NCBI GenBank assembly: GCA_963768055.1
Contig: CAVYGN010000002.1
Span: 1 to 64,000 of the forward strand
Direction: 5' to 3'
Origin: an uncultured Spirochaetota bacterium
Lineage (GTDB): Bacteria; Spirochaetota; Brevinematia; Brevinematales; JAOACQ01
Length of the DNA: 64,000 nucleotides
In this document: one piece after another, positions 1 through 64,000 of the stretch
Layout: each line of letters starts with the position of its first letter
How positions within the stretch are numbered: the first letter of the stretch is position 1
Made by a program: the position numbers and the translations under genes
The notes under the pieces: model-generated
What the model was told of the DNA's origin: nothing
The model's database searches: none
What the model saw: the letters and a program-made list of their open reading frames with translations, nothing else

Positions 1-136
1 ATGGGGTATATGCTACTATAGGAAATATTGAGGTGAATGTTTCAGCTCGCGTAGAATAATAATTCGCCATTAAAGCTGAAAATAGAAAATTCCTATCCAT
101 CACCCGGTTTAACCGGAGAGGTGGATGGAATGACTT

Positions 137-1063
137 CTATTTAAATCTTGCCCTTTCATCAAGCGGAACAAGTAAAATAACCATCCTTCTGTTCTGGGCT
201 TTACCTTCTTCAGTATCGTTCGATGCAACAGGGTTATACTCACCATAACCAGTAGCTTTTAGAACAGATGGATTGACACCCTGGCTTTGCAGATATCTTA
301 CAACAGTCGTTGCCCTTGCAGTTGAAAGTTCCCAGTTGGAAGGAAATTTCCATTTGTAACCCGGGGCTATCGGGACATTATCGGTATAGCCTTCAACACG
401 GATCTGTTTATTGGTAATGCTTTTTAAAACCATTGCCAGCTTATCAAGGGTACTCTTACCACTGTTTCTGATGTCTGACCTTCCTGAATCGAAGAATATT
501 TTATCCTGGAAATCCACATTAAGCATGTCTCCAATTTGCTGGAGTTTTAAATCCCCATTGGCGATCTCAATCTGCATTGCCGCTTCCATCTTATCATGGG
601 TTTCGGTTATATTTGAAATCTCCTGGTTTTTTTCCAAAAGCAGCTTGGCCTGGTCCTCTGATAGTGATTTGATCGTCTTTTGCATATCATTTATTTGCCC
701 ATCCCTGTTACTGATCTCAGACTGCAGATTTGCAATCTTAAGATTATTAATTTTAAAAGCCAGGTTTAAAACATCAATCTGCTTACCTAATGACCCTTTT
801 GTAGAATCGACTTGGTTTTTTAAACTCATATTATCGTTTGACAATATGATAAGTTCTTTCTGAAGATTATCCCGCTGATCCTGAACAGTTGCGACGTCTT
901 TCTTCGTTTGTCCAAGATCGCTTATTAGGTTCTGGTTCTCATCATTCAAATCCGCATTGTCAGTCTTAAGCTTTGTTAATTCCTCCGGTTTTATCGTAGA
1001 ACAGCTTCCGAGAAACATTAGCAGCGATGAAAACACCGCTACAGAAACTAAAATATTTTTCAT
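137..1063 (-). CDS. OmpA/MotB-family peptidoglycan-binding lipoprotein with long coiled coil
   Basis: Lipobox-like LGSC, coiled-coil middle, C-terminal OmpA/MotB motifs (FDSG, VEGYTD, NWELSTARA, NRR). Start moved to the ATG at 1063 behind GAGGAGG. Confidence 0.85.
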   Translation of the reverse strand: MKNILVSVAVFSSLLMFLGSCSTIKPEELTKLKTDNADLNDENQNLISDLGQTKKDVATVQDQRDNLQKELIILSNDNMSLKNQVDSTKGSLGKQIDVLNLAFKINNLKIANLQSEISNRDGQINDMQKTIKSLSEDQAKLLLEKNQEISNITETHDKMEAAMQIEIANGDLKLQQIGDMLNVDFQDKIFFDSGRSDIRNSGKSTLDKLAMVLKSITNKQIRVEGYTDNVPIAPGYKWKFPSNWELSTARATTVVRYLQSQGVNPSVLKATGYGEYNPVASNDTEEGKAQNRRMVILLVPLDERARFK

Positions 1064-1094
1064 ATAAACCTCCTCAGGTTTCATGTTTAATTAT

Positions 1095-1351
1095 ATTATA
1101 TTGATAATACTGATAGATGTAATCAGGATATATTACTGAATTTTATCAGGTTTTATCAGGAATAACATCTGATTTTCGAGAAAAGCATAGGGAATTATTC
1201 CTGATAGTCTATGCTTAACATAAATAAATAACAAATATACAGTTCAGTAATTAACCCTTATTTCTATTCAAAAATCAGTTAAAATACCTTATCTTTTACA
1301 ATTAAATCAGTGCAAATTCCTGATTACATAACCCGCCTGCTTTTTTATAAT
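1095..1351. promoter_or_regulatory. Divergent promoter pair with six 17-bp TCAGG/TAGGG-N8-CTGA boxes
   Basis: Boxes at 1123, 1156, 1188 and, inverted, at 1244, 1275, 1307. TATAAT lies 22 bp from the proximal box on each side (1095-1100 minus, 1346-1351 plus). Confidence 0.75.
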
Positions 1352-1376
1352 AATGGAAATTATTAAGGAGTATTTT

Positions 1377-2315
1377 ATGCCGATTTTTAAAACCAGGAAC
1401 ATAATGTTCAGGATCATTATATTTCTATCAGGAATAATTGCATCTTTAACCATTTATTTTGTGGATTATAAAATATTGGGTCCGGATATTACTTTTACAC
1501 TGGTATATCTGCTTCCAATAATAGCAGTTTGCTGGTATTCAGGCATCGGTTATGCTATTTTCTTAGCCATTCTCTGCGTCGCTGAATGGTCGCTAATAAA
1601 ATACCATCTTTATGTCACAGACAAAAATTTCATTATATTTGTTTTCAATATCGCTACGAAACTATTCATGTATAATTTTATTATTTATATACTGGCAAGA
1701 CTTAAATTAAGCCTGCATGAAAAAGAGTTGATCCTGAAAGAAGTGCATCACCGTATTAAAAATAATTTGAATACTATCAGCAGTCTTTTGAGTCTCAAAC
1801 AGGCAAATATGAAAGAGCCTGCTGTAATAGAAGCAATAATTGATGTTAAAAGCCATGTTCAGAATATGGCTGTATTATATGACAGGTTATACCAGTCCCC
1901 GAATTATAATGATATTCCTGTGAAAGAGTACCTATTGAGCATTATTGATAAAGTCATAAGTAATTTTCCTAACAGCACATCAGTAAAATGTGAAACTGAA
2001 ATAGATGAATTAATATTAGATGCAAAAAGGGCACAATCGATAGGAATCATTTTCAATGAACTGCTTACAAATATTATGAAATATGCTTTTACCGGTAGGG
2101 ATAATAATTTAATTAAAATATCGGCCTCGATGAGAAATAATCATATAATTCTTACTGTATATGACAATGGAAAAGGTTTACCTGAATCTGTTGATTTTGA
2201 AAATTCAAACGGCTTGGGCCTGAGATTAATTGGAATGCTGATTAAGCAACTTGGCGGATTAATCAGGGTCGAACGCGGGGGCGGGACCCGGATTGAAATC
2301 GATTTCAGGGCCTGA
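1377..2315 (+). CDS. Membrane sensor histidine kinase (HisKA_2/HWE-like)
   Basis: N-terminal TM helices, EVHHRIKNNL H-box, NELLTNIMKYAF N-box, DNGKG and GLG boxes. AGGAG precedes the ATG at 1377. Confidence 0.9.
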   Translation: MPIFKTRNIMFRIIIFLSGIIASLTIYFVDYKILGPDITFTLVYLLPIIAVCWYSGIGYAIFLAILCVAEWSLIKYHLYVTDKNFIIFVFNIATKLFMYNFIIYILARLKLSLHEKELILKEVHHRIKNNLNTISSLLSLKQANMKEPAVIEAIIDVKSHVQNMAVLYDRLYQSPNYNDIPVKEYLLSIIDKVISNFPNSTSVKCETEIDELILDAKRAQSIGIIFNELLTNIMKYAFTGRDNNLIKISASMRNNHIILTVYDNGKGLPESVDFENSNGLGLRLIGMLIKQLGGLIRVERGGGTRIEIDFRA

Positions 2316-2317
2316 AT

Positions 2318-3703
2318 TTATTGTTCTAATTGAACCATATCAATAAGTTCGGTTTTGTTTTTTGAACCGGTTTTCTGGTAGATATGATAAATATGTGTTT
2401 CAACGGTTTTATTGGAAATAAATAATACTTTTGCGATTTCCTTATAACTATATCTCTGGACAAGAAACACCAGTATATCTCTTTCTCTCTTGGAAAGTTT
2501 ATAATTAGTGGCAAATAAATCAATTTCCGGCCCGGCATTTTCTATTTTTTCCCCTGATAATGAAATATACAGGTAATATGTATTAATAATGACAAATGAT
2601 AATATTCCATAAGCAAGGTTATCCTGCTGGCCAACAAAAATCACGGTAAGGCTGAATATATATATTTTATTCTGAATTATATAAAACAGATAAGACAGCA
2701 AGAGGATTGATGTGCTTAATAATACAGAGATAGATTTCCGTCTATCCTTTTTGATCGATGATACAGAAACCAGAATAAAACATGACAAACCTATAAATAA
2801 TAACAGATAATAAAACATCAAAATATAATTCAGGAATACCCAATTTACAGGAAAAATCAGCAATATTATCACCAGGATGAAACATGCCGAAATTATTTTG
2901 AAAGCGGTCTTTATATGTTTATTGAAAAAAAGGTTAATGAAAAGTGAATATATCAGGAACAGTTTTATATAATTAAAAGTGATCTGTATCTTTATAAGTG
3001 TGTCGGCGGAAATATCTGAAAGAAAATTAAGAGTTTCTCCTTTCCCTATCAGATTAAGGGCCTGGAAAAAAGCGAATAAGGCCAGTATAAAAAAACCATG
3101 ATTTTTCCTGTTTCCAAACAATAGAAGGATATTAATTATAAAGAGTAAAAAAAGAGCCCCGTCAATAATACCTTCCCTGAATAGAACCCCCCATCTATGC
3201 TCGCGGATATCATTTTCTTTCCCGATCAATATCGGCTCCCTGATTAATTTGATATTTGAATAATTGAATATCTTTAAGTACAAATTCAGATGATCAAGTT
3301 TTCCCGGAACAGGCAGGATGTTGCTTTTATCATAATAGTTTACCTTCCACCGTGCTACGTAATTATACCCGTTAGAAAGCTCTATATTATCGTTAATCCA
3401 GAAATAGTATGGGGAGAGAAGCGGAGGTATCGATAAAGCAATAATATCTGGCTGGTTCGTAGTATTATACCCTTTAGGAAGTATCACTTTAATATAAAAT
3501 TCTGCCGAATCATTTTCCTTATCGTAATATGTCGGATTAAGACCGGTTACGGATCCATCAGATATCTTTATAATTCCATCTTTTGAAAAGTCCCAATGTG
3601 AAATGTCAAGGACCCCGTTTTCAACTATGGGTACTGAATCAGCGCCAAAGGTTTTGCAGGTAATAAAAAGAAAAAAAACAATAGATATTTTCAACAAATT
3701 CAT
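2318..3703 (-). CDS. Multi-pass membrane sensor (7TM-DISM-like) with C-terminal LuxR HTH
   Basis: Signal peptide, GVLDISHWDF extracellular motif, about 7 TM helices, LSKRERDIL...YKEIAKVLFISNKTVETHIYHIYQK LuxR HTH. Confidence 0.85.
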   Translation of the reverse strand: MNLLKISIVFFLFITCKTFGADSVPIVENGVLDISHWDFSKDGIIKISDGSVTGLNPTYYDKENDSAEFYIKVILPKGYNTTNQPDIIALSIPPLLSPYYFWINDNIELSNGYNYVARWKVNYYDKSNILPVPGKLDHLNLYLKIFNYSNIKLIREPILIGKENDIREHRWGVLFREGIIDGALFLLFIINILLLFGNRKNHGFFILALFAFFQALNLIGKGETLNFLSDISADTLIKIQITFNYIKLFLIYSLFINLFFNKHIKTAFKIISACFILVIILLIFPVNWVFLNYILMFYYLLLFIGLSCFILVSVSSIKKDRRKSISVLLSTSILLLSYLFYIIQNKIYIFSLTVIFVGQQDNLAYGILSFVIINTYYLYISLSGEKIENAGPEIDLFATNYKLSKRERDILVFLVQRYSYKEIAKVLFISNKTVETHIYHIYQKTGSKNKTELIDMVQLEQ

Positions 3704-3876
3704 ATATACCTATTTCAAACAAACTAATACAGATATAGTTAAACTATTGTAAAGTGTATAATTAGATAAATCAAATTGATATGAAATAGAAAATGGGAAA
3801 CCGCATGGCCATGATTTTTAATAAAATCAACGGCCAGCGGTTTCTAAAATTTTGGGGGGCGTGGTTTATGGATTTA

Positions 3877-4539
3877 TTATTTATACCTGGCCCTTGCGTC
3901 CAACCGTACAAGTTCAATCACTATCCTCCTGTTTTTTGCTCTTCCCTCTGGCGTATCGTTAGATGCTACAGGATTATATTTCGAGTACCCGGCGGATTTT
4001 AAAATTTCCGGGTTTACACCTTTTTCAACAAGATGCCTTACAACCGCTCCGGCCCTTGCCGTAGAAAGTTCCCAGTTTGAAGGGAATTTCCATCTATGCT
4101 CCGGCGCTATCAGCACGTTATCCGTATAGCCTTCAACCCTTATTTCCCGGTCTTTTACAGCGGCAAGGGTTTTAACAATGGCATCAAGCGCTTTAATTCC
4201 CTCAGGCTTTATAACATCGCTTCCCTCGTCAAAGAAAATATCGCTTACAAAGGTAACCCTGATGCTGTCTTCCAGGTCCTGAACCATTGTTTCCTTTGTC
4301 GTCAGTTGGTCACGAAGATCATTGACCAAATTGCTATAAGTTAACGCATTCGACTCGTTTAATTGGCTGTTGGCAGTCAGGCTCATAATCTTTTCATTAA
4401 GGGTTTCGATCTGGTTGGAGAGGCTCTGATTCTCCGCCCTTAGTTCGGTGGTTTCATCCGGTTTCGCCGGGTTCTGGGAGCAGCCAATAAAAAAGAACAA
4501 CCCCATGGAAACAAAAATAATCATAATTGATTTATACAT
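3877..4539 (-). CDS. OmpA/MotB-family lipoprotein, paralog of 137..1063
   Basis: Lipobox FIGC, short coiled coil, shared WKFPSNWELSTARA and ASNDT-EG-A-NRR motifs. Confidence 0.85.
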   Translation of the reverse strand: MYKSIMIIFVSMGLFFFIGCSQNPAKPDETTELRAENQSLSNQIETLNEKIMSLTANSQLNESNALTYSNLVNDLRDQLTTKETMVQDLEDSIRVTFVSDIFFDEGSDVIKPEGIKALDAIVKTLAAVKDREIRVEGYTDNVLIAPEHRWKFPSNWELSTARAGAVVRHLVEKGVNPEILKSAGYSKYNPVASNDTPEGRAKNRRIVIELVRLDARARYK

Positions 4540-4563
4540 AAATCACCTCCTGTTTTAATGATT

Positions 4564-4767
4564 TCATAATATATTCATATTAAACGTGGCTACCAGACCG
4601 AAAATTATCCCGGAAACAATGCCGCTCCAGATACCGCTTGAAATAAGAACCCGGCCGAACTCCATTTCCTTCACTATTGAAAACACAACCGACCAGGATA
4701 AGGCAAATAATATTCCTGCAATAATACCCACCACCAAATACGTACCCTGGAAACTTTTTAGATTCAT
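4564..4767 (-). CDS. Small two-TM membrane protein
   Basis: 67 aa with two hydrophobic helices, AAGGA-like RBS, co-oriented with neighbours. Confidence 0.6.
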   Translation of the reverse strand: MNLKSFQGTYLVVGIIAGILFALSWSVVFSIVKEMEFGRVLISSGIWSGIVSGIIFGLVATFNMNIL

Positions 4768-4844
4768 ATTATTTCCTTTTAAATTTTATAAGTATATCTT
4801 TATCCAAAAACCGCTCTATATAATTTTACTATATTTTTGTCATT

Positions 4845-5120
4845 TCATGAAACCATAACCCGGCCATATTCCTGCTTATACGGACAACTGTGGTCAGGAA
4901 TATATAACCACCCAGAATTATTAACCCTGTCGCAAGGCATCAGTAACAGGAAAGCTGATTGATTATTAGCTAATATGCAAATGCCATGCAGGGACAGGTT
5001 TATAATCCTGCAAGGATCAATACTCGCACTCTGCACGCATGAAACATTAATACAAGGAACATTGAGATTCGAAGTCCTCGGTAAATTCCTTTTATCAGAT
5101 ATTATCTTTGAAATTTCCAT
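4845..5120 (-). CDS. Small PilZ-like (possibly degenerate) protein
   Basis: RNLPR (RxxxR) and NLSLHG (D/NxSxxG) motifs, GGAGG RBS, and its own boxed promoter. Confidence 0.55.
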   Translation of the reverse strand: MEISKIISDKRNLPRTSNLNVPCINVSCVQSASIDPCRIINLSLHGICILANNQSAFLLLMPCDRVNNSGWLYIPDHSCPYKQEYGRVMVS

Positions 5121-5157
5121 TTTAATGACCTCCAGACTTTCATTTCAAAGATACTTA

Positions 5158-5267
5158 ATTATAAATAATGCACGGATACTTGTAATCAGGAATATTTACT
5201 GAATTCTGTAATAAAAGATAGGGAATTTCAACTGATTTTTAAGAAAAGCATAAGGGTTTATTACTGA
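5158..5267 (-). promoter_or_regulatory. Third promoter with a triplet of 17-bp boxes
   Basis: Boxes at 5186, 5219, 5251; minus-strand TATAAT at 5158-5163, again 22 bp from the proximal box. Confidence 0.75.
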
Positions 5268-5339
5268 CCATAAGATTTTTAAGCCGGATATTATAAATAG
5301 GACTTTGCGAAAACTACCGGAAAATATGTTAACGGAATA

Positions 5340-6611
5340 TTAATAATTAAAAATAGTGAAAATACCTATGCCAGCAATATACCCAAGTAACGCCAGCCAG
5401 GAAACCTTTTTCAGGTACTTTAAGAATTCAATCTTACCTATCCCCATAACGGCTACACCTGCTGCCGAACCGATAATCAGAATGCTTCCGCCAGTTCCGG
5501 TACAGTAAGCTATGAGCTCCCAGAAATAATGATCCGTTGGAAAAACTGAAAGAGGATACATCCCTATAGACGCGGCAACAAGAGGGACATTATCTACAAT
5601 TGCCGAAAGAAAACCGGTCACAGATGCCAGTATTGTAACTGACTTGAAAGTTTGTCCTGCCCAAAAGGCCAGTTTCGACAATATGCCTGCAGTTTCAAGC
5701 GATGATACTGCAAGAAGGATACCAAGAAAGAACAAGATTGTACTCATATCCATTTTTCTTAATGCTTTGATCACTGAAAGATTCATTTTCTCTTCATCGT
5801 TCTTATTTTTATGAATAACCTCAGTGATCAGCCAGAGTATCCCCAGGCCGATAAGAATACCCATATATGGAGGAAGACCGGTCAGAATCTTGAAAACCGG
5901 AACTGAGACAAGAACTCCGATTCCAAGATAAAATACAATATTTTTCTCCGCCGCCTTTATATTACTTTGTTCTTTTTCCGGAAAGGAAACAATATTATTC
6001 TTTTTTGGTTTCAGGAGAAATGTCGCAATGATAACCGGGACCATGAGATTTATAATGCTTGGCAATATAAGACGCATTACAATATTTCCTGCCGTGATCC
6101 TTTCATTGATCCAGAGCATTGTGGTCGTGACATCCCCTATAGGCGACCATGCACCTCCAGAGTTAGCTGCAATCACAATAATACCTGAAAATATCAGCCT
6201 GTCCTCGGGATCTGAAACCAATTTTCTCACGAGCATTATCATAATAATAGCCGTAGTAAGATTGTCCAAGACTGCCGAAAGGAAAAAAGTTATCCAGGCG
6301 ATGACCCACAAAAGTACCTTGGAATTCCGAGCCGTAATCCTTTTTGTAATTATATCAAAACCTTTATGGGACTCTATCAACTCGACTATAGTCATTGCTC
6401 CCAGAAGGAAAAATAAAACACCAGCTATCTCGATCAGAACCGAATTTAATTTTTCAAGAACTACCGAATGCAGTCCGCAACCCGCCATTAAAAACAGCCA
6501 GCAAAAAACACCCGTAATCAAAGAAAATGCCGCTTTATTGATCTTGAGCCGCTGCTCAAAGATAATACAAATATAACCGGCCAGGAAAACAATTATTATT
6601 AACAGATCCAC
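5340..6611 (-). CDS. nhaD: NhaD-family Na+/H+ antiporter
   Basis: LSAVLDNLTT, AANSGGAWSPIGDVTT, SAIVDNVPLVA and GGSILIIGSAAGV motifs. Confidence 0.88.
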   Translation of the reverse strand: MDLLIIIVFLAGYICIIFEQRLKINKAAFSLITGVFCWLFLMAGCGLHSVVLEKLNSVLIEIAGVLFFLLGAMTIVELIESHKGFDIITKRITARNSKVLLWVIAWITFFLSAVLDNLTTAIIMIMLVRKLVSDPEDRLIFSGIIVIAANSGGAWSPIGDVTTTMLWINERITAGNIVMRLILPSIINLMVPVIIATFLLKPKKNNIVSFPEKEQSNIKAAEKNIVFYLGIGVLVSVPVFKILTGLPPYMGILIGLGILWLITEVIHKNKNDEEKMNLSVIKALRKMDMSTILFFLGILLAVSSLETAGILSKLAFWAGQTFKSVTILASVTGFLSAIVDNVPLVAASIGMYPLSVFPTDHYFWELIAYCTGTGGSILIIGSAAGVAVMGIGKIEFLKYLKKVSWLALLGYIAGIGIFTIFNY

Positions 6612-6651
6612 GCTACAGCCTTCAAGATTGCATAGAGGGCTAAATCCTCAT

Positions 6652-6863
6652 TTACTTTGCGACAGATTCTTTTAGACCTTTGCCTGCTTTGAAAGATACT
6701 ACCCTTTTTGCCGCGATTTTTATTTTCTCGCCTGTTTTCGGATTTCTTCCTTCCCTTGCCGGCTTGTCAACAACCTTGAAAGTTCCGAATCCTACTAAAG
6801 CGACTTCTTTTGTTTTTTTCAGGCCATGCCGGATGCCTTCAATTACAGTGTCGAGAACTCTAC
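6652..6863 (-). pseudogene. hup: HU histone-like DNA-binding protein, 5'-truncated at the IS21 end
   Basis: Manual translation RVLDTVIEGIRHGLKKTKEVALVGFGTFKVVDKPAREGRNPKTGEKIKIAAKRVVSFKAGKGLKESVAK*; about 20 N-terminal residues missing. Not in the ORF track. Confidence 0.9.
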
Positions 6864-6963
6864 TGTCGAGGACCGGGTAGATTCCCCAGTGGCAGGGGCA
6901 TGAGATTCCCCACCTTTTCCTGAAAAATACCGTTCTTGATTTTAGAGAGAAATCATAAAACTT

Positions 6964-7710
6964 TCAAATAGTTTTCCCTTCCTTCCGGAAAGATTTTCCA
7001 TCTTTGGATTTTACCAGGATTTTAATTGAGCCTGAAACAAGGCGGTCAAGCATAGCCCCTCCAATCACAGGATCAGGGAAGATTGCCAGCCAGTCCTCCG
7101 GAGGCCGGTTGCTTGTCAGAATAATGGACCTGTTTCCAAGCCTTTCATCGACAATCCGGTATAGGTATTCCGTTTCTTCATTGTCGAGTTTTTTAAATCC
7201 GAAATCGTCTATTATCAGGAGGTCTGTTTTAATACACTTTCTGAATAGAGTATTCTTAAACATAAGCTTTTCGCTTTTCAAGTCTTCAAGAAGAACCGCG
7301 GCTTTCTTGAAAAGAACTGTGTTTCCTCTTCTGCAGGCCTCATGGCCGACTGATTTTGCAATGCATGTTTTACCTATGCCGGGAGGCCCGGCGATGACAA
7401 CAAACTGTCTCATATCCATGAAACGGCAGGACGCGATTTCACGAATAAGCCTTGAAGGGATAGCGCTCTCATTGAAATTAAAATCAAACCCCTCGAAAGT
7501 GTTTTCCTGGCCGAACTTCGCTTCTCTCAGCCTCTTTTTGAGCATGTTATTATCCCTCTGGCATAATTCATCCTGAACTAACAAAGAGAAAAATTCTCCA
7601 TAGTCCAGGTTTGATTCTTGAGCCTCCCTGATCCGCATAGGAAGGTTGAATAGCATCCCAGGAAGCTTTAACCTCCTTAAGTTTGCCTCAAGCTGATTCT
7701 GATGTTCCAT
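6964..7710 (-). CDS. istB: IS21 helper ATPase
   Basis: GPPGIGKT Walker A, LLIIDDFG Walker B, TSNR and LDRL motifs. Confidence 0.95.
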   Translation of the reverse strand: MEHQNQLEANLRRLKLPGMLFNLPMRIREAQESNLDYGEFFSLLVQDELCQRDNNMLKKRLREAKFGQENTFEGFDFNFNESAIPSRLIREIASCRFMDMRQFVVIAGPPGIGKTCIAKSVGHEACRRGNTVLFKKAAVLLEDLKSEKLMFKNTLFRKCIKTDLLIIDDFGFKKLDNEETEYLYRIVDERLGNRSIILTSNRPPEDWLAIFPDPVIGGAMLDRLVSGSIKILVKSKDGKSFRKEGKTI

Positions 7711-7728
7711 ATTTCCTCCTCATTATCT

Positions 7729-9270
7729 CTATTGAAAGTAATAGCTGCCGTCCCTGGTCATTTCAGACCCTTCTTCTGAAATTTCAAACAGGGTGTCCTG
7801 TTTATCCTTTCCTTCATTTTCCATCCAGCTTTTGAATAGTTTGGGATCGGTTATTTTTGCCGATATTGCTCTTTCACAGACTTTATTAAAGTATTCTTCT
7901 TTCGAGAATGTTTCCATTACACTTAAGAACCCCAGGGCCCTCCGGCAATTCAGATTAGCATGAACAGCAAGGATTTGAAAGATCAACTGGTATGCGGCTT
8001 CTCCGTATTTCCTCGACTGGTCTAATAAATACTTGGGGTATCCCCCGGATAGCATCTCCCTTGTATTCTCCGGAAAATCAGTCTTTTCATATGCTGCATG
8101 TCCTCTTGGTACGACAAATTCCCGGATAAGTTTGTACTGGAAGAAGATCTTCACTAAATTGCCGGTTCTCCTGACAAAGACTTCCTCTCCACGATACCTG
8201 GGAGGCAGGGAATACCTCTTTTTCTCGAACTGGACAAATTGGTCCGGGTGTACCTTGGCCTTTTTCCATACGGGAGTCTTAAACCTTTCTTCAGGAAGCT
8301 TCTTAAGCAGGGGCTTCTCTATCGTTTCAAATACCTCTATTGGTTTCAAACCTGTTGTTCCATGGTTCCTCATCCCGTATTCATACCTGCACCATTCCAG
8401 AGCTTTGATGTTTAATTCCTTTAACGAGGCTCCGGGATTAAGGGCTTTAAGTTTTCTGAAAAGCTCTCTGGCAACAGGGACCATTCTCTCTATCTTGGCT
8501 TTATCCTTTGGTTTCCTTACCCTGCAAGGATCAAGAAAAGTATTGTAATACTCCGCATAATCAGCATATGCCTGATTATATTTAGGATCGTAAAGGTCCG
8601 GTGATATGATGCCGGTTTTCAGATTGTCCAGGGATATTCTTACAGGCACACCGCCGTAAAACTCCAGCATATCCACATTGCTTTCAACGAATGATTCCTG
8701 GTTTTGTGAATAGACATATTGAACAAATGGCAGCCTTGAACTCGACATTATTCCGATAAAAGACTGCACGATCTTGTTGTGCCCCAGGTATTCCATTGTG
8801 CCGGCCCTGCCGTAGTCAAGCTGGATCTCCTGACCAGGGTTAGTTTCAATCCGGATGGTTTCCTTTAATTCTTTAGCTGTAAGGCCGCTCTTTATCGAGA
8901 ATCTCTTGAAACTTGTATAGCTTATGTCCAGATTATGCCTTATACAGACAACTTCAAAGGCTGTCTTGGGTTTCATTCCGTTTTTCGGGTCATTTATGAG
9001 CCCGTACAGCTCATCTTTATATCGTTCAAGTATGCTTGCCTTATTTTCATTTTTTGGAGGCCCTACAAAGGGGCGTTTCAGATGGAATTCTTCCCGGCTT
9101 ATTGTTTCTCCCGCCTTTTCAAAGCCGTAATCGATAATTTTTTGAATCGCTAGTCGGACTGTTTTCCTATCCCTGTTTTCCTGTTCGGAAATTTCACTTA
9201 TGCTTTGATCGGCTTTCCATCGTCTGTAAATGTCATAGTAATCCTGTTCGTTCATAAATCTGTACCCCAT
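7729..9270 (-). CDS. istA: IS21 DDE transposase
   Basis: ETNPGQEIQLDYG, FYGGVP...DNLK and KDKAKIER motifs. Confidence 0.95.
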   Translation of the reverse strand: MGYRFMNEQDYYDIYRRWKADQSISEISEQENRDRKTVRLAIQKIIDYGFEKAGETISREEFHLKRPFVGPPKNENKASILERYKDELYGLINDPKNGMKPKTAFEVVCIRHNLDISYTSFKRFSIKSGLTAKELKETIRIETNPGQEIQLDYGRAGTMEYLGHNKIVQSFIGIMSSSRLPFVQYVYSQNQESFVESNVDMLEFYGGVPVRISLDNLKTGIISPDLYDPKYNQAYADYAEYYNTFLDPCRVRKPKDKAKIERMVPVARELFRKLKALNPGASLKELNIKALEWCRYEYGMRNHGTTGLKPIEVFETIEKPLLKKLPEERFKTPVWKKAKVHPDQFVQFEKKRYSLPPRYRGEEVFVRRTGNLVKIFFQYKLIREFVVPRGHAAYEKTDFPENTREMLSGGYPKYLLDQSRKYGEAAYQLIFQILAVHANLNCRRALGFLSVMETFSKEEYFNKVCERAISAKITDPKLFKSWMENEGKDKQDTLFEISEEGSEMTRDGSYYFQ

Positions 9271-9396
9271 CCATTCCCCTCCGGTTTTTTCCGGAGAGTA
9301 TGTTTGATTTTTTAGATTCTGAACAGGAAAAGGTGGGTGGGGAATCTCATGGCCCTATTTTGCCTTTTTACTGGGGAATCTGGGTGGCCCCGGACA

Positions 9397-9641
9397 AATG
9401 GTAAATAAGAAACACGAATAATCTTAACCTTACCTGATAACAATAAATCAAGACATATTTTTTGTTTGTTTAAATCACCTTTAAGTCTTACTATAAACTC
9501 TGTTATTGAGGCAGTTGTAATATATACATCATCATAATCAAACATTTTTTGAAGATTGAGATAGTTTACTCTTGGATTTAGTGTAAGACCAATTTTATTA
9601 TACAAATAATTGTATAAAACCATTGTATCGATAACAATCAT
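9397..9641 (-). pseudogene. PIN-domain-like gene, 3'-truncated by IS21
   Basis: MIVIDTMVL start and VYITTASITEF resemble PIN motifs; the frame runs into the IS end. Confidence 0.55.
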
Positions 9642-9689
9642 AAATACCTTTTTATAAAAAAACATTTTTGCCGTAACTTTCGTACAAGA

Positions 9690-10226
9690 CTACATAAACG
9701 TACTTCGTATTATTTTTTCAAAATTATACTTATTAATCCAGCCTAAAACCTTACCGCATATCTTCAAAGTTTGATCATCCCTCTTGAAGACTTCCTTCTC
9801 ATAACGTTCGTTATCGGACATTACGGTAATATCTCCTGTTAACTTGAATTCGATACGCTTGCACCTGAGCTCCCCGAACACATCGATGACATAAATGCCA
9901 TTCTCGGCAATTTCACCAGGAACATACAAAACATAATCCCCGTTGGATATCGTCGGGGTCATCGAATCCCCTTTGATTTTCATCGCCTTGACCTTGCTTT
10001 CAGGATAAGGCTGTATGATCTCGGCAGGGACCGGCACCATATCGACAACAGCTATATCGTAACTTTCAATGCCGTTTCCTGCAGATACCTTCGCAGAAAG
10101 CAATTCTATGTGAGCCGTAATTCCTTTATCGTCGACCTTCTTACCGCTGCTTTTGTAGAACATATCACCGCGGCCTGTCAACAGCCAGTTCGCATCAATA
10201 TCGAATGTTAAGGCTATTTTTTCGAG
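9690..10226 (-). pseudogene. Phage CI/LexA-like repressor (S24 domain) lacking most of its HTH
   Basis: LEKIALTFDIDANWLLTGRGDMF is the end of an HTH; SAG cleavage site, GDSMTP serine, KR lysine, SDN. The frame is closed at 10227 by the cassette-end repeat. Confidence 0.75.
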
Positions 10227-10228
10227 TC

Positions 10229-10426
10229 AGTCGGTGTAATCTGTGAAATCTGCGGAAATATTTTCTTACCCTGCATAGAGTTATATGATTCGGAGGAGGG
10301 GAGATACGAATGCAGCGTAATTCCATACCCTGTATGGAATAACAAAACTTCGAAAAATTTTTACTAGTACCTGACTGGTGGAACAAAACACCGATTTTTT
10401 TGAAAATTCTGTAAATTGACTTCAAT
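10229..10426. repeat. att-like junction 1: degenerate tRNA-Ser 3' end with hairpin and type-A arm
   Basis: CGGAGGAGGGGAGATACGAA at 10291 (17/20 to 29819-29838); the following ~130 bp resembles 14395-14530 and 22820-22909. Confidence 0.85.
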
Positions 10427-10459
10427 ATAATACCGCCCGGCCTGCACTGACCTCCAGAA

Positions 10460-11391
10460 CTAATTGTTAGCTGCCAGAGGTGAGGGTTGTAATATATACC
10501 TGGTAGCGATTCCATGTAAAATTCCCGACTCATCAAACCACAATTTATCCAAGCAAATCGAACGCTCAAACCCGGTGCCGGGAAAATCCTTTTGATGGTA
10601 AAGTAGCCAGTATTCCCCATTTTTATTCTCAATAACACAGCATGAGCCCGGTCCATAAACATTGCTATTTTGAGAAATAATCGGATTTGCTTCATATTTT
10701 TTAAAAGGTCCTGCCGGGTTTGAGAAGTTGCGCAACCTATTGCATAATTCCTGAGATCGGCGTTATTTCCGGAATAAAGCAAATAGTATATATTATTCCG
10801 TTTGAAAATCCAGGGAGCCTCGTTCCTGGGAGAATCCCAGCCTTGATCGAAAGTCAAAAGCCTCTTAGGGGAACCTTTCAATGTAACCGGATTGCTCATC
10901 GGCTGGACATATATTTCAGTAAAATTAGAACTATAATAAAGATAGAAAGAACCGTCTGTATCCTGAAACATCTGTGCGTCCCCGGAGTTTTTTATTAAAA
11001 TTCCCAGATCTTTATATTCACCGTCCGGCGTACTTGAACTGGCCACGCCTATTTTGTAGTTCACGGTATAATAAAGGTAAAATGTTTTATCGGAGTGGCT
11101 ATAAAAGATATCAGGAGCCCAGAAATCTTTCTCGCTCCCCGGGCCGAAGATCCTGTTTCCCTTAGACCAGTTAACAAGGTCTTTAGATGTATAGATATAA
11201 TAACTCACATTATCGCCGGTTCCTGACATATAGTAAGTCCCATCATATAATAAAATGCAGGGATCGGCCAGGTTGAAAAGGACAGGATTTGTATATCTTC
11301 CGGAAATAGCCGCAGAATTTGCACCTTCCGGCTTTGCTGCGCATGAAGATAACACAACAAACAACAATATTATATACATTAAACTTCTCAT
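10460..11391 (-). pseudogene. GH43-family glycoside hydrolase lipoprotein, frameshifted near 10722
   Basis: ADP, WAPD and EAPW motifs; after GCATS the GH43 sequence continues as NPAGPF..GPG..YH in ORF 10460..10735. Confidence 0.8.
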
Positions 11392-11540
11392 CTGTAATTC
11401 TCCTAAAAAATTCTTAGATCAGTTTATTATATCAAAACCTAATAGGGATTTCAATGTCTAGGCTACCTGTAAATATTAAATATTACCAAGCGAGTAAAAA
11501 GGCAAAAAACCACAATTCGAAAGAAAAGTTCTCACTTCTC

Positions 11541-11660
11541 GCCAGTTGCCAGTAATCGACCTAACTCTATATAATTTACTGGCACATAGCTGGCAAAATT
11601 TATCAATTTACCGAGTATAGCTTTACGCAACTTTGCAATCAACTTTACTGGCACCTGGTG
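11541..11660. repeat. Type-A arm repeat (GCCAGTTGCCAGTA...TACTGGCAC..CTGGCAAAA)
   Basis: Matches 14194-14285, 17891-17948 and 29507-29600; no tRNA-end copy follows it. Confidence 0.8.
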
Positions 11661-11922
11661 GAAGTTTTTCATTGAAAATCGATTTTTTTGGTACAAGAAA
11701 ATGAGGATATCAAATAAATAATGTTACTAACTAATTATTATTAATAACTTATTGCAATTATATACCAACTAAGAAATTGGTTTAAAGTGTAGATCAGTTC
11801 CATAGTAAATTTTCCGGAAATTTACAATCGTCCGGTACAATATTCCTATTGCAAATCTGTAAAATTATTTTTATACTATGTAACTCATGTATCGGTTAAA
11901 TATATTTCAAGGAGATATTTTT

Positions 11923-12399
11923 ATGAAAAAATGCTATTTTTATATTATGTTTGTTATGCTCACAATCCCCTCTTTAACTTTTTCGGAGTCTTTGACGGAC
12001 CGTTTGATTGACGCGGCCTGGTTTGGGGAAACCTCTATAATTCAGGAATTAATCAAGGACGGCGCAGACGTCAATGCCAGGAATAATAAAAATGAGACGG
12101 CTTTGATGGCTGCGGCAGCCGGAGGCAGGCTTGACGCAGTTAAAGCTTTAATCAAGGCGGGGGCAGACGTCAAAGCTTTGCATACAGTTGATACGTATAG
12201 AACCGGACATACTGTTTTAATGGATGCCGCGTACGGCGGAAACGCAGGTGTGATTAACGCGTTAATAGAAGCAAAGGTCAATGTCAACGCCAGGAGAACA
12301 GACGGCTGGACGGTTTTGATGGAAGCGGTGGTCAATGGAAACGCTGACGCGGCTAAAGCTTTGATCGAGGCGGGGGCCGATATCAATAAAGAGGAATGA
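11923..12399 (+). CDS. Secreted ankyrin-repeat protein
   Basis: Signal peptide and 3-4 ankyrin repeats (GADVN, TALM/TVLM); ends abruptly at ADINKEE. Confidence 0.9.
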   Translation: MKKCYFYIMFVMLTIPSLTFSESLTDRLIDAAWFGETSIIQELIKDGADVNARNNKNETALMAAAAGGRLDAVKALIKAGADVKALHTVDTYRTGHTVLMDAAYGGNAGVINALIEAKVNVNARRTDGWTVLMEAVVNGNADAAKALIEAGADINKEE

Positions 12400-12489
12400 C
12401 GGCATGATCTTAAGGAAAACATTTAGAACTGGCAAGGTTCATAAGAAAAAATTAACCATTGTGCAATATATTAATTTTTGGAGGATTTT

Positions 12490-14049
12490 ATGCCCGGGTT
12501 TTTAAAGAATAAAATAATAATCGCGGAAATAGCGGCTATTTCATTTTTTATTATTATTAATATGATTATCTGTCTTTATCCTTACCATTACGGATTTTTC
12601 CGTGATGAACTTCTTTATATATCCCTCTCTGACCGCCTGAGCTGGTCTTATCTCGAAGTGCCTCCTATAGCCCCCCTGATCCTGGCCGGAGTCCGGTTTT
12701 TACTGGGAACCACTTACTTCTCCCTGCATATAATACCGGCGTTACTCAGTTCCATCGTCATCATGGTATCGGCTTTCATGGTAAAAAAAATGGGCGGAGG
12801 CATTTACGCGATGATACTCTGCCTTATCTGCGTAACCCTGGCCCCCGGATTTATTGGCGGAGTTGACCATTACGATTACAATACATTCGACAGGCTTTTC
12901 TGGACGCTTTCCATTTATATGGTTTTGCTTTTGCTTGTCTCTGGGGATAAAAAATACTGGCTGTATTTCGGCCTTTTTGCCGGGCTCGGCCTGATGTCAA
13001 AAATCACCATGCTTTACCTGGGTTTTTCGTTATTAATAGCTTTCCTGGCCCTTAAAGACCGGAAATTTCTTTTCGACAAGCGTTTCCTACTTGGCGGCCT
13101 GATCGCAGCGTTTATTTTTCTTCCCTTCATAATCTGGCAGGTTTATTATCATTTCCCGATCATAGATTACTTTAAAGGTTACGCGGGCAAGCTTAATCAA
13201 TCATCTCCTGTTCAATATATTTCGAACCAGATCGGCTCAATGAACCAGTATGCCTTCCCCGTCTGGCTGCTGGGATTAATTTATTTCCTGTTCGATAAGG
13301 AAGGCAAGAAATTCAGGGTCTTCGGGCTTACCTATTTTTTCCTCTGCGCTCTCTTTATTTTGCAAAACGCGAAGCCATACCTTATCAACCCATTTTATAC
13401 GGTGCTTTTCGCGGGGGGCTCTGTTTTCATAACACGGTTTATTGAGGAGTGTAAAATAAATTGGCTCAAACCTGCGGCCGCTGTCTTTACCGCAGTCATT
13501 ACAATATTTATTTTATGGAATGGAGTCAAAACGATACCATACTGCCGACCTGTCCTGACGCCGGAAAATTTTATTAAAATGACAGGCGGCCAAAAGTTTA
13601 CAGGCGATGAAAAGAGTGCCTCAGGATTGCTTCCCTCGGATTTCGCCGATTGTTTCGGGTGGGAGGAATTGACTGAAAATGTCGCCGGAGTATATCAAAA
13701 ATTGAGCGATTCGGATAAAAAGAAAGTTTGTATCCTGACCGTCAATTATGGAGAAGCCGGCGCCCTTCATTTTTACGGTCCGAAATACGGCCTGCCCGAA
13801 CCGGTCTGTTCCCATAATATCTGGTATATCTGGGGGCCCGGCAGTAATACTGGCGATGTGATGATCATTGTAGGCTATCCCAGTAATTTTTATAAGTCTT
13901 TTACTATCTTATTCGACCGAGTGGAAATTGCCAGGAAAACCGGAACAAAATACGCGATGTGGTATGAAAACGAAAGTGTGATTTTTCTTTGCAGGGGCTT
14001 GCATTGGCCTTTAAAGAAATGCTGGAGATATTTCAAGAATTTCAATTAA
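12490..14049 (+). CDS. GT39/ArnT-like membrane glycosyltransferase
   Basis: FFRDELLY, PPIAP and GLGLMSK motifs with multiple TM helices. Confidence 0.85.
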   Translation: MPGFLKNKIIIAEIAAISFFIIINMIICLYPYHYGFFRDELLYISLSDRLSWSYLEVPPIAPLILAGVRFLLGTTYFSLHIIPALLSSIVIMVSAFMVKKMGGGIYAMILCLICVTLAPGFIGGVDHYDYNTFDRLFWTLSIYMVLLLLVSGDKKYWLYFGLFAGLGLMSKITMLYLGFSLLIAFLALKDRKFLFDKRFLLGGLIAAFIFLPFIIWQVYYHFPIIDYFKGYAGKLNQSSPVQYISNQIGSMNQYAFPVWLLGLIYFLFDKEGKKFRVFGLTYFFLCALFILQNAKPYLINPFYTVLFAGGSVFITRFIEECKINWLKPAAAVFTAVITIFILWNGVKTIPYCRPVLTPENFIKMTGGQKFTGDEKSASGLLPSDFADCFGWEELTENVAGVYQKLSDSDKKKVCILTVNYGEAGALHFYGPKYGLPEPVCSHNIWYIWGPGSNTGDVMIIVGYPSNFYKSFTILFDRVEIARKTGTKYAMWYENESVIFLCRGLHWPLKKCWRYFKNFN

Positions 14050-14193
14050 GGGCCCTGGTGCCTGTCCTGGAGTCAGGCACCACGGTCCATTAGATTATCA
14101 TTTATTAATAACAAAATTAGTTTTTGGAACGCCTTAAATAATTTATTGGGTTAATAGTTAGAAAACAACTGTTTTGTCATTTTATCAAACAAT

Positions 14194-14530
14194 GCCAGTT
14201 GCCATATCAATTTACTGGCAAAAATATGTCAGTGTCAGTAAATCACGTAACTCTATATATTTTACTGGCATCTGGTTGGCAAAATTAATCAAATTAGCTA
14301 TTTTTTAGGATAAGCAGACTAGACTGGCTAGAATTAAAATCAGTATTTATCAGTATTCATCTGCGGATCGTAATTCCTTACCCTGTATATAATTCGGAGG
14401 AGGAGGGATCGGAATATCGCGTAATTCCCTATCCCGTATAGAATAACAAGACTTAGAAATTTTTTTACTGGCACCTGGCTGGCGGAACAAAACACCGATT
14501 TTTTTGAAAATTCGGATAATTGACTTCAAT
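14194..14530. repeat. att-like junction 2 (type-A arm, tRNA 3' copy at 14395, type-A arm)
   Basis: CGGAGGAGGAGGGAT exact 15-mer; ACTGGCA repeats on both sides. Confidence 0.88.
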
Positions 14531-14548
14531 GTTCTGAAGCATTATAAT
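14520..14548 (+). promoter_or_regulatory. Sigma70-type promoter, probably for a leaderless mRNA
   Basis: TTGACT-17 bp-TATAAT with ATG 6 nt downstream and no RBS. Confidence 0.65.
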
Positions 14549-14554
14549 ATTAAT

Positions 14555-14737
14555 ATGAAAGAGATACCTTTATCAAAAACAAACCCCTACCTTCAAAATA
14601 TCGACCAATATGAAAGATTGATCATTAATAATGTTATTACTTCCTCCGCGATTGAAATTGGAACAGTAAGTGCCAATATTATCAAAACATTGAATGAAAA
14701 GAACTCACCTAGGGTTATTTGCCTCCCCGATTATTAA
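14555..14737 (+). CDS. Putative Fic antitoxin (VbhA/FicA-like)
   Basis: 60 aa containing TSSAIEI, resembling the (S/T)xxxE(G/N) inhibitory motif; convergent with and overlapping fic. Confidence 0.5.
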   Translation: MKEIPLSKTNPYLQNIDQYERLIINNVITSSAIEIGTVSANIIKTLNEKNSPRVICLPDY

Positions 14738-15368
14738 CAGTTAAATCAAACACTTCTTTAAAAATTGATTCCATAAGCAAATAGTTTCTATCAAGCCCCA
14801 GATTTACAGCTTTGAAATATTCCTTCTTTTTTTCTTTTTTAATAAAACTAAAGTCCAATGGAGGATAACCTGCCTGAAGTGCCATCAGGGTAGATAATAA
14901 CCTGGCCACCCTTCCGTTCCCTTCCCTGAAAGGATGAATAAGTATCAATTCCACATGAGTTATAGAAATAGCGTTTATTACATTGCCGATATCATTGAAA
15001 TTACATGGAGTAAATTTGAATAGATACTCATTCTCAAATGCATCCATTAAATTTGGGATTTGGGCAGCTGCCGCGAAATTAAAATCCCCTTTGCTTAGAT
15101 TTACCTTCCTGAATTTTCCCGCCCAGGGGTAAATATTACCCAGCCATATTTTATGAATTTTAAAAATGTCACTTGTTTTAAAGCGATGGTTAGCTCCATA
15201 TGTATTAATAATTTCTTCTTCGGCTTGTTTTAAAGCCAGGGCTTCAATTCTATCCATTTCAGTTTTCTTTTTAATACCCAGCAGGTTTTTTAATACGCGA
15301 TTCCTTGAACCAGGCTCAAACTGCGCTTCAACTAATCCGGTTGTATCATATTTATTGTTCTGTTTCAA
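14715..15368 (-). CDS. Fic-domain AMP transferase
   Basis: Canonical HPFREGNGRVAR; VLKNLLGI and YPWAGKFR of class I Fic proteins. Confidence 0.93.
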   Translation of the reverse strand: MKQNNKYDTTGLVEAQFEPGSRNRVLKNLLGIKKKTEMDRIEALALKQAEEEIINTYGANHRFKTSDIFKIHKIWLGNIYPWAGKFRKVNLSKGDFNFAAAAQIPNLMDAFENEYLFKFTPCNFNDIGNVINAISITHVELILIHPFREGNGRVARLLSTLMALQAGYPPLDFSFIKKEKKKEYFKAVNLGLDRNYLLMESIFKEVFDLTVNNRGGK

Positions 15369-17841
15369 TTGAATCTCCTAATGATCCATTTACCTCATAT
15401 CCTATTGCTCTATAGCCTCTCAGCCTTTTGTCAAACATCCTTTTCAATACCGGCTCATTGATATCCGCGTAGTCATAAACTATCAATTCTTTTTTAGAAT
15501 GATGGTTTCTGTGCAGTCTTCCTACATATTGCTCCAGAGTCCCTCTCCAAGATACGGGCATTGCCAGAAAAAGAGTATCAAGCCTGGCATTATCAAAACC
15601 CTCTCCAATATATTTCCCTGTAGAAATAATAATTCTAGATTCATCATCGCTTAAATTCATAAGCATTTTCATTTTTTCTTCCAGCTTCTTTTTACCCATC
15701 CCGGCACGCAGTACGATTATATTTTTAACAATAGGGGTCAACTCTTTTTCGAAATAATCAACATGCTCTTTTCTCTCAGTAAGAAGGAGGGGAATTCTTT
15801 TATTTCCCAGTGCAGCAATTACATCATTAAGGATAATTTGGTTTCTATTCTGATCCTGAATCAGTTCCGAATAAATATCCTGAATGCTTTTATCTTTTTC
15901 ATTACTAAAAAATCCTGAAGAGGAACAAAAATCAGTGTATTTTGGTATAACAGTATGCTTTAAAACCTTTTGATCAGCTATATCCTTGTTTTGTATTTTA
16001 AATCGAATAGGCCCGCATTGCATAAATAAAATAGGCTGATGCCCGTCCTTTCGTATAGGCGTAGCTGTAAGGCCCAGCACATACTTTGCTCTAGCAGTCT
16101 TCATAACCTGTTCAAAGCTGAATGCTGAAATATGATGGCATTCATCAACTATGACAAGACCGTATTCGCTTACGATATCTTTGATTTTACCCTTACGGTT
16201 CAAAGTTTGAAGCATAGCTATATCGATAATTTTTGTCGATTTATCTTTACTGCCTCCGATCTGACCGATAGACTTATCGGGCAGTTCCAGAAACATTAAC
16301 AACCTTTGTTTCCATTGCTCCATTAATTGTTTTCGATGTACCAATATGAGGGTATTTACTTTTTTCTCTGCAATCAGGGCGGCTCCAACCACTGTTTTAC
16401 CGAATGCTGTTCCCGCGGATAAGATCCCTATTTCATAATCCAGTATTGAATTTAAAGCCTTTTCCTGGATTTGTCGGAGTTTCCCTTTGAAACTTGCTTC
16501 AATCGGTAAACCAGAGCATCTTTTATCCTCAACATTCAATTCTATATGGTTAGTTTTTAATAATTCTTTCAAGTCATCCAGGCAACCCCTGGGGATACCG
16601 ATATGGTTTGGATATTCTTCAGCTGAACTGATTATCCTTGGTTTACCGAACGTATTAAGACGCATTGCCTGGGTCCTGTAAAATTCAGGGTTTTGAAACG
16701 CTGCTAATTTACGGATCCTGTTAATCAGGAGGGAAGGAAGATTTCTTATATCAATAAAAATCATATTGGACAATACAATATCCAATTTGACCGGGAGATT
16801 ATCGCATTTCAAAGGTTCATTTAAAGCCGGAGAAGGGATTATATTCCACGGTTCCAGTTCTTCATCTTCAGTATGAGTTTGAATGCCAAAAGAAAATGCT
16901 TGCCGATAATTGTCTGAAACTATTTTGTTGACATTTGATTGTGACATTTTAACTATTCGGGAAAGGAAATCCCATTGATCCAGGAAAGGTTCTGCAGCTT
17001 CATTTATGAAAATACTGTTCCCTTCATTTCTTGGTTTTTGCTGAAGTGGCAGAGCTATCAGATTTCCAAAACCACCTTTTGGTATAGTGTCCTGGTATGG
17101 AAAGAACCGGTCATAAGATGATAAACTGATCTGGTAACGGTTATCCATTGTTCTTGTAAGAATAATAAAACCTAATTTTCTAGCTTGAAATGCAGGAATT
17201 TTTGTTTCAAAAAAAATCCAGATATGCCCTCCCTTGCCGGAACGGGAGCGCTCCAGATAAGCAGGGATATTCATATCCTTACAGGTATTCAAATATGCAA
17301 GAGCATCATCCATCCAATTAAGGTGGGCTTCTTTGTCGTCAAAATCGCAGGCAAGAAAGAAGCAATTTTCATCCCGAATCATCGGATAAACACCGATGGT
17401 TATTTTTCCAGACAAATGATCGGATATTGTTTGGTCAGCGATAGCAGCATATTTTTTATTTTCACATTCTCCGCATTTTATCATTGGTTTTTTGCAGAAT
17501 TTTCTATCCCATTCATTAGTACAAACCGGAGAATATCCCGATTTTCCCTTTTGTGACTCCCAACGGGCAGGATAAACATCTTCCCGTCCTTTAAAAAGAC
17601 TTCTGAATAACTTAATCTTTATTGTATTTGGAGAATTATGATTTACAACTTCTTTTAAGCCCTTTAAATTTAAATTCGTATTTTTTTCATCATAAGAATC
17701 ATTCGATACATGTAAATTATCAAGTGCTTGTTTTCCATTGACTGGTAACAAATTCTTAAGTCGATTGTTTTCTATATATAATCTTTTATTTTCTTGTTTC
17801 AAGGCTAGAATCTGATTCTTTAGATCTTCTAATTCCATCAT
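15352..17841 (-). CDS. AEP (TOTE-type) primase-like domain fused to an SF2 (ResIII-like) helicase
   Basis: N-terminal FKGREDVY, CxN/CxxC, DFD, ERSRSGKGGHIW and GNLIALP; C-terminal TAFGKT, DECHH, GLTAT and QYVGR. Confidence 0.85.
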   Translation of the reverse strand: MMELEDLKNQILALKQENKRLYIENNRLKNLLPVNGKQALDNLHVSNDSYDEKNTNLNLKGLKEVVNHNSPNTIKIKLFRSLFKGREDVYPARWESQKGKSGYSPVCTNEWDRKFCKKPMIKCGECENKKYAAIADQTISDHLSGKITIGVYPMIRDENCFFLACDFDDKEAHLNWMDDALAYLNTCKDMNIPAYLERSRSGKGGHIWIFFETKIPAFQARKLGFIILTRTMDNRYQISLSSYDRFFPYQDTIPKGGFGNLIALPLQQKPRNEGNSIFINEAAEPFLDQWDFLSRIVKMSQSNVNKIVSDNYRQAFSFGIQTHTEDEELEPWNIIPSPALNEPLKCDNLPVKLDIVLSNMIFIDIRNLPSLLINRIRKLAAFQNPEFYRTQAMRLNTFGKPRIISSAEEYPNHIGIPRGCLDDLKELLKTNHIELNVEDKRCSGLPIEASFKGKLRQIQEKALNSILDYEIGILSAGTAFGKTVVGAALIAEKKVNTLILVHRKQLMEQWKQRLLMFLELPDKSIGQIGGSKDKSTKIIDIAMLQTLNRKGKIKDIVSEYGLVIVDECHHISAFSFEQVMKTARAKYVLGLTATPIRKDGHQPILFMQCGPIRFKIQNKDIADQKVLKHTVIPKYTDFCSSSGFFSNEKDKSIQDIYSELIQDQNRNQIILNDVIAALGNKRIPLLLTERKEHVDYFEKELTPIVKNIIVLRAGMGKKKLEEKMKMLMNLSDDESRIIISTGKYIGEGFDNARLDTLFLAMPVSWRGTLEQYVGRLHRNHHSKKELIVYDYADINEPVLKRMFDKRLRGYRAIGYEVNGSLGDSIETEQ

Positions 17842-17890
17842 TAATAATCCCAATATAATATTGAATAAAATCAATCAAATCAATAAGATT

Positions 17891-18290
17891 GCCAGTTGCC
17901 AGTAAATCACCTATTTCATTATAATCTACTGGCACCTGACTGGCAAAAAATCGTTTTATTGGTTAGATTGGCTGGATTGGCTGAAATTTTGAAAAAGCGG
18001 CTTTTTCACCAAAATGAGCCAAACCAACCAAAAGAAATTTTTACAAAAATATTGATATGTTATTAACAGGAATAGAGATATGGAGATTAAGGAATTTCAG
18101 GGAAAAATCCATCTGCGAAATCTGCGGATCGTAAATCCTTATCCTGTATATAATTCGGAGGAGGAGGGATTCAGAAAACCCTAACCCTTCTGCTAATTCT
18201 TTATTCCACAATCAGATAGAAATTCATTATTTTACGATTTAACCAAAAATCCGTAATCAAACCGTAATCAAATCATAATCGCATAATTAT
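17891..18290. repeat. att-like junction 3 (type-A arm, tRNA 3' copy at 18156, type-B CGTAATCA arm)
   Basis: 17-bp exact match CGGAGGAGGAGGGATTC; CGTAATCA at 18252 and 18263, CATAATC at 18274. Confidence 0.88.
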
Positions 18291-18378
18291 CTTATTACAG
18301 GTATTGAAAATATACAACCATTATCATGATTTTAAGTATTTGAAATGATTATTTTGTAAAAATATTTTAAAAACCCCC

Positions 18379-18409
18379 TTGACTTGGAGTCCACTCCAGG
18401 TTGTATAAT
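18379..18409 (+). promoter_or_regulatory. MerR-type promoter/operator
   Basis: TTGACT-19 bp-TATAAT with the dyad TGGAGT-CC-ACTCCA in the spacer. Confidence 0.9.
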
Positions 18410-18444
18410 GTTTATATTCAAAAAATAGAAGTCGGAGGAAAACC

Positions 18445-20705
<2,261 letters not shown>

Positions 20706-20727
20706 CAAAGTAACAGGAGGTAAATCC

Positions 20728-21561
20728 ATGGCTATCAATGAAACAGCGAATAAAAACCATGAGGCGCTTTTTCCGAATCACAAATCAACATTAAAAGCGA
20801 CCGATCCGGAACTGATAGAGGTATTCGATAATTTTGCTTTTGATGAAGTGCTGGATTATGGCAACATGGATGCAAGAGCAAGGTTAATGATTATTCTGGG
20901 ATCAATGATCGCAAGCCAGGCATTAGGCGAATATAAAGTAATGCTTGGCGGTGCGCTGAATATGGGTGTAACGCCGGTTGAGGTTAAAGAAATAGTATAT
21001 CAAGCTGTGCCTTATGCCGGAATGGCAAAAGTATTTGATTTTATCCAGGCCACAAATGAAATACTGGAAAGCAGGGGGTTAAAGCTTCCGCTGGAAGGAC
21101 AATCGACAACAACACCTGAAACTCGGCTTGAAAAAGGATTGGAAGTGCAAAAATCCATTTTTGGGGAAATGATTGATAAGATGTACAAGGAATCGCCGGC
21201 TGATCAGATTCATATCCAGAAATATTTGTCAGCGAATTGTTTTGGTGATTATTATACAAGAAAGGGACTGGATATTAAAACAAGAGAACTTTTGACGTTT
21301 TCAATGATCTTATCCCTGGGAGGATGCGAGCCTCAGTTAAAAGGGCATATACAAGGCAATATGAATGTCGGAAATGATAAAGGAGTATTGCTTACTGCAA
21401 TTACCCAATTACTGCCATTTGTGGGATATCCGAGAGCACTCAACGCAATAAGATGTTTAAATGAAGTTTTTGTGCATCTTTCTATCGAGGTAAATCCCGA
21501 AAAGGGTCAGGCTACATGGCTTGACCCGGTATCTGACCAGGATTACGATAAATTGAAATAA
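20728..21561 (+). CDS. Carboxymuconolactone decarboxylase (double CMD) family protein with a cupin-like tail
   Basis: Two CMD repeats (FAFDEV; CFGDYYTRKGLD..RELLT; GYPRALNA). Confidence 0.88.
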   Translation: MAINETANKNHEALFPNHKSTLKATDPELIEVFDNFAFDEVLDYGNMDARARLMIILGSMIASQALGEYKVMLGGALNMGVTPVEVKEIVYQAVPYAGMAKVFDFIQATNEILESRGLKLPLEGQSTTTPETRLEKGLEVQKSIFGEMIDKMYKESPADQIHIQKYLSANCFGDYYTRKGLDIKTRELLTFSMILSLGGCEPQLKGHIQGNMNVGNDKGVLLTAITQLLPFVGYPRALNAIRCLNEVFVHLSIEVNPEKGQATWLDPVSDQDYDKLK

Positions 21562-21573
21562 GGAAGTATTTCT

Positions 21574-22167
21574 ATGGCTATAAACGACACGGAAAGAAAA
21601 AACGTGATAATTCTAGGTGCTGGCGGTCAAATTGCAAGTCATGCGATTGAAATGTTGGTAAAATTGGATAATATTAATCTGACCCTTTTTTTGCGAAATA
21701 AAAGCAGATTAAAGAAAAACAATATTTCCAAATGCCGTATCATCGAAGGCGACGTTCTTGATATCAATCAGCTCAAGGAGGCTATTAACGGACAGGATAT
21801 CGTATATGCAAATCTTTCAGGCGATTTGGAGGCGATGGCAAAAAACATCGTGAAAGCTATGGAAGATAAAGGAGTCAAAAAACTCATCTTCATAAGTTCT
21901 ATAGGTATTTATGATGTTCCTTTGCGACCAGTTTTAAAGCCTTACCGGAATGCTACTGATGTAATAGAATCATCTGATCTTGATTACACCATCCTGAGGC
22001 CGACCTGGTTTACAGGTGCTGATGAAGTGGATTATGAAATTACAGAAAAAGGCGAGCCGGAAAAAGGTTCAGAGATCTCTCAAAAAAGCCTGGCGACATT
22101 TATAGTTAAAATTATCGAATCTCCTGAAAATTATAAACGTAAAAACCTTGGCATAAGCAAACCATAG
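21574..22167 (+). CDS. NAD(P)-binding short-chain oxidoreductase
   Basis: ILGAGGQIA and LDYTILRPTW motifs. Confidence 0.88.
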   Translation: MAINDTERKNVIILGAGGQIASHAIEMLVKLDNINLTLFLRNKSRLKKNNISKCRIIEGDVLDINQLKEAINGQDIVYANLSGDLEAMAKNIVKAMEDKGVKKLIFISSIGIYDVPLRPVLKPYRNATDVIESSDLDYTILRPTWFTGADEVDYEITEKGEPEKGSEISQKSLATFIVKIIESPENYKRKNLGISKP

Positions 22168-22190
22168 ACTACTATATACGGAGGATACTT

Positions 22191-22727
22191 ATGAGCAGGA
22201 AAATTTTAGTGCTTTCAGCGAGTCCGAGAAAAGGAGGAAACTCAGATTTGCTATGTGATCAATTTATGATGGGAACAAAAGATGGCGGACATGAAGCTGA
22301 AAAGATATTTTTAAAGGATAAAAATATAAATTACTGCACAGGTTGTGGCAACTGTTTCAACGGCAAGAGTTGTTCCCAGAAAGATGATATGGGCAGTATA
22401 CTGGATAAAATGATTTCAGCCGATGCAATTGTGATGGCAACTCCTGTATATTTTTACACTATGAACGCTCAGATGAAAACTTTAATAGACAGAACCTGTT
22501 CCCGTTATACTGAAATTTCGAATAAGGATTTTTATTTTATTGTAACTGCCGCTGACAACAGCAAGCATGCTATGGAAAGGGCACTTGAAGGATTCAGAGC
22601 ATTTACCTCCTGCCTGAGCGGGGCACAGGAAAAGGGAATCGTTTATGGAACCGGCGCATGGAACATTGGGGAGATAAAAGGAAAGCTTGCGATGAAAGAA
22701 GCATATGAAATGGGGAAGCAGGTTTAA
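22191..22727 (+). CDS. Iron-sulfur flavoprotein / flavodoxin family
   Basis: SPRKGGNS, CTGCGNC...C and TPVYF motifs. Confidence 0.9.
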   Translation: MSRKILVLSASPRKGGNSDLLCDQFMMGTKDGGHEAEKIFLKDKNINYCTGCGNCFNGKSCSQKDDMGSILDKMISADAIVMATPVYFYTMNAQMKTLIDRTCSRYTEISNKDFYFIVTAADNSKHAMERALEGFRAFTSCLSGAQEKGIVYGTGAWNIGEIKGKLAMKEAYEMGKQV

Positions 22728-22742
22728 TTTAGATATAAGAAT

Positions 22743-22909
22743 CGAAATCAAATCGTAATCAGTTGATACTTGAAATACTTAATTGTTTTATATTAAAGGA
22801 GTTAGATTAGAATATAATCCGGAGGAGGAGGGATACGAATGCAGCGTTATTCCATACCCTGTATGGAATAACAAAACTTCGAAAAATTTTTACTGGCACC
22901 TGACTGGCA
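22743..22909. repeat. att-like junction 4 (type-B arm, tRNA 3' copy at 22820, hairpin, type-A arm)
   Basis: CGAAATCA and CGTAATCA at 22743 and 22754; 19/20 match to the tRNA end; TTATTCCATAC-CCT-GTATGGAATAA; TACTGGCACCTGACTGGCA at 22891. Confidence 0.88.
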
Positions 22910-23243
22910 TACCCTTCAGGCACTAAAGGAAGTTTTTTAGTAAAAAACAAGCTCTTCTTGCTTTGAAAAATGTAGATCTATGCCCAGGAATTTCGGGCTT
23001 GATATTAGGCAATTGTCGTCTCTGTCTGATTTTCTTGATATGCTTTTCAAACAGTAACTCGTTTACAGATTCTAAACGTGGCGGTTATAGCTGAAATAAT
23101 AAGTCAAAAAAAGACACAATTGTTCTGGCATAAAAAGAGATAGTAAAATAAAAAACTTAAGGAGACTCTTTCACAATATGGGCGGGCAGTTGGTATAATG
23201 AAATTATTGAGTTTAAGTACAGTTTTATTTATAATTTCGATAT

Positions 23244-24653
23244 ATGGGAAAAAATGAAAATGTTTCATATTTTTATAATGGGTTCATCAGCTACAGGCAT
23301 AAAGAGCGGGATCGGAAATGGGCCAAAACGCTTTTTGAAGCGCTGGAAAATTTTCGTTCTCCTAAGGCGCTGATAAAAACAGGAACCTCTCCAAGGATTA
23401 GCAGGATTTTTCGCGATGAAAACGAACTGCCGACATCACCCAACCTTAGCGATGATATCAATCGCGCGCTGGAGGCATCCAGGACGCTTATCGTGGTCTG
23501 TTCGAAAGACACTCCATTTTCCCTCTGGGTCTGCAGGGAAATTGAGGCATTTATAGAAATGGGCAGAGGAAATCGGATTTTTGCCATTGTGATAGATGAT
23601 GATCCTGACATGTCGCTGCCTGAGCCTTTGAAAATATTTTTCGGTAAAGACGGGGAAAAAGAGGAATATCACGGCCATATGATACGGTTGAAGACCGGAA
23701 AACTTAATTACCCGGCTTTTATTCCCGTAATAGCCGAAGCTTTAGGAGTAAAATCTGATCTATTGTCGGAAGCGATAATAAAAACTGCCGTTAGGAAGCG
23801 CAAAATCACTGCGGCCATCATGACATCAGCAATTGCCGTTATCGCAGTCATCTTTTATCTCATATATGATTACATAGGATTAAAAACTTTGTATTACCGA
23901 TCTTTTGCAGATCGATATTCCCTTCCTGCCGGCATCGGCATGATCGACTTTAAAAAAAATAATCAAGCAGGTTCGATGTACCGTTTTGAGATCAGGATGG
24001 GGAAATTGTTCAGGGTAGTTATGGTAGATAGCCAAGGGGAAAAAAAAGATGACGACTGGGGAATTTCCGAACGAGATATATCCTACACTTCCGGTAAAAT
24101 ACAGATTACACTTAAAAATTCAAGAGGGGTTGTCCTGCAGATCAGGGACTATACCGGAGACAGGTTACAGGTAGAGTTGACATCCGGGAACGGATATGAG
24201 ATATTCCGCGGCTGGGAAAGCCCTTCTTCCCATTTGTGTTCCTTTACGCCCAGAAATAAACTGATTCCCTCCTATATAAATATAGAATATGATGAAAATG
24301 GTTTTATCCGCAAGGAGATGTACTTCCATGATCAGTGGAATACTCCGGCTTTTGACGAATGTTCGAACTCGGGAAAATTGTTTGAATATAACCGGAACGG
24401 CCTGGTAACAGAGTGGCGGGGGCTCGACAGCAGCGGAGATTTGATGCAGACAGGGCCTAAAGCCGGCGGAGAAAAGCTCTCTTATGGCCCTGACGGCAGG
24501 GAACTTTCCAGGGCTTTTATCAACGGCAGGGGAGAGATTGTGAACGGGCCTGGAAAGCCATACGCGCAAGTTCGATTTATTTATGAAGTAAACGGTTCAA
24601 TATTGACAAATTACTTTGATTCTAATAATGATCCCCTGCCCGGAAATCAGTAA
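23244..24653 (+). CDS. TIR domain, single TM, extracytoplasmic repeat-derived domain
   Basis: FISYRH, IFRDENEL, LIVVCS and WVCREI; RKRK followed by a hydrophobic helix; YD-like repeats at the C-terminus. Confidence 0.88.
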   Translation: MGKNENVSYFYNGFISYRHKERDRKWAKTLFEALENFRSPKALIKTGTSPRISRIFRDENELPTSPNLSDDINRALEASRTLIVVCSKDTPFSLWVCREIEAFIEMGRGNRIFAIVIDDDPDMSLPEPLKIFFGKDGEKEEYHGHMIRLKTGKLNYPAFIPVIAEALGVKSDLLSEAIIKTAVRKRKITAAIMTSAIAVIAVIFYLIYDYIGLKTLYYRSFADRYSLPAGIGMIDFKKNNQAGSMYRFEIRMGKLFRVVMVDSQGEKKDDDWGISERDISYTSGKIQITLKNSRGVVLQIRDYTGDRLQVELTSGNGYEIFRGWESPSSHLCSFTPRNKLIPSYINIEYDENGFIRKEMYFHDQWNTPAFDECSNSGKLFEYNRNGLVTEWRGLDSSGDLMQTGPKAGGEKLSYGPDGRELSRAFINGRGEIVNGPGKPYAQVRFIYEVNGSILTNYFDSNNDPLPGNQ

Positions 24654-24664
24654 AGGAGTGACTT

Positions 24665-27493
24665 ATGCCCGATATAACAACATTTCAATATGACGTGTTT
24701 ATAACCTGCAGAAATATACCTCAGGACAGGGCCTGGGCGGCATGGCTCCTCAGATCCATCCTGAAATACCGGGTATCAAAAGCACTCCGGAAAAGAGGGA
24801 TACCGTCACGGGTGAGTAAAATTTACTTGGACGAAGATGAACTGGCAATCACCCCGAATCTTTCTGAAAAAGCGATTAAAGCCTTGGAAACTTCAGGCTG
24901 CCTCATAGTTATATGTTCAACTCAAACGAAACAATCGCTATGGATAGAAATGGAAATAGATCTTTTTCGTAAACTCGGAAGGGGAAACCGGATACTTGTC
25001 CTCTTGGTTGAAGGTGAACCAGGCGAATCTTTTCCGAAAGGGTTGCTTGAAATAACTGAAACAGAGGAACTTCAGGACGGAAGCCTGAGAAAAACGGTAA
25101 AAAAGGTTGAACCCCTGGCCGCCGATGTGCGCCCGAGGAAGGATGAAACGCGGGGAAAATTGAAAATATTGGCAATTCTACGAATATTGGCCGGCATACT
25201 GGGATGCACATTTGACGATCTTTTTCAGAGGGAAAAACGAAGGCGGAAACGCCGGACCATAACGGCTATATCGATATCAGCGTCTTTATTTATCGCTATA
25301 TGCGCAATAACATTCAGCGTATGGCTTTCCAGCTTGCCGCAGGTCGAATATTACAACAGTTTTGTTTACAGATGGGGCAAACCCGCAGGTATCGGGGAAG
25401 TGGATAAGGCATCTGCGGCCAGAAGGCTGCAAACATACCGCTTTGAGACGAAAAACGGGAGACTGCTGAGAGTTGTGCTTCAAAACGGTAGCGGAATGCC
25501 GATGCCGGATAACTCCGGGGTCAGCGAATGGAGGATGGATTACACAACCGGCTATACGAACGGGACATTTAAACAAATCGAGTGTTTTAACATTAATGGG
25601 ATGGTTGTTATGAAGCGGGATTATTCGGACGATTATAAAACTATCGAGCTTAAAGACGCTTTTGACAGGCCTTATGCCAAACCGTCAGAAGGGATTGATT
25701 TACTCCTCCTGACCGAGCTTATCATACAAGACAATAATAAAACGAAAAAACCGATGATCAACCGGATAAAAACCGAATTGGACACTGACGGATTTGTCGT
25801 AAACGAAATTTACCAGAGGGACGTGTTCGGTACGCCTGAGGCGGACGAAAACGGCAGCTACGGTAAAATCTTCACTCTGGACAGACAGGGGCTGGTGCTT
25901 GAATACCACAGCATCGGCAGAGGCGGCAAATCAAGCCCGATGAAAGAAGGCGTAAGCGTGGAAAAAAGGCAGTACAACGATTTGGGAAATGAGGTTGATA
26001 AAGTTTTTACAGGCCCCGAAGGCCGGCCGTTTATGCCGATCTCGCTCGGTTATGCTGAAAGGACCATGAAGTATGATAATGCGGGAAATGAGATCGAATC
26101 CGCCTACTTTGATGAAAAAGGGAAGGCGATTATTAACAGGAGCGGATATTCGAAGGCTGCAATGAGCTATGATAATCGTGGAAACCAGATCGGGATCGCC
26201 TTCTTTGATAAAGATGGAAACCCTGCCATGTCTAAAGATTTTGGCTATTCAATGATTATTTCAAAGTGGGATGAAAGAGGAAACCAGATTGAGATTGACT
26301 TTTTCGGAACTGACAGGAAACCTTGCGTTTGCAATGAAGGATACTCTAAAGTGAAATTCAGGTATGACGGAAGAGGGAACCAGATTGGAAATTCTTATCT
26401 GGACACCGACGGAAAACCTGTACTCTCAAAGGGCGGGTATGCAAAATTAATTTTGAAGTATGACAACCGGGGCAACCTGATCGAAACTATCTGCCTGGGC
26501 GTCGACGGAAAACCTGTCAACTCGAAGGACGGGTACGCGATTATTAAATCAAAGTTTGATAAACAGGGCAATAAGATTGAGGAATCGCTATTCGGAGCCG
26601 AAGGGAAACCCGTCCTTAACAAGTCGGGATATTTTAAAACGTTGGTAAAATATGACGAAAGGGGAAACCAGATCGAGAAGGTCTGCATTGGGACAAACGG
26701 GAAACCCGCACTGAATATTGATGGCTACTCTAAGGTGACTGAGAAGTACGATGAACGCGGGAATCAGACCGAATGGGCATACTTCGGCACTGACGGGAAA
26801 CCTATCCTTGAAAATACTTACGGCATCGCAAGGAATATTTCGGCGTATGACGATAGGGGCAACATGACCGGATGGGCCTGTTATGATACTGGAGGTAAAC
26901 CCATGCTTGATAAAGACGGCATAGCGATGATAGCCATGAAATATGACGAACTGGGAAATGTTATAGACATTGAATATTTTGACACCGACGGAAAACCTGT
27001 CAAGTGTAACGCTGGTTACGCGAAGTGGACGGAGAAGTATGACGCAAGAGGAAACCGTATCGAGTTTGACTGCTTCGGGACGGATGGGAAACCTGTACTT
27101 GACAGGGACGGCGCAGCAAAAATCACGATGAGGTATAACAAACGTAATTTAATGATCGAAAACGCCTTTTACGGCACGGACGGAAAACTTATCATTATAA
27201 AAAACGGGTATGCCAGATCAGAAGTTAAGTATGACGAACGCGGGAATATGATAGAGAATGACTACTTCGGCGTGGACGGGAAACCCATCCTATGCAGTGA
27301 CGGGATCGCAAAATGGACTGAGAGTTTCGACGAAAGATGGAATGCGGTTGAAATAGCCTATTTCGGGATCGATGGGAAGCCTGTTGCCTGTAAATTAGGA
27401 TTTGCGAAATGGGAAGGCAAGTATGATGAACGGGGAAAGGTCATTGATAATGAATATTTTGATAAAAACGGGAATATAATATCACTAAATTAA
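24665..27493 (+). CDS. TIR domain, single TM, about 16 tandem 32-aa YD-like repeats
   Basis: YDVFI, IYLDEDEL and WIEMEI; KRRRKRR followed by TM; repeat consensus KYDERGNxIExxxFGxDGKPxxxxxGYAK. Confidence 0.9.
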   Translation: MPDITTFQYDVFITCRNIPQDRAWAAWLLRSILKYRVSKALRKRGIPSRVSKIYLDEDELAITPNLSEKAIKALETSGCLIVICSTQTKQSLWIEMEIDLFRKLGRGNRILVLLVEGEPGESFPKGLLEITETEELQDGSLRKTVKKVEPLAADVRPRKDETRGKLKILAILRILAGILGCTFDDLFQREKRRRKRRTITAISISASLFIAICAITFSVWLSSLPQVEYYNSFVYRWGKPAGIGEVDKASAARRLQTYRFETKNGRLLRVVLQNGSGMPMPDNSGVSEWRMDYTTGYTNGTFKQIECFNINGMVVMKRDYSDDYKTIELKDAFDRPYAKPSEGIDLLLLTELIIQDNNKTKKPMINRIKTELDTDGFVVNEIYQRDVFGTPEADENGSYGKIFTLDRQGLVLEYHSIGRGGKSSPMKEGVSVEKRQYNDLGNEVDKVFTGPEGRPFMPISLGYAERTMKYDNAGNEIESAYFDEKGKAIINRSGYSKAAMSYDNRGNQIGIAFFDKDGNPAMSKDFGYSMIISKWDERGNQIEIDFFGTDRKPCVCNEGYSKVKFRYDGRGNQIGNSYLDTDGKPVLSKGGYAKLILKYDNRGNLIETICLGVDGKPVNSKDGYAIIKSKFDKQGNKIEESLFGAEGKPVLNKSGYFKTLVKYDERGNQIEKVCIGTNGKPALNIDGYSKVTEKYDERGNQTEWAYFGTDGKPILENTYGIARNISAYDDRGNMTGWACYDTGGKPMLDKDGIAMIAMKYDELGNVIDIEYFDTDGKPVKCNAGYAKWTEKYDARGNRIEFDCFGTDGKPVLDRDGAAKITMRYNKRNLMIENAFYGTDGKLIIIKNGYARSEVKYDERGNMIENDYFGVDGKPILCSDGIAKWTESFDERWNAVEIAYFGIDGKPVACKLGFAKWEGKYDERGKVIDNEYFDKNGNIISLN
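25973..27490 (+). repeat. Coding tandem repeat, about 96-bp (32-aa) unit
   Basis: About 16 units starting YNDLGN, YDNAGN, YDNRGN, WDERGN...; diverged at the DNA level. Confidence 0.9.
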
Positions 27494-27508
27494 TATTTTT
27501 TATTGAAA

Positions 27509-29308
27509 TCAATTCAACTTTTCATCAGCGGGAATAATATTGTATATTTCCTGTTTTCCGAATCCCTTTGCGAGATCTATAATCCCAACATATTCATATT
27601 TGTATTTTTCCGGATAGTCCAGCATAAGTAAAGTAGTAAACTGGTCTGTAGCATAGATGCTGCCTGGTACGGTTACAGGTTCAATCCTCGCAGCCCTGTT
27701 TACATGACTCCCGTAAGCGTTCATTTTACCGGTAATCGGGTCTCTTGCTACAAATATCGGCCCGGTGTGCAAGGCAATCCGTATGTTAATATTTTCAGGC
27801 AGGTTGAATTCAGACCACCTGGTTTCCCTAAAAATATTCCTTAAGATGACTGCGTATTCGGCGGCCTCCAAAGGGCTGGAAAATACTGAGAATATTGCGT
27901 CTCCCCAGGTGTTGACAATATAAGGTCTGATCCTGAAATTATTTATGCGGACGGCAATCTTATTTAAAAGCACATGCATGAAATAGGGCATTTGTTCTTC
28001 GTTCAATTTTGAAAAACCCTTAATATCAGAGAACAAGATGCTTTTTATAAATCTCTTTAAACCGAAAGGCGGCGCCGATTTATCATTGCCCGTGATTGAT
28101 ATAGGCTTATTTTGATAAGTTTTGTCTCTAGAAATGTACTTTTTCGGGTCAATTATAATGATGTTATTACGACCTTTGTATTTTTTAAAAAATTCTTCAG
28201 TCCCTCCTGTTTTAATATTTTTTTTACTTGAATGAAATACCCCCATCATATAATATTCAGCCTGTAGGCTTTTAGAACGCACTTGTGCCTGGCCGAGGAT
28301 TATCCTGTTCAGGAAAGAGAATAATTCGTCGCTGCCCAGGTATCTCTCCTCGGTAATGTAGTTGACGCGGGTTTTCTCTAATATTTTATTAAAACGGTCA
28401 ACCCAGTTTTGGCCTGCAAACCCCACGCTTTTTTCGATAAAATCATCCTTTTGAAAAGGAAGATAAACATTTACTTCGGCCCCTCGTTCCAGCATGGCCT
28501 CCACGAAGAGAATATCCGACCCGCATGCAAGAGATGAATAACCGATGCCAGCGTCAATTTCCTGCAGGCGGTGCTTGATATCTTTTTTTATTTCCACGGA
28601 TATCGTTTCAGGAAACCTTGGAACAACTCGATCGGGATGATCAATCATGTGGCCGGAGAACACAACTATCGGTTTGGGTTTCAATATATTCAAGATATCT
28701 GCCGGAATGCTGATAATGTTTTTTAAAAATAATATTTGATGGTAGGAACTGTTGACGTTGCCGGGAGATTCTGACGAAGTTTTTACGGCTTCTTCGTAGT
28801 AATGAAACGCATTTACTGGGTCGTTTATGATCAGGTAAGCCTCGCCGAGGGTGGCTAAGGACCAGTAATCTTTACAGTCATTTTTCATGATGATATCGAT
28901 AACTGATTGGGCAATACCGACGGCTTCTGCCTTATCCCCAACAGCAAAAGACATAGTCGCGGCGTTGATACCGTTATAATAGTCCTTTTCCTTTCTGAAA
29001 CAATCCCGGTAAATCTCCCTGGATTTTTGCCCGTATTCAGGATTATTGGTTTTTTTGAAAAGGTCTTTATAAATTCTGCCCAGGATTCCTGACGTTTCGG
29101 GGTCTTTATTAACCTTATATATAGATTCCATGTGATCTTTGGCTTTGATCGGTTCACCGATCTTCGCAAGTACCAGGCCTTTCAGCTGTAATAGCCTTAT
29201 ATTGTCCGGATTATTAACAAGTTTTGAATTTAAAAGATTATAAGCTTCAATAAAGCGGCCTTTTTTTATTGTGATCTCAACTTCTGTTATTTCCTGTTCT
29301 ATTTCCAT
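27509..29308 (-). CDS. TPR (TPR-S/MAP3K TRAF-binding-like), SLOG-like and class III nucleotide cyclase protein
   Basis: GILGRIYKD, YYNGINAAT and DYWSLATLGEA; FSGHMID..RFP and SLACGSDILF; ILFSDIKGFS, TWGDA, RIALHTGP and VNRAARIEP. Confidence 0.85.
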   Translation of the reverse strand: MEIEQEITEVEITIKKGRFIEAYNLLNSKLVNNPDNIRLLQLKGLVLAKIGEPIKAKDHMESIYKVNKDPETSGILGRIYKDLFKKTNNPEYGQKSREIYRDCFRKEKDYYNGINAATMSFAVGDKAEAVGIAQSVIDIIMKNDCKDYWSLATLGEAYLIINDPVNAFHYYEEAVKTSSESPGNVNSSYHQILFLKNIISIPADILNILKPKPIVVFSGHMIDHPDRVVPRFPETISVEIKKDIKHRLQEIDAGIGYSSLACGSDILFVEAMLERGAEVNVYLPFQKDDFIEKSVGFAGQNWVDRFNKILEKTRVNYITEERYLGSDELFSFLNRIILGQAQVRSKSLQAEYYMMGVFHSSKKNIKTGGTEEFFKKYKGRNNIIIIDPKKYISRDKTYQNKPISITGNDKSAPPFGLKRFIKSILFSDIKGFSKLNEEQMPYFMHVLLNKIAVRINNFRIRPYIVNTWGDAIFSVFSSPLEAAEYAVILRNIFRETRWSEFNLPENINIRIALHTGPIFVARDPITGKMNAYGSHVNRAARIEPVTVPGSIYATDQFTTLLMLDYPEKYKYEYVGIIDLAKGFGKQEIYNIIPADEKLN

Positions 29309-29506
29309 CGCATCCCCGTAACTAATTAATAACAAAAAGCGAATGAAGCAAACTAAAGAATATCAATCGATTATATCCCTGAGCAAGTTACCGCTTTGAT
29401 CATAAATTCCATGTAAAACCACCATATTTTCCTCTATTAATCTAATAATGAATCGAAAAAAACACAAGCCTACTATTAGTCAATATCATAATTTTATTAC
29501 TATTAT

Positions 29507-29818
29507 GCCAGTGCCATTAATCGACCTAACTTTATATTGAGCATGCGGTTCAAGACCTATGGTGCCCTCCGGGCACCTTCGGCACCTGACTGGCAAAATT
29601 TATCGATTTACCGATTTTTGGTTAGGTTGGTCATATTTTCCGGAATCATCAATGGATTAAATTAACAAATCAATATTTTCTGTTTAAGAATTTAAATAAG
29701 GCTTATATTATTAATATGTATGGAGATATGATAATATTGGATTCTCAGAATTTAGTCTATCCGTGTAATCTATGAAATCTGTGGTTTCTATTTCGTTGTG
29801 GGGTAAGGAATTATGATT
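29507..29818. repeat. Type-A cassette end adjoining the intact tRNA
   Basis: GCCAGTGCCA...GGCACCTGACTGGCAAAATT and GTGTAATCTATGAAATCTG, matching 10234-10252. Confidence 0.8.
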
Positions 29819-29903
29819 CGGAGGAGGAGGGATTCGAACCCCCGATACCTTACGGTATAACAGTTTTCAAGACTGCCTCCTTCGACCGCTCGGACACTCC
29901 TCC
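29819..29903 (-). tRNA. tRNA-Ser(TGA)
   Basis: GGAGGAG/CTCCTCC acceptor stem, anticodon loop CTTGAAA, long variable arm, GGTTCGAATC T-loop, G discriminator; CCA not encoded. Confidence 0.96.
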
Positions 29904-29961
29904 GTTTTTATAAAGAAGTTATTTTATAACAGGCAGCGGCATTTGTCAAAATACCCGCCGT

Positions 29962-30417
29962 TTAAGCCGGTTCCCTGTAAACAAAAACGGCAGCACCAGC
30001 CATGAAGTAAGAGAGATAAAAGAGAAAATTCGCTATATCGAAGAGACCCCTGACGCCGAACAACCCGCCGAAATACAGTGTAAAAAGAGCCCCGGAAAAA
30101 AATATCATCGGAAAGCTTAAAAGGCGAGCCGGCAAGCCCTTTTCTGTATCGGTAAAGGAGGTGAAGAGGAGGGCTAAAAACAGGTATTGGAAAAATACGT
30201 ACAATTTGAAATAGTTAAAAAAGCCTGCAAAAAAAAGAAGGACAAGATCCATGACGATCAGGTAATCCAAAACGGAAACCCGGCGTTTAAATAAATATGA
30301 AAGAGCGCAGAGCCCGTAACCGAGGAGCGAATAAATAAAAACAGAATGATCCAGCCTGATATAAAATGGGGATAGCCCGAGAATGAGCCCTGCAATAAAA
30401 AGATTCTTCCAGTTCAC
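29962..30417 (-). CDS. Hypothetical membrane protein
   Basis: Strongly hydrophobic; GTG start overlaps the pyrK stop. Confidence 0.6.
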   Translation of the reverse strand: MNWKNLFIAGLILGLSPFYIRLDHSVFIYSLLGYGLCALSYLFKRRVSVLDYLIVMDLVLLFFAGFFNYFKLYVFFQYLFLALLFTSFTDTEKGLPARLLSFPMIFFSGALFTLYFGGLFGVRGLFDIANFLFYLSYFMAGAAVFVYREPA

Positions 30418-31157
30418 AGCTTTACCCCGTCCCATCGGAATACCGGCCCGTCAAGGCAGGAAAGTTTATATTCCCCGTCCGGGGTTTCTACCGCGCATCC
30501 TTTGCATGCCCCAAACCCGCATCCCATCATTGTCTCGATCGAATAATAAGCGTCTATGTTCTTATATTTTTTGAGATTTTCACTTAACGCCCTGAGCATC
30601 GGATTCGGGCCGCAGGCGTATATCGTCATGCCCTCAAGGCTTATAGCTTTCAGAAGATCTATAACACTTCCCTTTGTCCCGGCGCTTCCGTCGTCAGTGG
30701 CGATCCTGATATCCATGAGATCCTTGAACACCCTTAAATCAGGAAGCAAGTCTTTAGACCTGGCTCCGAGAAGAAGAAGCTCAGGCTTTAACGCCCTGGA
30801 AAGGAAAAGGAAAGGGGCTATCCCCGTTCCGCCCGCGACAAACAAAGCTTTACCCGAAGCCGGCGGAAAGGAATTGCCGAGGGGCCCTATAACGTTCAGG
30901 AAATCGCCTTCCCTCTTTTCCGATAACAGTTTTGTGGCCTTGCCCTTTATCATTACAAGTATGGAAATGCAGTCACCTTTTTTATCATAAATGCTCATCG
31001 GCCTTCTGAGAAAGGGATCGAAAGTTTCACTGACCCTTATATTGATAAATTGCCCCGGTTTTGCATCACGGGCTATTTTATCGGTTTTCAAATTCAAATA
31101 AAGATAATGGGAGAAAATCTTCTTTTCAATTATTTCGCAGTTTTCTCTGAATTTCAT
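30414..31157 (-). CDS. pyrK: Dihydroorotate dehydrogenase electron transfer subunit
   Basis: PGQF, LRRPMS, AGGTGIAP, ACGP and MGCGFGACKGC...CLDGPVF motifs. Confidence 0.9.
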   Translation of the reverse strand: MKFRENCEIIEKKIFSHYLYLNLKTDKIARDAKPGQFINIRVSETFDPFLRRPMSIYDKKGDCISILVMIKGKATKLLSEKREGDFLNVIGPLGNSFPPASGKALFVAGGTGIAPFLFLSRALKPELLLLGARSKDLLPDLRVFKDLMDIRIATDDGSAGTKGSVIDLLKAISLEGMTIYACGPNPMLRALSENLKKYKNIDAYYSIETMMGCGFGACKGCAVETPDGEYKLSCLDGPVFRWDGVKL

Positions 31158-31371
31158 CAACTGTCCTTTGCTCAATTACGAAACTAATATCTTAATGAAT
31201 AAGCTTGAAACTGTCAAACGTAGGCCGAGGTGCGAGGGCCGAGGTAGTGTGATAATTGAATCGCAATTGAAGGTTATTTGAAGTTAATTTTTTTACGCGC
31301 GTTATGAGCAAGCATAGAAACTGCCGCTGAAAAACCGGAGCAAGCGCTTAACTGAGGCCGCTCGGTCGACC

Positions 31372-32445
31372 CTATTTGAAAAGCTTCAGATACTCGCCGT
31401 AGCCGTCTTTCTGCAGTTCTTCCTTGGAAATGAACTTAAGAGCGGCCGAATTCATGCAGTAGCGTTTGTAAGTCGGTGCCGGCCCGTCGTCGAAAACATG
31501 TCCGAGGTGCGAATCGGCATGCGCGCTTCTGACCTCGGTCCTGGTCATGAACAATGTATTGTCGGTTTTCAGGACGATATTTTCTTTAACTAACGGCTTT
31601 GTGAAACTTGGCCAGCCTGTCCCGGAATCGTATTTATCCTTTGAACTGAAAAGGACCTCGCCTGAGACTATATCTACATAAATGCCGTCACTCTTGTTTT
31701 CATCGTACTCGTTATTGAAAGGCGGCTCCGTCCCGTTTTCCTGTGTTACCCTATACTGCATCGGCGTCAGCATTTTTTTAAGCTCGGCCTTAGTGTATTT
31801 CTTATACTTTGTATTTTCATCCGGAGGATCTTTCACCGTGTTCCTGTCCTTGCCCCAGACCTTATCGAGGAACTGATCGCGTCCCGAATTGAACCGGTAA
31901 AAATTGTATCTCACCGGGTTTTTTTTATAGTAATCCTGGTGATAATCTTCGGCTTTATAAAAGTTCGTATATTTCAGGATTTCAACCGCGACAGGTTTGT
32001 CGAATTTGCCCGATTTACCTAATTCTTCCTTGGATTTCTCAGCCTTTATTTTCTGCTCGTCAGTATGATAGAAAACCACCGGCCTGTATTGAGGCCCTCT
32101 GTCCACGAACTGACCGCCCCCGTCGGTAGGATTTATCTGGCGCCAATATATTTTAAGAAGATCGTTATAGCTGATTTTGGAAGGATCGAATGTCACCTGT
32201 ATCGCTTCGACATAACCCTTTTCTTCGTAATCACCATAAGTAGGGTTTTCACCCTTCCCCCCCGCATATCCGGCGTAAACCGATATTACTCCCCCTATTT
32301 CAAAGGGATGCTGCATGCACCAGAAACACCCGCCTGCGAAAGTCGCGACCTCGGCCTTTGAAGCCGTATAAGCCATCGCCGGCAATATCATAAAAAGCCA
32401 GGAACCGAATATACCTATTAATGAAATGAGATTGAATTTAAACAT
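31372..32445 (-). CDS. msrAB: Exported bifunctional methionine sulfoxide reductase
   Basis: GGCFWC (MsrA); GTGWPSF, HLGHVF and RYCMNS (MsrB); signal peptide. Confidence 0.95.
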
Positions 32446-32607
32446 ATTATACCTCCATACTAATAATAAAATACTATTAATTGCCCTGATAGGCAAGAAG
32501 AGCGGATTATTGGGTTTCAAGTGGCTTTATATATAAAAAGTTCTTTTGGGGAGTTTTTTGCAGCTGGCCGGATCGATCTGCCCGGGCCTGGCGTAAAGGC
32601 AAATACC

Positions 32608-33930
32608 TTAAAATCTGGTCCCGTAATTCAATAAAAGTTCATTTTGATTTATATCGTAGCCTAAATATAAATTATCAACTACCAGGCCGACAAGAAAATC
32701 GGTGTTTTTTAATCCGGCTTCAATTGCTATAAATCTCGCAAAATAATACCTGAGGCTAAGGTAATAAAACATTTCATTCCAGTATAATAATTCATAACTG
32801 TTTCCGTTTATAATGTCCAATGTCGCATATTTATTGAACTGGTTATAATATGAATAATACAATGAAAGCCCTGCGGAAAGCGAAGGGAATATAAAATATC
32901 CGATACTGGTTTCGATTCCGAAATTAATATAGTCGTCGTTTATACTGTATAAATTGTTTGGATCACCCAAATTACAATAACTGAAATGATAATAGTAGAA
33001 CACCGGAGTAATTTCAAAACCGAACTTGTGGTCGTCAGATTTATAAACCTGCATGGGAAATTGAAGTTCTGTCCCAATAAAATAACCCGAATAATAGACA
33101 TAATCCGAGATTTGAAACCATTCATTGAACTGAATTGTAAGATTTGCCCCGATTATTGCGCCATAGGTCGTTGCATATCCCACGACTAAACCAAACGACA
33201 TCGTATTGGGATTGGGCCAGTGATAATTAAAACCCGAATTGAAACAGGCCCCGTCATCGTATTTTGCAATATCATTACTCAATATCTCTTCTGGGAATAT
33301 AATGCCCGAATTGCTTATAGTCCCGTAAGAGTAAAGTATTTCCTTATCATATCCGTTAGTGTTTTCCGACAGATTCTCGGAAAATAATTTAGAATAACGC
33401 TGCACTGACTGATTGACGAACGTATTATAATTCGAAAGGGCCATGGCCTTATCGCCGAGCATTTCATAGCACCTGGCCTTTAAAAAAAGTATATCCGAAT
33501 ATTTTATTATTTCAGGATAAAGGGAGATCAATTTGTCAAAATCTTTAATAGCCCCCGCATAATCCGATTTTTTTATTTTTTTAACGCCCGAGAAATAAAC
33601 GCTCCCATATTCATAATTAATATTCATATCCAGATATTTAAATTTTTCTTTTTGAGAAAGCTCATTATAATAATTATTATAATACTCGTTAGTCCTGTAT
33701 TTTTCTTCCAGCAGCCAGTAATTATTATATTTGCTCACGAAGGTATCTTTGTCTTCACCAGCCCTGATCAAATTTGAATTGTCATCGCGAAGAAATACCT
33801 TATCCTGGCCGCCTTCAAATGTACCGGCGTAAAGGCCCCTGTCCTTATCGAGATCGATTTGAGTGATTTTCCGCGTCGCCGAACAGGAAAAAATTATCAG
33901 GGGCAGGATTAAAATCAATATTTTTTTCAT
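32608..33930 (-). CDS. TPR lipoprotein with an aromatic beta-rich C-terminal domain
   Basis: Lipobox IFSC, two TPR-like helix pairs, alternating aromatic strands, terminal Phe. Confidence 0.6.
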   Translation of the reverse strand: MKKILILILPLIIFSCSATRKITQIDLDKDRGLYAGTFEGGQDKVFLRDDNSNLIRAGEDKDTFVSKYNNYWLLEEKYRTNEYYNNYYNELSQKEKFKYLDMNINYEYGSVYFSGVKKIKKSDYAGAIKDFDKLISLYPEIIKYSDILFLKARCYEMLGDKAMALSNYNTFVNQSVQRYSKLFSENLSENTNGYDKEILYSYGTISNSGIIFPEEILSNDIAKYDDGACFNSGFNYHWPNPNTMSFGLVVGYATTYGAIIGANLTIQFNEWFQISDYVYYSGYFIGTELQFPMQVYKSDDHKFGFEITPVFYYYHFSYCNLGDPNNLYSINDDYINFGIETSIGYFIFPSLSAGLSLYYSYYNQFNKYATLDIINGNSYELLYWNEMFYYLSLRYYFARFIAIEAGLKNTDFLVGLVVDNLYLGYDINQNELLLNYGTRF

Positions 33931-34099
33931 GATAAAATGACTCCTGATATTAAACGAAAATCGGTCGATTGATCTTAAATTATCCGAAAGAAATTTTCAA
34001 TATTTTTCATGTTTTCCCCCCTTTTCCTGAATTTGCTTAGTAAAGGTTTTTATTTTAAAATATGGTGAGCTTGGATTCGATTCGGGACGGAGGCCATTA

Positions 34100-34804
34100 G
34101 TGTATTCTCCAAGAGTGAAGATCTGCGGGATCAAAACATTGGAAATAGCCGAATGCGCGGTTGAAAACAGCGCCGATTCCCTGGGTTTTGTCTTTTTCGA
34201 AAGGAGCCCGAGAGCTGTGGATCTAACCACGGCCCGCGGGATTATTTCAAATCTGCCCCCCTTCGTCAATAAAACCGGCGTCTTCGTCGATAAAAATTTC
34301 AATGAAATAATGGAAACTGTCGAAAAGACCGGCATAGATACGATACAGCTCCAGGGTGAAACACAAATGTACGACAGGGCGTTTATTGAAAATTTATCTG
34401 CAGGAATTCCTTTACCCGTTATACTTACTTTAAGGATGGAAATCATTGATGAAAACTCCATAGGTTCTTTGATGAACGACAGTTACCCGGGTGTAAATGC
34501 ATGGCAGATAGACAGTAAAGACCCGTTGGAATATGGCGGAACCGGCAAATCCGCTTTATGGCGGGATATTAGCGATAAAAGGATAGCTGAATTTCTGAGA
34601 TCCAGGGTAATTATCGCAGGCGGCATCAATATCGGCAATATCGGTTCTCTTTTCGAAAAAATGCTTCCTTACGGCATCGATGTTTCAAGCGGCCTGGAAA
34701 AGGAAAGGGGGCGTAAAGACAAAACCCTGATAAAAAGATTTATGGAACACTTAAGGGAAATTTCAGCTCTTTATCCTGAAACTGAGGAAACTGCGCTTTA
34801 TTGA
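34100..34804 (+). CDS. trpF: Phosphoribosylanthranilate isomerase
   Basis: VKICGI, GFVF..SPR, YGGTGK, IAGGI and GIDVSSGLE motifs. Confidence 0.92.
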   Translation: MYSPRVKICGIKTLEIAECAVENSADSLGFVFFERSPRAVDLTTARGIISNLPPFVNKTGVFVDKNFNEIMETVEKTGIDTIQLQGETQMYDRAFIENLSAGIPLPVILTLRMEIIDENSIGSLMNDSYPGVNAWQIDSKDPLEYGGTGKSALWRDISDKRIAEFLRSRVIIAGGINIGNIGSLFEKMLPYGIDVSSGLEKERGRKDKTLIKRFMEHLREISALYPETEETALY

Positions 34805-34815
34805 AAGGAGCTTAT

Positions 34816-35238
34816 ATGGTTAAAAGGATAATAATATTATTTGCACTTGCAACGGTCCTGGGTTCCTGTTCGGACAGTGGCATCAAAAAAAAACCGGTTC
34901 TGAATCAGAAAATCGGGCCGGTCGAGGCTGAAAAAGGCTACGATCTTGTAATGGAGAACATTAACAATCCCGCCTTTGTTATTATAGACGTGAGGTCCGA
35001 AAAGGAATTCGACGCCGGACATATTCCGGGAGCGGTAAATATTGAGTTTAATTCCGGGCAATTCGGTAAAAACATCGGATCTCTTGACAGGAACAAAACA
35101 TATCTTTTATATTGCAGGACCGGCCTGACAAGTGAAATCGTGATTTCAGCTTTCAAAGATCTCGGGTTCAGGGAAGCCTATCATATCTTCGGAGGCCTGA
35201 CGGAATGGATACAAAAGGGGTATCCTGTTGTCAGGTAA
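34816..35238 (+). CDS. Rhodanese-domain lipoprotein
   Basis: IIDVR..EF..GHIPGA, YCRTG and GG..W motifs. Confidence 0.88.
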   Translation: MVKRIIILFALATVLGSCSDSGIKKKPVLNQKIGPVEAEKGYDLVMENINNPAFVIIDVRSEKEFDAGHIPGAVNIEFNSGQFGKNIGSLDRNKTYLLYCRTGLTSEIVISAFKDLGFREAYHIFGGLTEWIQKGYPVVR

Positions 35239-35297
35239 TTCGCAAAAATGATCGGAACATGTTATAATTAACCGCTGCAAAAATACAGGGAGGGGCT

Positions 35298-37268
35298 ATG
35301 AATAAAGCTTCGGATTATAATGCCGAATCCATTGCTGCGCTAAATTACCCTGACGGGATCAGGAAAAGGCCCGATATGTATATCGGCGACAGGGGAATGG
35401 ACGGGTTTCATCATTTATCGTTTGAAATAATAGACAATTCCGTGGACGAACATCTGGCCGGTTTCGCCAAAAATATCCGCGTATCACTTCTCGAATCTTC
35501 CCTTATAGAAGTGGAAGACGACGGAAGGGGCATTCCGGTCGACATGCATCCGACGGAAAAGGTTTCAGCCATAGAAGTAGTGCTGACCAAACTGCATTCG
35601 GGCGGCAAGTTCGACAGGAACTCATACAGGGTTTCAGGCGGCCTCCACGGCGTCGGGCTTTCTGTTGTGAACGCCCTTTCCGAATACCTGGAAGTCGAAG
35701 TGTTCAGGGGCGGCAAGCAATATACGATCCGCTATGAAAAAGGCGTAAAGGCTGAAGAGCTGAAAATTGCCGGAACCTCGAAAAAAATAGGCACAATCGT
35801 GAGGTTCAGACCCGACCCGGAAATTTTCCAGGACCAGAAATTTTCATCCAGCGCCATATCTTCAAGGCTTCGGGAGATAGCGTTTTTAAACCCCGGCCTT
35901 TCAGTACTGTTCGAAGACAGGCTGACCGAGGATCCGGATAAACCCGACACTTTCCTGTCCAAAACCTATCAATATAATAACGGCATAGTCGAATTTATAA
36001 AGAACGAACTCAACAAGGAAATAGAGGTAATCTTTCCGGAACCTATCAAGATCGAAGGTACGCAGGAAGGCATCGAAGTCGAGGTAGTCTTTCAATACCG
36101 TAATACCGGAGACGAACCTGAAATTTACAGCTATGTCAACAGCATCCACACTAAAAACCATGGGATTCATGTAGACGCCTTCTGGACCGCTTATGAAAAA
36201 GTGATGAAGAAATTCGCGGTCAGGCTTAACCTTGATAAAAACGCGGAGAAGGTCGACAAAAAGACCTTATCCTTCGGACTGACATGCGTTATAAATACGA
36301 AGATCCCCAACGCGGAATTCAAGGGGCAGACAAAGGACAAGCTTACCGAACCCGCGGAAGCGAGGACTGCGATCCGTGATATTCTCGACAAAAGTCTCTC
36401 GATCTATTTCGAAAAGAACATAGAACTTTCGGAAGAGATCATTAAAAAAGCCATAGTCGAGTTGAAGGCCCTCCAGGAAGCCGAAAAGGCAAGGGAAGGA
36501 GTAAGGACAGGGCTCGGAATGGGTAAAAGGGGAACGGCGGCCATTATTGCCGGGAAACTTGCCGACTGCTCCACCAAAAAAAAGGAGCTTCGTGAACTCT
36601 TCATAGTCGAAGGAGATTCCGCAGGAGGGTCGGCTAAACAGGGAAGGGACAGGGAGATACAGGCTATCCTGCCTCTCAGGGGAAAAATTTTAAACGTTGA
36701 GAAAAAGATAGAGAAAAGCGCGCTCAATCTAGTCCTGGCTAACGAAGAAATAAAGACTATGATAGCCGTTCTCGGCGCCGGATACTATACAAATTTCGAA
36801 ATCGAAAAACTTAATTATTACAAGATCATCATTATGACCGATGCGGATGTCGACGGGGAACATATAAAGACCCTGCTTTTGACATTCTTTTACCGTTTTA
36901 TGCGACAGCTCATTGAAAATGGAAACGTTTTTGTAGCCCGGCCTCCCCTTTACAAGATTTCGGCGGGTAAGAATCTCGAATACGCTTATAGCGATAACGA
37001 AAGGGACAGCCTGCTTAAATCCAAATTTAAAAATACAAAATATGAAATACAGAGGTATAAAGGGCTTGGTGAGATGAACCCCGATCAGCTCTGGGAAACC
37101 ACCATGAACCCTGCTACAAGAAAAATGACCCGTATCGCCATAACTGATTTCGACGAGGCCGAGAATATGATCAAGATCCTTATGGGAGAAGATTCGAATA
37201 CAGGGGAGAGGAAACGTTTTATCCTTTCCAATGTTAATTTTGTTACAAACGTTGACGATATCGGGTAA
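35298..37268 (+). CDS. Type IIA topoisomerase subunit B (GyrB or ParE)
   Basis: IRKRPDMYIG, DNSVDE, SGGLHGVG, VEGDSAGG, PLRGKILN, TDADVDG and YKGLGEM motifs. Confidence 0.93.
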   Translation: MNKASDYNAESIAALNYPDGIRKRPDMYIGDRGMDGFHHLSFEIIDNSVDEHLAGFAKNIRVSLLESSLIEVEDDGRGIPVDMHPTEKVSAIEVVLTKLHSGGKFDRNSYRVSGGLHGVGLSVVNALSEYLEVEVFRGGKQYTIRYEKGVKAEELKIAGTSKKIGTIVRFRPDPEIFQDQKFSSSAISSRLREIAFLNPGLSVLFEDRLTEDPDKPDTFLSKTYQYNNGIVEFIKNELNKEIEVIFPEPIKIEGTQEGIEVEVVFQYRNTGDEPEIYSYVNSIHTKNHGIHVDAFWTAYEKVMKKFAVRLNLDKNAEKVDKKTLSFGLTCVINTKIPNAEFKGQTKDKLTEPAEARTAIRDILDKSLSIYFEKNIELSEEIIKKAIVELKALQEAEKAREGVRTGLGMGKRGTAAIIAGKLADCSTKKKELRELFIVEGDSAGGSAKQGRDREIQAILPLRGKILNVEKKIEKSALNLVLANEEIKTMIAVLGAGYYTNFEIEKLNYYKIIIMTDADVDGEHIKTLLLTFFYRFMRQLIENGNVFVARPPLYKISAGKNLEYAYSDNERDSLLKSKFKNTKYEIQRYKGLGEMNPDQLWETTMNPATRKMTRIAITDFDEAENMIKILMGEDSNTGERKRFILSNVNFVTNVDDIG

Positions 37269-37306
37269 ACAATCGCAAGTCTGCAGTCATCAGTCTGCGG
37301 AAAATT

Positions 37307-37420
37307 TGTCATTTCGAGCGCAGTGTTTATCCCGACCCGGCAGGGCGGGGAGAAATCTTCCCGATAGAGGATTTCTCGTCCCCCCCTACGGGGATAAACG
37401 CTTCGCTCCTCGAAATGACA
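37307..37420. repeat. REP-like palindromic element
   Basis: TGTCATTTCGAG...GAGAAATC...GATTTCTC...CTCGAAATGACA nested inverted repeats. Confidence 0.75.
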
Positions 37421-37529
37421 GATCTTTTTTAAACTACCGACTGTCGACTCTCGACTGAAGTTATTTGATTATTTTAATCAAGAGCCTTATAATTACTGTC
37501 TATGCAGTCCCATTATATTGGAGGAAGAG

Positions 37530-37721
37530 ATGTCTAGAAAATGCGATGTTTGCGGAAAAGGGCCCATGTACGGCAATAACGTTTCACATTCAAATAGAAA
37601 GACAAGGACCCGCTGGGAACCTAACCTTAAAAAGGTCAAAGCCTCTTTCAACGGCCAGGTTAGAAAAATGAAGATATGTATGGGCTGCCTTCACGCAGGG
37701 AAAGTCGATATCATTCTGTAA
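37530..37721 (+). CDS. rpmB: 50S ribosomal protein L28 (Zn-ribbon form)
   Basis: [31 protein letters not shown]. Confidence 0.95.
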
Positions 37722-37726
37722 GTCAC

Positions 37727-39001
37727 TCACCTGATAATCACGTCATCCCTTTCAAATCCTGTTGATATATATGATATTTTCCTTTCAAGGTGAAACTCAA
37801 GGAATTCTATATATCTCTTTGCCGCGTCAGGCAATTTTGCAAAGTCCCGGATGCCGTTAGTCTTTTCCATCCATCCCTCCAGTTCCATGTAAACCGGTTT
37901 AATGCCGTTAAGTTCCTCAATTGTAGAGGGGAAGTAATCGATCACGCTCCCGTCTTTCATCCGGTATCCTGTGCAAACGTTGATCCTTCCCAGCCCGTCA
38001 AGAACATCGAGCTTGGTCAGAAATACCTCCATAACCCCGCTGATTCCGATTGAATAACGGACTGATACAATGTCGAACCAGCCGCAGCGGCGGGGCCTGC
38101 CTGTTGTCGCGCCGAATTCCTGTCCAGGGATTCTTAAACATTCTCCTTTTTCATCGATAAGTTCAGTCGGGAACGGGCCTTCGCCTACCCTCGTGGTATA
38201 GGCCTTCGTTATTCCGATTATATTTGCGAAAGAAGACGCGCCTATCCCGCTCCCTGCCAGCGCCCCCGCGGTAATAGTGTTTGAGGACGTTACATACGGA
38301 TAAGTACCGAAATCCACATCGAGGAGGGATGCCTGGGCCCCTTCGAAGAGAATATTTTTTCTCTGCGAATGGGCCTCCTGGAGTATATTTTCAGTATAAG
38401 CGACGTAGGGTCTTAACTCTTCCCTGTATTTAATCAGATCGGCAGTCATTACGTCAATCGAAGGGCAGTCGGCCAGATTATAATAATTCTTTAAAATATA
38501 TTCCTTGACTTCGAAGGCCGCAGTGATTTTTTCCCTTAATATGCCCTCTTCTCCGTAGAGATCCGCTATTCTTATACCAAGGCGGTCCGCCTTATCCGCA
38601 TATGCAGGTCCGATACCCCTCTGTGTTGTCCCGATGGCCCTGTTCTTGTTTATTTCTTTTGCTTTATCAAGGATCTTATGATAGGGCATTACAATATGCG
38701 CTTTATTGCTGAGGAACACCCTTCCCTTGACGTCGATTTCCCCGGATATAAAGCTGATTTCCTTTAAAAATTCTTCTATGTCAAGTACCACGCCGTTCCC
38801 GATTACAACGTTGACCTTTTCATTCAGGATTCCCGAAGGCACGAGATGAAAAACAAATTTCTTTTCGCCGACGCGGACAGTATGCCCCGCATTCGCGCCT
38901 CCCTGGAAGCGAACTACATAATCAAAATCCCTCGCAAGATAGTCAATGACCTTTGCCTTTCCTTCATCGCCCCATTGCGTACCCAAAATCACATAAATCA
39001 T
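37727..39001 (-). CDS. purA: Adenylosuccinate synthetase
   Basis: QWGDEGK, GGANAGHT and GATTGRPRRCGW motifs. Confidence 0.97.
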   Translation of the reverse strand: MIYVILGTQWGDEGKAKVIDYLARDFDYVVRFQGGANAGHTVRVGEKKFVFHLVPSGILNEKVNVVIGNGVVLDIEEFLKEISFISGEIDVKGRVFLSNKAHIVMPYHKILDKAKEINKNRAIGTTQRGIGPAYADKADRLGIRIADLYGEEGILREKITAAFEVKEYILKNYYNLADCPSIDVMTADLIKYREELRPYVAYTENILQEAHSQRKNILFEGAQASLLDVDFGTYPYVTSSNTITAGALAGSGIGASSFANIIGITKAYTTRVGEGPFPTELIDEKGECLRIPGQEFGATTGRPRRCGWFDIVSVRYSIGISGVMEVFLTKLDVLDGLGRINVCTGYRMKDGSVIDYFPSTIEELNGIKPVYMELEGWMEKTNGIRDFAKLPDAAKRYIEFLEFHLERKISYISTGFERDDVIIR

Positions 39002-39050
39002 AAGAACCTCTCAAGATCAAATTTAAATAAGGCTTTTACCGCCGGAACCG

Positions 39051-40646
39051 CTAAACTTTTGTACCTCTTTTATCATTTAAAACCGCGTATAAAATCATCG
39101 CTGCCGCAATCAGGGAAACAATATATGGAAAAATAAATCCGAATTTCACATAAATCGTCTCCAGGCCCGTATCGATAAGGGATACGTCTCCGATGTAAAA
39201 CCCTCTCTGGTAATCTCCGACTCCGCCTTCGAAAGTCCCGGTAATATCGATTATGCCGGTCACCCCCGTATTAGTCGCCCTTGCTATAGGCCGCCTGACC
39301 GATATCGCTGTGAGAATTGAACCGGAGAGCATCTGCCACATCGGATGCCGGAAACCCTGCTTATAAGCCCACCCGGCATCGGTTGAATTAATAAAGTAAT
39401 TTACACCCAAACCGATAAATTTTCTCGCAAGCTGGGCATATTGGTCTTCATAACAGATAAGCACCCTGAACCGGGATTTCCTTCCCGTAATGACGTTGAA
39501 ATTTGTCGATGGTGTGTAAGCGCCGGCCCCTTCGATATTCATAATCTCCTTCACAAAAGGAATGGAATCATAACCCGGCATCCATTCCCCGAAAGGGACC
39601 AGGTGGATCTTGGAATTGTCCTGGATAACATCCGTAGCCGGGTCCAGGTATTCAGCGGAATTATAATATTTGCCGTCAGAATATTCGGGAGCGCACATAA
39701 TTATGGGAATGCTGAATTCCTTCGGCATTTTTACGAAACGGATATTTAAACGATTAATCTCTTCATCGGGGTCATAGTTGTTAAGATAAAACCAGACGAC
39801 CGTCCTGACCGTCGATTCGGCCCAGACGATCATGTCAGGGTTAAGTACCGCGGCCTGTGCATTCAGCTTCCAGATTATCCCGTAATTCAGCCATCTGTGC
39901 TCCCACCATGGATCATGCGAGTCTATATCCGGCTGTAAAAGCGCCAGTTTTTCCTTTTTTGACAAAAGAGACATATGCTGATAGTAATTGAACACTATAA
40001 TGCCGTAAAAAATGTTCGAAAGAAAAAGAATTAAAAAAACTAAGATCTTAACGGCGTTTTTCCTGAACGCCTTGCTGACGCTGCCCTTGTCTAAAAGCGA
40101 GCAGATCACATCGGATACAGCCGAGTTTCCAAGGAGAATGAGGAAGCTTATACCCCAGACTCCGAAAATATCGGCACTCTGGATGATTACCGGATATTTC
40201 CACTGTGAATTTCCAAGAAAATTCCAGATAAGGCCATGAAAACCGGCAGATCTTAGAAGTTCACATGAAACCCATAACATCGGAACTGCAAGGTAGCGTA
40301 TTTTTTTCAGCTTCTTGCCGATTATCGCAGTACAGATGAAAAACATGGAATAAAATATTGCGTAGATAGGAATGATTAAAAAAACCGCAGGGAGCCAGAA
40401 TCCGTAAATCCAGAAAAATGAAATGCCGAAATAAACCAGGCTGTAAAAAAACGCATAAATGGCAGTGAGGTGTATTGGTCTGATATAAGAATAAACGAAT
40501 ACGGGTATAAATATGAACCAGACCGTAAAGGAAAGGTTATAAATCGGGAAAGCGAAACCGTAAAAGACCGCCCAGACAAGCCATAGGGAGTTGTCTATAA
40601 TAAGGTCGTTTATTTTTTTATTTTTATTTTCAAAAATCCAGTTCAA
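39051..40646 (-). CDS. lnt: Apolipoprotein N-acyltransferase
   Basis: TM helices; WAE, KIHLVPFGE, ICYE and RATNTG motifs. Confidence 0.92.
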   Translation of the reverse strand: MNWIFENKNKKINDLIIDNSLWLVWAVFYGFAFPIYNLSFTVWFIFIPVFVYSYIRPIHLTAIYAFFYSLVYFGISFFWIYGFWLPAVFLIIPIYAIFYSMFFICTAIIGKKLKKIRYLAVPMLWVSCELLRSAGFHGLIWNFLGNSQWKYPVIIQSADIFGVWGISFLILLGNSAVSDVICSLLDKGSVSKAFRKNAVKILVFLILFLSNIFYGIIVFNYYQHMSLLSKKEKLALLQPDIDSHDPWWEHRWLNYGIIWKLNAQAAVLNPDMIVWAESTVRTVVWFYLNNYDPDEEINRLNIRFVKMPKEFSIPIIMCAPEYSDGKYYNSAEYLDPATDVIQDNSKIHLVPFGEWMPGYDSIPFVKEIMNIEGAGAYTPSTNFNVITGRKSRFRVLICYEDQYAQLARKFIGLGVNYFINSTDAGWAYKQGFRHPMWQMLSGSILTAISVRRPIARATNTGVTGIIDITGTFEGGVGDYQRGFYIGDVSLIDTGLETIYVKFGFIFPYIVSLIAAAMILYAVLNDKRGTKV

Positions 40647-42274
40647 GATTTTACCCGTCGCATTCTGCCTATTACAATTATTATACCGGGCAGAATATAA
40701 AGTAAGAATACCGCAATGGAAATGACGAATAACAATCTCTGCTCAAAGCTTGAAAGCTGAAATCCTGTTATAGCGGTGCTTTTCGGCCTGATTGAAATTT
40801 CTCCTTCCCTGTTAAGAAGGTAATTGACGGAGTTAAGAAACAGATCGGAATTCCCTCCCGTGCTGATATAAGAGTTATTTATAAAATCGCTGTCACCGAA
40901 TACTATCATTCTGGATTCATTTCTGTTAGTTATCTCGCCCTTTCTCGACTCGGAAATATCGAAGTGAACCTTCTTCGCCGCGTATCCCAGAACGAGGGGC
41001 CCTTGCATGTCTTCTTTATCCTGGGAAGCAAATCCCGATTTGATTTTTTTGAGGGAAACTTCGCCGAACGAATTCGCTGATGTTTTTAATAAAGGGGCCA
41101 GCGTCAGATCATCTTTATTCAGCCTGTCTTTTTCAGGGATTTCCAGTATGCCGCAGGATGTCGGCATTACTATCCCTAGATGATTCCTGATCAGGGGCAT
41201 AGTGATCATATGCGGAACAGGATTATTGATTATTACAGTGGTCCTGCCGTATTGCGGAATATAATCCTGATCCTCCACGACCAGGTTTCGATAGTAATAC
41301 AAACCCATCTGCCTCAGAATATCATTAACGGTCAGATGGGTCTCAAGTTCGAGCATTACAAGAACGCTCCCGCCCTGATTTACAAAATTATCGATTTTAT
41401 CGAGTTCATCGGCCGTGAAAGAGTGTGTAGGATTACCTATTATGAGAAGGCCGCAATCTGCCGGTATATCGGGAAAACTCATGAGGTTCAATACCTTCAC
41501 GTTCATATTCTGCTCTTTCAATATCCCGGCCATTCCCGAATAGCCTCTTTCATCTGTCATGGCCGGATTGATCTCGCCATGTCCCTGGAGAATATAAACA
41601 TTCGGGGGCCTGCCCGCAATTACACTTTTTATTGCCAGAGTATAAGCTGCCTCACCCATGTAATTGATCCTGCCGGTCTCTTGGTCGCTGGATACGACCT
41701 TTTTTAAGCTCACGGTTGAAGTATTCCCTTTATAGTCGAATACAACGGTACCGTTCTCGCTTACATTGTATCGATTCGCAAGGGATTTATTCCGGTTGGG
41801 ATCGACGATTGAAAGATTTAGATGACCGCATCTCTCAGTGTAGATCTTAAGCAGGTTATCCTCGTAATCGAGGACCATGTCGCTTTTATCCTGCTGCTTG
41901 AAATAATAAATATTAATATCGTTAGACAGCCTGTTAAGAAGATTTACGGTTTCGCTCGTCAGGCTGTAAAGCCTGGAAGCTGTAAGGTCGATTTTCAAGG
42001 GAAACATTCCGGATAAAAGATACACGAAAATCAGGATCCCGAAAAGTAATATAACCTGGAAAGTCTTATTAATGCCGGTAAGCATGCCGCTTTTCCTGAA
42101 AAAAGCCGGCAGGGCCTTATAATTCAGCGCCAGATAAAATATTATCGAAATAAACGCTGCGAAAAATACAATCCTCGAGGAAAGGTCGTAAATCCCCATG
42201 AGGACATAAAAAACAATCGATGCGCATATCAATGCCGATACAACAATCAGGGCCGCCAGGTTTAATTTTTTCAT
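40643..42274 (-). CDS. GldG-like ABC auxiliary component
   Basis: DLTASRLYSL, GHGE, FGDSDF and N.DLFLN motifs. Confidence 0.85.
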   Translation of the reverse strand: MKKLNLAALIVVSALICASIVFYVLMGIYDLSSRIVFFAAFISIIFYLALNYKALPAFFRKSGMLTGINKTFQVILLFGILIFVYLLSGMFPLKIDLTASRLYSLTSETVNLLNRLSNDINIYYFKQQDKSDMVLDYEDNLLKIYTERCGHLNLSIVDPNRNKSLANRYNVSENGTVVFDYKGNTSTVSLKKVVSSDQETGRINYMGEAAYTLAIKSVIAGRPPNVYILQGHGEINPAMTDERGYSGMAGILKEQNMNVKVLNLMSFPDIPADCGLLIIGNPTHSFTADELDKIDNFVNQGGSVLVMLELETHLTVNDILRQMGLYYYRNLVVEDQDYIPQYGRTTVIINNPVPHMITMPLIRNHLGIVMPTSCGILEIPEKDRLNKDDLTLAPLLKTSANSFGEVSLKKIKSGFASQDKEDMQGPLVLGYAAKKVHFDISESRKGEITNRNESRMIVFGDSDFINNSYISTGGNSDLFLNSVNYLLNREGEISIRPKSTAITGFQLSSFEQRLLFVISIAVFLLYILPGIIIVIGRMRRVKS

Positions 42275-42286
42275 CTTAATAGCCCC

Positions 42287-42991
42287 TTATTTCCATGTCC
42301 TTGATTCTATGATGGTCTTTGAAGAGTATAAGAAAATAAACGCGCCGATTATAAAGTACAGGACATCTTTAATGTTAATCAGGCCTGAAGCGAACTGGTA
42401 ATAATGGTTTGAATATGAAATTTCCTTGAACACCCCTGACAGCGGATTATCGTAAGAATTTGCGAAAATAGATACGATCATGAAAAGAAGAATGAACAGG
42501 AAAGATATAAGCGCTGCAACTACATAATTATCAGTAAGGGCGGAAGCAAGCATTCCGATCGATGCAAAAAGGATTGCCGAAAATAGAATTCCCAGGTAGC
42601 CCGAGAATACTGCGCCCCACTCGATCGAGGTTATAAACATGAGGATCAGCGGAAAAATAAGAAATATGGTATCCGCCAGCAATATAAATATGACGACGCT
42701 CAGGAATTTTCCGAAAACGATCCCCCATGACGTTACGGGAGAAGTCAGAAGAAGTTCATAAGTGCCGAGTTTTTTATCCTCCGATAGAAGGCGGATAGCC
42801 AGGACAGGAATTATGAAGAGAGAAACTGTGTTCATATCTGAAAAAAAAGAGGAAAAGTCGCTTGTGTTCCTTGCACCCAAAAAGTAAAGGTTGAACAGGA
42901 TAACGGACATAATAAGATAAACACCCATTACCATGTAACCCATCCAGGAAGTAAAATAAATCCTTAGTTCCTTTTTCAGAATTGCCGTCAT
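42287..42991 (-). CDS. GldF-like ABC-2 permease
   Basis: KKELRIYF and EDKKLGTYELLLTSP..GKFL motifs. Confidence 0.9.
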   Translation of the reverse strand: MTAILKKELRIYFTSWMGYMVMGVYLIMSVILFNLYFLGARNTSDFSSFFSDMNTVSLFIIPVLAIRLLSEDKKLGTYELLLTSPVTSWGIVFGKFLSVVIFILLADTIFLIFPLILMFITSIEWGAVFSGYLGILFSAILFASIGMLASALTDNYVVAALISFLFILLFMIVSIFANSYDNPLSGVFKEISYSNHYYQFASGLINIKDVLYFIIGAFIFLYSSKTIIESRTWK

Positions 42992-43911
42992 ACACTCACC
43001 TGCCGGACCAGGCTTATAAAGATCTCCTCGAGGGAAATCTCGTTATTGGCCATTTGAAGGAGTCCGTACCCGTTTTTAACTATCGTTTCAGCTATATCCT
43101 CGCGGATATCTTTTGAGGTTTTCACTAATATTCCGGATTTTTCCTCACTGGCGCTTATGACGCCGGACATTTTCGAAAGAAGCTTAACAAGCTCTCCGGA
43201 GTTATTGCGTACTTGTATAGAGAGGGACAATTCCATTATTTCCTTTTGTTTTAAGTGATCTATCGTATCGAGGGCGACGATCTTTCCATTGTGAATTATT
43301 ATAGCTTTTTCGCAAATCTCCTCCGCTTCCGCGAGAAGATGAGTCGAAAGAATAACGGTCCTGTCCTCGGTTTTGGCGAGAGTTTTTATAAGGTTCCTTA
43401 TCTCAACCACCTGCACCGGGTCGAGCCCTACCGTAGGTTCATCCATTATTATCAATCTGGGTGAATTGACAATGCACTGTGCTATTCCCACCCTCTGTTT
43501 GAAGCCCTTGGAAAGCAGGCCGATCATAGTGTTTCTCCTATCCAGTATATCGGTCGCTTCCATAACCTCTTCAACCTTCTTCCTGATATCGTTTTTCCTG
43601 AGGCCTTTTATTTCGGCTACAAACGAAAGATACTCGAATACTGTGAGGTCCGGGTAAAGCGGCGGCGATTCGGGCAGGTAACCTGTAATGGCCTTGACCC
43701 TTTTCGGTTCCTCGAAAATATCAAGCCCGTCGATCATTATTTCTCCGCTGGTCGGCGCCATAAAACCGGTGATTATCCGCATGGTGGTCGTCTTCCCGGC
43801 CCCATTCGGGCCAAGGAAAGCGGCGATATCTCCTTTCCCGATTTCAAAAGAAATGCCTGAAAGGGCCTGGAAATTCCCGTAATTCTTGTAAAGATTTTTA
43901 ACACTGACCAT
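42988..43911 (-). CDS. GldA-like ABC ATPase
   Basis: GPNGAGKTT, LSKG..QR and DEPTVGLDP motifs. Confidence 0.93.
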   Translation of the reverse strand: MVSVKNLYKNYGNFQALSGISFEIGKGDIAAFLGPNGAGKTTTMRIITGFMAPTSGEIMIDGLDIFEEPKRVKAITGYLPESPPLYPDLTVFEYLSFVAEIKGLRKNDIRKKVEEVMEATDILDRRNTMIGLLSKGFKQRVGIAQCIVNSPRLIIMDEPTVGLDPVQVVEIRNLIKTLAKTEDRTVILSTHLLAEAEEICEKAIIIHNGKIVALDTIDHLKQKEIMELSLSIQVRNNSGELVKLLSKMSGVISASEEKSGILVKTSKDIREDIAETIVKNGYGLLQMANNEISLEEIFISLVRQVSV

Positions 43912-44001
43912 CCGGCACTCCGTAAAAACAGCATAGATTTTAAATCATTTTTTCATATTTTAAAAGTTATTTGGATAAAATAGTTCTGCCGTCTTTGCCG
44001 G

Positions 44002-44457
44002 CTATTGAAATGCCACATTGGTAATATTGCCCGGATCGCTGTAGATATTATATTCGCCGCTATAAGCCTTGACGAAAAAATAATAAGTAGTACCGGACTG
44101 AAGACTTGAGTTGTTGGTGTAGTGTGTAACCGTGAAACTAAATTGCTGGGCCGAAGTCGACGGCACAACATTGTATATAGTCGGTTTACCCGCACGCCCG
44201 TCACTATTGAGAAGGACCATAGCGTTTGAACCTTCCAGGTCGTTGATCGTCTCCGCCATGTATATGTAATAACCGCTGAAAAACGATTCGTCGTTCTCGC
44301 CCCAGAACTGGAGAAGGATCTGGCTGTTTGTCTCGACGGCGGTAAGCCCAAGGGGTGAAGACAGGGTGTTCACCGGCTGGTAACCCTCGATGCCGCATCC
44401 CGCACAACACAAAAACATAAAGGCGGCCATAAAAAACATAAGGATATGTTTATTCAT
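44002..44457 (-). CDS. Lipoprotein, FN3-like beta domain
   Basis: Lipobox-like CAGC; SPLGL...YYFFVKAY; paralog of the next ORF. Confidence 0.65.
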   Translation of the reverse strand: MNKHILMFFMAAFMFLCCAGCGIEGYQPVNTLSSPLGLTAVETNSQILLQFWGENDESFFSGYYIYMAETINDLEGSNAMVLLNSDGRAGKPTIYNVVPSTSAQQFSFTVTHYTNNSSLQSGTTYYFFVKAYSGEYNIYSDPGNITNVAFQ

Positions 44458-44460
44458 GTT

Positions 44461-44955
44461 TCAAGGTCCTATGTAATTAGTGCCCGCTATTTCGCTGGGC
44501 AGGCTGTTTGTACCGTATTGAGAACTGTAGGCCTCAACAATAAAATAATAAACCGTTTTTCCGTCGTTTGCAAGGATATAAGGTGATATCATATCGCTGT
44601 AAACGCTCAAAGTATATGTAGTTTCGCCGCTTACCGGGGCTGAAACAGGCAGAGTCAACAGGTTAGTATCGCCTGAAGAGATAGAAGGGTTATATACATT
44701 CACCCAATTTGTTGAACCGGAATTTATATTTGTATTCGTCGAAAAGAACACCATATATCCGGAAAAGTAACTTTCCTTGTTGAATCCCTCGAACTGGAGG
44801 CTGATGAAGTCGTCGTTTGTAGAGGAAGCCACCTGGAGCGCAAGCGGCGATGAAAGGTGTATTACCTGCTGGTATTGCTGAACATCGCAACCTGAAAAAA
44901 TAAATAGAACCGGCAGCAACAGCGAAAAGAAAAATAATAATAATAATCTTCTCAC
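44461..44955 (-). CDS. Lipoprotein, FN3-like beta domain (paralog)
   Basis: FSGC; LSSPLAL, FSGY and YYFIVEAYS shared with 44002..44457. Confidence 0.65.
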   Translation of the reverse strand: MRRLLLLFFFSLLLPVLFIFSGCDVQQYQQVIHLSSPLALQVASSTNDDFISLQFEGFNKESYFSGYMVFFSTNTNINSGSTNWVNVYNPSISSGDTNLLTLPVSAPVSGETTYTLSVYSDMISPYILANDGKTVYYFIVEAYSSQYGTNSLPSEIAGTNYIGP

Positions 44956-44974
44956 TTTTTGCCTTCTGCCCGAC

Positions 44975-47053
44975 CTATTTGGTTTCCGCTATGGAAATTC
45001 GCTTTTTCTCGTCAATATCTATAACTTTCGCCATAACCTTGTCGCCAATCTTGTATGCTTCCTTCGGATTTTTCCTTTCCAGGAAATTGGATTTGTGTAT
45101 AAGGCCTGTTTGCCCTGGAACCAGTTCGACAAAAATCCCGTATTCTTCGATGCGTGTAACATGCCCCTCGACCACATCCCCCCTGTTGAAACCGTTGACT
45201 ATGTGATTGACTATATATACGGCCCTTTCGATCTTCGATTCTTCCTTTGAGGTTATCATCACCTTGCCGTTATCTTCAATTGAAATATTCACGCCCGTCT
45301 CGGCCATAATCTTTTTGATCGTCCGTCCGCCGCCGCCAATTACCGACCCTATCTCGTTTTCAGGGATAGTGATGGTCCTGATCTTCGGCGCATTCTCAGA
45401 TAGAGAATCGCGGGGGCTTGAAATCGCTTCGTTCATTTTACCCAGGATAAACTCTTTACCTTCCAGGGCCTGGTTCAAAGCCTTTTCCATAATATTAAAA
45501 GGCAGTCCGGCTGTCTTGACGTCCATCTGGAAGGCTGTAATTCCCTCGGCCGATCCGGCTATCTTGAAGTCCATATCGCCGTAATGGTCTTCAACACCCT
45601 GAATATCCGACAAAACCTGGAATTTACCGCTTGCCTTGTCCCATACAAGCCCCATGGCTATGCCCGCTATCTGTTTTTTTATCGGTACGCCTGTCGCCAT
45701 AAGCGCCAGGCTTAAACTGCAAACCGTCGCCATGGATGAAGATCCGTTGGACTCAAGTATTTCCGAAACTAACCTTATTGTATATGGAAAAACCTCTTCG
45801 GTAGGAAGGACGGCTTCAATAGCCCTCTTTGCAAGGTTGCCATGCCCTATCTCTCTTCTGGACGTCATCAGGGATTTCTTGACCTCGCCGGTGCTGAACG
45901 GAGGAAAATTATAATGCAGCATAAAACGTTTCGCTTCGTCTTCTTCAAGGCTGTCTACATACTGAACATCGCTCGAAGAACCAAGAGTAACTATTCCAAG
46001 GCTCTGGGTCTGGCCTCTTGTGAAAAGCGCCGAACCATGGACATTTTCAAGGAAGTCCAATTCGATTGAAATCGGCCTGATCTCATCAGGTTTCCTGCCG
46101 TCGGGCCTAAGGCCTTCTTCTACTATCTGGCTGCGGATAATTTCCACTTCTATTTCTTCAAGGAATGATTTAGCCTCTTTGTAACATTCGCTTTCCTTTG
46201 TGATCTCGAACTTTTGAAGCACCGCATCGAAAGCCCCGGCCATTTTCTTCGAACGGTCTTTTTTATCGGGGTTTACGCTTGCCGATTTGATCAGGCCGAA
46301 CCCGAAAGCCTTCATCTTTTCTTTAGTATCACTGTCAAGAAGGCATTTAATTTCCTCAGGAACGATTTTCTGAGGATTTACCATCGCGCAAAGCTCCTCT
46401 ATCATTTCTATTTCATCAATTATGTATTTTTCCGCCAGTTTCAGGGCTTCAAGCAGGATGGATTTATCCACCTCTTTAGACCCTCCCTCCACCATTGTAA
46501 TGCCCTCTTTTGTTCCGGCGGCCACGATGTCCAATTCCGAGTTGTCGACATCTTCGATGGACGGATTAACGATAAAATTCCCGCCTTTATATACTACCCT
46601 TATGCCTCCTACAGGCTGGAGAAGGGGTATCGGCGATATCGAAAGGGCGGCAGAAGCTCCGACAATTCCGAGAATATCGGTGGAATAAACCTGGTCCGCT
46701 GAAAGCGTCGTGGCTATTACCTGGACTTCGTTAAAGAAGTTTTTAGGGAAAAGAGGCCGCAGCGGCCGGTCTATAAGCCTGGAAACAAGGATCTCTTTCT
46801 CGCTGGGTTTACCCTCTCTTTTAATATATCCGCCGGGGATCTTACCCGCAGCATAAAGTTTTTCGATATAATTGACGGTCATGGGGAAAAAATCCATATT
46901 CTCGGGAACTATTTCCGACATACAGGCTGTAACAAGAACAGCGTTTCCGCCGTATTTGACTACTACTGATCCGTTGGCAAGCTTCGCCACTTTACCGGTT
47001 TCAATTATTATATCTTTCTCTCCGATCTTTCTTTTTACCTGGAAAAAACTCAT
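44975..47053 (-). CDS. pnp: Polyribonucleotide nucleotidyltransferase
   Basis: RLIDRPLRP, FTRGQTQ, ESNGSSSMA and GDMDFK motifs; KH and S1 domains. Confidence 0.97.
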   Translation of the reverse strand: MSFFQVKRKIGEKDIIIETGKVAKLANGSVVVKYGGNAVLVTACMSEIVPENMDFFPMTVNYIEKLYAAGKIPGGYIKREGKPSEKEILVSRLIDRPLRPLFPKNFFNEVQVIATTLSADQVYSTDILGIVGASAALSISPIPLLQPVGGIRVVYKGGNFIVNPSIEDVDNSELDIVAAGTKEGITMVEGGSKEVDKSILLEALKLAEKYIIDEIEMIEELCAMVNPQKIVPEEIKCLLDSDTKEKMKAFGFGLIKSASVNPDKKDRSKKMAGAFDAVLQKFEITKESECYKEAKSFLEEIEVEIIRSQIVEEGLRPDGRKPDEIRPISIELDFLENVHGSALFTRGQTQSLGIVTLGSSSDVQYVDSLEEDEAKRFMLHYNFPPFSTGEVKKSLMTSRREIGHGNLAKRAIEAVLPTEEVFPYTIRLVSEILESNGSSSMATVCSLSLALMATGVPIKKQIAGIAMGLVWDKASGKFQVLSDIQGVEDHYGDMDFKIAGSAEGITAFQMDVKTAGLPFNIMEKALNQALEGKEFILGKMNEAISSPRDSLSENAPKIRTITIPENEIGSVIGGGGRTIKKIMAETGVNISIEDNGKVMITSKEESKIERAVYIVNHIVNGFNRGDVVEGHVTRIEEYGIFVELVPGQTGLIHKSNFLERKNPKEAYKIGDKVMAKVIDIDEKKRISIAETK

Positions 47054-47093
47054 ACCATCTCCTTTTCCTGTGATCATGCCGGTAAATAAAAAA

Positions 47094-47360
47094 CTATTTT
47101 AATTTTAATTTAGTAATAACGTTATGATAACTGGTAGGATTTTTTACCTGGAGGTAGCGTAAAAGCCTCCTCCTCCTGCCTATCAGACGGAGCAAGCCTC
47201 TTTTGGAATTATTGTCCTTTTTAAAATGTTTGAAATGCTCTGTAAGATTGTTTATTTTCTGGGACATTATCGCGATTTGAACCTCGGATGAACCCGTATC
47301 TTTTTCATGTTTCGAAAATTTTCCAATTATCGTTTTCTTATCGGTGCTGGTTATAGGCAT
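47094..47360 (-). CDS. rpsO: 30S ribosomal protein S15
   Basis: DTGSSEVQIA...KKD..SKRGL. Confidence 0.96.
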   Translation of the reverse strand: MPITSTDKKTIIGKFSKHEKDTGSSEVQIAIMSQKINNLTEHFKHFKKDNNSKRGLLRLIGRRRRLLRYLQVKNPTSYHNVITKLKLK

Positions 47361-47398
47361 AAACTCTCCTCCAAAACAATTGTTTGTTAATGTTAAAA

Positions 47399-48367
47399 TT
47401 ATAAAAAAATACCCGTTTCAGGCAGTTTCCCTGCGTTCTTATACTCCGAGTATAGTTTAATAACCTTACTCTTATCATTATAAATGTTTTTTTGTAAATC
47501 ATCAAGATTATGAAATTTTTTTTCATTTCTTATCTTTTTTATAAATAAAACCGTGTAGTTCACCCCGTCCATGACCTTCCCGGGGTCGCCGTCAAAATCA
47601 ATGATATTTGTCTCGTTGCGCATCTCATGACTTTCCATCGACGGACGCGTACCGATATAAGTCATCGCGGGATAAAGCCTGTCTTCCAGATAAAACAGAC
47701 TGAAATAAACCCCGGCTTGCGGCAGGATTTGCCTGTTTATCTCGAGATTTATAGTAGGGTAACCTGTTCTTTCGCCGATTCCGTCACCCTTTATTTTTCT
47801 TGAGGAGATAAAATAAGGCCTTCCAAGAAGCCCGGCTGCCAGTTCAAGATCTCCTTCGATGATTTTTTCCCTTATAAGGCTCGAGCTTACAGTAACTAAA
47901 TTACATTTCAGCTTTTCAACGACCTTCAGCGTAAAAAAACCCTCCCTTTCGAAAGACTTGAGGGTATGGATGTTCCCCAGGTTCCCCCTGCCGAACCTGA
48001 AATCAGGGCCGACATAAAAATGAAGTTTTTCGATCCTATCCATAAATAATTTTACAAAATCATGCGCTTCCATGCCGGCGACGCTTTTAAAATCGAGGGA
48101 AACGATATTGTCGATTCCCGCCTGGGACAGGGCCTTCTTTTTATAGCCGTCCGGGAACAGATAACCTTTGAATCTTCCCGGATTTACTATAAGCGAAGTC
48201 GATTCCTCGAAGGTAACGGCTATTGCCGGGGCGCCCCGGGCGTCTTTCTTCATCGACTCAATGATTTTCCGGTGGCCAAGATGCAGGCCGTCGAAATTTC
48301 CTATAGTCACATAGGCCTCATCATAGCTTTTCAGCAGTTTAATATTATCTGTTATAACTGCGTTCAT
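47399..48367 (-). CDS. ribF: Riboflavin kinase/FAD synthetase
   Basis: IGNFDGLHLGH, SSSLIR and GYPTIN motifs; ATG overlaps the murJ stop. Confidence 0.92.
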   Translation of the reverse strand: MNAVITDNIKLLKSYDEAYVTIGNFDGLHLGHRKIIESMKKDARGAPAIAVTFEESTSLIVNPGRFKGYLFPDGYKKKALSQAGIDNIVSLDFKSVAGMEAHDFVKLFMDRIEKLHFYVGPDFRFGRGNLGNIHTLKSFEREGFFTLKVVEKLKCNLVTVSSSLIREKIIEGDLELAAGLLGRPYFISSRKIKGDGIGERTGYPTINLEINRQILPQAGVYFSLFYLEDRLYPAMTYIGTRPSMESHEMRNETNIIDFDGDPGKVMDGVNYTVLFIKKIRNEKKFHNLDDLQKNIYNDKSKVIKLYSEYKNAGKLPETGIFL

Positions 48368-49917
48368 CGTTTCAAATCCATTTTTAATATCCTGGTAATA
48401 ATATAGTAAAATAAAGCGAATAAAAGAAATTCCGAAGCGGCAAGGCATAGAGCTAATAATGCATTCTGCATAGGCTGATATAGAAACCTGTGAACAGGAT
48501 ATATAAAGGCGCATGCGGCTAATGAAATCAGGAAAAAGATAAGGGATTTGCCGAACAGCCCGGAATTTTTCAGGTCAACCCGGCCCGTCTTTCTCAGGCG
48601 GAAGACATAATAAACCAGGGTCATCCAGCTTGCCGTCATGTCGGCCGCGAAAACGCCGTAAAAGGATATTTCCGGCAGAAAAGAACTGAAATACAGCCCG
48701 ATCGAGAGGATAAATATTATTATATTCGCCCTTAAAGGCGTTCCGGCGTCATGAAGCGAATAAAACACCCTTTCGAGGATCATCATCAGCCCGAGAGGAA
48801 GAAGGGCGGCGGAATACAGGGTTACAGCGGTGTAATGGCTTACCAGGAGTTCGTTCGTAAATTTTCCGGTTGAATGCGCCAGGAATCTTGTGATGTCGCG
48901 GAAGATGGAATTCGTCACGGTGTCGGGGTACAGGGCGAAAAATACCGCAAGAGGTATCATCAGGTAGAGGATAATGTTGAATCCTTCCGATAGGGACCGG
49001 TTATAGCTGGCGCTGTCCGATTGCACGCTGAATTTAGAGAGAAGGGGCATCATGACCGTGCCGACCGCCCACCCGATTATGCCAAGCGGGGCCTGCATGA
49101 TAAGATAGGCGTTCATGTATATTGTGGCGCTCCCCAGGAAGAATGAAAGAAATATGGAAGTGGCGTAAAACTTGACCGTGATGACGACCTGGTTCAATGC
49201 GGTGGGTTTGAAAAGCTTCATGAAATCGATAAGATACCTGTCCCTGAAATCCAGGACAAGGCTGTATCTGAATCCGATTTTTCGAAGTTCGAAAAGCTGA
49301 ATCAGGACCATTAATACCGAACCGGCGACTACCGCTATGCCGAGTGAATATATGCCGATGCTTTTAACGAAAAGGATCGGAATGATCATGAAGACTATAT
49401 TTGAAAAAAACGGGGCAAAAGCCGAGGCTATGAATTTTTTATGCGAATTAAGGACCCCCATAATGAGCCCGAAGAGTGAAATGAAAATAAGATACGGCAT
49501 CATGATCATGGTAAGAATAATATTCTCCCGGAGGATCTCGCTGCCGGATTTATATCCCGGGACAAGGAATGGGGCGTAAAAAGGGGCTAAAGCTGCACCT
49601 GCGACTACCAGCGCCGCATTGATAATTATGAATATATTAATGATATTCGAGGCGAACCTGAACGCGGTTTTGTTCTTTTCGTCGGCATCCTCGTGAAGAG
49701 TTTTTTGAAAAACAGGTATGAAAGCGTTAGTCAGCGCACCCTCGCCTATATACCTGCTGAAAGAATTTACCAGCCGGAATGCCATCCAGAAGGGGTCCTG
49801 GCCGGTCCCGAAGAGGTAATTTGAGACGTTCTGCTTTAAAACCCCTGTGACCCGGGAAAAAAACGTCCCGATCGAGTTTACCAGGGTATGCCGGTAGGAT
49901 ACAAGCCTGTTAGCCAT
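48364..49917 (-). CDS. murJ: Lipid II flippase MurJ
   Basis: SRVTG and EGALTNAFIP motifs; about 14 TM helices. Confidence 0.88.
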   Translation of the reverse strand: MANRLVSYRHTLVNSIGTFFSRVTGVLKQNVSNYLFGTGQDPFWMAFRLVNSFSRYIGEGALTNAFIPVFQKTLHEDADEKNKTAFRFASNIINIFIIINAALVVAGAALAPFYAPFLVPGYKSGSEILRENIILTMIMMPYLIFISLFGLIMGVLNSHKKFIASAFAPFFSNIVFMIIPILFVKSIGIYSLGIAVVAGSVLMVLIQLFELRKIGFRYSLVLDFRDRYLIDFMKLFKPTALNQVVITVKFYATSIFLSFFLGSATIYMNAYLIMQAPLGIIGWAVGTVMMPLLSKFSVQSDSASYNRSLSEGFNIILYLMIPLAVFFALYPDTVTNSIFRDITRFLAHSTGKFTNELLVSHYTAVTLYSAALLPLGLMMILERVFYSLHDAGTPLRANIIIFILSIGLYFSSFLPEISFYGVFAADMTASWMTLVYYVFRLRKTGRVDLKNSGLFGKSLIFFLISLAACAFIYPVHRFLYQPMQNALLALCLAASEFLLFALFYYIITRILKMDLKR

Positions 49918-49925
49918 GCGCCGCT

Positions 49926-50807
49926 CTAAACGAGCCCTCCGGCTTTAAGCGCTGCAGAAAGTTTTTCGAGGTTTTCATTTTTTAGAGGGCATAAGGGCAG
50001 CCTGAATTCAACGGCGCCGATCAGCCCCATCAGGTAAGCCGCAGTTTTGACCGGTATGGGGCTCGTTTCCAGGAACATCGCCCTGTGAATGGGCATAAGC
50101 GAAAAATTTATCGCCCTGGCTTTTTCAAGATCCCCGGCAAAAAAGCTCTTGACCAGATCGCTCGACAGCCTCGGCGCTATGTTAGAGGTCACGGAGACAG
50201 TCCCTTTTCCCCCTACTGACAGCATGGGCAGATTGAGAAAATCATCGCCGGACAGCATAATAAATCCGGATTTCGAATACTCCACTATCTCGGCGGCCTG
50301 CTGGAGGTTCGTAGCCTCCTTTATGCCTATGATCCGGGGAATCAGCGACAGCCTGGCCGTAGTTTCCGGGAGCATATTCACGCCTGTCCTTCCGGGTATG
50401 TTGTACATTATCATAGGCAGGTCGACAGCGGCGGCGATTTCCGCAAAATGCCTGTAAAGGCCCTCCTGCGTCGGCTTGTTGTAATAGGGAGTGATGGAGA
50501 GGTGGGCGTCCGCGCCCGAGGCTTTCGCGCTGCGGGCCAGGTCGACGGCTTCCATTGTCGAATTGGAGCCCGTGCCAGCGATGACCGGTATGCGCCCATT
50601 GACCTTTTTAACAGTAAAATCTATAACTTCTTCATGCTCTTTTGTAGTAAGGGTAGCCGATTCGCCTGTAGTCCCGCATGGTACAAGCCCGTCGCTCCCG
50701 TTGCCGATCTGAAATTCGATTAATTTTTCAAGGCTTTCGTAATCTACTTCGCCGTTTTTAAAGGGGGTGATAATTGCGGTGATAGAGCCCCCGATCGTTC
50801 CGGTCAT
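49926..50807 (-). CDS. dapA: 4-hydroxy-tetrahydrodipicolinate synthase
   Basis: GTTGES, TPYYNKP, YNIPGRT and GIKEA motifs. Confidence 0.96.
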   Translation of the reverse strand: MTGTIGGSITAIITPFKNGEVDYESLEKLIEFQIGNGSDGLVPCGTTGESATLTTKEHEEVIDFTVKKVNGRIPVIAGTGSNSTMEAVDLARSAKASGADAHLSITPYYNKPTQEGLYRHFAEIAAAVDLPMIMYNIPGRTGVNMLPETTARLSLIPRIIGIKEATNLQQAAEIVEYSKSGFIMLSGDDFLNLPMLSVGGKGTVSVTSNIAPRLSSDLVKSFFAGDLEKARAINFSLMPIHRAMFLETSPIPVKTAAYLMGLIGAVEFRLPLCPLKNENLEKLSAALKAGGLV

Positions 50808-51006
50808 GGCTATCCTCCGTTTATTCAATACAAGATGATATAAAAAGGCCGGAGATTAGTCAAATGAATGCCGGTTTGCGATTTACTTTGGATCCGCTGA
50901 ACGCCGTATCTATCAAAAAACTGTTCGTAGACTCCAAATGGCATATCGTGTAATTTCAGGGGTTGTGTATCCTAAGGCATTATAACAAATAAATTACCTA
51001 TTTATA

Positions 51007-52134
51007 TCAAGTACAGATATCACCAAGTCTGTTTTCCAGAATACCCTTTTTTATCTCCATTGCTATCCTTTCACCGTAGCTGATAGAATCACCATAAAGG
51101 TACCCGGAATAAGGTGTAAATAAAGTGCCTGGACTTCCTGGTATTCGGAGTGATACATCAAATACAACTAGATCCTCTTTACCATGTTCTGCTGTAATTG
51201 CGCCCTGAAGGGCAAATGGGCCGATGATTCCCGGGGAATGTTCTTTTTTTGTTGTTTCAGTAAATCGTTCGCCTGCCTCAAAAGCCTTTTCCAATAAAGA
51301 TTCCTTTACAGTGCAAGTTATATGACCGGTTTCAATATATTTCAATTCGAAATATTTCATTACTTCCAGCTGTTCAGGAACAGGGAGTCTTAAGATCCCA
51401 TCCAGATTTGTTTGCCTTCTGGTGTCTGTTCCCATTAATTCTAATTCGTCTTCTAAAACGGAATAAAAAAAATTGAAATTTACCTGAGCCCCTATTATAT
51501 ACTCTTCAATAACAGCTTGAGATAAAGCACTGTCGGTAATGACCCCTTTCTGTAACAATTCCCGGGATTTTGATTGATAACTTTCATAATCATGAGCAAA
51601 GAAGAATGACCTTTCGTATGTTCGCATTGCCTCAGGCGCTTTAACGATACAAAGTTTGTTGATATCCTGAGGATGTTCGAAAATATACGGAATCCGGATG
51701 CCTGCTTTTTTAAGAAGGACATACTGGTTATTTGGGGTGTTTCTTTCTTCGAGTTTCAGGATCGATCGAGTCCCGAAAATGGGTATATAGAACTCATTTT
51801 CTATTTTATTAAAATCAAAGTATACCCAGAAATACCTGTTGTGAATAAAAATCGTATTCATACTTCTCAATGATTCCTGGACTTCCGGCCGGATGATGTC
51901 GGCAAATTTATCTAATATAATTGTATCATCAACGATTCCTTTATTGCCTCTGGCCTTATAGTATCTGGAATAAGTTTGTTCTCTGCCAGCCTGGCAGACT
52001 ACAACAGTTCTGAAACCAACTTTTTTAGCCCCCCTGCAGACATCCAATGCAGAATGCCCTCCCAGAACACCTATAGTAATATTTTTATTATCATATTGGT
52101 CCAGTAATCGTTGAATTTCAATTCTTTTTATCAT
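51007..52134 (-). CDS. PurP-like ATP-grasp protein (FAICAR synthetase family)
   Basis: GGHSALD, IEEYIIG, RRQTNLDG, GH..CT.KESLL and GPFALQ motifs. Confidence 0.85.
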   Translation of the reverse strand: MIKRIEIQRLLDQYDNKNITIGVLGGHSALDVCRGAKKVGFRTVVVCQAGREQTYSRYYKARGNKGIVDDTIILDKFADIIRPEVQESLRSMNTIFIHNRYFWVYFDFNKIENEFYIPIFGTRSILKLEERNTPNNQYVLLKKAGIRIPYIFEHPQDINKLCIVKAPEAMRTYERSFFFAHDYESYQSKSRELLQKGVITDSALSQAVIEEYIIGAQVNFNFFYSVLEDELELMGTDTRRQTNLDGILRLPVPEQLEVMKYFELKYIETGHITCTVKESLLEKAFEAGERFTETTKKEHSPGIIGPFALQGAITAEHGKEDLVVFDVSLRIPGSPGTLFTPYSGYLYGDSISYGERIAMEIKKGILENRLGDICT

Positions 52135-53157
52135 CCGGCTACCCTTCCCAGCATATTTCTTTCATTTGCTATCTTGATTTCCCTGGCTATCCTTCTTCCG
52201 GTACTCATAGGCTCGTCGTATTTCAGATCAGTATAGGGGCTGCCTTTTATATATAAATTTGTACCGGCAACAATCCTCGCTGATATTTCGAACACATAAA
52301 AATTCTGCTCCGGAGTTATGATACCTTCAAGACAGAAGGGCCCGTAAAGACCTATTCCGTCCAGTTCCCTGGATACACTTATAACATTCTGGCCAATTTC
52401 AAAAAAATATGGAAGCAGGCTTTCCCTTACGACAACGGGGATATTACCCACTACTACATAGCTCGGATCGACACTTTCAAGTGCCATCTGATCCCTCGCG
52501 GATATTCTTCCAAGAGAATCAACGTTACTCTCATATCGAATATCGAAGCCCATAATTTCCAGTGTTTTATCAATTGAGGAATAGAAGTAATGAGCATACA
52601 TTGGAACGCCGATAATATATTCCTGAATAACGTACTTTTCATTCGGATAACGGGATATTTTTTCATTAAAATCTTTTTCGTTTTTGGCAAGGAAATAGCC
52701 TTTACCGCCCTTTGCACCATGGAATTTAACAATGACTGATTTTTTTATTTCGTCAGGTTTTTATTTCGTCAGGTTTTGAATATATGTTGGGCAGTTTTAA
52801 GCCGGCCTTTTTTAACCAATTTCTCTGTTTTTGTCTGTCTGATTCCCATTCAAGTATGGCCTTATTACCGAAATAGGGAACTTTAAGTTTCCTGACGTTC
52901 TCTAAACCCAAATATTCAATAAAGGATGCATGCGGTATGATGATGCTTGAACTTTGAATTAGTTTTTCTTCACAAGAGAAAAAGTTTTTGAAAGAATCGA
53001 TTATAATTTTTTCTTTTGCGACTTGAAAGGAATCATATGGTGCGTCCCTTCCCTTCAAACAGATTATCGTTGATGAAAAACCCTCATCTTTAGCACCTTT
53101 CAAGATTTGAAGAGCGGAATGGCTACCGATGGTAGCGATATTTTTTATACTATCCAT
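52131..53157 (-). pseudogene. purP: Archaeal-type PurP (formate-dependent FAICAR synthetase), frameshifted
   Basis: SHSALQI...GAKGGKGYF...RYESNVD...GNIP...FEISARIVAGTN; a 16-bp tandem duplication at 52743-52774 breaks the frame. Confidence 0.85.
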
Positions 53158-53320
53158 GCAAAATACTAAAGTAGTAATTTATTTTTGTCAAACAACAAGG
53201 TTAAGCACCCTGGAAAAAGGCAGTGCTGACATGCGTAAAATTAAATCAGAGCTTGCGGATTTGATTATCACCAGAAAAGGGGGATAATTATTATGCTTAA
53301 CAAAACCCACACCCTGACTT

Positions 53321-53578
53321 GCCGAATGTAAAACAATATGCACTTTTTTGTTGAGTCAATTTTTAGCTCGCATTATGAAAAAGCTTAGAGTTGCAGGCGA
53401 CGCGGCGAAAAAGCAAGCCCCCACCTTACCTGCCGAATTTAAAACAATATATATCCAGGATGAAGCATTTTTTTTTCGAACCTTATGAGTAAGCGTAGAA
53501 GCTGCGGGCTCAAGCTTACAAATACTGTGAGAAAAAAAATTGCATTCATTAAGGCATTAATATGTTGTTTTAATCGGC
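53321..53578. repeat. Imperfect palindromic/MITE-like repeat with a partial tandem copy
   Basis: GCCGAAT.TAAAACAATAT at 53321 and 53432; 53432-53578 folds back on itself. Confidence 0.55.
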
Positions 53579-53795
53579 CCCTTCTTGACAGATTCCCCCC
53601 CATCGAATACAATAGTGGTTTAAGGGCGGTTCAAATAAATAACAATGTTGTTAACAATTAGCATTCAAATTAGTTATAATCCGCCCAATGGGCCCTGGTG
53701 CCTGGACTGGTGCCAGTCCCCAGGACAGGTGCACTACCTATCCGCCTTGAAAAGGCGGTTATTAGAAGTGCCCTTAAGCTTATGGGAGGAGATCA

Positions 53796-55058
53796 ATGAG
53801 GCCAATCGAGGCAAGGCAGAATGAAATGCTTATCGGGGGCATACGTGCGCTGGACCTTGTCAGGGAATTCGGCAGCCCGCTTTATGTATATAACGAGGCA
53901 GTCATAAGGGACTCTTTCAGGATGCTCAGCACTTCCTTTAGTTACGAAAAAAAGCGTATACACTATGCATTAAAAGCTAATAACAACCTCAGGATACTTC
54001 AGATCCTGGAAAAAGAAGGAGCGTTCATAGATGCGGTTTCAAAAGAGGAGGTGATGCTCTCTCTTAAAGCGAATTACAGCCCGCAAAAGATCCTCTTTAC
54101 CGGCATCAATCTCAAGGACGACGATATAGATTTCGCCTTTCAAAACGGCGTAATGGTTAATCTGGGTTCCCTCTCCGATCTTGAAAAATACGGATCGAGA
54201 TATTCCGGGACGTCGGTATCGATCCGAATAAATCCCGATATGGGCGCCGGCCATCATGACCACGTGGTTACGGGCGGAAGGGAGAGTAAGTTCGGGATAT
54301 ATTACAGCGCAAAAGGCCAGAATGACCTTGAAAAGGCTTCCGAACTGATAAAAAACTATAAACTCAGGCTTTCGGGGATTCACGCACATATAGGGTCAGG
54401 AATCCTGGACGAGAAAAAGTATATCCAGCTTATGCAGGTTATCCTGAAAATAGCCGGTAAATTTCCTAACCTTGAATTCATCGATATCGGCGGAGGGATC
54501 GGCGTTCCCTACAAACCCGACGAGCATGATTTTAATTTTAAAATGTTCGGCATGCACATGGACGAGTTAATGAGGTCGTTTACCAGGGAATACGGAAGTT
54601 CCCCCTACCTCGCAATCGAGCCGGGCCGTTTCCTTGTAGCTGAAGCCGGAACCCTGCTGTGTACTGTAACAGACCTGAAAAACACCCCGCTTTACACCTT
54701 CGCCGGTGTCGATACGGGTTTCAATCACCTGCTGAGGCCGATGATGTACGGCAGCTACCATCCTGTCCTGAACGCCTCCCGCATCGAAGGTCTAAAAAAG
54801 GAATACGCCGTAAGCGGTTATCTATGCGAAAGCGGCGATGTCTTCACCAGGAACGAAAACGGTTTGAAACCCCGGCAAATAACGGAAGTACGGCTGGGCG
54901 ATATTCTGGCAATATTGAATGCAGGCGCTTACGGCTACTCGATGGCGTCGAATTACAACGCGCGCCCGCGCCCTGCCGAAGTCCTCGTAACAGGCGGGGA
55001 AGCGCGTCTTATCAGGAAGCGCGAGACCTTTGAAGATTTGATAAGGACCCAGGTTTAA
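53796..55058 (+). CDS. lysA: Diaminopimelate decarboxylase
   Basis: YALKAN, HIGSG, DIGGG, EPGRFLV, CESGD and GAYGYSMASNYN motifs. Confidence 0.96.
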   Translation: MRPIEARQNEMLIGGIRALDLVREFGSPLYVYNEAVIRDSFRMLSTSFSYEKKRIHYALKANNNLRILQILEKEGAFIDAVSKEEVMLSLKANYSPQKILFTGINLKDDDIDFAFQNGVMVNLGSLSDLEKYGSRYSGTSVSIRINPDMGAGHHDHVVTGGRESKFGIYYSAKGQNDLEKASELIKNYKLRLSGIHAHIGSGILDEKKYIQLMQVILKIAGKFPNLEFIDIGGGIGVPYKPDEHDFNFKMFGMHMDELMRSFTREYGSSPYLAIEPGRFLVAEAGTLLCTVTDLKNTPLYTFAGVDTGFNHLLRPMMYGSYHPVLNASRIEGLKKEYAVSGYLCESGDVFTRNENGLKPRQITEVRLGDILAILNAGAYGYSMASNYNARPRPAEVLVTGGEARLIRKRETFEDLIRTQV

Positions 55059-55320
55059 AAGCGCCGCATCTGCCCTCCTGAGTTTTTATAAAAAAAGTAT
55101 TCAAGCAAAGCTTGACGCCGTTTTGAGATTATGCAGTTCAAGTTTTGAATCCGGCGAGATAAAAATTGACTCCATGCAGGCCGGATATTGTTTGATCGGC
55201 CCCTAGCGCTTGCTGGTGTTTTGAGCCTTAGCGGTTTGAGCGGTCGAATACTGTGCAGAAAAAATTACTTCAAGAAGAAATCTTATTGATCGATTCTCAG
55301 CATGTTTTGTGAATAATTTC

Positions 55321-55377
55321 TTGCAATATTACAAGCGTAGTATTATAATATCACATAGTGATATTACATGGTGATAT
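55321..55377 (+). promoter_or_regulatory. fapR promoter with overlapping dyad operator(s)
   Basis: TTGCAA-17-TATAAT; TAATATCAC-ATA-GTGATATTA (55346-55366) and an imperfect second copy at 55361-55377. Confidence 0.7.
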
Positions 55378-55390
55378 AAAGGATGTGCGG

Positions 55391-56011
55391 ATGAACAGAA
55401 GCTCTGTTCCGGTTGAGGAAAGGCATGCCAGAATCCTTGAAGAACTTGATAAAAATCCTTTTATCCTCGATGACGAACTTGCCAATATACTTAAGGTAAG
55501 CATTCATACGATAAGATCGGACAGGCATAAGATAGGAATCCCCGAAGTGAGGAGAAGAGGGAAGGATGTTTCCGAAACGATGTTTGCACAGGCGCGAACC
55601 CTGAGGGAGCCCGAGATAACGGGAGACATTCTCGAACTCGATCTTGACAGGGATGGGCTTTCGCTCATGGACACGGATGAATCAATGGCCCTTAAAAAAT
55701 CAAGCCTGATCAGGGGCCACATTCTCTTTGCACAGGCGAATACTCTTGCCAACGCGATCCTTGACGCCGAGGTCGCTTTGACGGCAGAGGCCAGTGTAAA
55801 ATTCATATCCCCTGTACATGCAGGCGAAAGAGTGCTGGCGAAAGCAAGAGTAATCTCTTCCCTGAAGCATAAAAGGGAAGTCGAAGTGATCATGAAAACC
55901 AAGAAAAAACTTGTATTCGAAGGGCATTTTACAATCTACTGCATAGATGCGGGAATGGCATCTCATCTGAGCCTATTGAATGAAGAAGAAATTACTGGAG
56001 GAAATAAATGA
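55391..56011 (+). CDS. fapR: Fatty acid biosynthesis regulator FapR
   Basis: NPFILDDELA..VSIHTIRSDR..IPE.R HTH and RGHILFAQANTLA hotdog domain; adjacent to fabH. Confidence 0.9.
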   Translation: MNRSSVPVEERHARILEELDKNPFILDDELANILKVSIHTIRSDRHKIGIPEVRRRGKDVSETMFAQARTLREPEITGDILELDLDRDGLSLMDTDESMALKKSSLIRGHILFAQANTLANAILDAEVALTAEASVKFISPVHAGERVLAKARVISSLKHKREVEVIMKTKKKLVFEGHFTIYCIDAGMASHLSLLNEEEITGGNK

Positions 56012-56943
56012 GTAAAATTGGAATCAAGTCTATTGGCTCCTATATTCCCGAGAATAAGCTGACAAACGCGGACCTGGAAAAAATGGTCGATACGACGGAT
56101 GAATGGATATTTACACGCACCGGTATCCGCGAAAGGCGGATCGCCCCGAAAAATATCCAGACTTCGGATATGGCGATCAAGGCCGCGCAGGATTGTCTCT
56201 CACATTTAAAAATAAAACCCGACTTGATCATATCCTCATCAGGTACGGGCGAGACGAATTTTCCATTTCAGGCAAGCAGGGTAGCCGAACATTTCGGCTT
56301 AACCAAAACTGCCGGTTTCGATTTGAACGCCGGATGCTCCGGATTAGTTTACGCCTTGACGGTCGGATGCAGCATGATGAAAAGCCTCAAATATAAAAAT
56401 GTACTGATCACGGCGAGTGAAAAAATGACAAACTTTACCGACTATAAAGACAGGTCGAGCTGTATCCTTTTAGGCGACGGAGCTTCTTCTTTACTGCTTG
56501 CGGACCGTGATTTCGAACATGAAATACTAACCTGCGAACTTGGCATGGATGGGACCGGAAGCAATCTCATAACCCTGGGAGCGAGGGAAGGAAATCCCTA
56601 TTTCTGGCAGGACGGCCAAAAGGTTTTCAAATTCGCCATTAAAAAAATGTGCGATATTATCAACTCCCTGAAACAAAAAGTGAAAATAAGCAAAAAGGCG
56701 AATTTATATATTGTGCCTCACCAGGCCAACATGCGGATATTCGAAACAGTATCGGATCGGACCAAAATCCCGATGAGCAATTTTATCACGAATCTCGACC
56801 GCTTCGGCAATACATCCTCCGCTTCCATCGGGATAGCCCTTGACGAGGCAAGTAAACAGGGGCGGTTCTTAAAGGGCGATATGCTTTTCCTGGTCGGTTT
56901 CGGCGCAGGTTTAACATGGGCGGGTGCGGCTGTGAAATGGTAA
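56008..56943 (+). CDS. fabH: Beta-ketoacyl-ACP synthase III
   Basis: RTGIRERR, AGCSG, PHQAN and GNTSSAS motifs. Confidence 0.95.
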   Translation: MSKIGIKSIGSYIPENKLTNADLEKMVDTTDEWIFTRTGIRERRIAPKNIQTSDMAIKAAQDCLSHLKIKPDLIISSSGTGETNFPFQASRVAEHFGLTKTAGFDLNAGCSGLVYALTVGCSMMKSLKYKNVLITASEKMTNFTDYKDRSSCILLGDGASSLLLADRDFEHEILTCELGMDGTGSNLITLGAREGNPYFWQDGQKVFKFAIKKMCDIINSLKQKVKISKKANLYIVPHQANMRIFETVSDRTKIPMSNFITNLDRFGNTSSASIGIALDEASKQGRFLKGDMLFLVGFGAGLTWAGAAVKW

Positions 56944-56957
56944 TAAAAAAACATTTT

Positions 56958-57974
56958 ATGAAATTTTATTTATATCTCCCGGCTGTTGTCCTGGCGCTGT
57001 TGCTCTTTTCGAATCCGGGGGTTATCCTGGGGGAAGCGGTAAATTCGGGTTTGACGGGCAATTACCCGGCGAACTCGCCTGTCGCTATCCATGGCAAATT
57101 AAGGGTTGTCGAGACACAGCTTTGCGATGAAAAGAGCGTTCCCATCCAGCTTCGCGGTTTTTCTTCACATGGCCTTCAGTGGTACGGCAAATTCGTTAAC
57201 AGCGAATCCATCGCATGGCTGGCCAAAAACTGGAAAATGGATGTTTTTAGGGTTGCCCTGTACACTGCCGAAAATGGATATATAAAAGACTCTTCTCTCG
57301 CCATAAATCTGAAATACGCAGTCGATTACGCTGAAGAAAGCGGCATATACTGTATAATCGACTGGCATATCCTGTCTGACGGCGACCCTAACATTTATAA
57401 AAAAGCAGCAAGGGATTTTTTTAAAAAAATGGCTTTCCTTTACGGAGCTAAAAGCCATGTCATGTATGAGATATGCAACGAACCGAATGGGGCCGACGTA
57501 ACCTGGAAAAGCAATATTAAACCTTACGCCGAATATGTAATCCCCGCTATAAGAGAAGGCGATTCAAATGGGGTCATTATAGTCGGGTCGGGGGACTGGA
57601 GCCAGGATATCCAGGATCCTGCAGCCGATCCGCTGAAATATGAAAACATTATTTATTCCGTTCATTTCTATGCCGGTACCCACACACAAGGGCTCCGGAA
57701 CATGATATCCGACGCCTTGCATCATATACCTATTTTCTGCACCGAATGGGGGACAAGCGACTCAAGCGGGAATAACGGCCCTTTCCTCGAGGAAGCGCAA
57801 ACCTGGATGGATTTCTTAAACTCCGGGAAAATAAGCTGGTGCAACTGGGCGCTTTGCGACAAGCCGGCGCCTCCCTTCCCATTTAAACCGGGCGCTGGAA
57901 CATCGGGTGATTGGAACGATGAAACTCTGACCCCTTCGGGAAGGTTTGTCAAGGATGCGATGACTAACCGGTAA
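56958..57974 (+). CDS. Secreted GH5 endoglucanase
   Basis: SSHGLQW, IIDWH, NEP, HFYA and TEWG motifs. Confidence 0.92.
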   Translation: MKFYLYLPAVVLALLLFSNPGVILGEAVNSGLTGNYPANSPVAIHGKLRVVETQLCDEKSVPIQLRGFSSHGLQWYGKFVNSESIAWLAKNWKMDVFRVALYTAENGYIKDSSLAINLKYAVDYAEESGIYCIIDWHILSDGDPNIYKKAARDFFKKMAFLYGAKSHVMYEICNEPNGADVTWKSNIKPYAEYVIPAIREGDSNGVIIVGSGDWSQDIQDPAADPLKYENIIYSVHFYAGTHTQGLRNMISDALHHIPIFCTEWGTSDSSGNNGPFLEEAQTWMDFLNSGKISWCNWALCDKPAPPFPFKPGAGTSGDWNDETLTPSGRFVKDAMTNR

Positions 57975-58009
57975 AGCCCCAAGTATTAATTGTCAATATC
58001 TATCGATAT

Positions 58010-58879
58010 CTATTTTGAATTAATATTCGAAATTTCTTCGAGCTCGGTAACATTATCCATCAGTTCAACTTTGGCAATAACCCTCCTGCCGGAATTTTCA
58101 ACCCATATGCCCGTTTTTTGTTTCGTGAAGGGCTCCATGATCTTTTCAAGGAAAGGGTCCGCCATGGCAATCGCTACCATGGTCGTGAGGAAAGAACCGG
58201 CGCGAGTCTTGATCGTTTCAATTGCAACACACCTGAAAGAAAACGGTAAAGGTTCTTTAACTAAAAACGGCGCTATGGAATATATGATGCCATGGCTGGA
58301 AAGATCCATAAACCGGGGTGAAAAGAAACCGAGGGAAATGTTTTCCCACACGGGAAACAAAGGGTTTACTTTGAAATGGTACCTGCTTTCGGCACTCTGC
58401 CTGCCCTTGATGGTTTTCATGTTAAAATCCACATAACGCCCGTCAAGGCTGCGTTTAAAATTCCACGAATATGGAAACGGCTGGTTTTCATTGTTTTTAT
58501 ATATAGATGTATCCGTGTCCATAGTCATTTTCATTTCCAGCACGGTCCCCGCAATTGGATCGATCAGGAAAGAGGACGGCCAGTCCCTATAATTTTCCGG
58601 AAGCTTTTTACCCCCCGATACGGAAATATTAACCATGTAAATCCTGTAAACGGTCCCGCCGTTTACACCGGTTTCCTTCCTTGTGACAAAGTAAATATCG
58701 CTGTCTTTTTCATTTCCCGTGTAACTAAAATAATGAAGAAACTCTCCGTCCGGAATGTCAATATCGTGGAATGCTTTCATGGGCACATTCCGCATGCCTG
58801 AACAGCCGGCAGCGGCAAGTAAGACCAGCAGCATCAATAATCGGGCAGAAAAATGATTACTTTTAATGTATTGCATCAA
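58010..58879 (-). CDS. Hypothetical lipoprotein
   Basis: Lipobox AAGC; overlaps the upstream ORF by 4 nt. Confidence 0.6.
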   Translation of the reverse strand: MMQYIKSNHFSARLLMLLVLLAAAGCSGMRNVPMKAFHDIDIPDGEFLHYFSYTGNEKDSDIYFVTRKETGVNGGTVYRIYMVNISVSGGKKLPENYRDWPSSFLIDPIAGTVLEMKMTMDTDTSIYKNNENQPFPYSWNFKRSLDGRYVDFNMKTIKGRQSAESRYHFKVNPLFPVWENISLGFFSPRFMDLSSHGIIYSIAPFLVKEPLPFSFRCVAIETIKTRAGSFLTTMVAIAMADPFLEKIMEPFTKQKTGIWVENSGRRVIAKVELMDNVTELEEISNINSK

Positions 58880-60456
58880 ATATTATAAACCCTCTTGATA
58901 TTTTCGAAAGTGACGGGATCGGCGATCCTTTCCAGCAGCTGTCTTATATTCTTAATCTCATCGTTAATTCTCCGTTCGTTGTCCCTGTAAGAGATTATCT
59001 CGTCATTCTGCAGGTATCTGCCGGCGTCGAAACAAATGGAAGAGACGATCGAAAGTCCTTCTATGAATGATTTATCGAAGAGATAACCCTGTCTCTTGAT
59101 CTTTTTATCTCCGAACGGTATATCAACTTGAGTTTTCAAAAGGGATGATTGATCTATGTTTTTAAACGCGGGGCCGGCTCCCCGGTCATTATCCCCGCCT
59201 TCACCCTGGTAAGCAATAAAAATATGACCGGTTTTTTTGCCTATTTCCATGATCAAAACTGATAACTCGCTAATAAATCTCACGGCTTCAGATTCTTCAT
59301 GGGTGACGTCCGCATGACTGTATTCTTTTTTAATTTCAGATAATCGTGAGTGACTGATCCTTATTGAAGACAGATTCGATGTTGAAAATGATTTCAGGAG
59401 ACCCTGCATCCTCCCCATTTCGTTCATAAAAAAATCATAACTGAACGGCTGGATTTCACCCGAATCCTCGATCAGTATCTTCCCGTTCAAAAAAAACTCG
59501 AATTCTCTAATAAAGCGTTTGATGAAATTACCCGCAAGCATGGTTAGATTGTCCCTGTCAAGTATAAATTTCGGTTTATTCGGCCCGATATCGGAATCGT
59601 AAAAATGAACTAAAGCCCCATAATCTCCGAGGATCCCGCCCCTGCCCTCCTGTTTTTTTCCGGAATACTGTTTGGAGTATTGCTTTAGAAATAATCCGGC
59701 TTTCGCAAGCCCCTTATTCTCTTCAAGCAATTGTTCAAGTTTCATCTCATTTTCCCTGATAAAGGCGGCGATCTTCAATTTAACATCTTCAGAGCAATCG
59801 AAATCGCAATCCGACACCACTCCCCCCGGGAAATCCTGTATAAGGTCTCTCAAGTCAAGGTATTTCCTGCTGTAAATCATATTCATTGCGACAATGAGAT
59901 TATTAAGAGTCAATGGATCGCTGGATTGAAATAAAAGCCGTTTTATGAAATATGAAACACCCTCTATCCTGTCATCGGTTTTTTTAAAATACTTTAAAAC
60001 CCTCGCTGCCGCCGAGAGGATCCTTTCAGGGTAGTCTATTCTGTAATGGCATACCAGATAAAAAGCCTCGACTTTTGCCAGCTTGCTGATGACATATTCG
60101 GCGTCATGGAAATAATTGATAGTGCTTACGAGTATTTCATCAATCAATTTACCGGATAGCGCCAGGAGATTATATTCGAATTTATCAAGCATCATCCATC
60201 CGTTTTCAAGGATGAATTTCAAATACCCAAGTGCTGATGAAGCTTCCTTACGAATGGATTCCCAGCCGTTTTTGTCAATATTTATCTGAAACCCGAAGAA
60301 ATGGGGAATAATGATCGGGATTTTATATGAAAAGTTCCTGATGTTCGCCCATTCAAAAAAAATATACATAAAAAATCCCGTCCGGTTGAACGTTTTTTTT
60401 ATATTGATGATATTTTTTTGAAAATCTACAGGGATTTCCTGATTGACCTGATCCAT
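58876..60456 (-). CDS. Hypothetical protein
   Basis: Long ORF with GGAG RBS; no motif recognised. Confidence 0.6.
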   Translation of the reverse strand: MDQVNQEIPVDFQKNIINIKKTFNRTGFFMYIFFEWANIRNFSYKIPIIIPHFFGFQINIDKNGWESIRKEASSALGYLKFILENGWMMLDKFEYNLLALSGKLIDEILVSTINYFHDAEYVISKLAKVEAFYLVCHYRIDYPERILSAAARVLKYFKKTDDRIEGVSYFIKRLLFQSSDPLTLNNLIVAMNMIYSRKYLDLRDLIQDFPGGVVSDCDFDCSEDVKLKIAAFIRENEMKLEQLLEENKGLAKAGLFLKQYSKQYSGKKQEGRGGILGDYGALVHFYDSDIGPNKPKFILDRDNLTMLAGNFIKRFIREFEFFLNGKILIEDSGEIQPFSYDFFMNEMGRMQGLLKSFSTSNLSSIRISHSRLSEIKKEYSHADVTHEESEAVRFISELSVLIMEIGKKTGHIFIAYQGEGGDNDRGAGPAFKNIDQSSLLKTQVDIPFGDKKIKRQGYLFDKSFIEGLSIVSSICFDAGRYLQNDEIISYRDNERRINDEIKNIRQLLERIADPVTFENIKRVYNI

Positions 60457-60533
60457 CAGTTTTCCTCCCATTACCGAACATAACAATTAATTATAATAAT
60501 AAAATCTCAAATAGTTAAAAATTTTATGATTAT

Positions 60534-60998
60534 TCATTTATTTTTTTTATAGAGATCATTATATAATTCGGTAACTGATTTTTTCAGAACAGGATGAACG
60601 AATTCAGGGCAGATATCGAGCAGAGGCCTGAGCACGAAATACCTGTTGTGCATATCTGGATGAGGAATGATCAGCCCTTCTTCGAAAAAAACGCCATTGT
60701 CATAAAAAATTATATCAAGATCGATAGTTCTTTCCCCCCACTTGACGGTCCTCTCCCTGCCCAATTCATTTTCAGTATCATGAAGTTTAAATAAAAGTTC
60801 TCCCGGCGGGAGTTCTGTTTCAACCATAAGCGCCATATTGATAAAACAGGGCTGGTCGGTCTTACCGTAAGGCCTGGTCCTGTAAGGCTTCGAACATTTT
60901 TTAACCCGGGCATAACGGTTAACTCCGGTTATCGCTCTTCGGATATTCTTTTTCCTGTCGCCAAGATTGGCCCCGACGGAAATGATAACCTGATGCAT
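60534..60998 (-). CDS. folK: HPPK (2-amino-4-hydroxy-6-hydroxymethyldihydropteridine pyrophosphokinase)
   Basis: GANLGD, WGERTIDLDII and IPHP..R.FVL.PL motifs. Confidence 0.95.
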   Translation of the reverse strand: MHQVIISVGANLGDRKKNIRRAITGVNRYARVKKCSKPYRTRPYGKTDQPCFINMALMVETELPPGELLFKLHDTENELGRERTVKWGERTIDLDIIFYDNGVFFEEGLIIPHPDMHNRYFVLRPLLDICPEFVHPVLKKSVTELYNDLYKKNK

Positions 60999-61000
60999 TA

Positions 61001-61591
61001 TTACACCCGATTTTTTGAAAGCAGCCTTCCTATCTCGAACGCCTTATAATTCCCTGCCTCGTACTTTTTCCTGACAAAAGTCTTAATGGCAACCCTCCAG
61101 GCTTTTATAGAGATCTCGCTTATAGAGTTTGACAGTACGCCTAAAATAACAGTATTGACAAGCCTGGTGTTCCCGAGAGTTTTTACAGCATCGAGAGCGT
61201 TGACAATCTGAAAATTATTAGTGCGGGAAGAAAAATATTTAACTATGTCTGCCGGGTAAGAAGAGACTCCCATAATAACGGATATCGGCGGTATTTCGAG
61301 ATCATTCATTACAACAATTCCGTTTTTTTTTAAAAAACCTATGTTCCGGAGCGCTTCAAGCTTCTCGAATCCGATCAGAAAATCGGCTTCTCCCGGAGAA
61401 ACAACAGGCGAATGAACGGAGCTGCCGTATCTCAGGAAACTCGTAACAGAGCCTTCCCTCTGGCTCATACCGTGGATTTCATTTTTTTTGACATCATATC
61501 CTGATTTAAACAGTGCGTAAGACAGAATATCCGATGCAAGAACAATTCCCTGTCCGCCCACGCCGCAAATGACTATACTTTTCGTATTCAT
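61001..61591 (-). CDS. iorB: Indolepyruvate oxidoreductase beta subunit
   Basis: GVGGQG, EIHGMSQREGSV and FEKLEALR motifs. Confidence 0.92.
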   Translation of the reverse strand: MNTKSIVICGVGGQGIVLASDILSYALFKSGYDVKKNEIHGMSQREGSVTSFLRYGSSVHSPVVSPGEADFLIGFEKLEALRNIGFLKKNGIVVMNDLEIPPISVIMGVSSYPADIVKYFSSRTNNFQIVNALDAVKTLGNTRLVNTVILGVLSNSISEISIKAWRVAIKTFVRKKYEAGNYKAFEIGRLLSKNRV

Positions 61592-61602
61592 TTGTATCCT
61601 TC

Positions 61603-63123
61603 TTATAACTTGATAACCATAATAGTCCTGTCATCCTTTTGCAGGGTTCCTTCGAAATAATCCTCCAGCCGGATGAGAATATCGCCGATCATACTTGAAG
61701 CCGACCCGTTCTCACCTGTGACTTCGAGGAATATTTTCTCCAGTTTTTCCTTGCCCAGTTGTTTGCCTTCGGGATTAATCCCCTCGACTATTCCATCGCT
61801 GAAAAGGAGGAGAACGTCGCCGCTCCGGCAGTTTATGGAATCGGCGGTAAATTTCGCATTTTTAAAAGTACCGATTATAGGATTTTTATTCCTTACCCTT
61901 TTTACCGATTTTTCCTGCCTCGAATAATAAAGCTGATCCGTATGGCCGGCGGATATGAAATTAATAACCCGGCTTTCCAGATTAATAGAACAGGCAAAAA
62001 GAGTGGCGTAAGAATAAGTGTTTTCCAGGATCCTGGTAATGCGCTGGTTGAGAAGCGTAAAAGCCTGTGCCAGGTTGTCGAAAAATTTATTCTCAATCAG
62101 TTCCTCAACTTCCACCTTGAGAATAGCCCAGATCATAGCGGCATATACTCCATGACCGGAGGCGTCGCCAAGAAAAAGAAGCAAATTGTTGTCATCAAGT
62201 TTGTAAAAATCGTAATAATCGCCGCCTACGCTCTGCATCGGCATATATGAAATTTCCATGTCGATAAAATTCTGGATGAACTTCTGCTTATCGAGGGGAA
62301 GAAGCGATATTTGAAGGGATTGGGCCGTCCTTACGTCATCCATCATCTGACGGTTTAGTTCCGTAAGCTTTTTATTCGTATCATTGGCGCGGGTAAGAAC
62401 GTTAAGGTATTCAAAGACAAAGTTCAATGAAAGGCCTATCATAAGGATACTCGCTCCATAAGCAAAAGGTGATCCCAGGGACGAATAAAACCAGTCTATT
62501 TTCATTATTCTCAGGAGGATGTCGATAATTCCGGATAACAGGGCGGTAATTCCCGCAGCCAGCAGAGTTCTATACCGGAGCAGGTTCATCGGCGTAATTT
62601 TCCCTATTTCCAACTTGAGGATCCTGTTGAATTCATACTGTTCTATGATCCCTATTCCCGAAAGCAGTATTATCAGAAATATTTGAAAGATGAAAAAATA
62701 TCCCCTGGAATCGTTAGAGTAAAAAATGAAAATTAATATTATACTTATCGAGCATAAAATGGAAAAAGCGACCATGAAATTCCTGTTCTTTTTTTTATAA
62801 CCGTCGGTTTCCACAAAGGTCGAATCCTTTATCGATACCGAGATGAAGCGCAGGAACAGCACATAAAAAAAGAGCCCTATTATGCCGAAAACAACAGAAA
62901 ATTTATCTACGATACCCGCTTTTTCCGGATAGATATAACCCGCGAAAACCATAAGATCGGAAAGAACTATACTTGAGGCGATAATTATTATGATCGGAAG
63001 GTCGCTCCTTGAACGGAGCAATACAGGGTTCCTCGAAATAAAAATGTAATAGATCAGGGACTGGATAATTAGAAATAAGCAAAAACAAATGCTGGCAAGA
63101 TAAGATACCAGCACCGGATTCAT
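61603..63123 (-). CDS. Multi-TM SpoIIE/PP2C-type phosphatase
   Basis: About 7 TM helices; VGGDYYD, DASGHG, SAGH, SDGIVE and DDRT motifs. Confidence 0.9.
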   Translation of the reverse strand: MNPVLVSYLASICFCLFLIIQSLIYYIFISRNPVLLRSRSDLPIIIIIASSIVLSDLMVFAGYIYPEKAGIVDKFSVVFGIIGLFFYVLFLRFISVSIKDSTFVETDGYKKKNRNFMVAFSILCSISIILIFIFYSNDSRGYFFIFQIFLIILLSGIGIIEQYEFNRILKLEIGKITPMNLLRYRTLLAAGITALLSGIIDILLRIMKIDWFYSSLGSPFAYGASILMIGLSLNFVFEYLNVLTRANDTNKKLTELNRQMMDDVRTAQSLQISLLPLDKQKFIQNFIDMEISYMPMQSVGGDYYDFYKLDDNNLLLFLGDASGHGVYAAMIWAILKVEVEELIENKFFDNLAQAFTLLNQRITRILENTYSYATLFACSINLESRVINFISAGHTDQLYYSRQEKSVKRVRNKNPIIGTFKNAKFTADSINCRSGDVLLLFSDGIVEGINPEGKQLGKEKLEKIFLEVTGENGSASSMIGDILIRLEDYFEGTLQKDDRTIMVIKL

Positions 63124-64000
63124 TGCCGAACCCTCTTACGGCTATTACCGATGACACAAATCTCATCGACGATAATCACGGACACCTCTTTTGATGCTAT
63201 TTCCTGTGCAATAGCTTCTTTTAATTCGATCTTTTTATAAGCATTTACCCTCTTTACACGTTTTACGCCAAGGCCCCTGACCAGCGATTCGAGGTCAACG
63301 GACTGTTCGGTACCGATATTCGGCTGATGCCCTGTCATGGCTGTAATATGGTTGTCAAGAATAATAAGGGTAATGGGAGTGGAGTTATAAACGGCATTAA
63401 TGAGGCCTGTCATTCCCGAATGATAAAACGTCGAATCTCCGATCACCGCTGCGGATACGATATCGCGGCCTGCGAGCCTGGCGGCCTTTTTAAAACCGGT
63501 TTCGCCTCCGACGCTGGCCCCCATGCAAACTGTTGTATCCATGGCGTTATACGGCGGAAGGGCCCCGAGAGTATAACAACCGATATCTCCCAGCACCGTC
63601 GCTTTCAATTCGGAAAGCACTTCGAACACAGGTATGTGCCCGCAGCCCTTGCACATCACCGGGGGCCTCGCCGCTAATTTCAAGCCGTATTCATCAGGGA
63701 TCCGCACACCTTTCATATTAAAGGCCCTTTTTATCGTTTCAGTGAACAATTCTCCGGCCGATGGTATTATCTCTTTCCCTGTTACTTTTATTCCGCAGGC
63801 CCTGATCTCTTCCTCGATGACCGGATCGAGTTCTTCTACAACGTATAGTTTTTTAACCGATGAGGCGAATTCCCTGATTTTATCGAGTGGAAGGGGATAC
63901 ATGGAGATTTTCATCACGCTTGCTTCAGGCAGCGCCTCTTTAACGTAATGATAGATAAGTCCATGGGTAATTATTCCGATATCCCTGTTTAAAAATTCAA
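63120..64000 (-). CDS. iorA: Indolepyruvate oxidoreductase alpha subunit (5' part outside the window)
   Basis: VVEELDP, RPPVMCKGCGH, GDIGCY, GDSTFYHSG and DNHITAMTGHQP motifs. Confidence 0.92.
   Translation of the reverse strand, partial: EFLNRDIGIITHGLIYHYVKEALPEASVMKISMYPLPLDKIREFASSVKKLYVVEELDPVIEEEIRACGIKVTGKEIIPSAGELFTETIKRAFNMKGVRIPDEYGLKLAARPPVMCKGCGHIPVFEVLSELKATVLGDIGCYTLGALPPYNAMDTTVCMGASVGGETGFKKAARLAGRDIVSAAVIGDSTFYHSGMTGLINAVYNSTPITLIILDNHITAMTGHQPNIGTEQSVDLESLVRGLGVKRVKRVNAYKKIELKEAIAQEIASKEVSVIIVDEICVIGNSRKRVRQ

Follow-up and report, generated by a model that had tools for sequence, protein, structure and literature searches.

A tandem array of integrase-less, att-bounded units behind tRNA-Ser(TGA) in a Spirochaetota genome, best explained by site-specific accretion

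Behind the 3' end of a tRNA-Ser(TGA) gene in a 64,000-nucleotide stretch of DNA from an uncultured Spirochaetota bacterium (the window), four integrase-less blocks of 7.0, 4.7, 3.8 and 4.1 kb are delimited by four copies of the tRNA 3' end, an observation that has been confirmed as real. With a probability of roughly 0.6, the array represents a set of cis-mobilisable, integrase-less islands similar to the CIMEs of streptococci, stacked by site-specific accretion at the tRNA-Ser 3' end. The general kind is already published for CIMEs and for the Dehalococcoides ssrA islands, and the array is an example of a known way of island growth and no new kind of integron. An exact match has not been encountered in the literature searched, which did not extend to subscription journals and bioRxiv supplements.

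The att core (29819-29833) covers the end of the T loop, the T stem, the acceptor stem and the discriminator of the tRNA. The 15-mer CGGAGGAGGAGGGAT recurs exactly at 29819, 22820, 18156 and 14395 and with two mismatches at 10291, which makes five matches against 0.13 expected (a count of five in 0 of 100 shuffles), with spacings of 6999, 4664, 3761 and 4104 bp from the tRNA outward. These cores and spacings bear out the four blocks of the preliminary description, save that the 4.1-kb block is composed of two fused units (IVa and IVb), so that the array holds five units. Its statement that no block encodes an integrase has likewise held, as Pfam searches of the blocks' 14 large ORFs identified no recombinase and two types of integrase, used as tblastn queries (window 1-30000, E<1), yielded no integrase trace in the five units. 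Pfam analysis of the large ORFs has also given no relaxase and no replication, packaging or conjugation/transfer functions in the blocks, and the Rfam search found the tRNA alone. Around each unit, core copies and left and right arms form att-type ends as had been proposed, the core being absent at one joint:

29818..29904, minus strand: tRNA-Ser(TGA), the target gene, whose last 15 nt are the att core
29503..29595, minus strand: left (tRNA-proximal) arm of block I, family A
22811..22909, minus strand: right end of block I, family A (arm pair 22891-22909, hairpin 22849-22869, core 22820-22834)
22743..22810, minus strand: left end of block II, family B (GATTACG repeats, 11-bp period)
18147..18280, minus strand: right end of block II, family B (three GATTA(C/T)G repeats 18252-18280, core 18156-18170)
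17890..17946, minus strand: left arm of block III, family A (direct TGCCAGT pair, inverted ACTGGCA pair, embedded promoter)
14386..14484, minus strand: right end of block III, family A (arm pair 14466-14484, core 14395-14409)
14190..14281, minus strand: left arm of unit IVa, family A
11540..11660, minus strand: core-less junction, a truncated A right arm (~11608-11660) fused to an A left arm (11540-11595)
10283..10380, minus strand: right end of unit IVb, family A (arm pair 10362-10380, hairpin, core 10291-10305)

Two arm families can be distinguished, A with TGCCAGT pairs and B with GATTACG repeats. The arm pair TGCCAGT-N4-TGCCAGTA has five matches in the window (0.07 expected); the block from 18156 to 22820 bears GATTACG-type arms at both ends and the remaining blocks bear TGCCAGT arms. 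Of the conserved end motifs described earlier, the TGCCAGT/ACTGGCA arms have been retained, but they belong to one of two families, only two of four ends show the perfect TATTCCATAC/GTATGGAATA hairpin, and ATCTG(C/T)GAAATCTG is a repeat dispersed over the genome (11 exact copies, 51 with one mismatch). As a dispersed repeat, ATCTGYGAAATCTG has been rejected as an end motif. The promoter embedded in the left arm of block III (TTGCCA-N17-TATAAT, an 11/12 sigma-70 match) lies upstream of int in autonomous elements; here the TOTE gene starts less than 70 bp from the arm, in the position that int occupies in the helpers. Among the four A left arms of the window, this is the one at which the promoter is intact and aimed straight into cargo, and at the left arm of block I a small hairpin insertion breaks the second repeat and the -10 box. 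The right end of block III and the next left arm together form an attP-like joint.

The cargo differs from unit to unit:

27509..29335, minus strand: block I, TPR-S sensor with class III nucleotide cyclase, 608 aa (Pfam TPR-S, MAP3K_TRAF_bd, Guanylate_cyc)
23244..27493, plus strand: block I, two TIR-domain proteins, one of 469 aa and a second of 942 aa that contains 32-aa repeats
18445..22727, plus strand: block II, MerR, two aldo-keto reductases, CMD-family protein, NAD(P)H-binding protein and flavodoxin (Pfam)
15352..17874, minus strand: block III, TOTE-type AEP primase with SF2 helicase, 840 aa (Pfam AEP-TOTE, 9.6e-99)
14715-15368, minus strand: block III, Fic protein (PADLOC PDC-S04)
14555-14737, plus strand: block III, 60-aa ORF convergent with Fic, no family match
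11887..14049, plus strand: unit IVa, ankyrin-repeat protein and PMT_2 glycosyltransferase (Pfam)
10460..11391, minus strand: unit IVb, GH43 glycoside hydrolase lipoprotein (Pfam)

The cargo of block I has no DNA match among 20 relatives (named by handles such as G001 below). Homologues of the block II cargo in G001 (contig C25) and G002 (contig C83) carry A-type right ends, the PMT_2 protein of unit IVa is 81% identical in amino acids to cargo behind tRNA-Ser(GGA) of G006, and the GH43 gene is frameshifted by a 1-nt difference from the G001 copy.

The tyrosine integrase that the preliminary description had expected next to ACTGGCA arms has been found in relatives and not in this assembly. At tRNA-Ser(GGA) of G001, G004 and G008, the left arm A directly precedes a full-length integrase of 353 aa, and at the same tRNA-Ser(TGA) as here G002 has a left arm A with a contig-cut copy of 187 aa (148/187 identical). 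The alignment displays the catalytic R-K-HxxR-H-Y set, and a Phage_integrase domain is present; judged by its sequence and setting, the protein is a lambda-type tyrosine integrase cognate to the A arms. Its structural model (overall pTM 0.45) aligns with full-length lambda Int over ~360 columns and places three strands and one helix at the N-terminus (residues 3-47, pLDDT ~80), a putative arm-binding domain that may contact the direct repeats. The element of G008 is a prophage (tape measure, endolysin), and that of G001 is satellite- or plasmid-like, with a repressor, a rep initiator and ParA and no relaxase in its assembled part. At 8 kb behind tRNA-Ser(TGA), G004 holds a left arm A, integrase remnants (residues 1-91 and 254-340), cargo and a right arm A, and this arrangement reads as a decay intermediate with an internally deleted integrase, by which a deletion origin is shown at sequence level. 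Right ends of type A that include a core copy are present in G001, G002, G003, G004 and G006. No intact autonomous A element could be followed to its right end, because the relatives' contigs stop earlier, and the right arm is linked to the integrase through the G004 remnant and the shared repeat. A full integrase in tandem with downstream A units has not been found on one contig. Scanning metagenomes with the left-arm pattern gave one match, identical in sequence to the G001 element; in viral sequences the integrase query gave two loci, the G008 prophage and a distant integrase, and the exact arm pair none.

Cassette content and order at this tRNA, whose comparison had been proposed, do differ between species: the cargo at tRNA-Ser(TGA) is another in every readable relative, and the arm families switch as well. 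The TOTE-Fic unit (block III) is matched core to core in G002 over two contigs (81% and 85%), which are separate halves with ~1 kb between them unassembled, and a different unit stands in front of it there; its array position differs. In this comparison 76/208 four-fold sites differ (37%), as against 5/56 and 4/44 positions of the arms (9%; binomial p 3e-6 and 4e-5); gene conversion among arms or, at the left arm, its promoter could have caused this conservation. A deleted TOTE-Fic remnant lies in G003, and both G004 and G006 contain pieces of an integrase. Over 1245 bp the GH43 unit shares 95.4% identity with G001:C25, as against 70% for the genes that flank the tRNA, from which we infer a transfer of this unit; the identity falls at the arms, so that ends and cargo do not always travel together. 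An age gradient along the array, as suggested earlier, has been rejected as unsupported: the right ends farthest from and nearest to the tRNA share 93% identity, this 95%-identical GH43 unit is a distal one, and the damaged left arm is the proximal one. No empty tRNA-Ser(TGA) site between matching flanks could be located; the contig of G001, syntenic upstream of the tRNA, ends 40 bp past it. Seven public runs from two studies contain part of the stretch; in the four examined (contigs, depth 2-5, many holes), no core-to-core skip, excision product or circle joint occurred, which in runs so shallow and gappy proves nothing.

Fourteen tyrosine recombinases are encoded in the genome, several directly behind other tRNAs. 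They have been rejected as a resident helper, since the A integrase has no similar counterpart among them (best 30% over 158 aa), and neither this integrase nor the putative excisionase (Xis, 112 aa) has been found in the assembly. Completeness of the genome is put at 94.75%, and both contigs break off within or close to these islands, so that a resident helper may hide in a gap; contig-end overlap and GC skew gave no decision on how the two contigs join. GATTACG repeats were absent upstream of those recombinases whose upstream arms were inspected. The B integrase was not found, the exact B-arm pattern occurs in 0/20 relatives, and B-arm DNA searches in five relatives returned one differently armed end and chance matches only.

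The accretion could have proceeded as follows. As relatives show, the starting point would be temperate phages and small int-repressor-xis-rep-ParA elements, which encode int behind a TGCCAGT left arm and integrate at tRNA-Ser(GGA) and tRNA-Ser(TGA). Deletion, of which one snapshot is at hand, would then remove int and other core genes and spare arms, core and cargo. A new helper would insert at the tRNA ahead of the resident units, excise from its own left end to the right end of a downstream unit, and thereby take this unit along; after integration in a new host, it would leave alone at the internal joint, so that the cargo unit with intact ends stays behind the tRNA, and repeated cycles would produce an array free of integrase. 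The same core would be used by a second, unrelated integrase type (B arms, putative enzyme). With a helper present, its Int/Xis may in addition act in trans to release or rearrange individual units, and units may fuse and swap ends by recombination among the 19-bp arm pairs that recur in the array. The A units of this assembly are best explained as currently stranded. More tentatively, and with doubt prevailing, one may postulate that the units bounded by A arms constitute, across the family, a pool of non-autonomous 'att-only' cassettes, a tyrosine-integrase counterpart of MITEs, in which selection keeps the arms long after integrase loss, the integrase promoter is taken over for cargo, and passing phage or satellite integrases excise, reorder and exchange the units between species and arm families. 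If true, integron-like cassette turnover would take place at tRNA genes free of a resident recombinase.

A cis-mobilising, visiting helper fits the data at least as well as mobilisation purely in trans. In the latter case, the units would be minimal free elements of arms, core and cargo that reuse the int promoter, are excised as circles and are singly re-inserted at the tRNA by an A or B integrase resident in the same cell; transduction, vesicles or uptake would spread them, with an integron-like outcome in the absence of a dedicated enzyme. We consider this unlikely, if still a serious contender: the arms of an integrase-less unit found in two species, which are conserved far better than synonymous sites, the different array positions of this unit, the TOTE gene at the int position under a near-consensus promoter, and the many small A-bounded units in five relatives all speak for it, but a circle would have no evident route between cells because the blocks lack replication, packaging and conjugation functions. 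Neither circles in the four shallow runs nor the A integrase and putative Xis in this assembly have been detected, and an intact promoter reaches into cargo at just one of the four A left arms. Broken arms, hairpin insertions, the core-less fusion and the frameshifted GH43 gene, together with the G003, G004 and G006 remnants, would be expected if each block were the relic of a separate full element decayed in place, whose ends persist by inertia and homologous recombination with no remobilisation by an integrase. Such an inert graveyard is nevertheless improbable, given five units devoid of any integrase trace, the conserved arms of the integrase-less TOTE-Fic unit in two species, and a GH43 unit far more similar across species than its flanks.

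Integron cassette arrays likewise line up unrelated adaptive and defence cargo in order at a single locus, with contents that vary from genome to genome. A true integron or CALIN-like system has, however, hardly any probability here, the resemblance being one of outward look only, a row of promoter-bearing or promoterless cargo split by a repeated site. No IntI of the genome passes the TIGR02249 cut-off (16 weak matches, best 87.8 vs 265 bits), in a search that also gave 0/14 control genomes over the cut-off and had no positive control. At five of six junction windows an attC-like RYYYAAC/GTTRRRY pair is missing, and the sole pair, a chance one, is located within a hairpin insertion at a distance of 190 bp from the core. 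What recurs is a piece of the tRNA accompanied by double-stranded arm-type sites, and the array differs from integrons in its multi-gene units of 1.3-7 kb with lambda-type att ends, with no IntI, attI or attC found; 'working like an integron' finds no support as a mechanism.

The accretion reading has close precedents. According to the sources on their definition and three-step origin (PMC5704250, PMC7563491), streptococcal CIMEs have lost integration and transfer genes, retain attL/attR and span 1.2-13 kb with cargo; as here, they accumulate in stacks at the 3' end of a gene, with chimeric joints between them, and are moved by an adjoining integrase-bearing element. Their helpers are ICEs or IMEs, whereas here they are a prophage and a satellite- or plasmid-like element, and the S. 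salivarius survey counts at most three elements, by its method only beside an ICE/IME, compared with five integrase-less units and no helper here. Unlike in CIMEs, a single core serves two alternating, unrelated arm families, and different species have units in common. With regard to an origin by deletion from an ICE or IME, the G004 remnant displays the deletion and the intact relatives are the prophage and the rep/ParA element, with no relaxase in the assembled part; att sites like those of an integrase element at the same target exist for family A (G001, G002, G004, G008) and none were found for family B. Multiple tandem islands behind a tDNA, with ~20-bp repeats of its end, are equally described for the Dehalococcoides ssrA locus, where 15 islands without an integration module have been proposed to be cis-mobilizable (PMC3146451); the module there is a serine integrase and the target a tmRNA, in contrast to the tyrosine integrase, arm-type repeats and tRNA-Ser here. 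In the tycheposon-fed islands of Prochlorococcus, successive tRNA integration similarly pushes older material outward and leaves partial tRNA copies and remnants, but tycheposons encode their own integrase, and the units here do not, yet have recognisable arms on both sides (bioRxiv 10.1101/2020.12.28.424599).

As Islander-type finders need an integrase per island (PMC4383910), integrase-less arrays go uncounted, and with them defence-type cargo such as TIR proteins, cyclase, TOTE and Fic. The array bears on the question whether islands lacking an integrase are inert relics or passengers that can still move, and its sequences give evidence of arms that remain conserved once the integrase is lost. 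It also brings phage-like helpers, and the Spirochaetota, into the range of CIME-type accretion. For a direct test, the components available are a cognate integrase of full length, a putative excisionase, five end pairs and a decay intermediate.

Two minor observations may be added. In the public runs X2 and X3, one joint connects the left end of block I and the core with an arm of type B, as though block I had a B element in front of it in other strains, a weak hint only (one study, one contig each, sides of 23 and 66 nt, likeness set to 90). Beyond the outermost core copy at 10291, probably a further decayed element outside the described array is located:

6864..10181, minus strand: S24/CI-like repressor fragment (9690-10181) and IS21 copy (6864-9356)

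Behind tRNA-Ser(TGA) of the own genome (G000; 3.69 Mb on two contigs, C1 and C2, completeness 94.75%), the 15-nt 3′ end of the tRNA is repeated exactly at 22820, 18156 and 14395 and with two mismatches at 10291, which confirms the preliminary description that such copies delimit blocks. Five matches to this core have been found in the window, which spans C2:1-64000, versus 0.13 expected, and none of 100 shuffles gave five. Numbered from the tRNA outward, the core-to-core intervals carry the following Pfam-assigned cargo:

29818-29904, minus strand: tRNA-Ser(TGA)
Block I (6999 bp): TPR-S/class III cyclase and two TIR proteins
Block II (4664 bp): redox operon headed by MerR
Block III (3761 bp): TOTE primase-helicase and Fic
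Block IV (4104 bp): ankyrin, PMT_2 and GH43

No recombinase has been found among this cargo by Pfam and no integrase remnant in the array by permissive tblastn with two integrase types, in agreement with the earlier statement that the blocks encode no integrase. Read in tRNA direction, two families of ends are present. In family A, the left (tRNA-proximal) end combines a TGCCAGT-N4-TGCCAGTA pair with a TATAAT-like box and two inverted copies of ACTGGCA, and the right (distal) end of a TGCCAGT-N4-TGCCAGTA direct pair about 60 bp ahead of the core. Within the array, family B is confined to block II, which bears GATTACG repeats of 11-bp period at both ends, so that the ACTGGCA-type ends described earlier hold for family A and not for this block. 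ATCTG(C/T)GAAATCTG, formerly taken to mark block ends, is instead scattered over the genome in 11 exact and 51 one-mismatch copies. At about 11540-11660, inside block IV, a right arm is fused to a left arm without a core, and the array therefore comprises five units within what had been counted, correctly as core-to-core intervals, as four blocks. A small inserted hairpin, belonging to a dispersed class of repeats, interrupts the left arm of block I. A related hairpin has 20 matches genome-wide, and small REP-like hairpins have been observed repeatedly, in several genomes, inside the second repeat of A arms:

29540-29580 of the window
C1:15340 and C1:20965 of the own genome
Loci L077, L078 and L033

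The A-arm pattern has been found in 9 of 41 genomes, and a clear surplus over the reversed control is seen in the own genome (9 versus 1) and in the relative G001 (6 versus 0). In two relatives (G001:C14 and G004:C5), tRNA-Ser(GGA) is followed by left arm A and then directly by a 353-aa tyrosine integrase, while in a third (G002:C7) left arm A and the first 187 integrase codons (148/187 identical) stand behind tRNA-Ser(TGA), the same tRNA that is the target of the array. The expected tyrosine integrase beside array-type arms is thus present in these three relatives, each time behind tRNA-Ser. An alignment search for this A integrase among 35 genomes of the order has yielded five at E ≤ 1e-20 (G001, G002, G004, G008 and the distant G017) and, at the same threshold, none in the own genome. 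The structural model of the A integrase, of modest confidence (pTM 0.45), aligns with full-length lambda Int and has a predicted N-terminal three-strand/helix domain. Ahead of int, the direct arm pair overlaps a promoter (TTGCCA-N17-TATAAT), a layout suggesting that the integrase regulates its own gene; of the four A left arms in the window, only that of block III, ahead of TOTE, has this promoter intact (11/12). The element of G008 is a prophage, and that of G001 encodes a repressor, a replication initiator, ParA and a 112-aa ORF, which lacks a Pfam match, shares 45% identity with an ORF at the far end of the G008 prophage and is a plausible excisionase candidate; the own genome has yielded no homologue of it. 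For the B arms, no accompanying integrase has been found, and B ends have a three-repeat, 11-bp layout in common with another integrase group frequent in the order.

The sequence behind tRNA-Ser(TGA) varies in every readable relative (G002, G003, G004, G006 and G008). In G004, a deletion intermediate follows this tRNA: behind left arm A stand two pieces of the integrase gene (residues 1-91 and 254-340, 45% identical), then cargo, and last a right arm A whose core is worn. In G003 a TOTE-Fic unit with an internal deletion, 3.3 kb behind the tRNA, ends in right arm A and core. Block III can be aligned core to core with G002 over two contigs (81% and 85%), and the unit ahead of it differs there from that of the own genome; in G006, TOTE and an A right end lie behind tRNA-Ser(GGA). 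Between the own and G002 copies, 76/208 four-fold sites differ versus 5/56 positions of the left arm and 4/44 of the right arm, and therefore the arms have been kept in a unit without int in both species, although gene conversion or a role as promoter could account for this instead. The GH43 unit shares 95.4% identity with G001:C25 over 1245 bp, compared with 70% for tRNA-adjoining genes, and identity drops within the arms themselves. The redox operon is bounded by B ends in the own genome, but its right end is of type A in G001 and G002, and the own genome contains a second TOTE-Fic copy, with different ends, within the island at tRNA-Ser(GCT); thus, cargo shifts between end families. Public contigs, which are shallow, revealed neither circles nor empty sites.

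Accretion together with cis-mobilisation is the most likely origin of the array, at a probability of roughly 60%. A visiting A-type phage or satellite would insert at the tRNA, might excise jointly with downstream units through their right ends, and would later excise by itself, leaving cargo with intact ends; while such a helper is present, excision in trans and recombination among the repeated arms could reorder the stack. The sites, the cognate enzyme, the deletion intermediate and the cross-species sharing are the observations underpinning this model, and we infer every one of its recombination steps. Mobilisation of the units purely in trans is possible, but it offers no transfer route and lacks a resident enzyme, unless one is concealed in gaps near the islands.

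The kind of system is already known. Cis-mobilizable elements (CIMEs) are defined as having lost integration and transfer genes while keeping attL and attR, with decay and accretion described as their origin (PMC5704250), and are reported as common, at 1.2-13 kb (PMC7563491); ssrA islands of Dehalococcoides are described in tandem, 15 without an integration module (PMC3146451), and Tycheposon islands, as outlined in a preprint, grow in the same way as the tRNA-Ser array (bioRxiv 10.1101/2020.12.28.424599). What sets the array apart from these is that the helpers are phage-like, that its five units stand without one, that two arm families are present and that there is evidence for the arms having been conserved once the integrase was lost. 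It is not an integron, as its working had earlier been likened to. An age gradient with the distal copy oldest, likewise suggested before, is not borne out, given the 93% identity of distal and proximal right ends and the damage lying at the proximal left arm.

Strong matches to the A-end profiles, which are partly built from the same sites, occur in the own genome only in the array, at C1:5.8-21 kb and at C2:1168-1174 kb, the last of these being preceded by an autonomous element at tRNA-Ser(GGA). On the other contig, close to its start, C1:5777-21087 carries more A and B ends and a tRNA-Ser-type core at 15254, in an orientation compatible with the array running on across the contig gap. The tRNA-Ala(CGC) island also contains cores of the tRNA-Ser(TGA) type, accompanied by B arms and by arms of a third family:

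C2:1870488
C2:1874009
C1:1793770

C1:10065-15266 and C1:1793762-1798962 are 98% identical, and cassette stacks seem to have been transferred into another island. Near-identical 510-aa integrases lie at C2:1129776 and C1:637131, behind tRNA-Ser(GGA) and tRNA-Ser(CGA), and all four tRNA-Ser genes of the own genome are integration hotspots.

At 23244-29335, the TPR-S/class III cyclase gene is convergent with two TIR-domain membrane proteins having long 32-aa repeat regions, which has the appearance of a hitherto undescribed module of defence or conflict based on nucleotide signalling; it has weak PADLOC matches only and a DNA match in none of 20 relatives. A 60-aa ORF (14555-14737, plus strand) without a Pfam match is convergent on Fic, has its own promoter (11/12) and is kept in G002 and G003; its SxxIE-like motif recalls FicA/VbhA antitoxins. 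GH43 (10460-11391) differs by 1 nt from the G001 copy, and its frame shifts after about residue 225, which may be a genuine lesion or an assembly error. Just past the last core, a CI-like repressor C-terminal fragment (9690-10181) and an IS21 copy (6864-9356; at least nine near-identical copies elsewhere in the own genome) probably represent another decayed element.

Follow-up and report, generated by a model that had tools for sequence, protein, structure and literature searches.

A tandem array of integrase-less, putatively att-flanked modules at the 3′ end of a tRNA-Ser(UGA) gene in an uncultured Spirochaetota bacterium

The window analysed here is a 64-kb stretch of DNA (64,000 nt) from an uncultured Spirochaetota bacterium in which a tRNA-Ser gene (anticodon UGA) lies on the minus strand at 29818-29904 (ARAGORN; Rfam RF00005, 54.9 bits), tRNA being the only family returned by an Rfam scan at gathering thresholds. 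The 3′ end of this gene is both the attachment core and the anchor of an array: the last 20 nt of the tRNA, read on the plus strand, are found on that strand only, at 29819 (0 mismatches), 22820 (1), 18156 (2), 14395 (2) and 10291 (3), that is, five matches in the window against none in 100 dinucleotide-preserving shuffles. A sequence-only reading of this DNA had reported these direct repeats; its coordinates are borne out, and the start-to-start spacings of 4104, 3761, 4664 and 6999 bp match the block sizes it gave. All five copies share the same orientation and occupy a single stretch of 19.6 kb, with the tRNA exactly at its end. Their common sequence is a 22-nt identity block, TAT[GA]AT[TC] followed by the 15-mer CGGAGGAGGAGGGAT, which extends 7 nt past the tRNA 3′ end and whose left part, TAT[GA]AT[TC]CGGAGG, has five sites in the window, exactly the five cores. 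Where copies of the 20-mer differ at positions 16-20, the changes fall in the right arm and not in a decaying core; inside the identity block, the 10291 copy alone is degenerate among the window cores. The age gradient that had been read into this most distal copy is weak and not established, as this is the one degenerate core and module order differs between genomes.

Each copy of the tRNA end sits within a conserved junction of about 450 bp rich in ACTGGCA heptads, arranged in doublets phased at 11 bp. Of the 22 copies of ACTGGCA/TGCCAGT in the window, 15 fall in junction zones that add up to 1,611 nt (2.5% of the window), a clustering with a binomial probability of 1.5e-19 for zones picked after the fact. 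The 11-bp repeat period, a short hairpin (10321-10344) and the motif ATCTG[CT]GAAATCTG (10239 and 18111, with a one-base variant at 29768) had all been noticed before and are present; within the window the arm motifs are restricted to the array, with arms limited to 10225-29838 by BLAST and nhmmer and no junction copy found by core, BLAST and nhmmer searches of the other 44 kb. The heptads overlap sigma-70-like promoter hexamers and could be operators rather than integrase arm sites.

The junctions differ in completeness. Core copy 1 (29812-29838, plus strand), made of 7 nt of trailer and the last 20 nt of the tRNA, is part of the live gene; it is preceded by an L arm (29506-29811, plus strand; nhmmer L-arm profile, E 7.9e-61) that contains TGCCAGT repeats, an ACTGGCA doublet whose first heptad is broken up by a hairpin-bearing insert of ~43 nt, and the motifs TTGGTTAG and ATCTATGAAATCTG; the tRNA side of this junction (29819) has no R arm, as expected of an attL-type end. 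Core copy 2 (22813-22839, plus strand; 1 mismatch) has an R arm at its right and no ACTGGCA-type L arm at its left. Core copy 3 (18149-18175, plus strand) keeps the 15-mer intact with an altered T-loop part, a variant also present at the homologous junction of a related contig, L004; only its left is occupied by an L arm (17890-18148, plus strand; nhmmer E 7.8e-73), which contains two TGCCAGT copies, an ACTGGCA doublet, ATCTGCGAAATCTG, a CGTAA(A/T)TCC...CCTGTAT box and, at 17968-18031, a ~65-nt imperfect palindrome detected as a self-inverted match. Core copy 4 (14388-14414, plus strand) lies within a complete, attP-like junction of L arm, core and R arm (14193-14530), and core copy 5 (10284-10310, plus strand; 3 mismatches in the 20-mer) has a ~60-nt inner L arm at its left (10225-10310; nhmmer L-profile positions 213-292, E 3.4e-12). 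This succession, with the L arm only at the tRNA, L arm, core and R arm at 14395 and a truncated inner L arm, core and R arm at 10291, is the pattern predicted for tandem integration. A further junction at 11541-11690 (plus strand; nhmmer L E 9.2e-16, R E 6e-10) is coreless: a distal L arm is fused to a distal R arm, the inner arms and core being deleted.

These junctions separate modules with varied cargo, encoded on both strands across the array. Partial module 0 (9397-10224, minus strand; Pfam, NCBIfam, translation), cut by the end of an IS21 element, encodes an S24-peptidase-like protein (9690-10181, minus strand) and, in a 117-aa ORF without a family match, a protein judged PIN-like by eye. 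Module 1 (10311-11540, plus strand) consists of an R arm (10311-10426) and a minus-strand GH43 glycoside hydrolase gene starting at 11391. By alignment, this gene is frameshifted by a 1-nt deletion relative to the intact 310-aa copy in a second related contig, L002, so that the listed ORF (10195-11391) continues into junction sequence; Pfam profile coverage is 1-216 of 288 in the window and 1-287 in L002. Module 2 (11691-14387, plus strand; Pfam, arms by BLAST/nhmmer) carries genes for an ankyrin-repeat protein (11887-12399, plus strand) and a PMT_2-family glycosyltransferase (12478-14049, plus strand), followed by an L arm (14193-14387). Module 3 (14415-17889, plus strand; Pfam, PADLOC) opens with an R arm (14415-14530) and contains a 60-aa ORF (14555-14737, plus strand), a Fic-domain protein (14715-15368, minus strand; Pfam Fic, 67 bits) and an AEP primase-polymerase fused to an SF2 helicase (15352-17874, minus strand; Pfam AEP-TOTE, 330 bits; PADLOC PDC-S04, 251 bits, and PrimPol, 298 bits). 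Module 4 (18176-22812, plus strand; Pfam), flanked by cores on both sides and devoid of ACTGGCA arms, has CGTAATCA repeats close to both ends (18252, 18263, 22754) and encodes, all on the plus strand, a MerR regulator (18445-18837), two aldo/keto reductases, a CMD-family protein, an NAD(P)H-binding protein and an FMN reductase; it also contains a predicted promoter-like region with a palindrome, conserved in L002. Module 5 (22840-29505, plus strand; R arm 22840-22909; Pfam, weak PADLOC matches, repeats) encodes a TIR protein (23244-24653, plus strand), a TIR protein with ~13-15 repeats of 32 aa (24665-27493, plus strand) and a protein with TPR-S and nucleotide cyclase domains (27509-29335, minus strand), a cargo that is likely defensive. 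The four blocks originally described are bounded by cores, but the first comprises two modules split by the coreless junction, and the 18176-22819 block has no ACTGGCA arms.

The distal end of the array is hidden by the IS21-family insertion sequence (6864-9396, minus strand; Pfam, NCBIfam, inverted repeats), with istA at 7729-9270 and istB at 6964-7710, both on the minus strand; it adjoins a 5′-truncated HU/IHF-family gene (6655-6873) whose fragment covers profile positions 23-89 of 90. The 10291 copy is flanked by arm sequence left and right and is therefore a junction internal to the array, not its end. Apart from the IS21 genes, which lie to the left of the array, none of the 56 window ORFs has a Pfam integrase, recombinase or transposase domain, and no integrase remnant occurs in the 51 intergenic stop-to-stop frames of at least 35 aa, in agreement with the initial statement that no block encodes an integrase. 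Within the array, Pfam scans of 27 ORFs (1-34 kb) and the 51 intergenic frames also found no excisionase, relaxase, coupling protein or T4SS domain. No resident integrase lies within 34 kb on the tRNA side, where the tRNA adjoins housekeeping genes and a gene for an uncharacterised 157-aa protein, or within about 10 kb on the other. An autonomous tRNA-integrating island, prophage or ICE, defined by its own integrase beside an att end, was rejected on the same 56 ORFs and 51 frames. Tn7-like elements stacked at a tRNA, including CRISPR-associated transposons, are expected to carry tnsA/B/C-type genes, to end in terminal inverted repeats bordered by a 5-bp duplication and to lack an extended copy of the tRNA end; they were rejected as no tnsA/B/C-type domain was found in the 56 ORFs and a 22-nt identity block is repeated at the boundaries.

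The array was compared with three related MAG contigs (L001, L002 and L004), two of them labelled Brevinematales. The same junction architecture is present in all three, and their 33 Pfam-scanned ORFs contain no integrase, recombinase or transposase domain; none of the ten completely bounded modules (five in the window, three in L002, two in L004) has an integrase, and neither the window nor the 26.5 kb on these contigs yielded a cognate one. Relatives that carried the region as one invariant block would have spoken against an accumulation of cassettes; instead, three window modules have homologues in the relatives, in a different order, with different neighbours on all five comparable sides and with unequal divergence. 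The MerR module has its homologue at L002 9531-4901 (78-87% identity), and module 3 has one in L004. For the same pair of genomes, third-codon identity is 94.5% in the GH43 module and 80.2, 66.2 and 67.0% in three MerR-module genes, which implies that at least one module was exchanged separately and that the modules have independent histories. In L004, the same junctions bound modules of only ~0.7-1.1 kb with antitoxin-type genes (RelB beside a GNAT acetyltransferase; BrnA-like). Over the 14 junctions of the window and relatives, three lack a core, in another three it is badly degenerate, and eight retain the identity block (five intact, three with 1-2 changes). All four junctions of L002 are coreless or badly degenerate, so that a large share of the observed structure may be fossil. 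Next to one of these L002 junctions lies a stray 3′ piece of an FMN-reductase gene, which indicates that illegitimate rearrangement also occurs.

These observations are probably best accounted for by an accretion array of att-flanked, non-autonomous modules at tRNA-Ser(UGA), served by a recombinase encoded elsewhere. At least six modules of 1.2-7 kb would have been inserted successively by site-specific recombination at the tRNA 3′ end, each with its cargo between an R arm and an L arm, and with a copy of the identity block between neighbours. With this arrangement, internal junctions (L arm, core and R arm, about 450 bp) would resemble the attP of a circular module, and the junction at the live tRNA would have an L arm only. 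A short tRNA-end core between arms of 100-300 bp, with repeated arm-type sites on both sides, is what characterises the att sites of arm-binding tyrosine integrases; the junctions agree with this in their anatomy, and the phased ACTGGCA/TGCCAGT heptads and other boxes are what would be expected for such an enzyme acting with accessory proteins. As it is not encoded in the array, the enzyme would have to act in trans, supplied perhaps by a full-size element that shares this att family, perhaps by a chromosomal gene elsewhere; the modules could then excise, presumably as circles and perhaps to this day, and re-insert, or travel with a neighbour, independently. The minimal non-autonomous cassettes mobilised in trans of the sequence-only reading are in this respect partly supported: att-like arms and cargo lacking an integrase are there, and mobilisation in trans is what we infer from them. 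Junctions would in turn decay by deletion between direct heptad doublets and by conversion between junction copies, fixing modules in place.

It is also possible, if unlikely, that the locus is a fossil island, in which once-autonomous, integrase-bearing elements integrated successively at the tRNA and lost their recombination genes, so that nothing moves site-specifically now and genomes differ by homologous recombination or deletion between repeated junctions. In Prochlorococcus islands, successive integrations are described as displacing older elements from the tRNA, with integrase fragments and partial tRNA copies scattered along the island (bioRxiv 10.1101/2020.12.28.424599), and streptococcal cis-mobilizable elements (CIMEs) are defined as deletion derivatives (PMC7563491). 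Loss or degradation of the core at 6 of the 14 junctions, mosaic junction segments with breakpoints in the most conserved stretch and the frameshifted GH43 gene all agree with such an origin. However, integrase remnants are missing from all ten complete modules and the 51 intergenic frames, full junctions flank even the ~0.7-1.1 kb modules, most modules retain both arms, and the four internal window cores and one in L004 are counted with a full 15-mer outside any tRNA, the 10291 copy being degenerate in the 22-nt block; the GH43 module, moreover, is 94.5% identical at third-codon positions between genomes in which its neighbours differ.

Arms and cargo are not strictly linked, contrary to a simple core-to-core exchange. 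The inner R arms at 10291 and 22820 are 98% identical and their distal R arms 56%, and the 10291 R arm is 93% identical to its L002 homologue in the distal part and 49% in the inner part; variants have thus been re-assorted with breakpoints at the heptad doublet and not at the core. This raises the question as to whether crossover takes place at the ACTGGCA doublet, with cargo running from doublet to doublet, the ~270-bp piece of inner arms and core as a separate optional unit and the coreless junction as the basic site of an unknown recombinase or of short-homology recombination. The high identity between the GH43 modules of the window and L002 begins and ends in doublets, the compact coreless form occurs twice in L002 as nearly identical copies, and a doublet holds two independent small insertions. 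We nevertheless consider this improbable: it explains neither why the array meets the tRNA exactly at the core nor why the identity block persists at 8 of 14 junctions, the PrimPol-module homology with L004 passes the doublet by ~90 nt, and coreless junctions arise more simply by deletion between 17-nt direct repeats ~200-270 bp apart. To our knowledge, no known crossover site has the form of direct heptads at 11-bp spacing. Very improbable, finally, is a small MITE-like mobile or repeated intergenic element of ~450 bp with a chance tRNA fragment, the genes between being ordinary chromosome; the junctions are indeed non-coding, repeated and endowed with internal inverted repeats, but they lie in a single orientation in one 19.6-kb stretch ending exactly at the tRNA with none in the other 44 kb, the tRNA junction has the L half only, cut at the core, and the order and neighbours of the intervening genes vary between genomes.

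Among known systems, integrons share with the array small recombinase-less units served by one enzyme, toxin-antitoxin-type or defence cargo and an order shuffled between genomes. The proposal that the array works like an integron is not supported beyond a partial analogy: no integrase domain occurs in the 56 ORFs of the 64-kb window and no intI lies beside the array, attI and a common promoter are lacking, and, in place of mostly promoterless co-oriented cassettes, there is cargo on both strands with a MerR module predicted to have a promoter of its own. With about 450 bp of composite sequence around a piece of tRNA, the junctions also look unlike attC hairpins, which measure 57-141 nt. On the best reading, an accretion array of this kind would instead resemble streptococcal CIMEs and the integrase-less Dehalococcoides ssrA islands. 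CIMEs are att-flanked cargo units that encode no integrase, relaxase or transfer functions and are arrayed in tandem at the target gene's 3′ end; 215 are cited at tRNA-Lys in S. agalactiae, with sizes of 1.2-13 kb for classical CIMEs and 130-220 bp for gene-free "microCIMEs" (PMC7563491). Elements of this class are expected to move only with recombination provided by a related integrase-bearing element (accretion-mobilisation). The array shares with them the integrase-less tandem units between att sites, a similar size range and the position of the most decayed units furthest from the target gene; here too, att sites lie on both sides, one boundary (11541-11690) being coreless, and integrase/excisionase, relaxase, coupling-protein and T4SS genes are absent from the 27 ORFs and 51 frames scanned. 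The att family, lineage and target (tRNA-Ser) differ, the run is longer (at least six units without an autonomous partner), and no ICE or IME is seen in tandem or known to use these att sites. The 51 intergenic frames show no remnant of recombination or transfer genes, and nothing in the sequence points to an origin of the modules from ICEs or IMEs by deletion. The sequence-only reading did not name the closest known concept, that of CIMEs built up by tandem accretion.

In Dehalococcoides, multiple islands follow the small-RNA gene ssrA in tandem, and a 20-bp direct repeat of the gene's 3′ end delimits each of them; 16 encode a CcrB-like serine recombinase within a conserved integration module, and 15 lack that module and were suggested by the authors to be cis-mobilizable (PMC3146451). 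Tandem arrangement, 3′-end repeats and extra conserved sequence beside the repeat are shared; no recombinase is seen in the present array, and its long arms, in which heptads recur, would suggest a tyrosine integrase of the arm-binding type. Prochlorococcus tycheposon islands lie beside tRNA genes including tRNA-Ser(TGA), with successive integrations and partial tRNA copies between them; tycheposons encode their own tyrosine recombinase, and degenerate islands retain fragmented integrases (bioRxiv 10.1101/2020.12.28.424599). The likeness lies in tRNA-side position, successive insertions and defence or adaptation cargo, and no integrase or fragment is found here. Acinetobacter plasmid dif modules and Xer-dependent integrative elements are described as recombinase-less gene modules bounded by recombination sites and shuffled between replicons by a presumed host enzyme (PMC6449649, PMC13141974); like the array, they lack a recombinase of their own between their sites, but these are short XerC/XerD sites on plasmids with no tRNA involved. 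Tandem units that lack an integrase, are flanked by att sites and adjoin a tRNA or tmRNA 3′ end have precedents (PMC7563491, PMC3146451). Island building of this kind is already known from streptococci and Dehalococcoides, and would here take place in a little-studied lineage.

The tRNA-Ser gene (anticodon tga; 29818-29904, minus strand; Rfam 54.9 bits) is the only tRNA gene predicted in the window, and the recurrence of its 3' end in direct orientation, pointed out by the sequence-only reading, is borne out by a search with a 20-mer representing this end on the plus strand. The 20-mer has five matches, all on the plus strand, at 29819, 22820, 18156, 14395 and 10291, with 0, 1, 2, 2 and 3 mismatches, respectively, and none in 100 shuffled sequences. 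The repeat shared by the five sites continues 7 nt past the tRNA end, and the pattern TAT[GA]AT[TC]CGGAGG occurs exactly five times in the 64 kb, at these same sites. The sizes proposed earlier for four blocks agree with the start-to-start spacings of the tRNA-end copies, and the motifs named with them are both present and concentrated, 15 of the window's 22 ACTGGCA/TGCCAGT heptads falling within 1,611 nt of junction sequence (zones set after looking). The repeated tRNA end and the modules it separates are thus a real and cleanly delimited feature.

Alignment and direct inspection of the five junctions, together with comparison of each arm segment with the whole window, resolve a composite junction of about 450 bp in which a core (the copy of the tRNA 3' end, a 22-nt identity block made of the 7-nt trailer and a 15-mer) is flanked by two conserved arms. 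The L arm, to the left of the core on the plus strand, is 200-310 bp long and comprises, in order, two TGCCAGT heptads, an ACTGGCA doublet (two heptads in 11-bp phase), a roughly 65-nt imperfect palindrome and two boxes, ATCTG-GAAATCTG and CGTAATTCC...CCTGTAT; the R arm, 70-115 bp long and to the right of the core, repeats the CGTAATTCC...CCTGTAT box directly and adds a further ACTGGCA doublet and a tail rich in T. The junction at the live tRNA (29819) has an L arm and no R arm, as does that at 18156, the junction at 22820 has an R arm and no L arm, and 14395 has both; 10291 combines the inner part of an L arm with an R arm, and a further junction at 11541-11690 keeps only the distal parts of the two arms, the core being absent. 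This distribution is the one expected for circular L-core-R units recombining successively with the tRNA end, and by their sequence organization the internal junctions appear attP-like, while the tRNA junction would be a half site.

Other identities for the junctions were considered and set aside. The internal cores do not score as partial tRNAs, an Rfam scan of 10-30 kb with E values up to 10 having matched the real tRNA only, and the derivation of the inner R arm from a degraded 3' half of a tRNA was dropped, its sole support being a weak alignment. The boxes flanking the core are direct and not inverted repeats, and relatives do not retain the short hairpin of the R arm, which speaks against attC-like sites; a stack of Tn7-like transposons was rejected by a membership test of the array.

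Five modules lie between the junctions: a GH43 gene (module 1, 10311-11540), an ankyrin-repeat protein and a PMT_2 glycosyltransferase (module 2, 11691-14387), a Fic protein (PADLOC candidate family PDC-S04, 251 bits) with an AEP primase-polymerase-helicase fusion (Pfam AEP-TOTE, 330 bits) (module 3, 14415-17889), a MerR regulator with five redox enzymes (module 4, 18176-22812), and two TIR proteins with a TPR-S/cyclase protein (module 5, 22840-29505). The four-block layout proposed earlier is therefore correct in its spacings and one unit short, its first block consisting of two modules (GH43; ankyrin plus glycosyltransferase). The MerR/redox block has cores but lacks ACTGGCA arms. Compared with an intact 310-aa copy in a related metagenome-assembled genome (MAG) contig, L002 (3688-4620), the GH43 gene (10455-11391, minus strand) carries a 1-nt deletion that turns it into a 398-aa frame continuing into junction sequence, and is either a pseudogene or the product of a sequencing error. 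The second TIR protein (24665-27493), whose only Pfam family is the TIR domain, has some 13-15 tandem 96-nt (32-aa) repeats in its C-terminal half (26069-27474).

The site at 10291 does not hold as the end of the array, since arm sequence lies on both sides of it (the inner L part and the R arm) and an S24-like gene follows further left, next to a 117-aa ORF, PIN-like by eye, that is interrupted at the right edge of an IS21-family element (istA/istB; 6864-9396) with nested terminal repeats. The flanks of this element (6655-6873 and 9397-9665) are not halves of one gene and no target duplication was seen between them, which makes a deletion or rearrangement linked to the IS likely; as the element cuts the 117-aa ORF on one side and on the other abuts an HU/IHF-family gene lacking its first ~22 codons (5'-truncated), the distal boundary of the array has been lost. 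Further left, two OmpA-domain genes (137-1084 and 3877-4539) share stretches of 72-79% identity within the genes and their upstream regions (291-397 with 4031-4137; 1109-1204 with 5172-5267), suggesting a local duplication around a histidine-kinase/LuxR pair. Housekeeping genes occupy the right-hand side of the tRNA, including gyrB, purA, pnp, murJ and dapA; those flanking the locus include genes for an NAD/FAD-binding subunit (30414-31175) and an MsrAB fusion (31372-32520). On that side, a full-length DUF1246+DUF1297 gene (51007-52134), which we take to be PurP-like, precedes a second copy that is divided between separate DUF1297 (52131-52601) and DUF1246 (52753-53157) ORFs and is either a paralogue that has broken up or a gene that is truly split.

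The claim that no block encodes an integrase stands. Pfam scans detected none in 27 ORFs (1-34 kb) or 29 ORFs (34-64 kb), nor any integrase remnant between 9.3 and 30 kb in the 51 intergenic frames (stop to stop, 35 aa or longer; E up to 0.1), so that 56 ORFs and 51 frames are all empty in this respect; the 33 ORFs scanned on related contigs (23 + 10) are equally free of integrase domains, and a recombinase gene is found in none of the 10 fully bounded modules of the window and its relatives.

These relatives were retrieved from a genome collection with a 24-nt degenerate pattern modelled on the heptad doublet, which returned six loci, among them three truly related contigs: L002 (returned a second time as L003) and L004, both in MAGs that carry the label uncultured Brevinematales, and L001, from a MAG labelled Smithella. 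Neither of the two remaining loci, L005 and L006, resembles the window by BLAST, and their nhmmer matches, at the pattern site itself, are weak; they were therefore treated as chance. A full junction (14180-14530) found no match in either the phage or the plasmid collection (BLASTN, distant mode). In window orientation, L002 runs from pentapeptide and copper-resistance genes through a coreless junction to a MerR module that shares 78-87% identity with that of the window and has gained and lost genes, then a degenerate core with R arm, an intact GH43 module (95.4% identity), a second coreless junction, two unknown genes with a stray FMN-reductase gene 3' fragment, another degenerate core with R arm, and the contig end. 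The stray fragment (634-520, minus strand; ~100 nt), which resembles the last gene of the MerR module, comes last in an unrelated module of two genes, directly before the degenerate core, and looks like the trace of an earlier, overwritten MerR-type module. Outside the contig bases 19,688-32,990, no junction copy occurs in L002 beyond 9713 (BLAST word size 7 and nhmmer). L004 opens with the start of a PrimPol-helicase gene (80.6% identity to the window's), followed by an L arm and core, a variant R arm with ACTGA[CT]A heptads, GNAT acetyltransferase and RelB antitoxin genes, a probable degenerate junction, a BrnA-like antitoxin gene, and a core with the same variant R arm. The two variant arms (2342-2194 and 328-210, minus strand; 93% identity between their inner segments) are joined to the core that the other junctions have, a hint that recombinases of more than one specificity may share the tRNA-Ser end. 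L001 (JBEKJX010000326.1, 3.3 kb) carries one complete L-core-R junction between defence-like genes; its Smithella bin belongs to another phylum than the Brevinematales-labelled MAGs, and the junction reflects either cross-phylum spread or a mis-binned contig.

Three modules are common to the window and its relatives, and their neighbours differ on all five comparable sides; the region is thus not one invariant block. Nor, within the window, are its end motifs scattered without tRNA-end copies, no arm sequence having been found there outside 10225-29858 by BLAST (word size 7) or nhmmer arm profiles. Both results favour the sequence-only reading, which had named the opposite outcomes as refuting it. 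Third-codon identity between the window and L002 is 94.5% for GH43 and 80.2%, 66.2% and 67.0% for the MerR, aldo/keto reductase and FMN reductase genes of the MerR module, an inequality which implies that the two modules have not co-descended and that at least one was exchanged alone. The junctions themselves are mosaics: the inner R arms at 10291 and 22820 are 98% identical and the distal R arms of the same pair unrelated (56%), whereas between 10291 and its L002 homologue identity is 93% in the distal R arm and only 49% in the inner one. On this comparison, arms and cargo have not been inherited as a single piece. Inner arms are more alike within than between genomes (10291/22820; the L004 pair, 93%; the L-inner boxes at 14359/18120, 94%), and the breakpoints of re-assortment coincide with the heptad doublet. 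The coreless junctions look like deletions between the L and R doublets, which form direct repeats of 17 nt at a distance of 200-270 bp; mosaic arms and coreless junctions together indicate that junction copies recombine or convert among themselves. Two small insertions, at 29538-29580 in the window (~43 nt) and at about 4760-4733 on the minus strand of L002 (~27 nt), arose independently; each has a short GC-rich hairpin and the sequence TCAAGAC and lies within the first heptad of an ACTGGCA doublet, and the two may mark a secondary target site or be copies of a miniature insertion element.

The probable origin of the array is tandem, site-specific integration of non-autonomous units at the tRNA-Ser 3' end, for which the recombinase would be supplied in trans and after which the junctions would decay through deletion and conversion. 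An arm-binding tyrosine integrase is the enzyme we favour, as suggested by long arms with phased repeats. Across all sequences, the 14 junctions comprise five with the exact 15-mer, three with one or two base changes, three badly degenerate and three without a core, and it is possible, if not what we expect, that the array is purely fossil. Exchange at the heptad doublet itself would agree with the location of the re-assortment breakpoints and is nonetheless unlikely, and a MITE-like nature of the junction is highly improbable.

Beyond tandem integration at the tRNA end, the array might, rather doubtfully, be a standing chromosomal platform anchored on the tRNA and doing an integron's job by other means, through one recombinase encoded elsewhere. 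Integrase-less cassettes of 0.7-7 kb would then, tentatively, be captured, excised and reshuffled via the ~450-bp composite site around the tRNA-Ser end, with arm subtypes ACTGGCA, ACTGA[CT]A (L004) and CGTAATCA (MerR module) conceivably operating on one core; their cargo would be defence, toxin-antitoxin-type and stress genes, and the cassettes themselves, more speculatively than not, a standing mobile class of the lineage instead of decay products of ICEs or IMEs. The likeness to integrons is functional only: the integron-like working proposed earlier is not supported by a search of the array for an intI gene, a common promoter and co-oriented cassettes, none of which was found, the cargo genes lying on both strands. 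The distal L arm contains face-to-face sigma-70-like hexamers (TTGCCA, 17-18 nt, TATAAT) partly built from heptads (11546-11575 and 17896-17925, plus strand; 17946-17918, minus strand), and three of the four L arms with a distal part lie directly upstream of a minus-strand cargo gene, with hexamers facing the first cargo gene. As heptads overlap these promoter-like hexamers, they might serve as operators, either in addition to a role as integrase arm sites or in place of it.

The array is a further member of an already known kind and comes from a lineage with essentially no descriptions of its mobile elements. One account (PMC7563491) describes cis-mobilizable elements (CIMEs), integrase-less att-flanked units stacked at a gene 3' end and formed by accretion; these include classical CIMEs of 1.2-13 kb and gene-free microCIMEs of 130-220 bp in S. 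salivarius and, as cited there, 215 CIMEs at tRNA-Lys in S. agalactiae. In Dehalococcoides, according to PMC3146451, tandem islands bounded by 20-bp repeats lie downstream of ssrA, 15 of them without an integration module; there, 20-bp repeats of the end of a small-RNA gene are the work of a serine recombinase, which keeps a tyrosine integrase for the present array tentative. The islands of Prochlorococcus, as documented in bioRxiv 10.1101/2020.12.28.424599, record successive integrations with partial tRNAs in between and retain integrases or fragments thereof, whereas none was found in the present array. Open-access keyword searches on integron-like tRNA-anchored cassette arrays and on Brevinematales returned nothing describing the array, which is not proof of absence. 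What is unusual here is the presence of at least six units without an autonomous partner, the very small antitoxin-gene units of L004 and the elaborate, re-assorting junction.

Island-finding tools based on integrases would miss every one of these modules, for which the junction profile is a ready metagenome probe, as it is for the missing integrase. The long and well-conserved junction also constitutes a clean system for studying the role of arm-type sites in guiding a recombinase to non-autonomous DNA, and the platform would be of high interest if excision were shown by reads or assay. If the modules are still mobile, they would provide this poorly known lineage with a compact means of gathering defence, toxin-antitoxin-type and stress genes at a single safe place in the chromosome and exchanging them there, with no packet having to pay for its own recombinase, and would extend the idea of CIMEs and accretion past Firmicutes and Dehalococcoides.

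Follow-up and report, generated by a model that had tools for sequence, protein, structure and literature searches.

Two neighbouring open reading frames in the 64,000-nucleotide stretch of DNA analysed here (the window), from an uncultured Spirochaetota bacterium, raise the question of what a membrane-bound TIR protein with a repeat-built outer part does, and with which partner it works. ORF A (23244-24653, + strand, 469 aa) and ORF B (24665-27493, + strand, 942 aa), 11 bp apart, had been described in the first-pass annotation as tandem paralogues forming a receptor/co-receptor pair. The paralogy held: both ORFs were found, and BLASTP aligned them with 31% identity over 487 columns (E 6e-60). 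The pairing itself fared less well, and the product of a third gene, C, is a better-supported functional partner of A/B. Two sigma-70-like promoter matches (23170..23235, +) lie upstream of A, in a 516-bp gap behind the preceding operon: a candidate at 23170-23199 with an 11/12 consensus match and a TG extension, and one at 23207-23235 with a 10/12 match. A and B are probably co-transcribed.

Both proteins begin with a TIR domain (A: 23283..23618, +, aa 14-125; B: 24695..25021, +, aa 11-119), recognized by Pfam in A (TIR_2 1.2e-10, ThsB_TIR 1.7e-09) and in B (TIR_2 3.1e-06, ThsB_TIR 3.3e-06). The claim that these domains retain the glutamate of a WxxxE motif was borne out: the motif reads WVCRE in A (W95-E99) and WIEME in B (W93-E97), and in a 28-sequence family alignment the Trp position is W in 26 rows and the Glu position E in 27. 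The Glu of A aligned with that of the WCLDEL/WCLEEL motif of the plant TIRs 3jrn, 5ku7 and 7jlv, which we take to be the catalytic residue of those domains. A matched 48 and B 46 of 62 conserved TIR columns; in B, four well-conserved positions differ from the family consensus (S14T, Y15C, H17N, F54Y), as does position 55 (R55L).

A single strong hydrophobic span is present in either protein, as previously claimed, with a Kyte-Doolittle 19-mer maximum of 2.36 from residue 189 of A and of 2.23 from residue 199 of B. By hydropathy the span covers about aa 189-211 in A (23808..23876, +), with RKRK just before it, and about aa 199-221 in B (25259..25327, +). The 15 residues before the span hold more K+R than the 15 after it, with counts of 5 and 3 for A and of 8 and 1 for B. 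In 115 of 120 listed homologues a hydrophobic span starts at residues 150-330, and K/R are commoner before than after it in 113 of these 115 (mean 6.28 vs 2.57); a signal-peptide-like N-terminus was found in none of the 115. A and B are thus predicted to be N-in/C-out single-pass membrane proteins with a cytoplasmic TIR domain, the predicted location of the ectodomain resting on hydropathy and charge bias. The span and the bias, in A, B and the 113 homologues, are in line with the receptor layout proposed earlier, in which one TM joins a cytoplasmic TIR to a repeat sensor outside. The basic patch that had been read as a stop-transfer signal is present as well, but lies on the N-terminal, cytoplasmic side, so that it is not a classical stop-transfer sequence; it would rather be the positive-inside anchor of an N-in signal-anchor.

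Behind the span, the motif YY.SF..R...PAGIG...YRFE...G.L.RVV, quoted earlier as the mark of a shared post-TM domain, was recovered in the A-B BLASTP alignment. In B, this domain (25328..25972, +, aa 222-436), common to A and the family, is followed by 16 YD/RHS-like units of 32 aa (25973..27490, +, aa 437-942) with the unit YDxRGNxIExxxFGxDGKPVxxxxGYAKxxxK. The predicted extracytoplasmic part of A (23877..24650, +) comprises the post-TM domain and about four degenerate YD-like units (aa 349-469); the repeat counts given before were therefore confirmed. Tandem Repeats Finder detected no DNA-level repeat array, so the repeats are old. NCBIfam YD_repeat_2x scored 16.4 bits on B (E 0.0095; cut-off 15.8), Pfam RHS_repeat matched 10 of 28 family members, B not among them, and the nearest Atlas clusters to the B repeats (RHS_repeat/GtfB_M, 0.86-0.89) are a lead only.

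A and B are members of a large N-in/C-out "TIR-TM-variable sensor" family, across which the TIR head stays constant and ectodomains are freely exchanged. The repeat ectodomain is also found behind the TM of kinase heads (P0044, P0046) and nSTAND heads (P0048). A PDZ domain stands at the C-terminal end of 6 of 28 family members; such ends, typical of periplasmic proteins, would count for an outside-facing sensor part. Within this family the two paralogues differ. The juxtamembrane segment of B (25052..25258, +; EPLAADVRPR ... FDDLFQRE-KRRRKRR, family consensus) matched 20 of 22 conserved columns and its post-TM domain 23 of 27; A matched only 11 of 22 and 15 of 27, and thus seems to be without most of the family's juxtamembrane motif. 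In a quick tree, the sister of B was not A but the metagenomic protein P0003 (support 100), and the branch length of A was 2.07 vs a median of 0.54. B looks like the canonical, full-length TIR-TM-YD-repeat receptor. A, a divergent, shortened paralogue with a differing ectodomain and juxtamembrane segment, may act as a modulator of B or as a sensor for something different.

The DNA from 22908 to 29815, which contains exactly A, B and C, had no match in four of four same-genus genomes, in which both flanks did match; nor was a protein match to B found in these four. Any match occurred in 6 of 60 relatives, a patchy distribution. With a tRNA-Ser(TGA) (29818..29904, -) at the right-hand edge of the block, this agrees with the tRNA-proximal cassette noted earlier, and A, B and C appear to have been acquired together as one 6.9-kb block. 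A PrimPol-helicase gene and a Fic gene, both PADLOC candidate defence genes, lie 5 kb from it. PADLOC matches for A, B and C themselves were weak (best E 8.6e-05).

Gene C (27509..29308, - strand, 599 aa as called; the ORF extends to 29335) had no place in the first-pass annotation. It is convergent with B, the stop codons being 15 bp apart, and since they are convergent A-B and C do not form one transcript. C consists of a TPR-S domain, a YpsA-like SLOG domain and a class III nucleotide cyclase. For the TPR-S domain (28676..29308, -, aa 1-211 of the 599-aa form; Pfam TPR-S 2.7e-18), the family profile matched ASK1 (5ulm, E 4.8e-08), and the modelled fold superimposed on 5ulm_B with Z 18.5 and rmsd 3.0 over 208 residues. 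The YpsA-type SLOG domain (28130..28678, -, aa 211-393) was assigned from an AF2 model (pLDDT 89.3, pTM 0.88) and its fold match by VIA-align to B. subtilis YpsA (2nx2_A; Z 18.4, rmsd 2.4, 153/178 residues, 16% identity). The cyclase domain (27518..28066, -, aa 415-597; Pfam Guanylate_cyc 9.3e-16) gave, as a model, a fold match to CyaB (3r5g_B, Z 21.8). Its catalytic residues are intact, D428, D470 and R541 being invariant in 33 of 33 homologues, and an Asn occupies the usual Lys/Glu specificity position. Some C homologues (P0151, P0158) are fused to cNMP_binding+SpoIIE. With 15 cyclase-domain matches in the window's own genome, a cyclase as neighbour is by itself unremarkable.

The link between TIR-TM genes and proteins like C was followed from both sides. 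In a census of 79 genome loci of the TIR-TM family, within the fetched stretches, a SLOG+cyclase protein stood directly beside the TIR gene in four (L032, L039, L056, L059; Planctomycetota and Lentisphaerae), and at five further loci the same SLOG was joined to SLATT or to about 4 TM helices (L033, L040, L046, L047, L085). The TIR proteins of these SLOG-linked loci carry TPR, WD40, WD40+ankyrin or PDZ ectodomains. In Brachyspira, family members are preceded by genes for a sigma-70 region 2 protein and for a membrane protein with TrkA_N. At 53 of the 79 loci no recurrent partner of the three types was present, 18 of the 79 having <3 kb of upstream sequence. Reciprocally, of 79 loci of C homologues from metagenomes, 19 contained a TIR ORF (Pfam confirms TIR in 12, with 3 unscanned and 4 unconfirmed), these loci being partly non-independent, with close relatives among them and six syntenic (L147, L152, L154, L157, L159, L164). 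Nineteen TIR ORFs fell within 2.5 kb of a C homologue (263 kb of DNA) and one farther away (316 kb), a density about 23 times higher close by. Only one of these 79 loci has a TIR of the A/B family (L170, E 7.7e-46); the other TIR neighbours have different architectures, some soluble, and at 10 loci C homologues stand beside nSTAND1 NTPases without TIR.

Taken together, we give a probability of about 50% to the reading that A, B and C make up a single accessory signalling module of Thoeris-like logic. In this reading, an envelope-facing TIR sensor would be linked through a NAD-derived signal and SLOG/TPR-S to cNMP, a chain in which all biochemical steps are those that we infer. The YD/RHS-like ectodomains would face the periplasm or envelope, where a ligand or envelope event would cluster the receptors. 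Clustering would assemble the TIR domains, and the conserved Glu (E99 in A, E97 in B) would cleave NAD+ to yield an ADP-ribose-derived signal. This signal may be read by the SLOG and/or the TPR-S domain of C. We propose C as the receiver because of its YpsA-like SLOG fold, its TPR-S domain and the precedents of Thoeris: in type I, 3'cADPR is bound by SLOG; the effector of type VII is SLATT; and Burroughs and Aravind predicted a role in TIR signalling for the TPR of ThsI, the effector of type VIII, as described in a recent preprint (10.64898/2025.12.03.692087). The class III cyclase of C would then be switched on to make a cyclic mononucleotide, and the host's many cNMP-binding proteins (13 cNMP_binding matches in its genome) could act on it. 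The purpose is most likely defence against phage or another envelope-breaching invader, although this is less certain than the wiring.

An obligate heteromeric receptor and co-receptor, as the first-pass annotation had it, would suit the short gap between A and B and their probable co-transcription, the equally kept TIR cores and the differing ectodomains. Yet 70 of the 79 related loci hold a single copy in the fetched stretch and only 9 hold at least two (3 of 19 in the YD subfamily, all Brachyspira); the Brachyspira tandem copies are recent duplicates, nearly identical (terminal branches 0.02-0.03), and do not make a short/long pair. With A and B not sisters and the juxtamembrane motif of A mostly lost, we regard this pairing as doubtful. 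It is also rather unlikely that A and B are self-contained suicide receptors whose TIRs deplete NAD+ upon an envelope event, with no diffusible signal and with C unrelated or loosely coupled. Most family loci are indeed without a recurrent partner, C is encoded on the opposite strand, and NAD+-depleting TIR effectors are described as well established (10.64898/2025.12.03.692087); but A, B and C are jointly missing from the same-genus genomes, in several phyla family members have SLOG-bearing proteins as recurrent neighbours, and TIR ORFs crowd around C homologues.

The order of events could also be the reverse, as in Pycsar/Pucsar, C sensing and making cNMP that activates the membrane TIR proteins, which would be the effectors. 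PADLOC matched C weakly to PycC, the Pycsar cyclase (E 0.00096), the modelled fold of C is similar to that of the uridylate and cytidylate cyclases of Pycsar (Z 15.2-16.1), less so than to that of ordinary class III cyclases, and cGMP cyclases paired with TIR + TM effectors are described in a 2026 preprint (10.64898/2026.08.12.744502). Pfam, however, detected no cNMP-binding domain in A or B, whose cytoplasmic part is the TIR and about 60-70 residues only; two sensor-type domains precede the cyclase of C, and the same SLOG joined elsewhere to pore-type outputs places it on the receiving side. We hold this order to be very unlikely. Somewhat less remote, though still improbable, is signalling of an envelope or cell-contact cue, periplasmic or surface, into an ordinary cNMP network with no defence role. 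The genome is rich in cNMP signalling, the Brachyspira neighbours suggest regulation or ion flux, PADLOC scores are weak, and tblastn of A against a phage collection gave no match. Against this speak the patchy distribution, the adjoining tRNA, the ectodomain swapping on a constant TIR head, like that of immune receptors, the candidate defence genes 5 kb away, and partners (SLATT, SLOG, TPR-S) described for Thoeris-type systems (10.64898/2025.12.03.692087).

Among known systems, animal Toll-like/IL-1 receptors share with A/B the single-pass topology, the repeat-built outer sensor and the cytoplasmic TIR. They are, however, type I proteins with a C-terminal TIR and LRR or Ig repeats, whereas A/B are N-in with an N-terminal TIR and YD/RHS-like repeats, and the TIR of A/B appears to keep an enzyme-type Glu where the animal TIR is a scaffold. 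The likeness is one of layout only and is no evidence of common descent of the whole architecture. PCTM systems (ParA, C-terminal TM, periplasmic repeats and SLATT-type effectors; 10.64898/2026.10.19.760177) likewise place a head-TM-variable periplasmic domain protein beside an effector gene; there a ParA NTPase takes the place of the TIR as head, and a NAD-derived signal is not implied in that description. Pycsar/Pucsar also set a class III-type cyclase gene beside TIR + TM proteins, but with the cyclase as sensor and a cNMP-binding domain in the TIR protein, which by Pfam A/B do not have, and C brings its own sensor domains.

The middle domain of C has the fold of the YpsA family (SLOG superfamily). 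Brzozowski et al. 2019 assign one branch of YpsA to nucleotide-centred conflict systems and name, in the legend of their Fig. 1A, adenylyl/guanylyl cyclase among YpsA architectures or neighbourhoods (PMC6459960). Unlike B. subtilis YpsA, which is stand-alone and tied to cell division, the SLOG of C is internal, between TPR-S and cyclase, at the low identity given above. In TPR-S-centred TIR systems (Burroughs and Aravind 2020; BcTir/BcTpr, 10.1101/2023.05.26.542521), a TPR-S protein is genomically linked to TIR as here, although the core protein is described there as an N-terminal nucleosidase-like domain followed by TPR; C has TPR-S, SLOG and cyclase, in that order.

Closest is Thoeris, as laid out in the preprint (type I, ThsB TIR + ThsA SIR2-SLOG; VII, TIR + SLATT ThsH; VIII, TIR + ThsI CMP-hydrolase-TPR; 10.64898/2025.12.03.692087). 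Here too, a Glu-keeping TIR protein stands beside a SLOG + TPR-S-type protein, and relatives of A/B are paired with SLOG-SLATT-like membrane proteins. Unlike ThsB, described there as cytoplasmic phage sensors, A/B are predicted to span the membrane with a large extracytoplasmic repeat sensor; A/B and C are convergent, not an operon. The output of C would be a second messenger made by a nucleotide cyclase instead of a killing enzyme or pore, and the main text of that preprint does not name a cyclase as effector. If our reading is true, the module would be a variant of Thoeris-type immune signalling in which the answer is a cyclic nucleotide.

The two open reading frames examined here, A (23244-24653, + strand, 469 aa) and B (24665-27493, + strand, 942 aa), lie 11 bp apart in the same orientation, and the gap of 516 bp preceding A contains two promoter-like matches. 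The first-pass annotation had described them as tandem paralogues, which was borne out by 31% identity over 487 columns (E 6e-60), in an alignment that spans the TIR domain, the membrane span, the post-membrane motif quoted in that annotation as common to both, and the first repeats. A single strong hydrophobic span is present in each, starting at residue 189 in A and 199 in B and preceded by a K/R-rich patch, so that the proposed single transmembrane segment with its basic patch held as well. B carries 16 repeats of 32 residues (positions 437-942) and A about 4 degenerate ones (positions 349-469), close to the original estimate of about 16 YD-like 32-residue repeats in the long and 3-4 in the short paralogue. 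The original observation thus held in all its details. At the DNA level, Tandem Repeats Finder detected no repeat array in either gene. The NCBIfam model YD_repeat_2x matched B barely above its cut-off (16.4 against 15.8 bits, E 0.0095); Pfam RHS_repeat matched 10 of 28 relatives (best E 2e-08) and left B itself unmatched, and the Atlas clusters nearest to the B repeats were RHS_repeat clusters, at sub-threshold scores below 0.9. Judged from these profiles, the A/B-type repeats are probably distant relatives of RHS/YD repeats. A profile search of the A/B family against PDB sequences gave weak plant-TIR and PDZ matches and none for the repeats, and the two intergenic gaps held no noteworthy small ORFs.

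The N-terminal TIR domain reported for both proteins was confirmed by Pfam TIR_2 (42.4 bits for A and 28.1 for B, cut-off 28 bits) and ThsB_TIR (38.4 and 27.9 bits, cut-off 21.2 bits), and TIR_2 was matched by all 28 family members tested. In an alignment of 28 sequences the Trp of the WxxxE motif is conserved in 26 and the Glu four residues on in 27; this Glu, at the catalytic position, is indeed retained in A (W95/E99) and in B (W93/E97), as had been noticed at first sight. A aligned weakly with solved plant TIR domains (E 0.016-0.07), and its Glu fell on the Glu of the WCLDEL motif, the residue that serves plant TIR NADases in catalysis. Conserved TIR columns are kept about equally in the two proteins (48 of 62 in A, 46 of 62 in B), and the TIR domain of B deviates from the consensus at S14T, Y15C, H17N and F54Y, and also at R55L.

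Both proteins belong to a large family. Among 8,000 candidates scored, a search with B returned 295 proteins at E <= 0.001, the best of them 35-44% identical over the full length, and a search with A against 1.84 billion cluster representatives returned 11,009 matches at E <= 0.001, 6,790 at E <= 1e-10 and 135 at E <= 1e-30. Constant in this TIR-TM family are the TIR domain, a juxtamembrane segment (EPLAADVRPR ... FDDL.QR) and the membrane span, and the part that follows is variable, consisting of YD-like repeats (ended by a PDZ domain in some relatives), WD40 propellers or TPR arrays. The hydrophobic span starts between residues 150 and 330 in 115 of the 120 homologues listed; K and R are more frequent in the 15 residues before it than in the 15 after it in 113 of these 115 (means 6.28 versus 2.57), and a signal-peptide-like N-terminus was found in none of the 115. 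The YD-like repeat ectodomain of this family, with a membrane span, also occurs behind other heads, namely a Ser/Thr kinase (P0044, P0046) and an nSTAND NTPase (P0048), and again behind a Ser/Thr kinase or nSTAND1 head in P0050. As far as domain predictions go, this shows heads exchanged on a common YD-like sensor.

The position of the span, the charge bias, the lack of a signal peptide and the swapped heads and ectodomains fit a family of N-in/C-out receptors, which would combine a cytoplasmic signalling head with an exchangeable outer sensor. Topology and domain logic (hydropathy, K/R bias, family layout) thus uphold the receptor half of the first-pass reading, whereas its co-receptor half is weak. 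Swapping of sensors (YD repeats, WD40, TPR, PDZ) on a constant head is what one would expect if these receptors evolve under diversifying pressure. One tested member would help to annotate many genes, given the 6,790 cluster representatives that match the TIR head of A at E <= 1e-10.

The proposal that A and B form a receptor/co-receptor pair fared poorly. Of the 79 related genome loci, no more than 9 had at least two copies within the fetched stretch, and B does not group most closely with A. A quick maximum-likelihood tree (41 sequences) placed A and B within one clade of 13 members (support 97), in which the sister of B was a metagenomic protein (support 100). The terminal branch of A was 2.07 long against a median of 0.54, and A kept 11 of 22 conserved juxtamembrane and 15 of 27 conserved post-membrane columns, B 20 of 22 and 23 of 27. 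From this long branch and the lost conserved columns we infer that A is an old, fast-evolving and shortened paralogue. A heteromer of A and B is possible, yet it would be no conserved trait of the family. Within the YD subfamily, 3 of 19 loci were multi-copy, every one of them from Brachyspira, and the tandem Brachyspira copies were near-identical in the tree. There, 2-3 YD-type TIR-TM genes follow one another (L013:1839-11081, L014:5395-10917, L027:1552-14144) behind genes for a TrkA_N membrane protein (about 830 aa) and for a sigma-70 region 2 protein of 214 aa, and some of the copies are apparently split into two ORFs.

The first-pass annotation overlooked a candidate partner for A and B. 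This partner, gene C (27509-29308, - strand), is convergent with B, its stop lying 15 bp past the stop of B, and encodes 599 aa as called, in an ORF that allows 608. Pfam recognized an N-terminal TPR-S domain (66.9 bits, cut-off 27.6) and a C-terminal class III cyclase domain (E 9.3e-16). An AlphaFold2 model built with 33 homologues (pLDDT 89.3, pTM 0.88) was compared by VIA-align with 48,161 PDB representatives and gave three separate matches: residues 1-211 to the central regulatory region of ASK1 (5ulm_B, Z 18.5, rmsd 3.0 over 208 aligned residues), residues 211-393 to the SLOG protein YpsA of B. subtilis (2nx2_A, Z 18.4, rmsd 2.4 over 153 of 178 residues) and residues 415-597 to CyaB (3r5g_B, Z 21.8, rmsd 2.2 over 177 aligned residues). 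On the model, the middle domain is accordingly assigned a Rossmann-like SLOG fold of the YpsA family. The match came from the wide VIA-align comparison; Foldseek with the whole model returned cyclases alone, the profile search of the C family against PDB sequences gave nothing for the middle domain, and the Protein Atlas gave no usable match for it. We also considered a TIR domain at this place and ruled it out, since the probability that hhalign assigned to a match with the TIR profile was 1%.

Profile, modelled fold and catalytic residues agree in predicting C to be a class III nucleotide cyclase. All of the 33 homologues have the metal-binding Asp pair and the Arg (D428, D470, R541), and the transition-state Asn (N537) does not vary among the 8 closest ones. 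The residue that sets specificity is Lys in adenylyl and Glu in guanylyl cyclases. In C it is Asn, neither of the two, which gives no indication of the product. The C family comprised 511 matches among the candidates scored. Two homologues (P0151, P0158) are fused to a cNMP_binding domain and a SpoIIE phosphatase, which places a reader of the product in the same chain, and others (P0222, P0225, P0229, P0230, P0233, P0236, P0238) are fused to RyR; ORFs of about 96 aa consisting of RyR only lie beside SLOG genes at L046, L047 and L056.

A, B and C appear to have arrived together. A 20-kb DNA query across the region, run against four same-genus genomes as a test of co-acquisition, matched both flanks in all four, namely the MerR/oxidoreductase operon up to about 22908 and the sequence from the tRNA-Ser onward at 29816, and found no match in any of them between these points, a block that holds exactly A, B and C. 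The protein B, searched against these four genomes, likewise had no match, and among 60 relatives only 6 gave any match to it. The suggestion of a tRNA-proximal cassette was thereby confirmed: the block adjoins tRNA-Ser and is absent from the four genomes.

How far the association extends was assessed from both sides. In a census of 79 genome loci of the TIR-TM family, in which 912 ORFs were clustered and the recurring clusters identified with Pfam and with profiles of the three domains of C, a SLOG+cyclase protein directly adjoined the TIR gene at 4 loci (L032, L039, L056, L059; Phycisphaerae, Planctomycetia and Lentisphaerae), at two of them 20-69 bp upstream on the same strand. A SLOG domain of the C type combined with SLATT or about four transmembrane helices was found at L033, L040, L046, L047 and L085, and any SLOG partner at 9 of the 79. 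Also recurrent were membrane proteins of the TrkA_N(-RyR) type, at 7 loci, and, at 12 loci of Lachnospiraceae type, DHH/DHHA1 phosphoesterases, which brings loci with a recurrent partner to 26 of 79 and those without one to 53. The TIR proteins at SLOG-linked loci have TPR, WD40, WD40+ankyrin or PDZ ectodomains, and because these vary, the link appears to track the TIR head and not the sensor. The DHH/DHHA1 gene, of about 508 aa, was seen at L062, L064, L065, L068, L070, L074, L075, L077, L078, L084, L090 and L091, and at 10 of them it precedes the TIR-TM gene by 0-61 bp; its product might degrade or process a nucleotide signal. In the window itself, tblastn found none of the TrkA_N-RyR, DHH, sigma-like or SLOG-SLATT partner types.

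In the reciprocal test, an iterated TIR profile applied to 79 metagenome loci of C homologues detected 20 TIR ORFs at 19 loci; of the 16 loci scanned with Pfam, TIR_2 was confirmed at 12 and not at 4 (TPR+HD proteins and a fragment). Nineteen of the 20 ORFs lay within 2.5 kb of the C homologue (263 kb of DNA) and one beyond (316 kb), a roughly 23-fold difference in density, although several loci are closely related and the linkage counts overstate independence. The link between TIR genes and C is real and enriched, but it occurs in a minority of loci, not all of them independent. One of these TIR neighbours, at L170, is a member of the A/B family (E 7.7e-46), and the remaining ones are TIR-FGE-sulfatase, TIR-kinase and TIR-WD40 proteins and different kinds of TIR-TM protein. 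Genes for TIR proteins that carry FGE-sulfatase as their C-terminal domain lie directly beside C homologues at L147, L157, L159 and L162, and by profile only at L152, L154 and L164; a hydrophobic span between the domains was seen at L162 and not in the others. C homologues also adjoin nSTAND1 NTPases at 10 loci and a 269-aa protein without a Pfam family at 13 loci, the gene of the latter at a median of 25 bp upstream. At L095, L105, L107, L112, L114, L115, L117, L119, L133 and others, the C homologue forms an apparent operon with nSTAND1 (about 1,300 aa) and the 269-aa protein, with no TIR.

Some other genes of the window deserve mention. An 840-aa AEP-TOTE primase-polymerase with a ResIII/DEAD helicase (14715-17874, - strand; Pfam 9.6e-99, PADLOC PrimPol 1.3e-89) and, next in order, a Fic protein of 217 aa (PADLOC PDC-S04 1.7e-75) constitute by these profiles a candidate two-gene defence unit, parts of which match same-genus genomes. 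It lies about 5 kb upstream of A on the opposite strand, separated from it by a housekeeping-looking operon common to same-genus genomes. Its equivalence to the two genes (830 and 214 aa) that precede the Brachyspira copies was considered and rejected, as those encode TrkA_N and sigma-70 region 2 proteins. The intervening genes (18445-22727) encode a MerR regulator, two aldo/keto reductases, a CMD-family protein, an NAD(P)H-binding protein and an FMN reductase; this operon, conserved in same-genus genomes, looks like one for redox or electrophile stress. At 137-1084, 3877-4539 and 6964-7710, two MotB/OmpA-like proteins match PADLOC ZorB (E 3e-22) and a 248-aa protein matches DrmD (2.1e-21), which may be generic domain matches and not defence genes.

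We propose, with a probability of about one half, that A, B and C form a horizontally acquired three-gene relay of Thoeris-like type, in which a TIR sensor facing the envelope acts by way of an NAD-derived signal on SLOG/TPR-S and leads to a cyclic nucleotide. The YD-repeat sensor, facing the periplasm, would cluster the cytoplasmic TIR domains, which would then make an NAD-derived product; this would be read by the SLOG/TPR-S part of C, and C would turn it into a second, cyclic-nucleotide messenger. The host genome holds 13 cNMP_binding matches, so that a cyclic nucleotide from C could be read. It also holds 15 cyclase-domain matches, which makes a cyclase neighbour taken alone unremarkable. 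More tentatively, and with clearly lower confidence, the module could be the bacterial equivalent of Toll-like receptor signalling: an invader, or damage to the envelope, would be sensed outside the cytoplasm, and the two-messenger relay could raise the alarm before, or without, entry of a phage genome. The module may instead serve a signalling role unrelated to immunity; a tblastn search of A against a phage collection gave no match.

Characterized Thoeris TIR proteins, as described in the available part of 10.64898/2025.12.03.692087, sense infection inside the cell. A transmembrane TIR receptor would shift this step to the envelope, and it would be a bacterial system, open to experiment, whose layout parallels that of Toll-like receptors in animals. 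The cyclase output would link an NAD-derived signal and a cyclic nucleotide in series, an arrangement found in no Thoeris type described in that part of the paper. Literature searches (TPR-S/SLOG/TIR; membrane TIR sensors; TIR with RHS/YD) did not find this architecture, which is no proof of its being unpublished.

Several known systems invite comparison. Toll-like receptors are type I proteins with extracellular LRRs and a C-terminal TIR domain, whereas the TIR domain of A and B is N-terminal; Pfam found no LRR in either, and their repeats are YD-like. Pycsar effectors are set apart by the cNMP_binding domain, of which Pfam found none in A or B at E up to 0.1. PCTM, as far as the available text of 10.64898/2026.10.19.760177 goes, has an analogous layout, likewise that of a receptor, in which ParA forms the head. 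For the domains of C, the accessible portion of Brzozowski et al. 2019 (PMC6459960) places the YpsA branch in nucleotide-centred conflict systems, with adenylyl/guanylyl cyclase among the depicted contexts, and a TIR/TPR pair, BcTir/BcTpr, is treated in 10.1101/2023.05.26.542521, likewise available in part.

The closest comparison is with Thoeris, in which, according to the available part of 10.64898/2025.12.03.692087, a TIR protein detects infection and makes an ADP-ribose-derived signal that is read by an adjacent effector. The same part names a SLOG domain as the signal reader in type I, a SLATT protein as the effector of type VII, and for type VIII the effector ThsI, with a TPR domain whose role in TIR signalling was predicted by Burroughs and Aravind; its screen dropped TIR proteins outside multigene operons, and in its main text, as far as available, the word cyclase is absent as an effector. 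PADLOC gave weak ThsB matches for A (E 0.0039) and B (E 0.0016), short of recognition by the Thoeris profiles, and no effector match for C except PycC (E 0.00096). The likeness lies in a TIR gene adjacent to C, with its SLOG fold and TPR-S domain, the stops of B and C being 15 bp apart. The differences are that the sensor half of the module crosses the membrane and that its output is a second-messenger synthase. Since recognition by PADLOC is weak, and phenotype and signal are predicted, we file the module as Thoeris-like and not as a proven member: by its domain composition it would work like Thoeris, with the envelope as the place of sensing and a cyclic nucleotide as the outcome.
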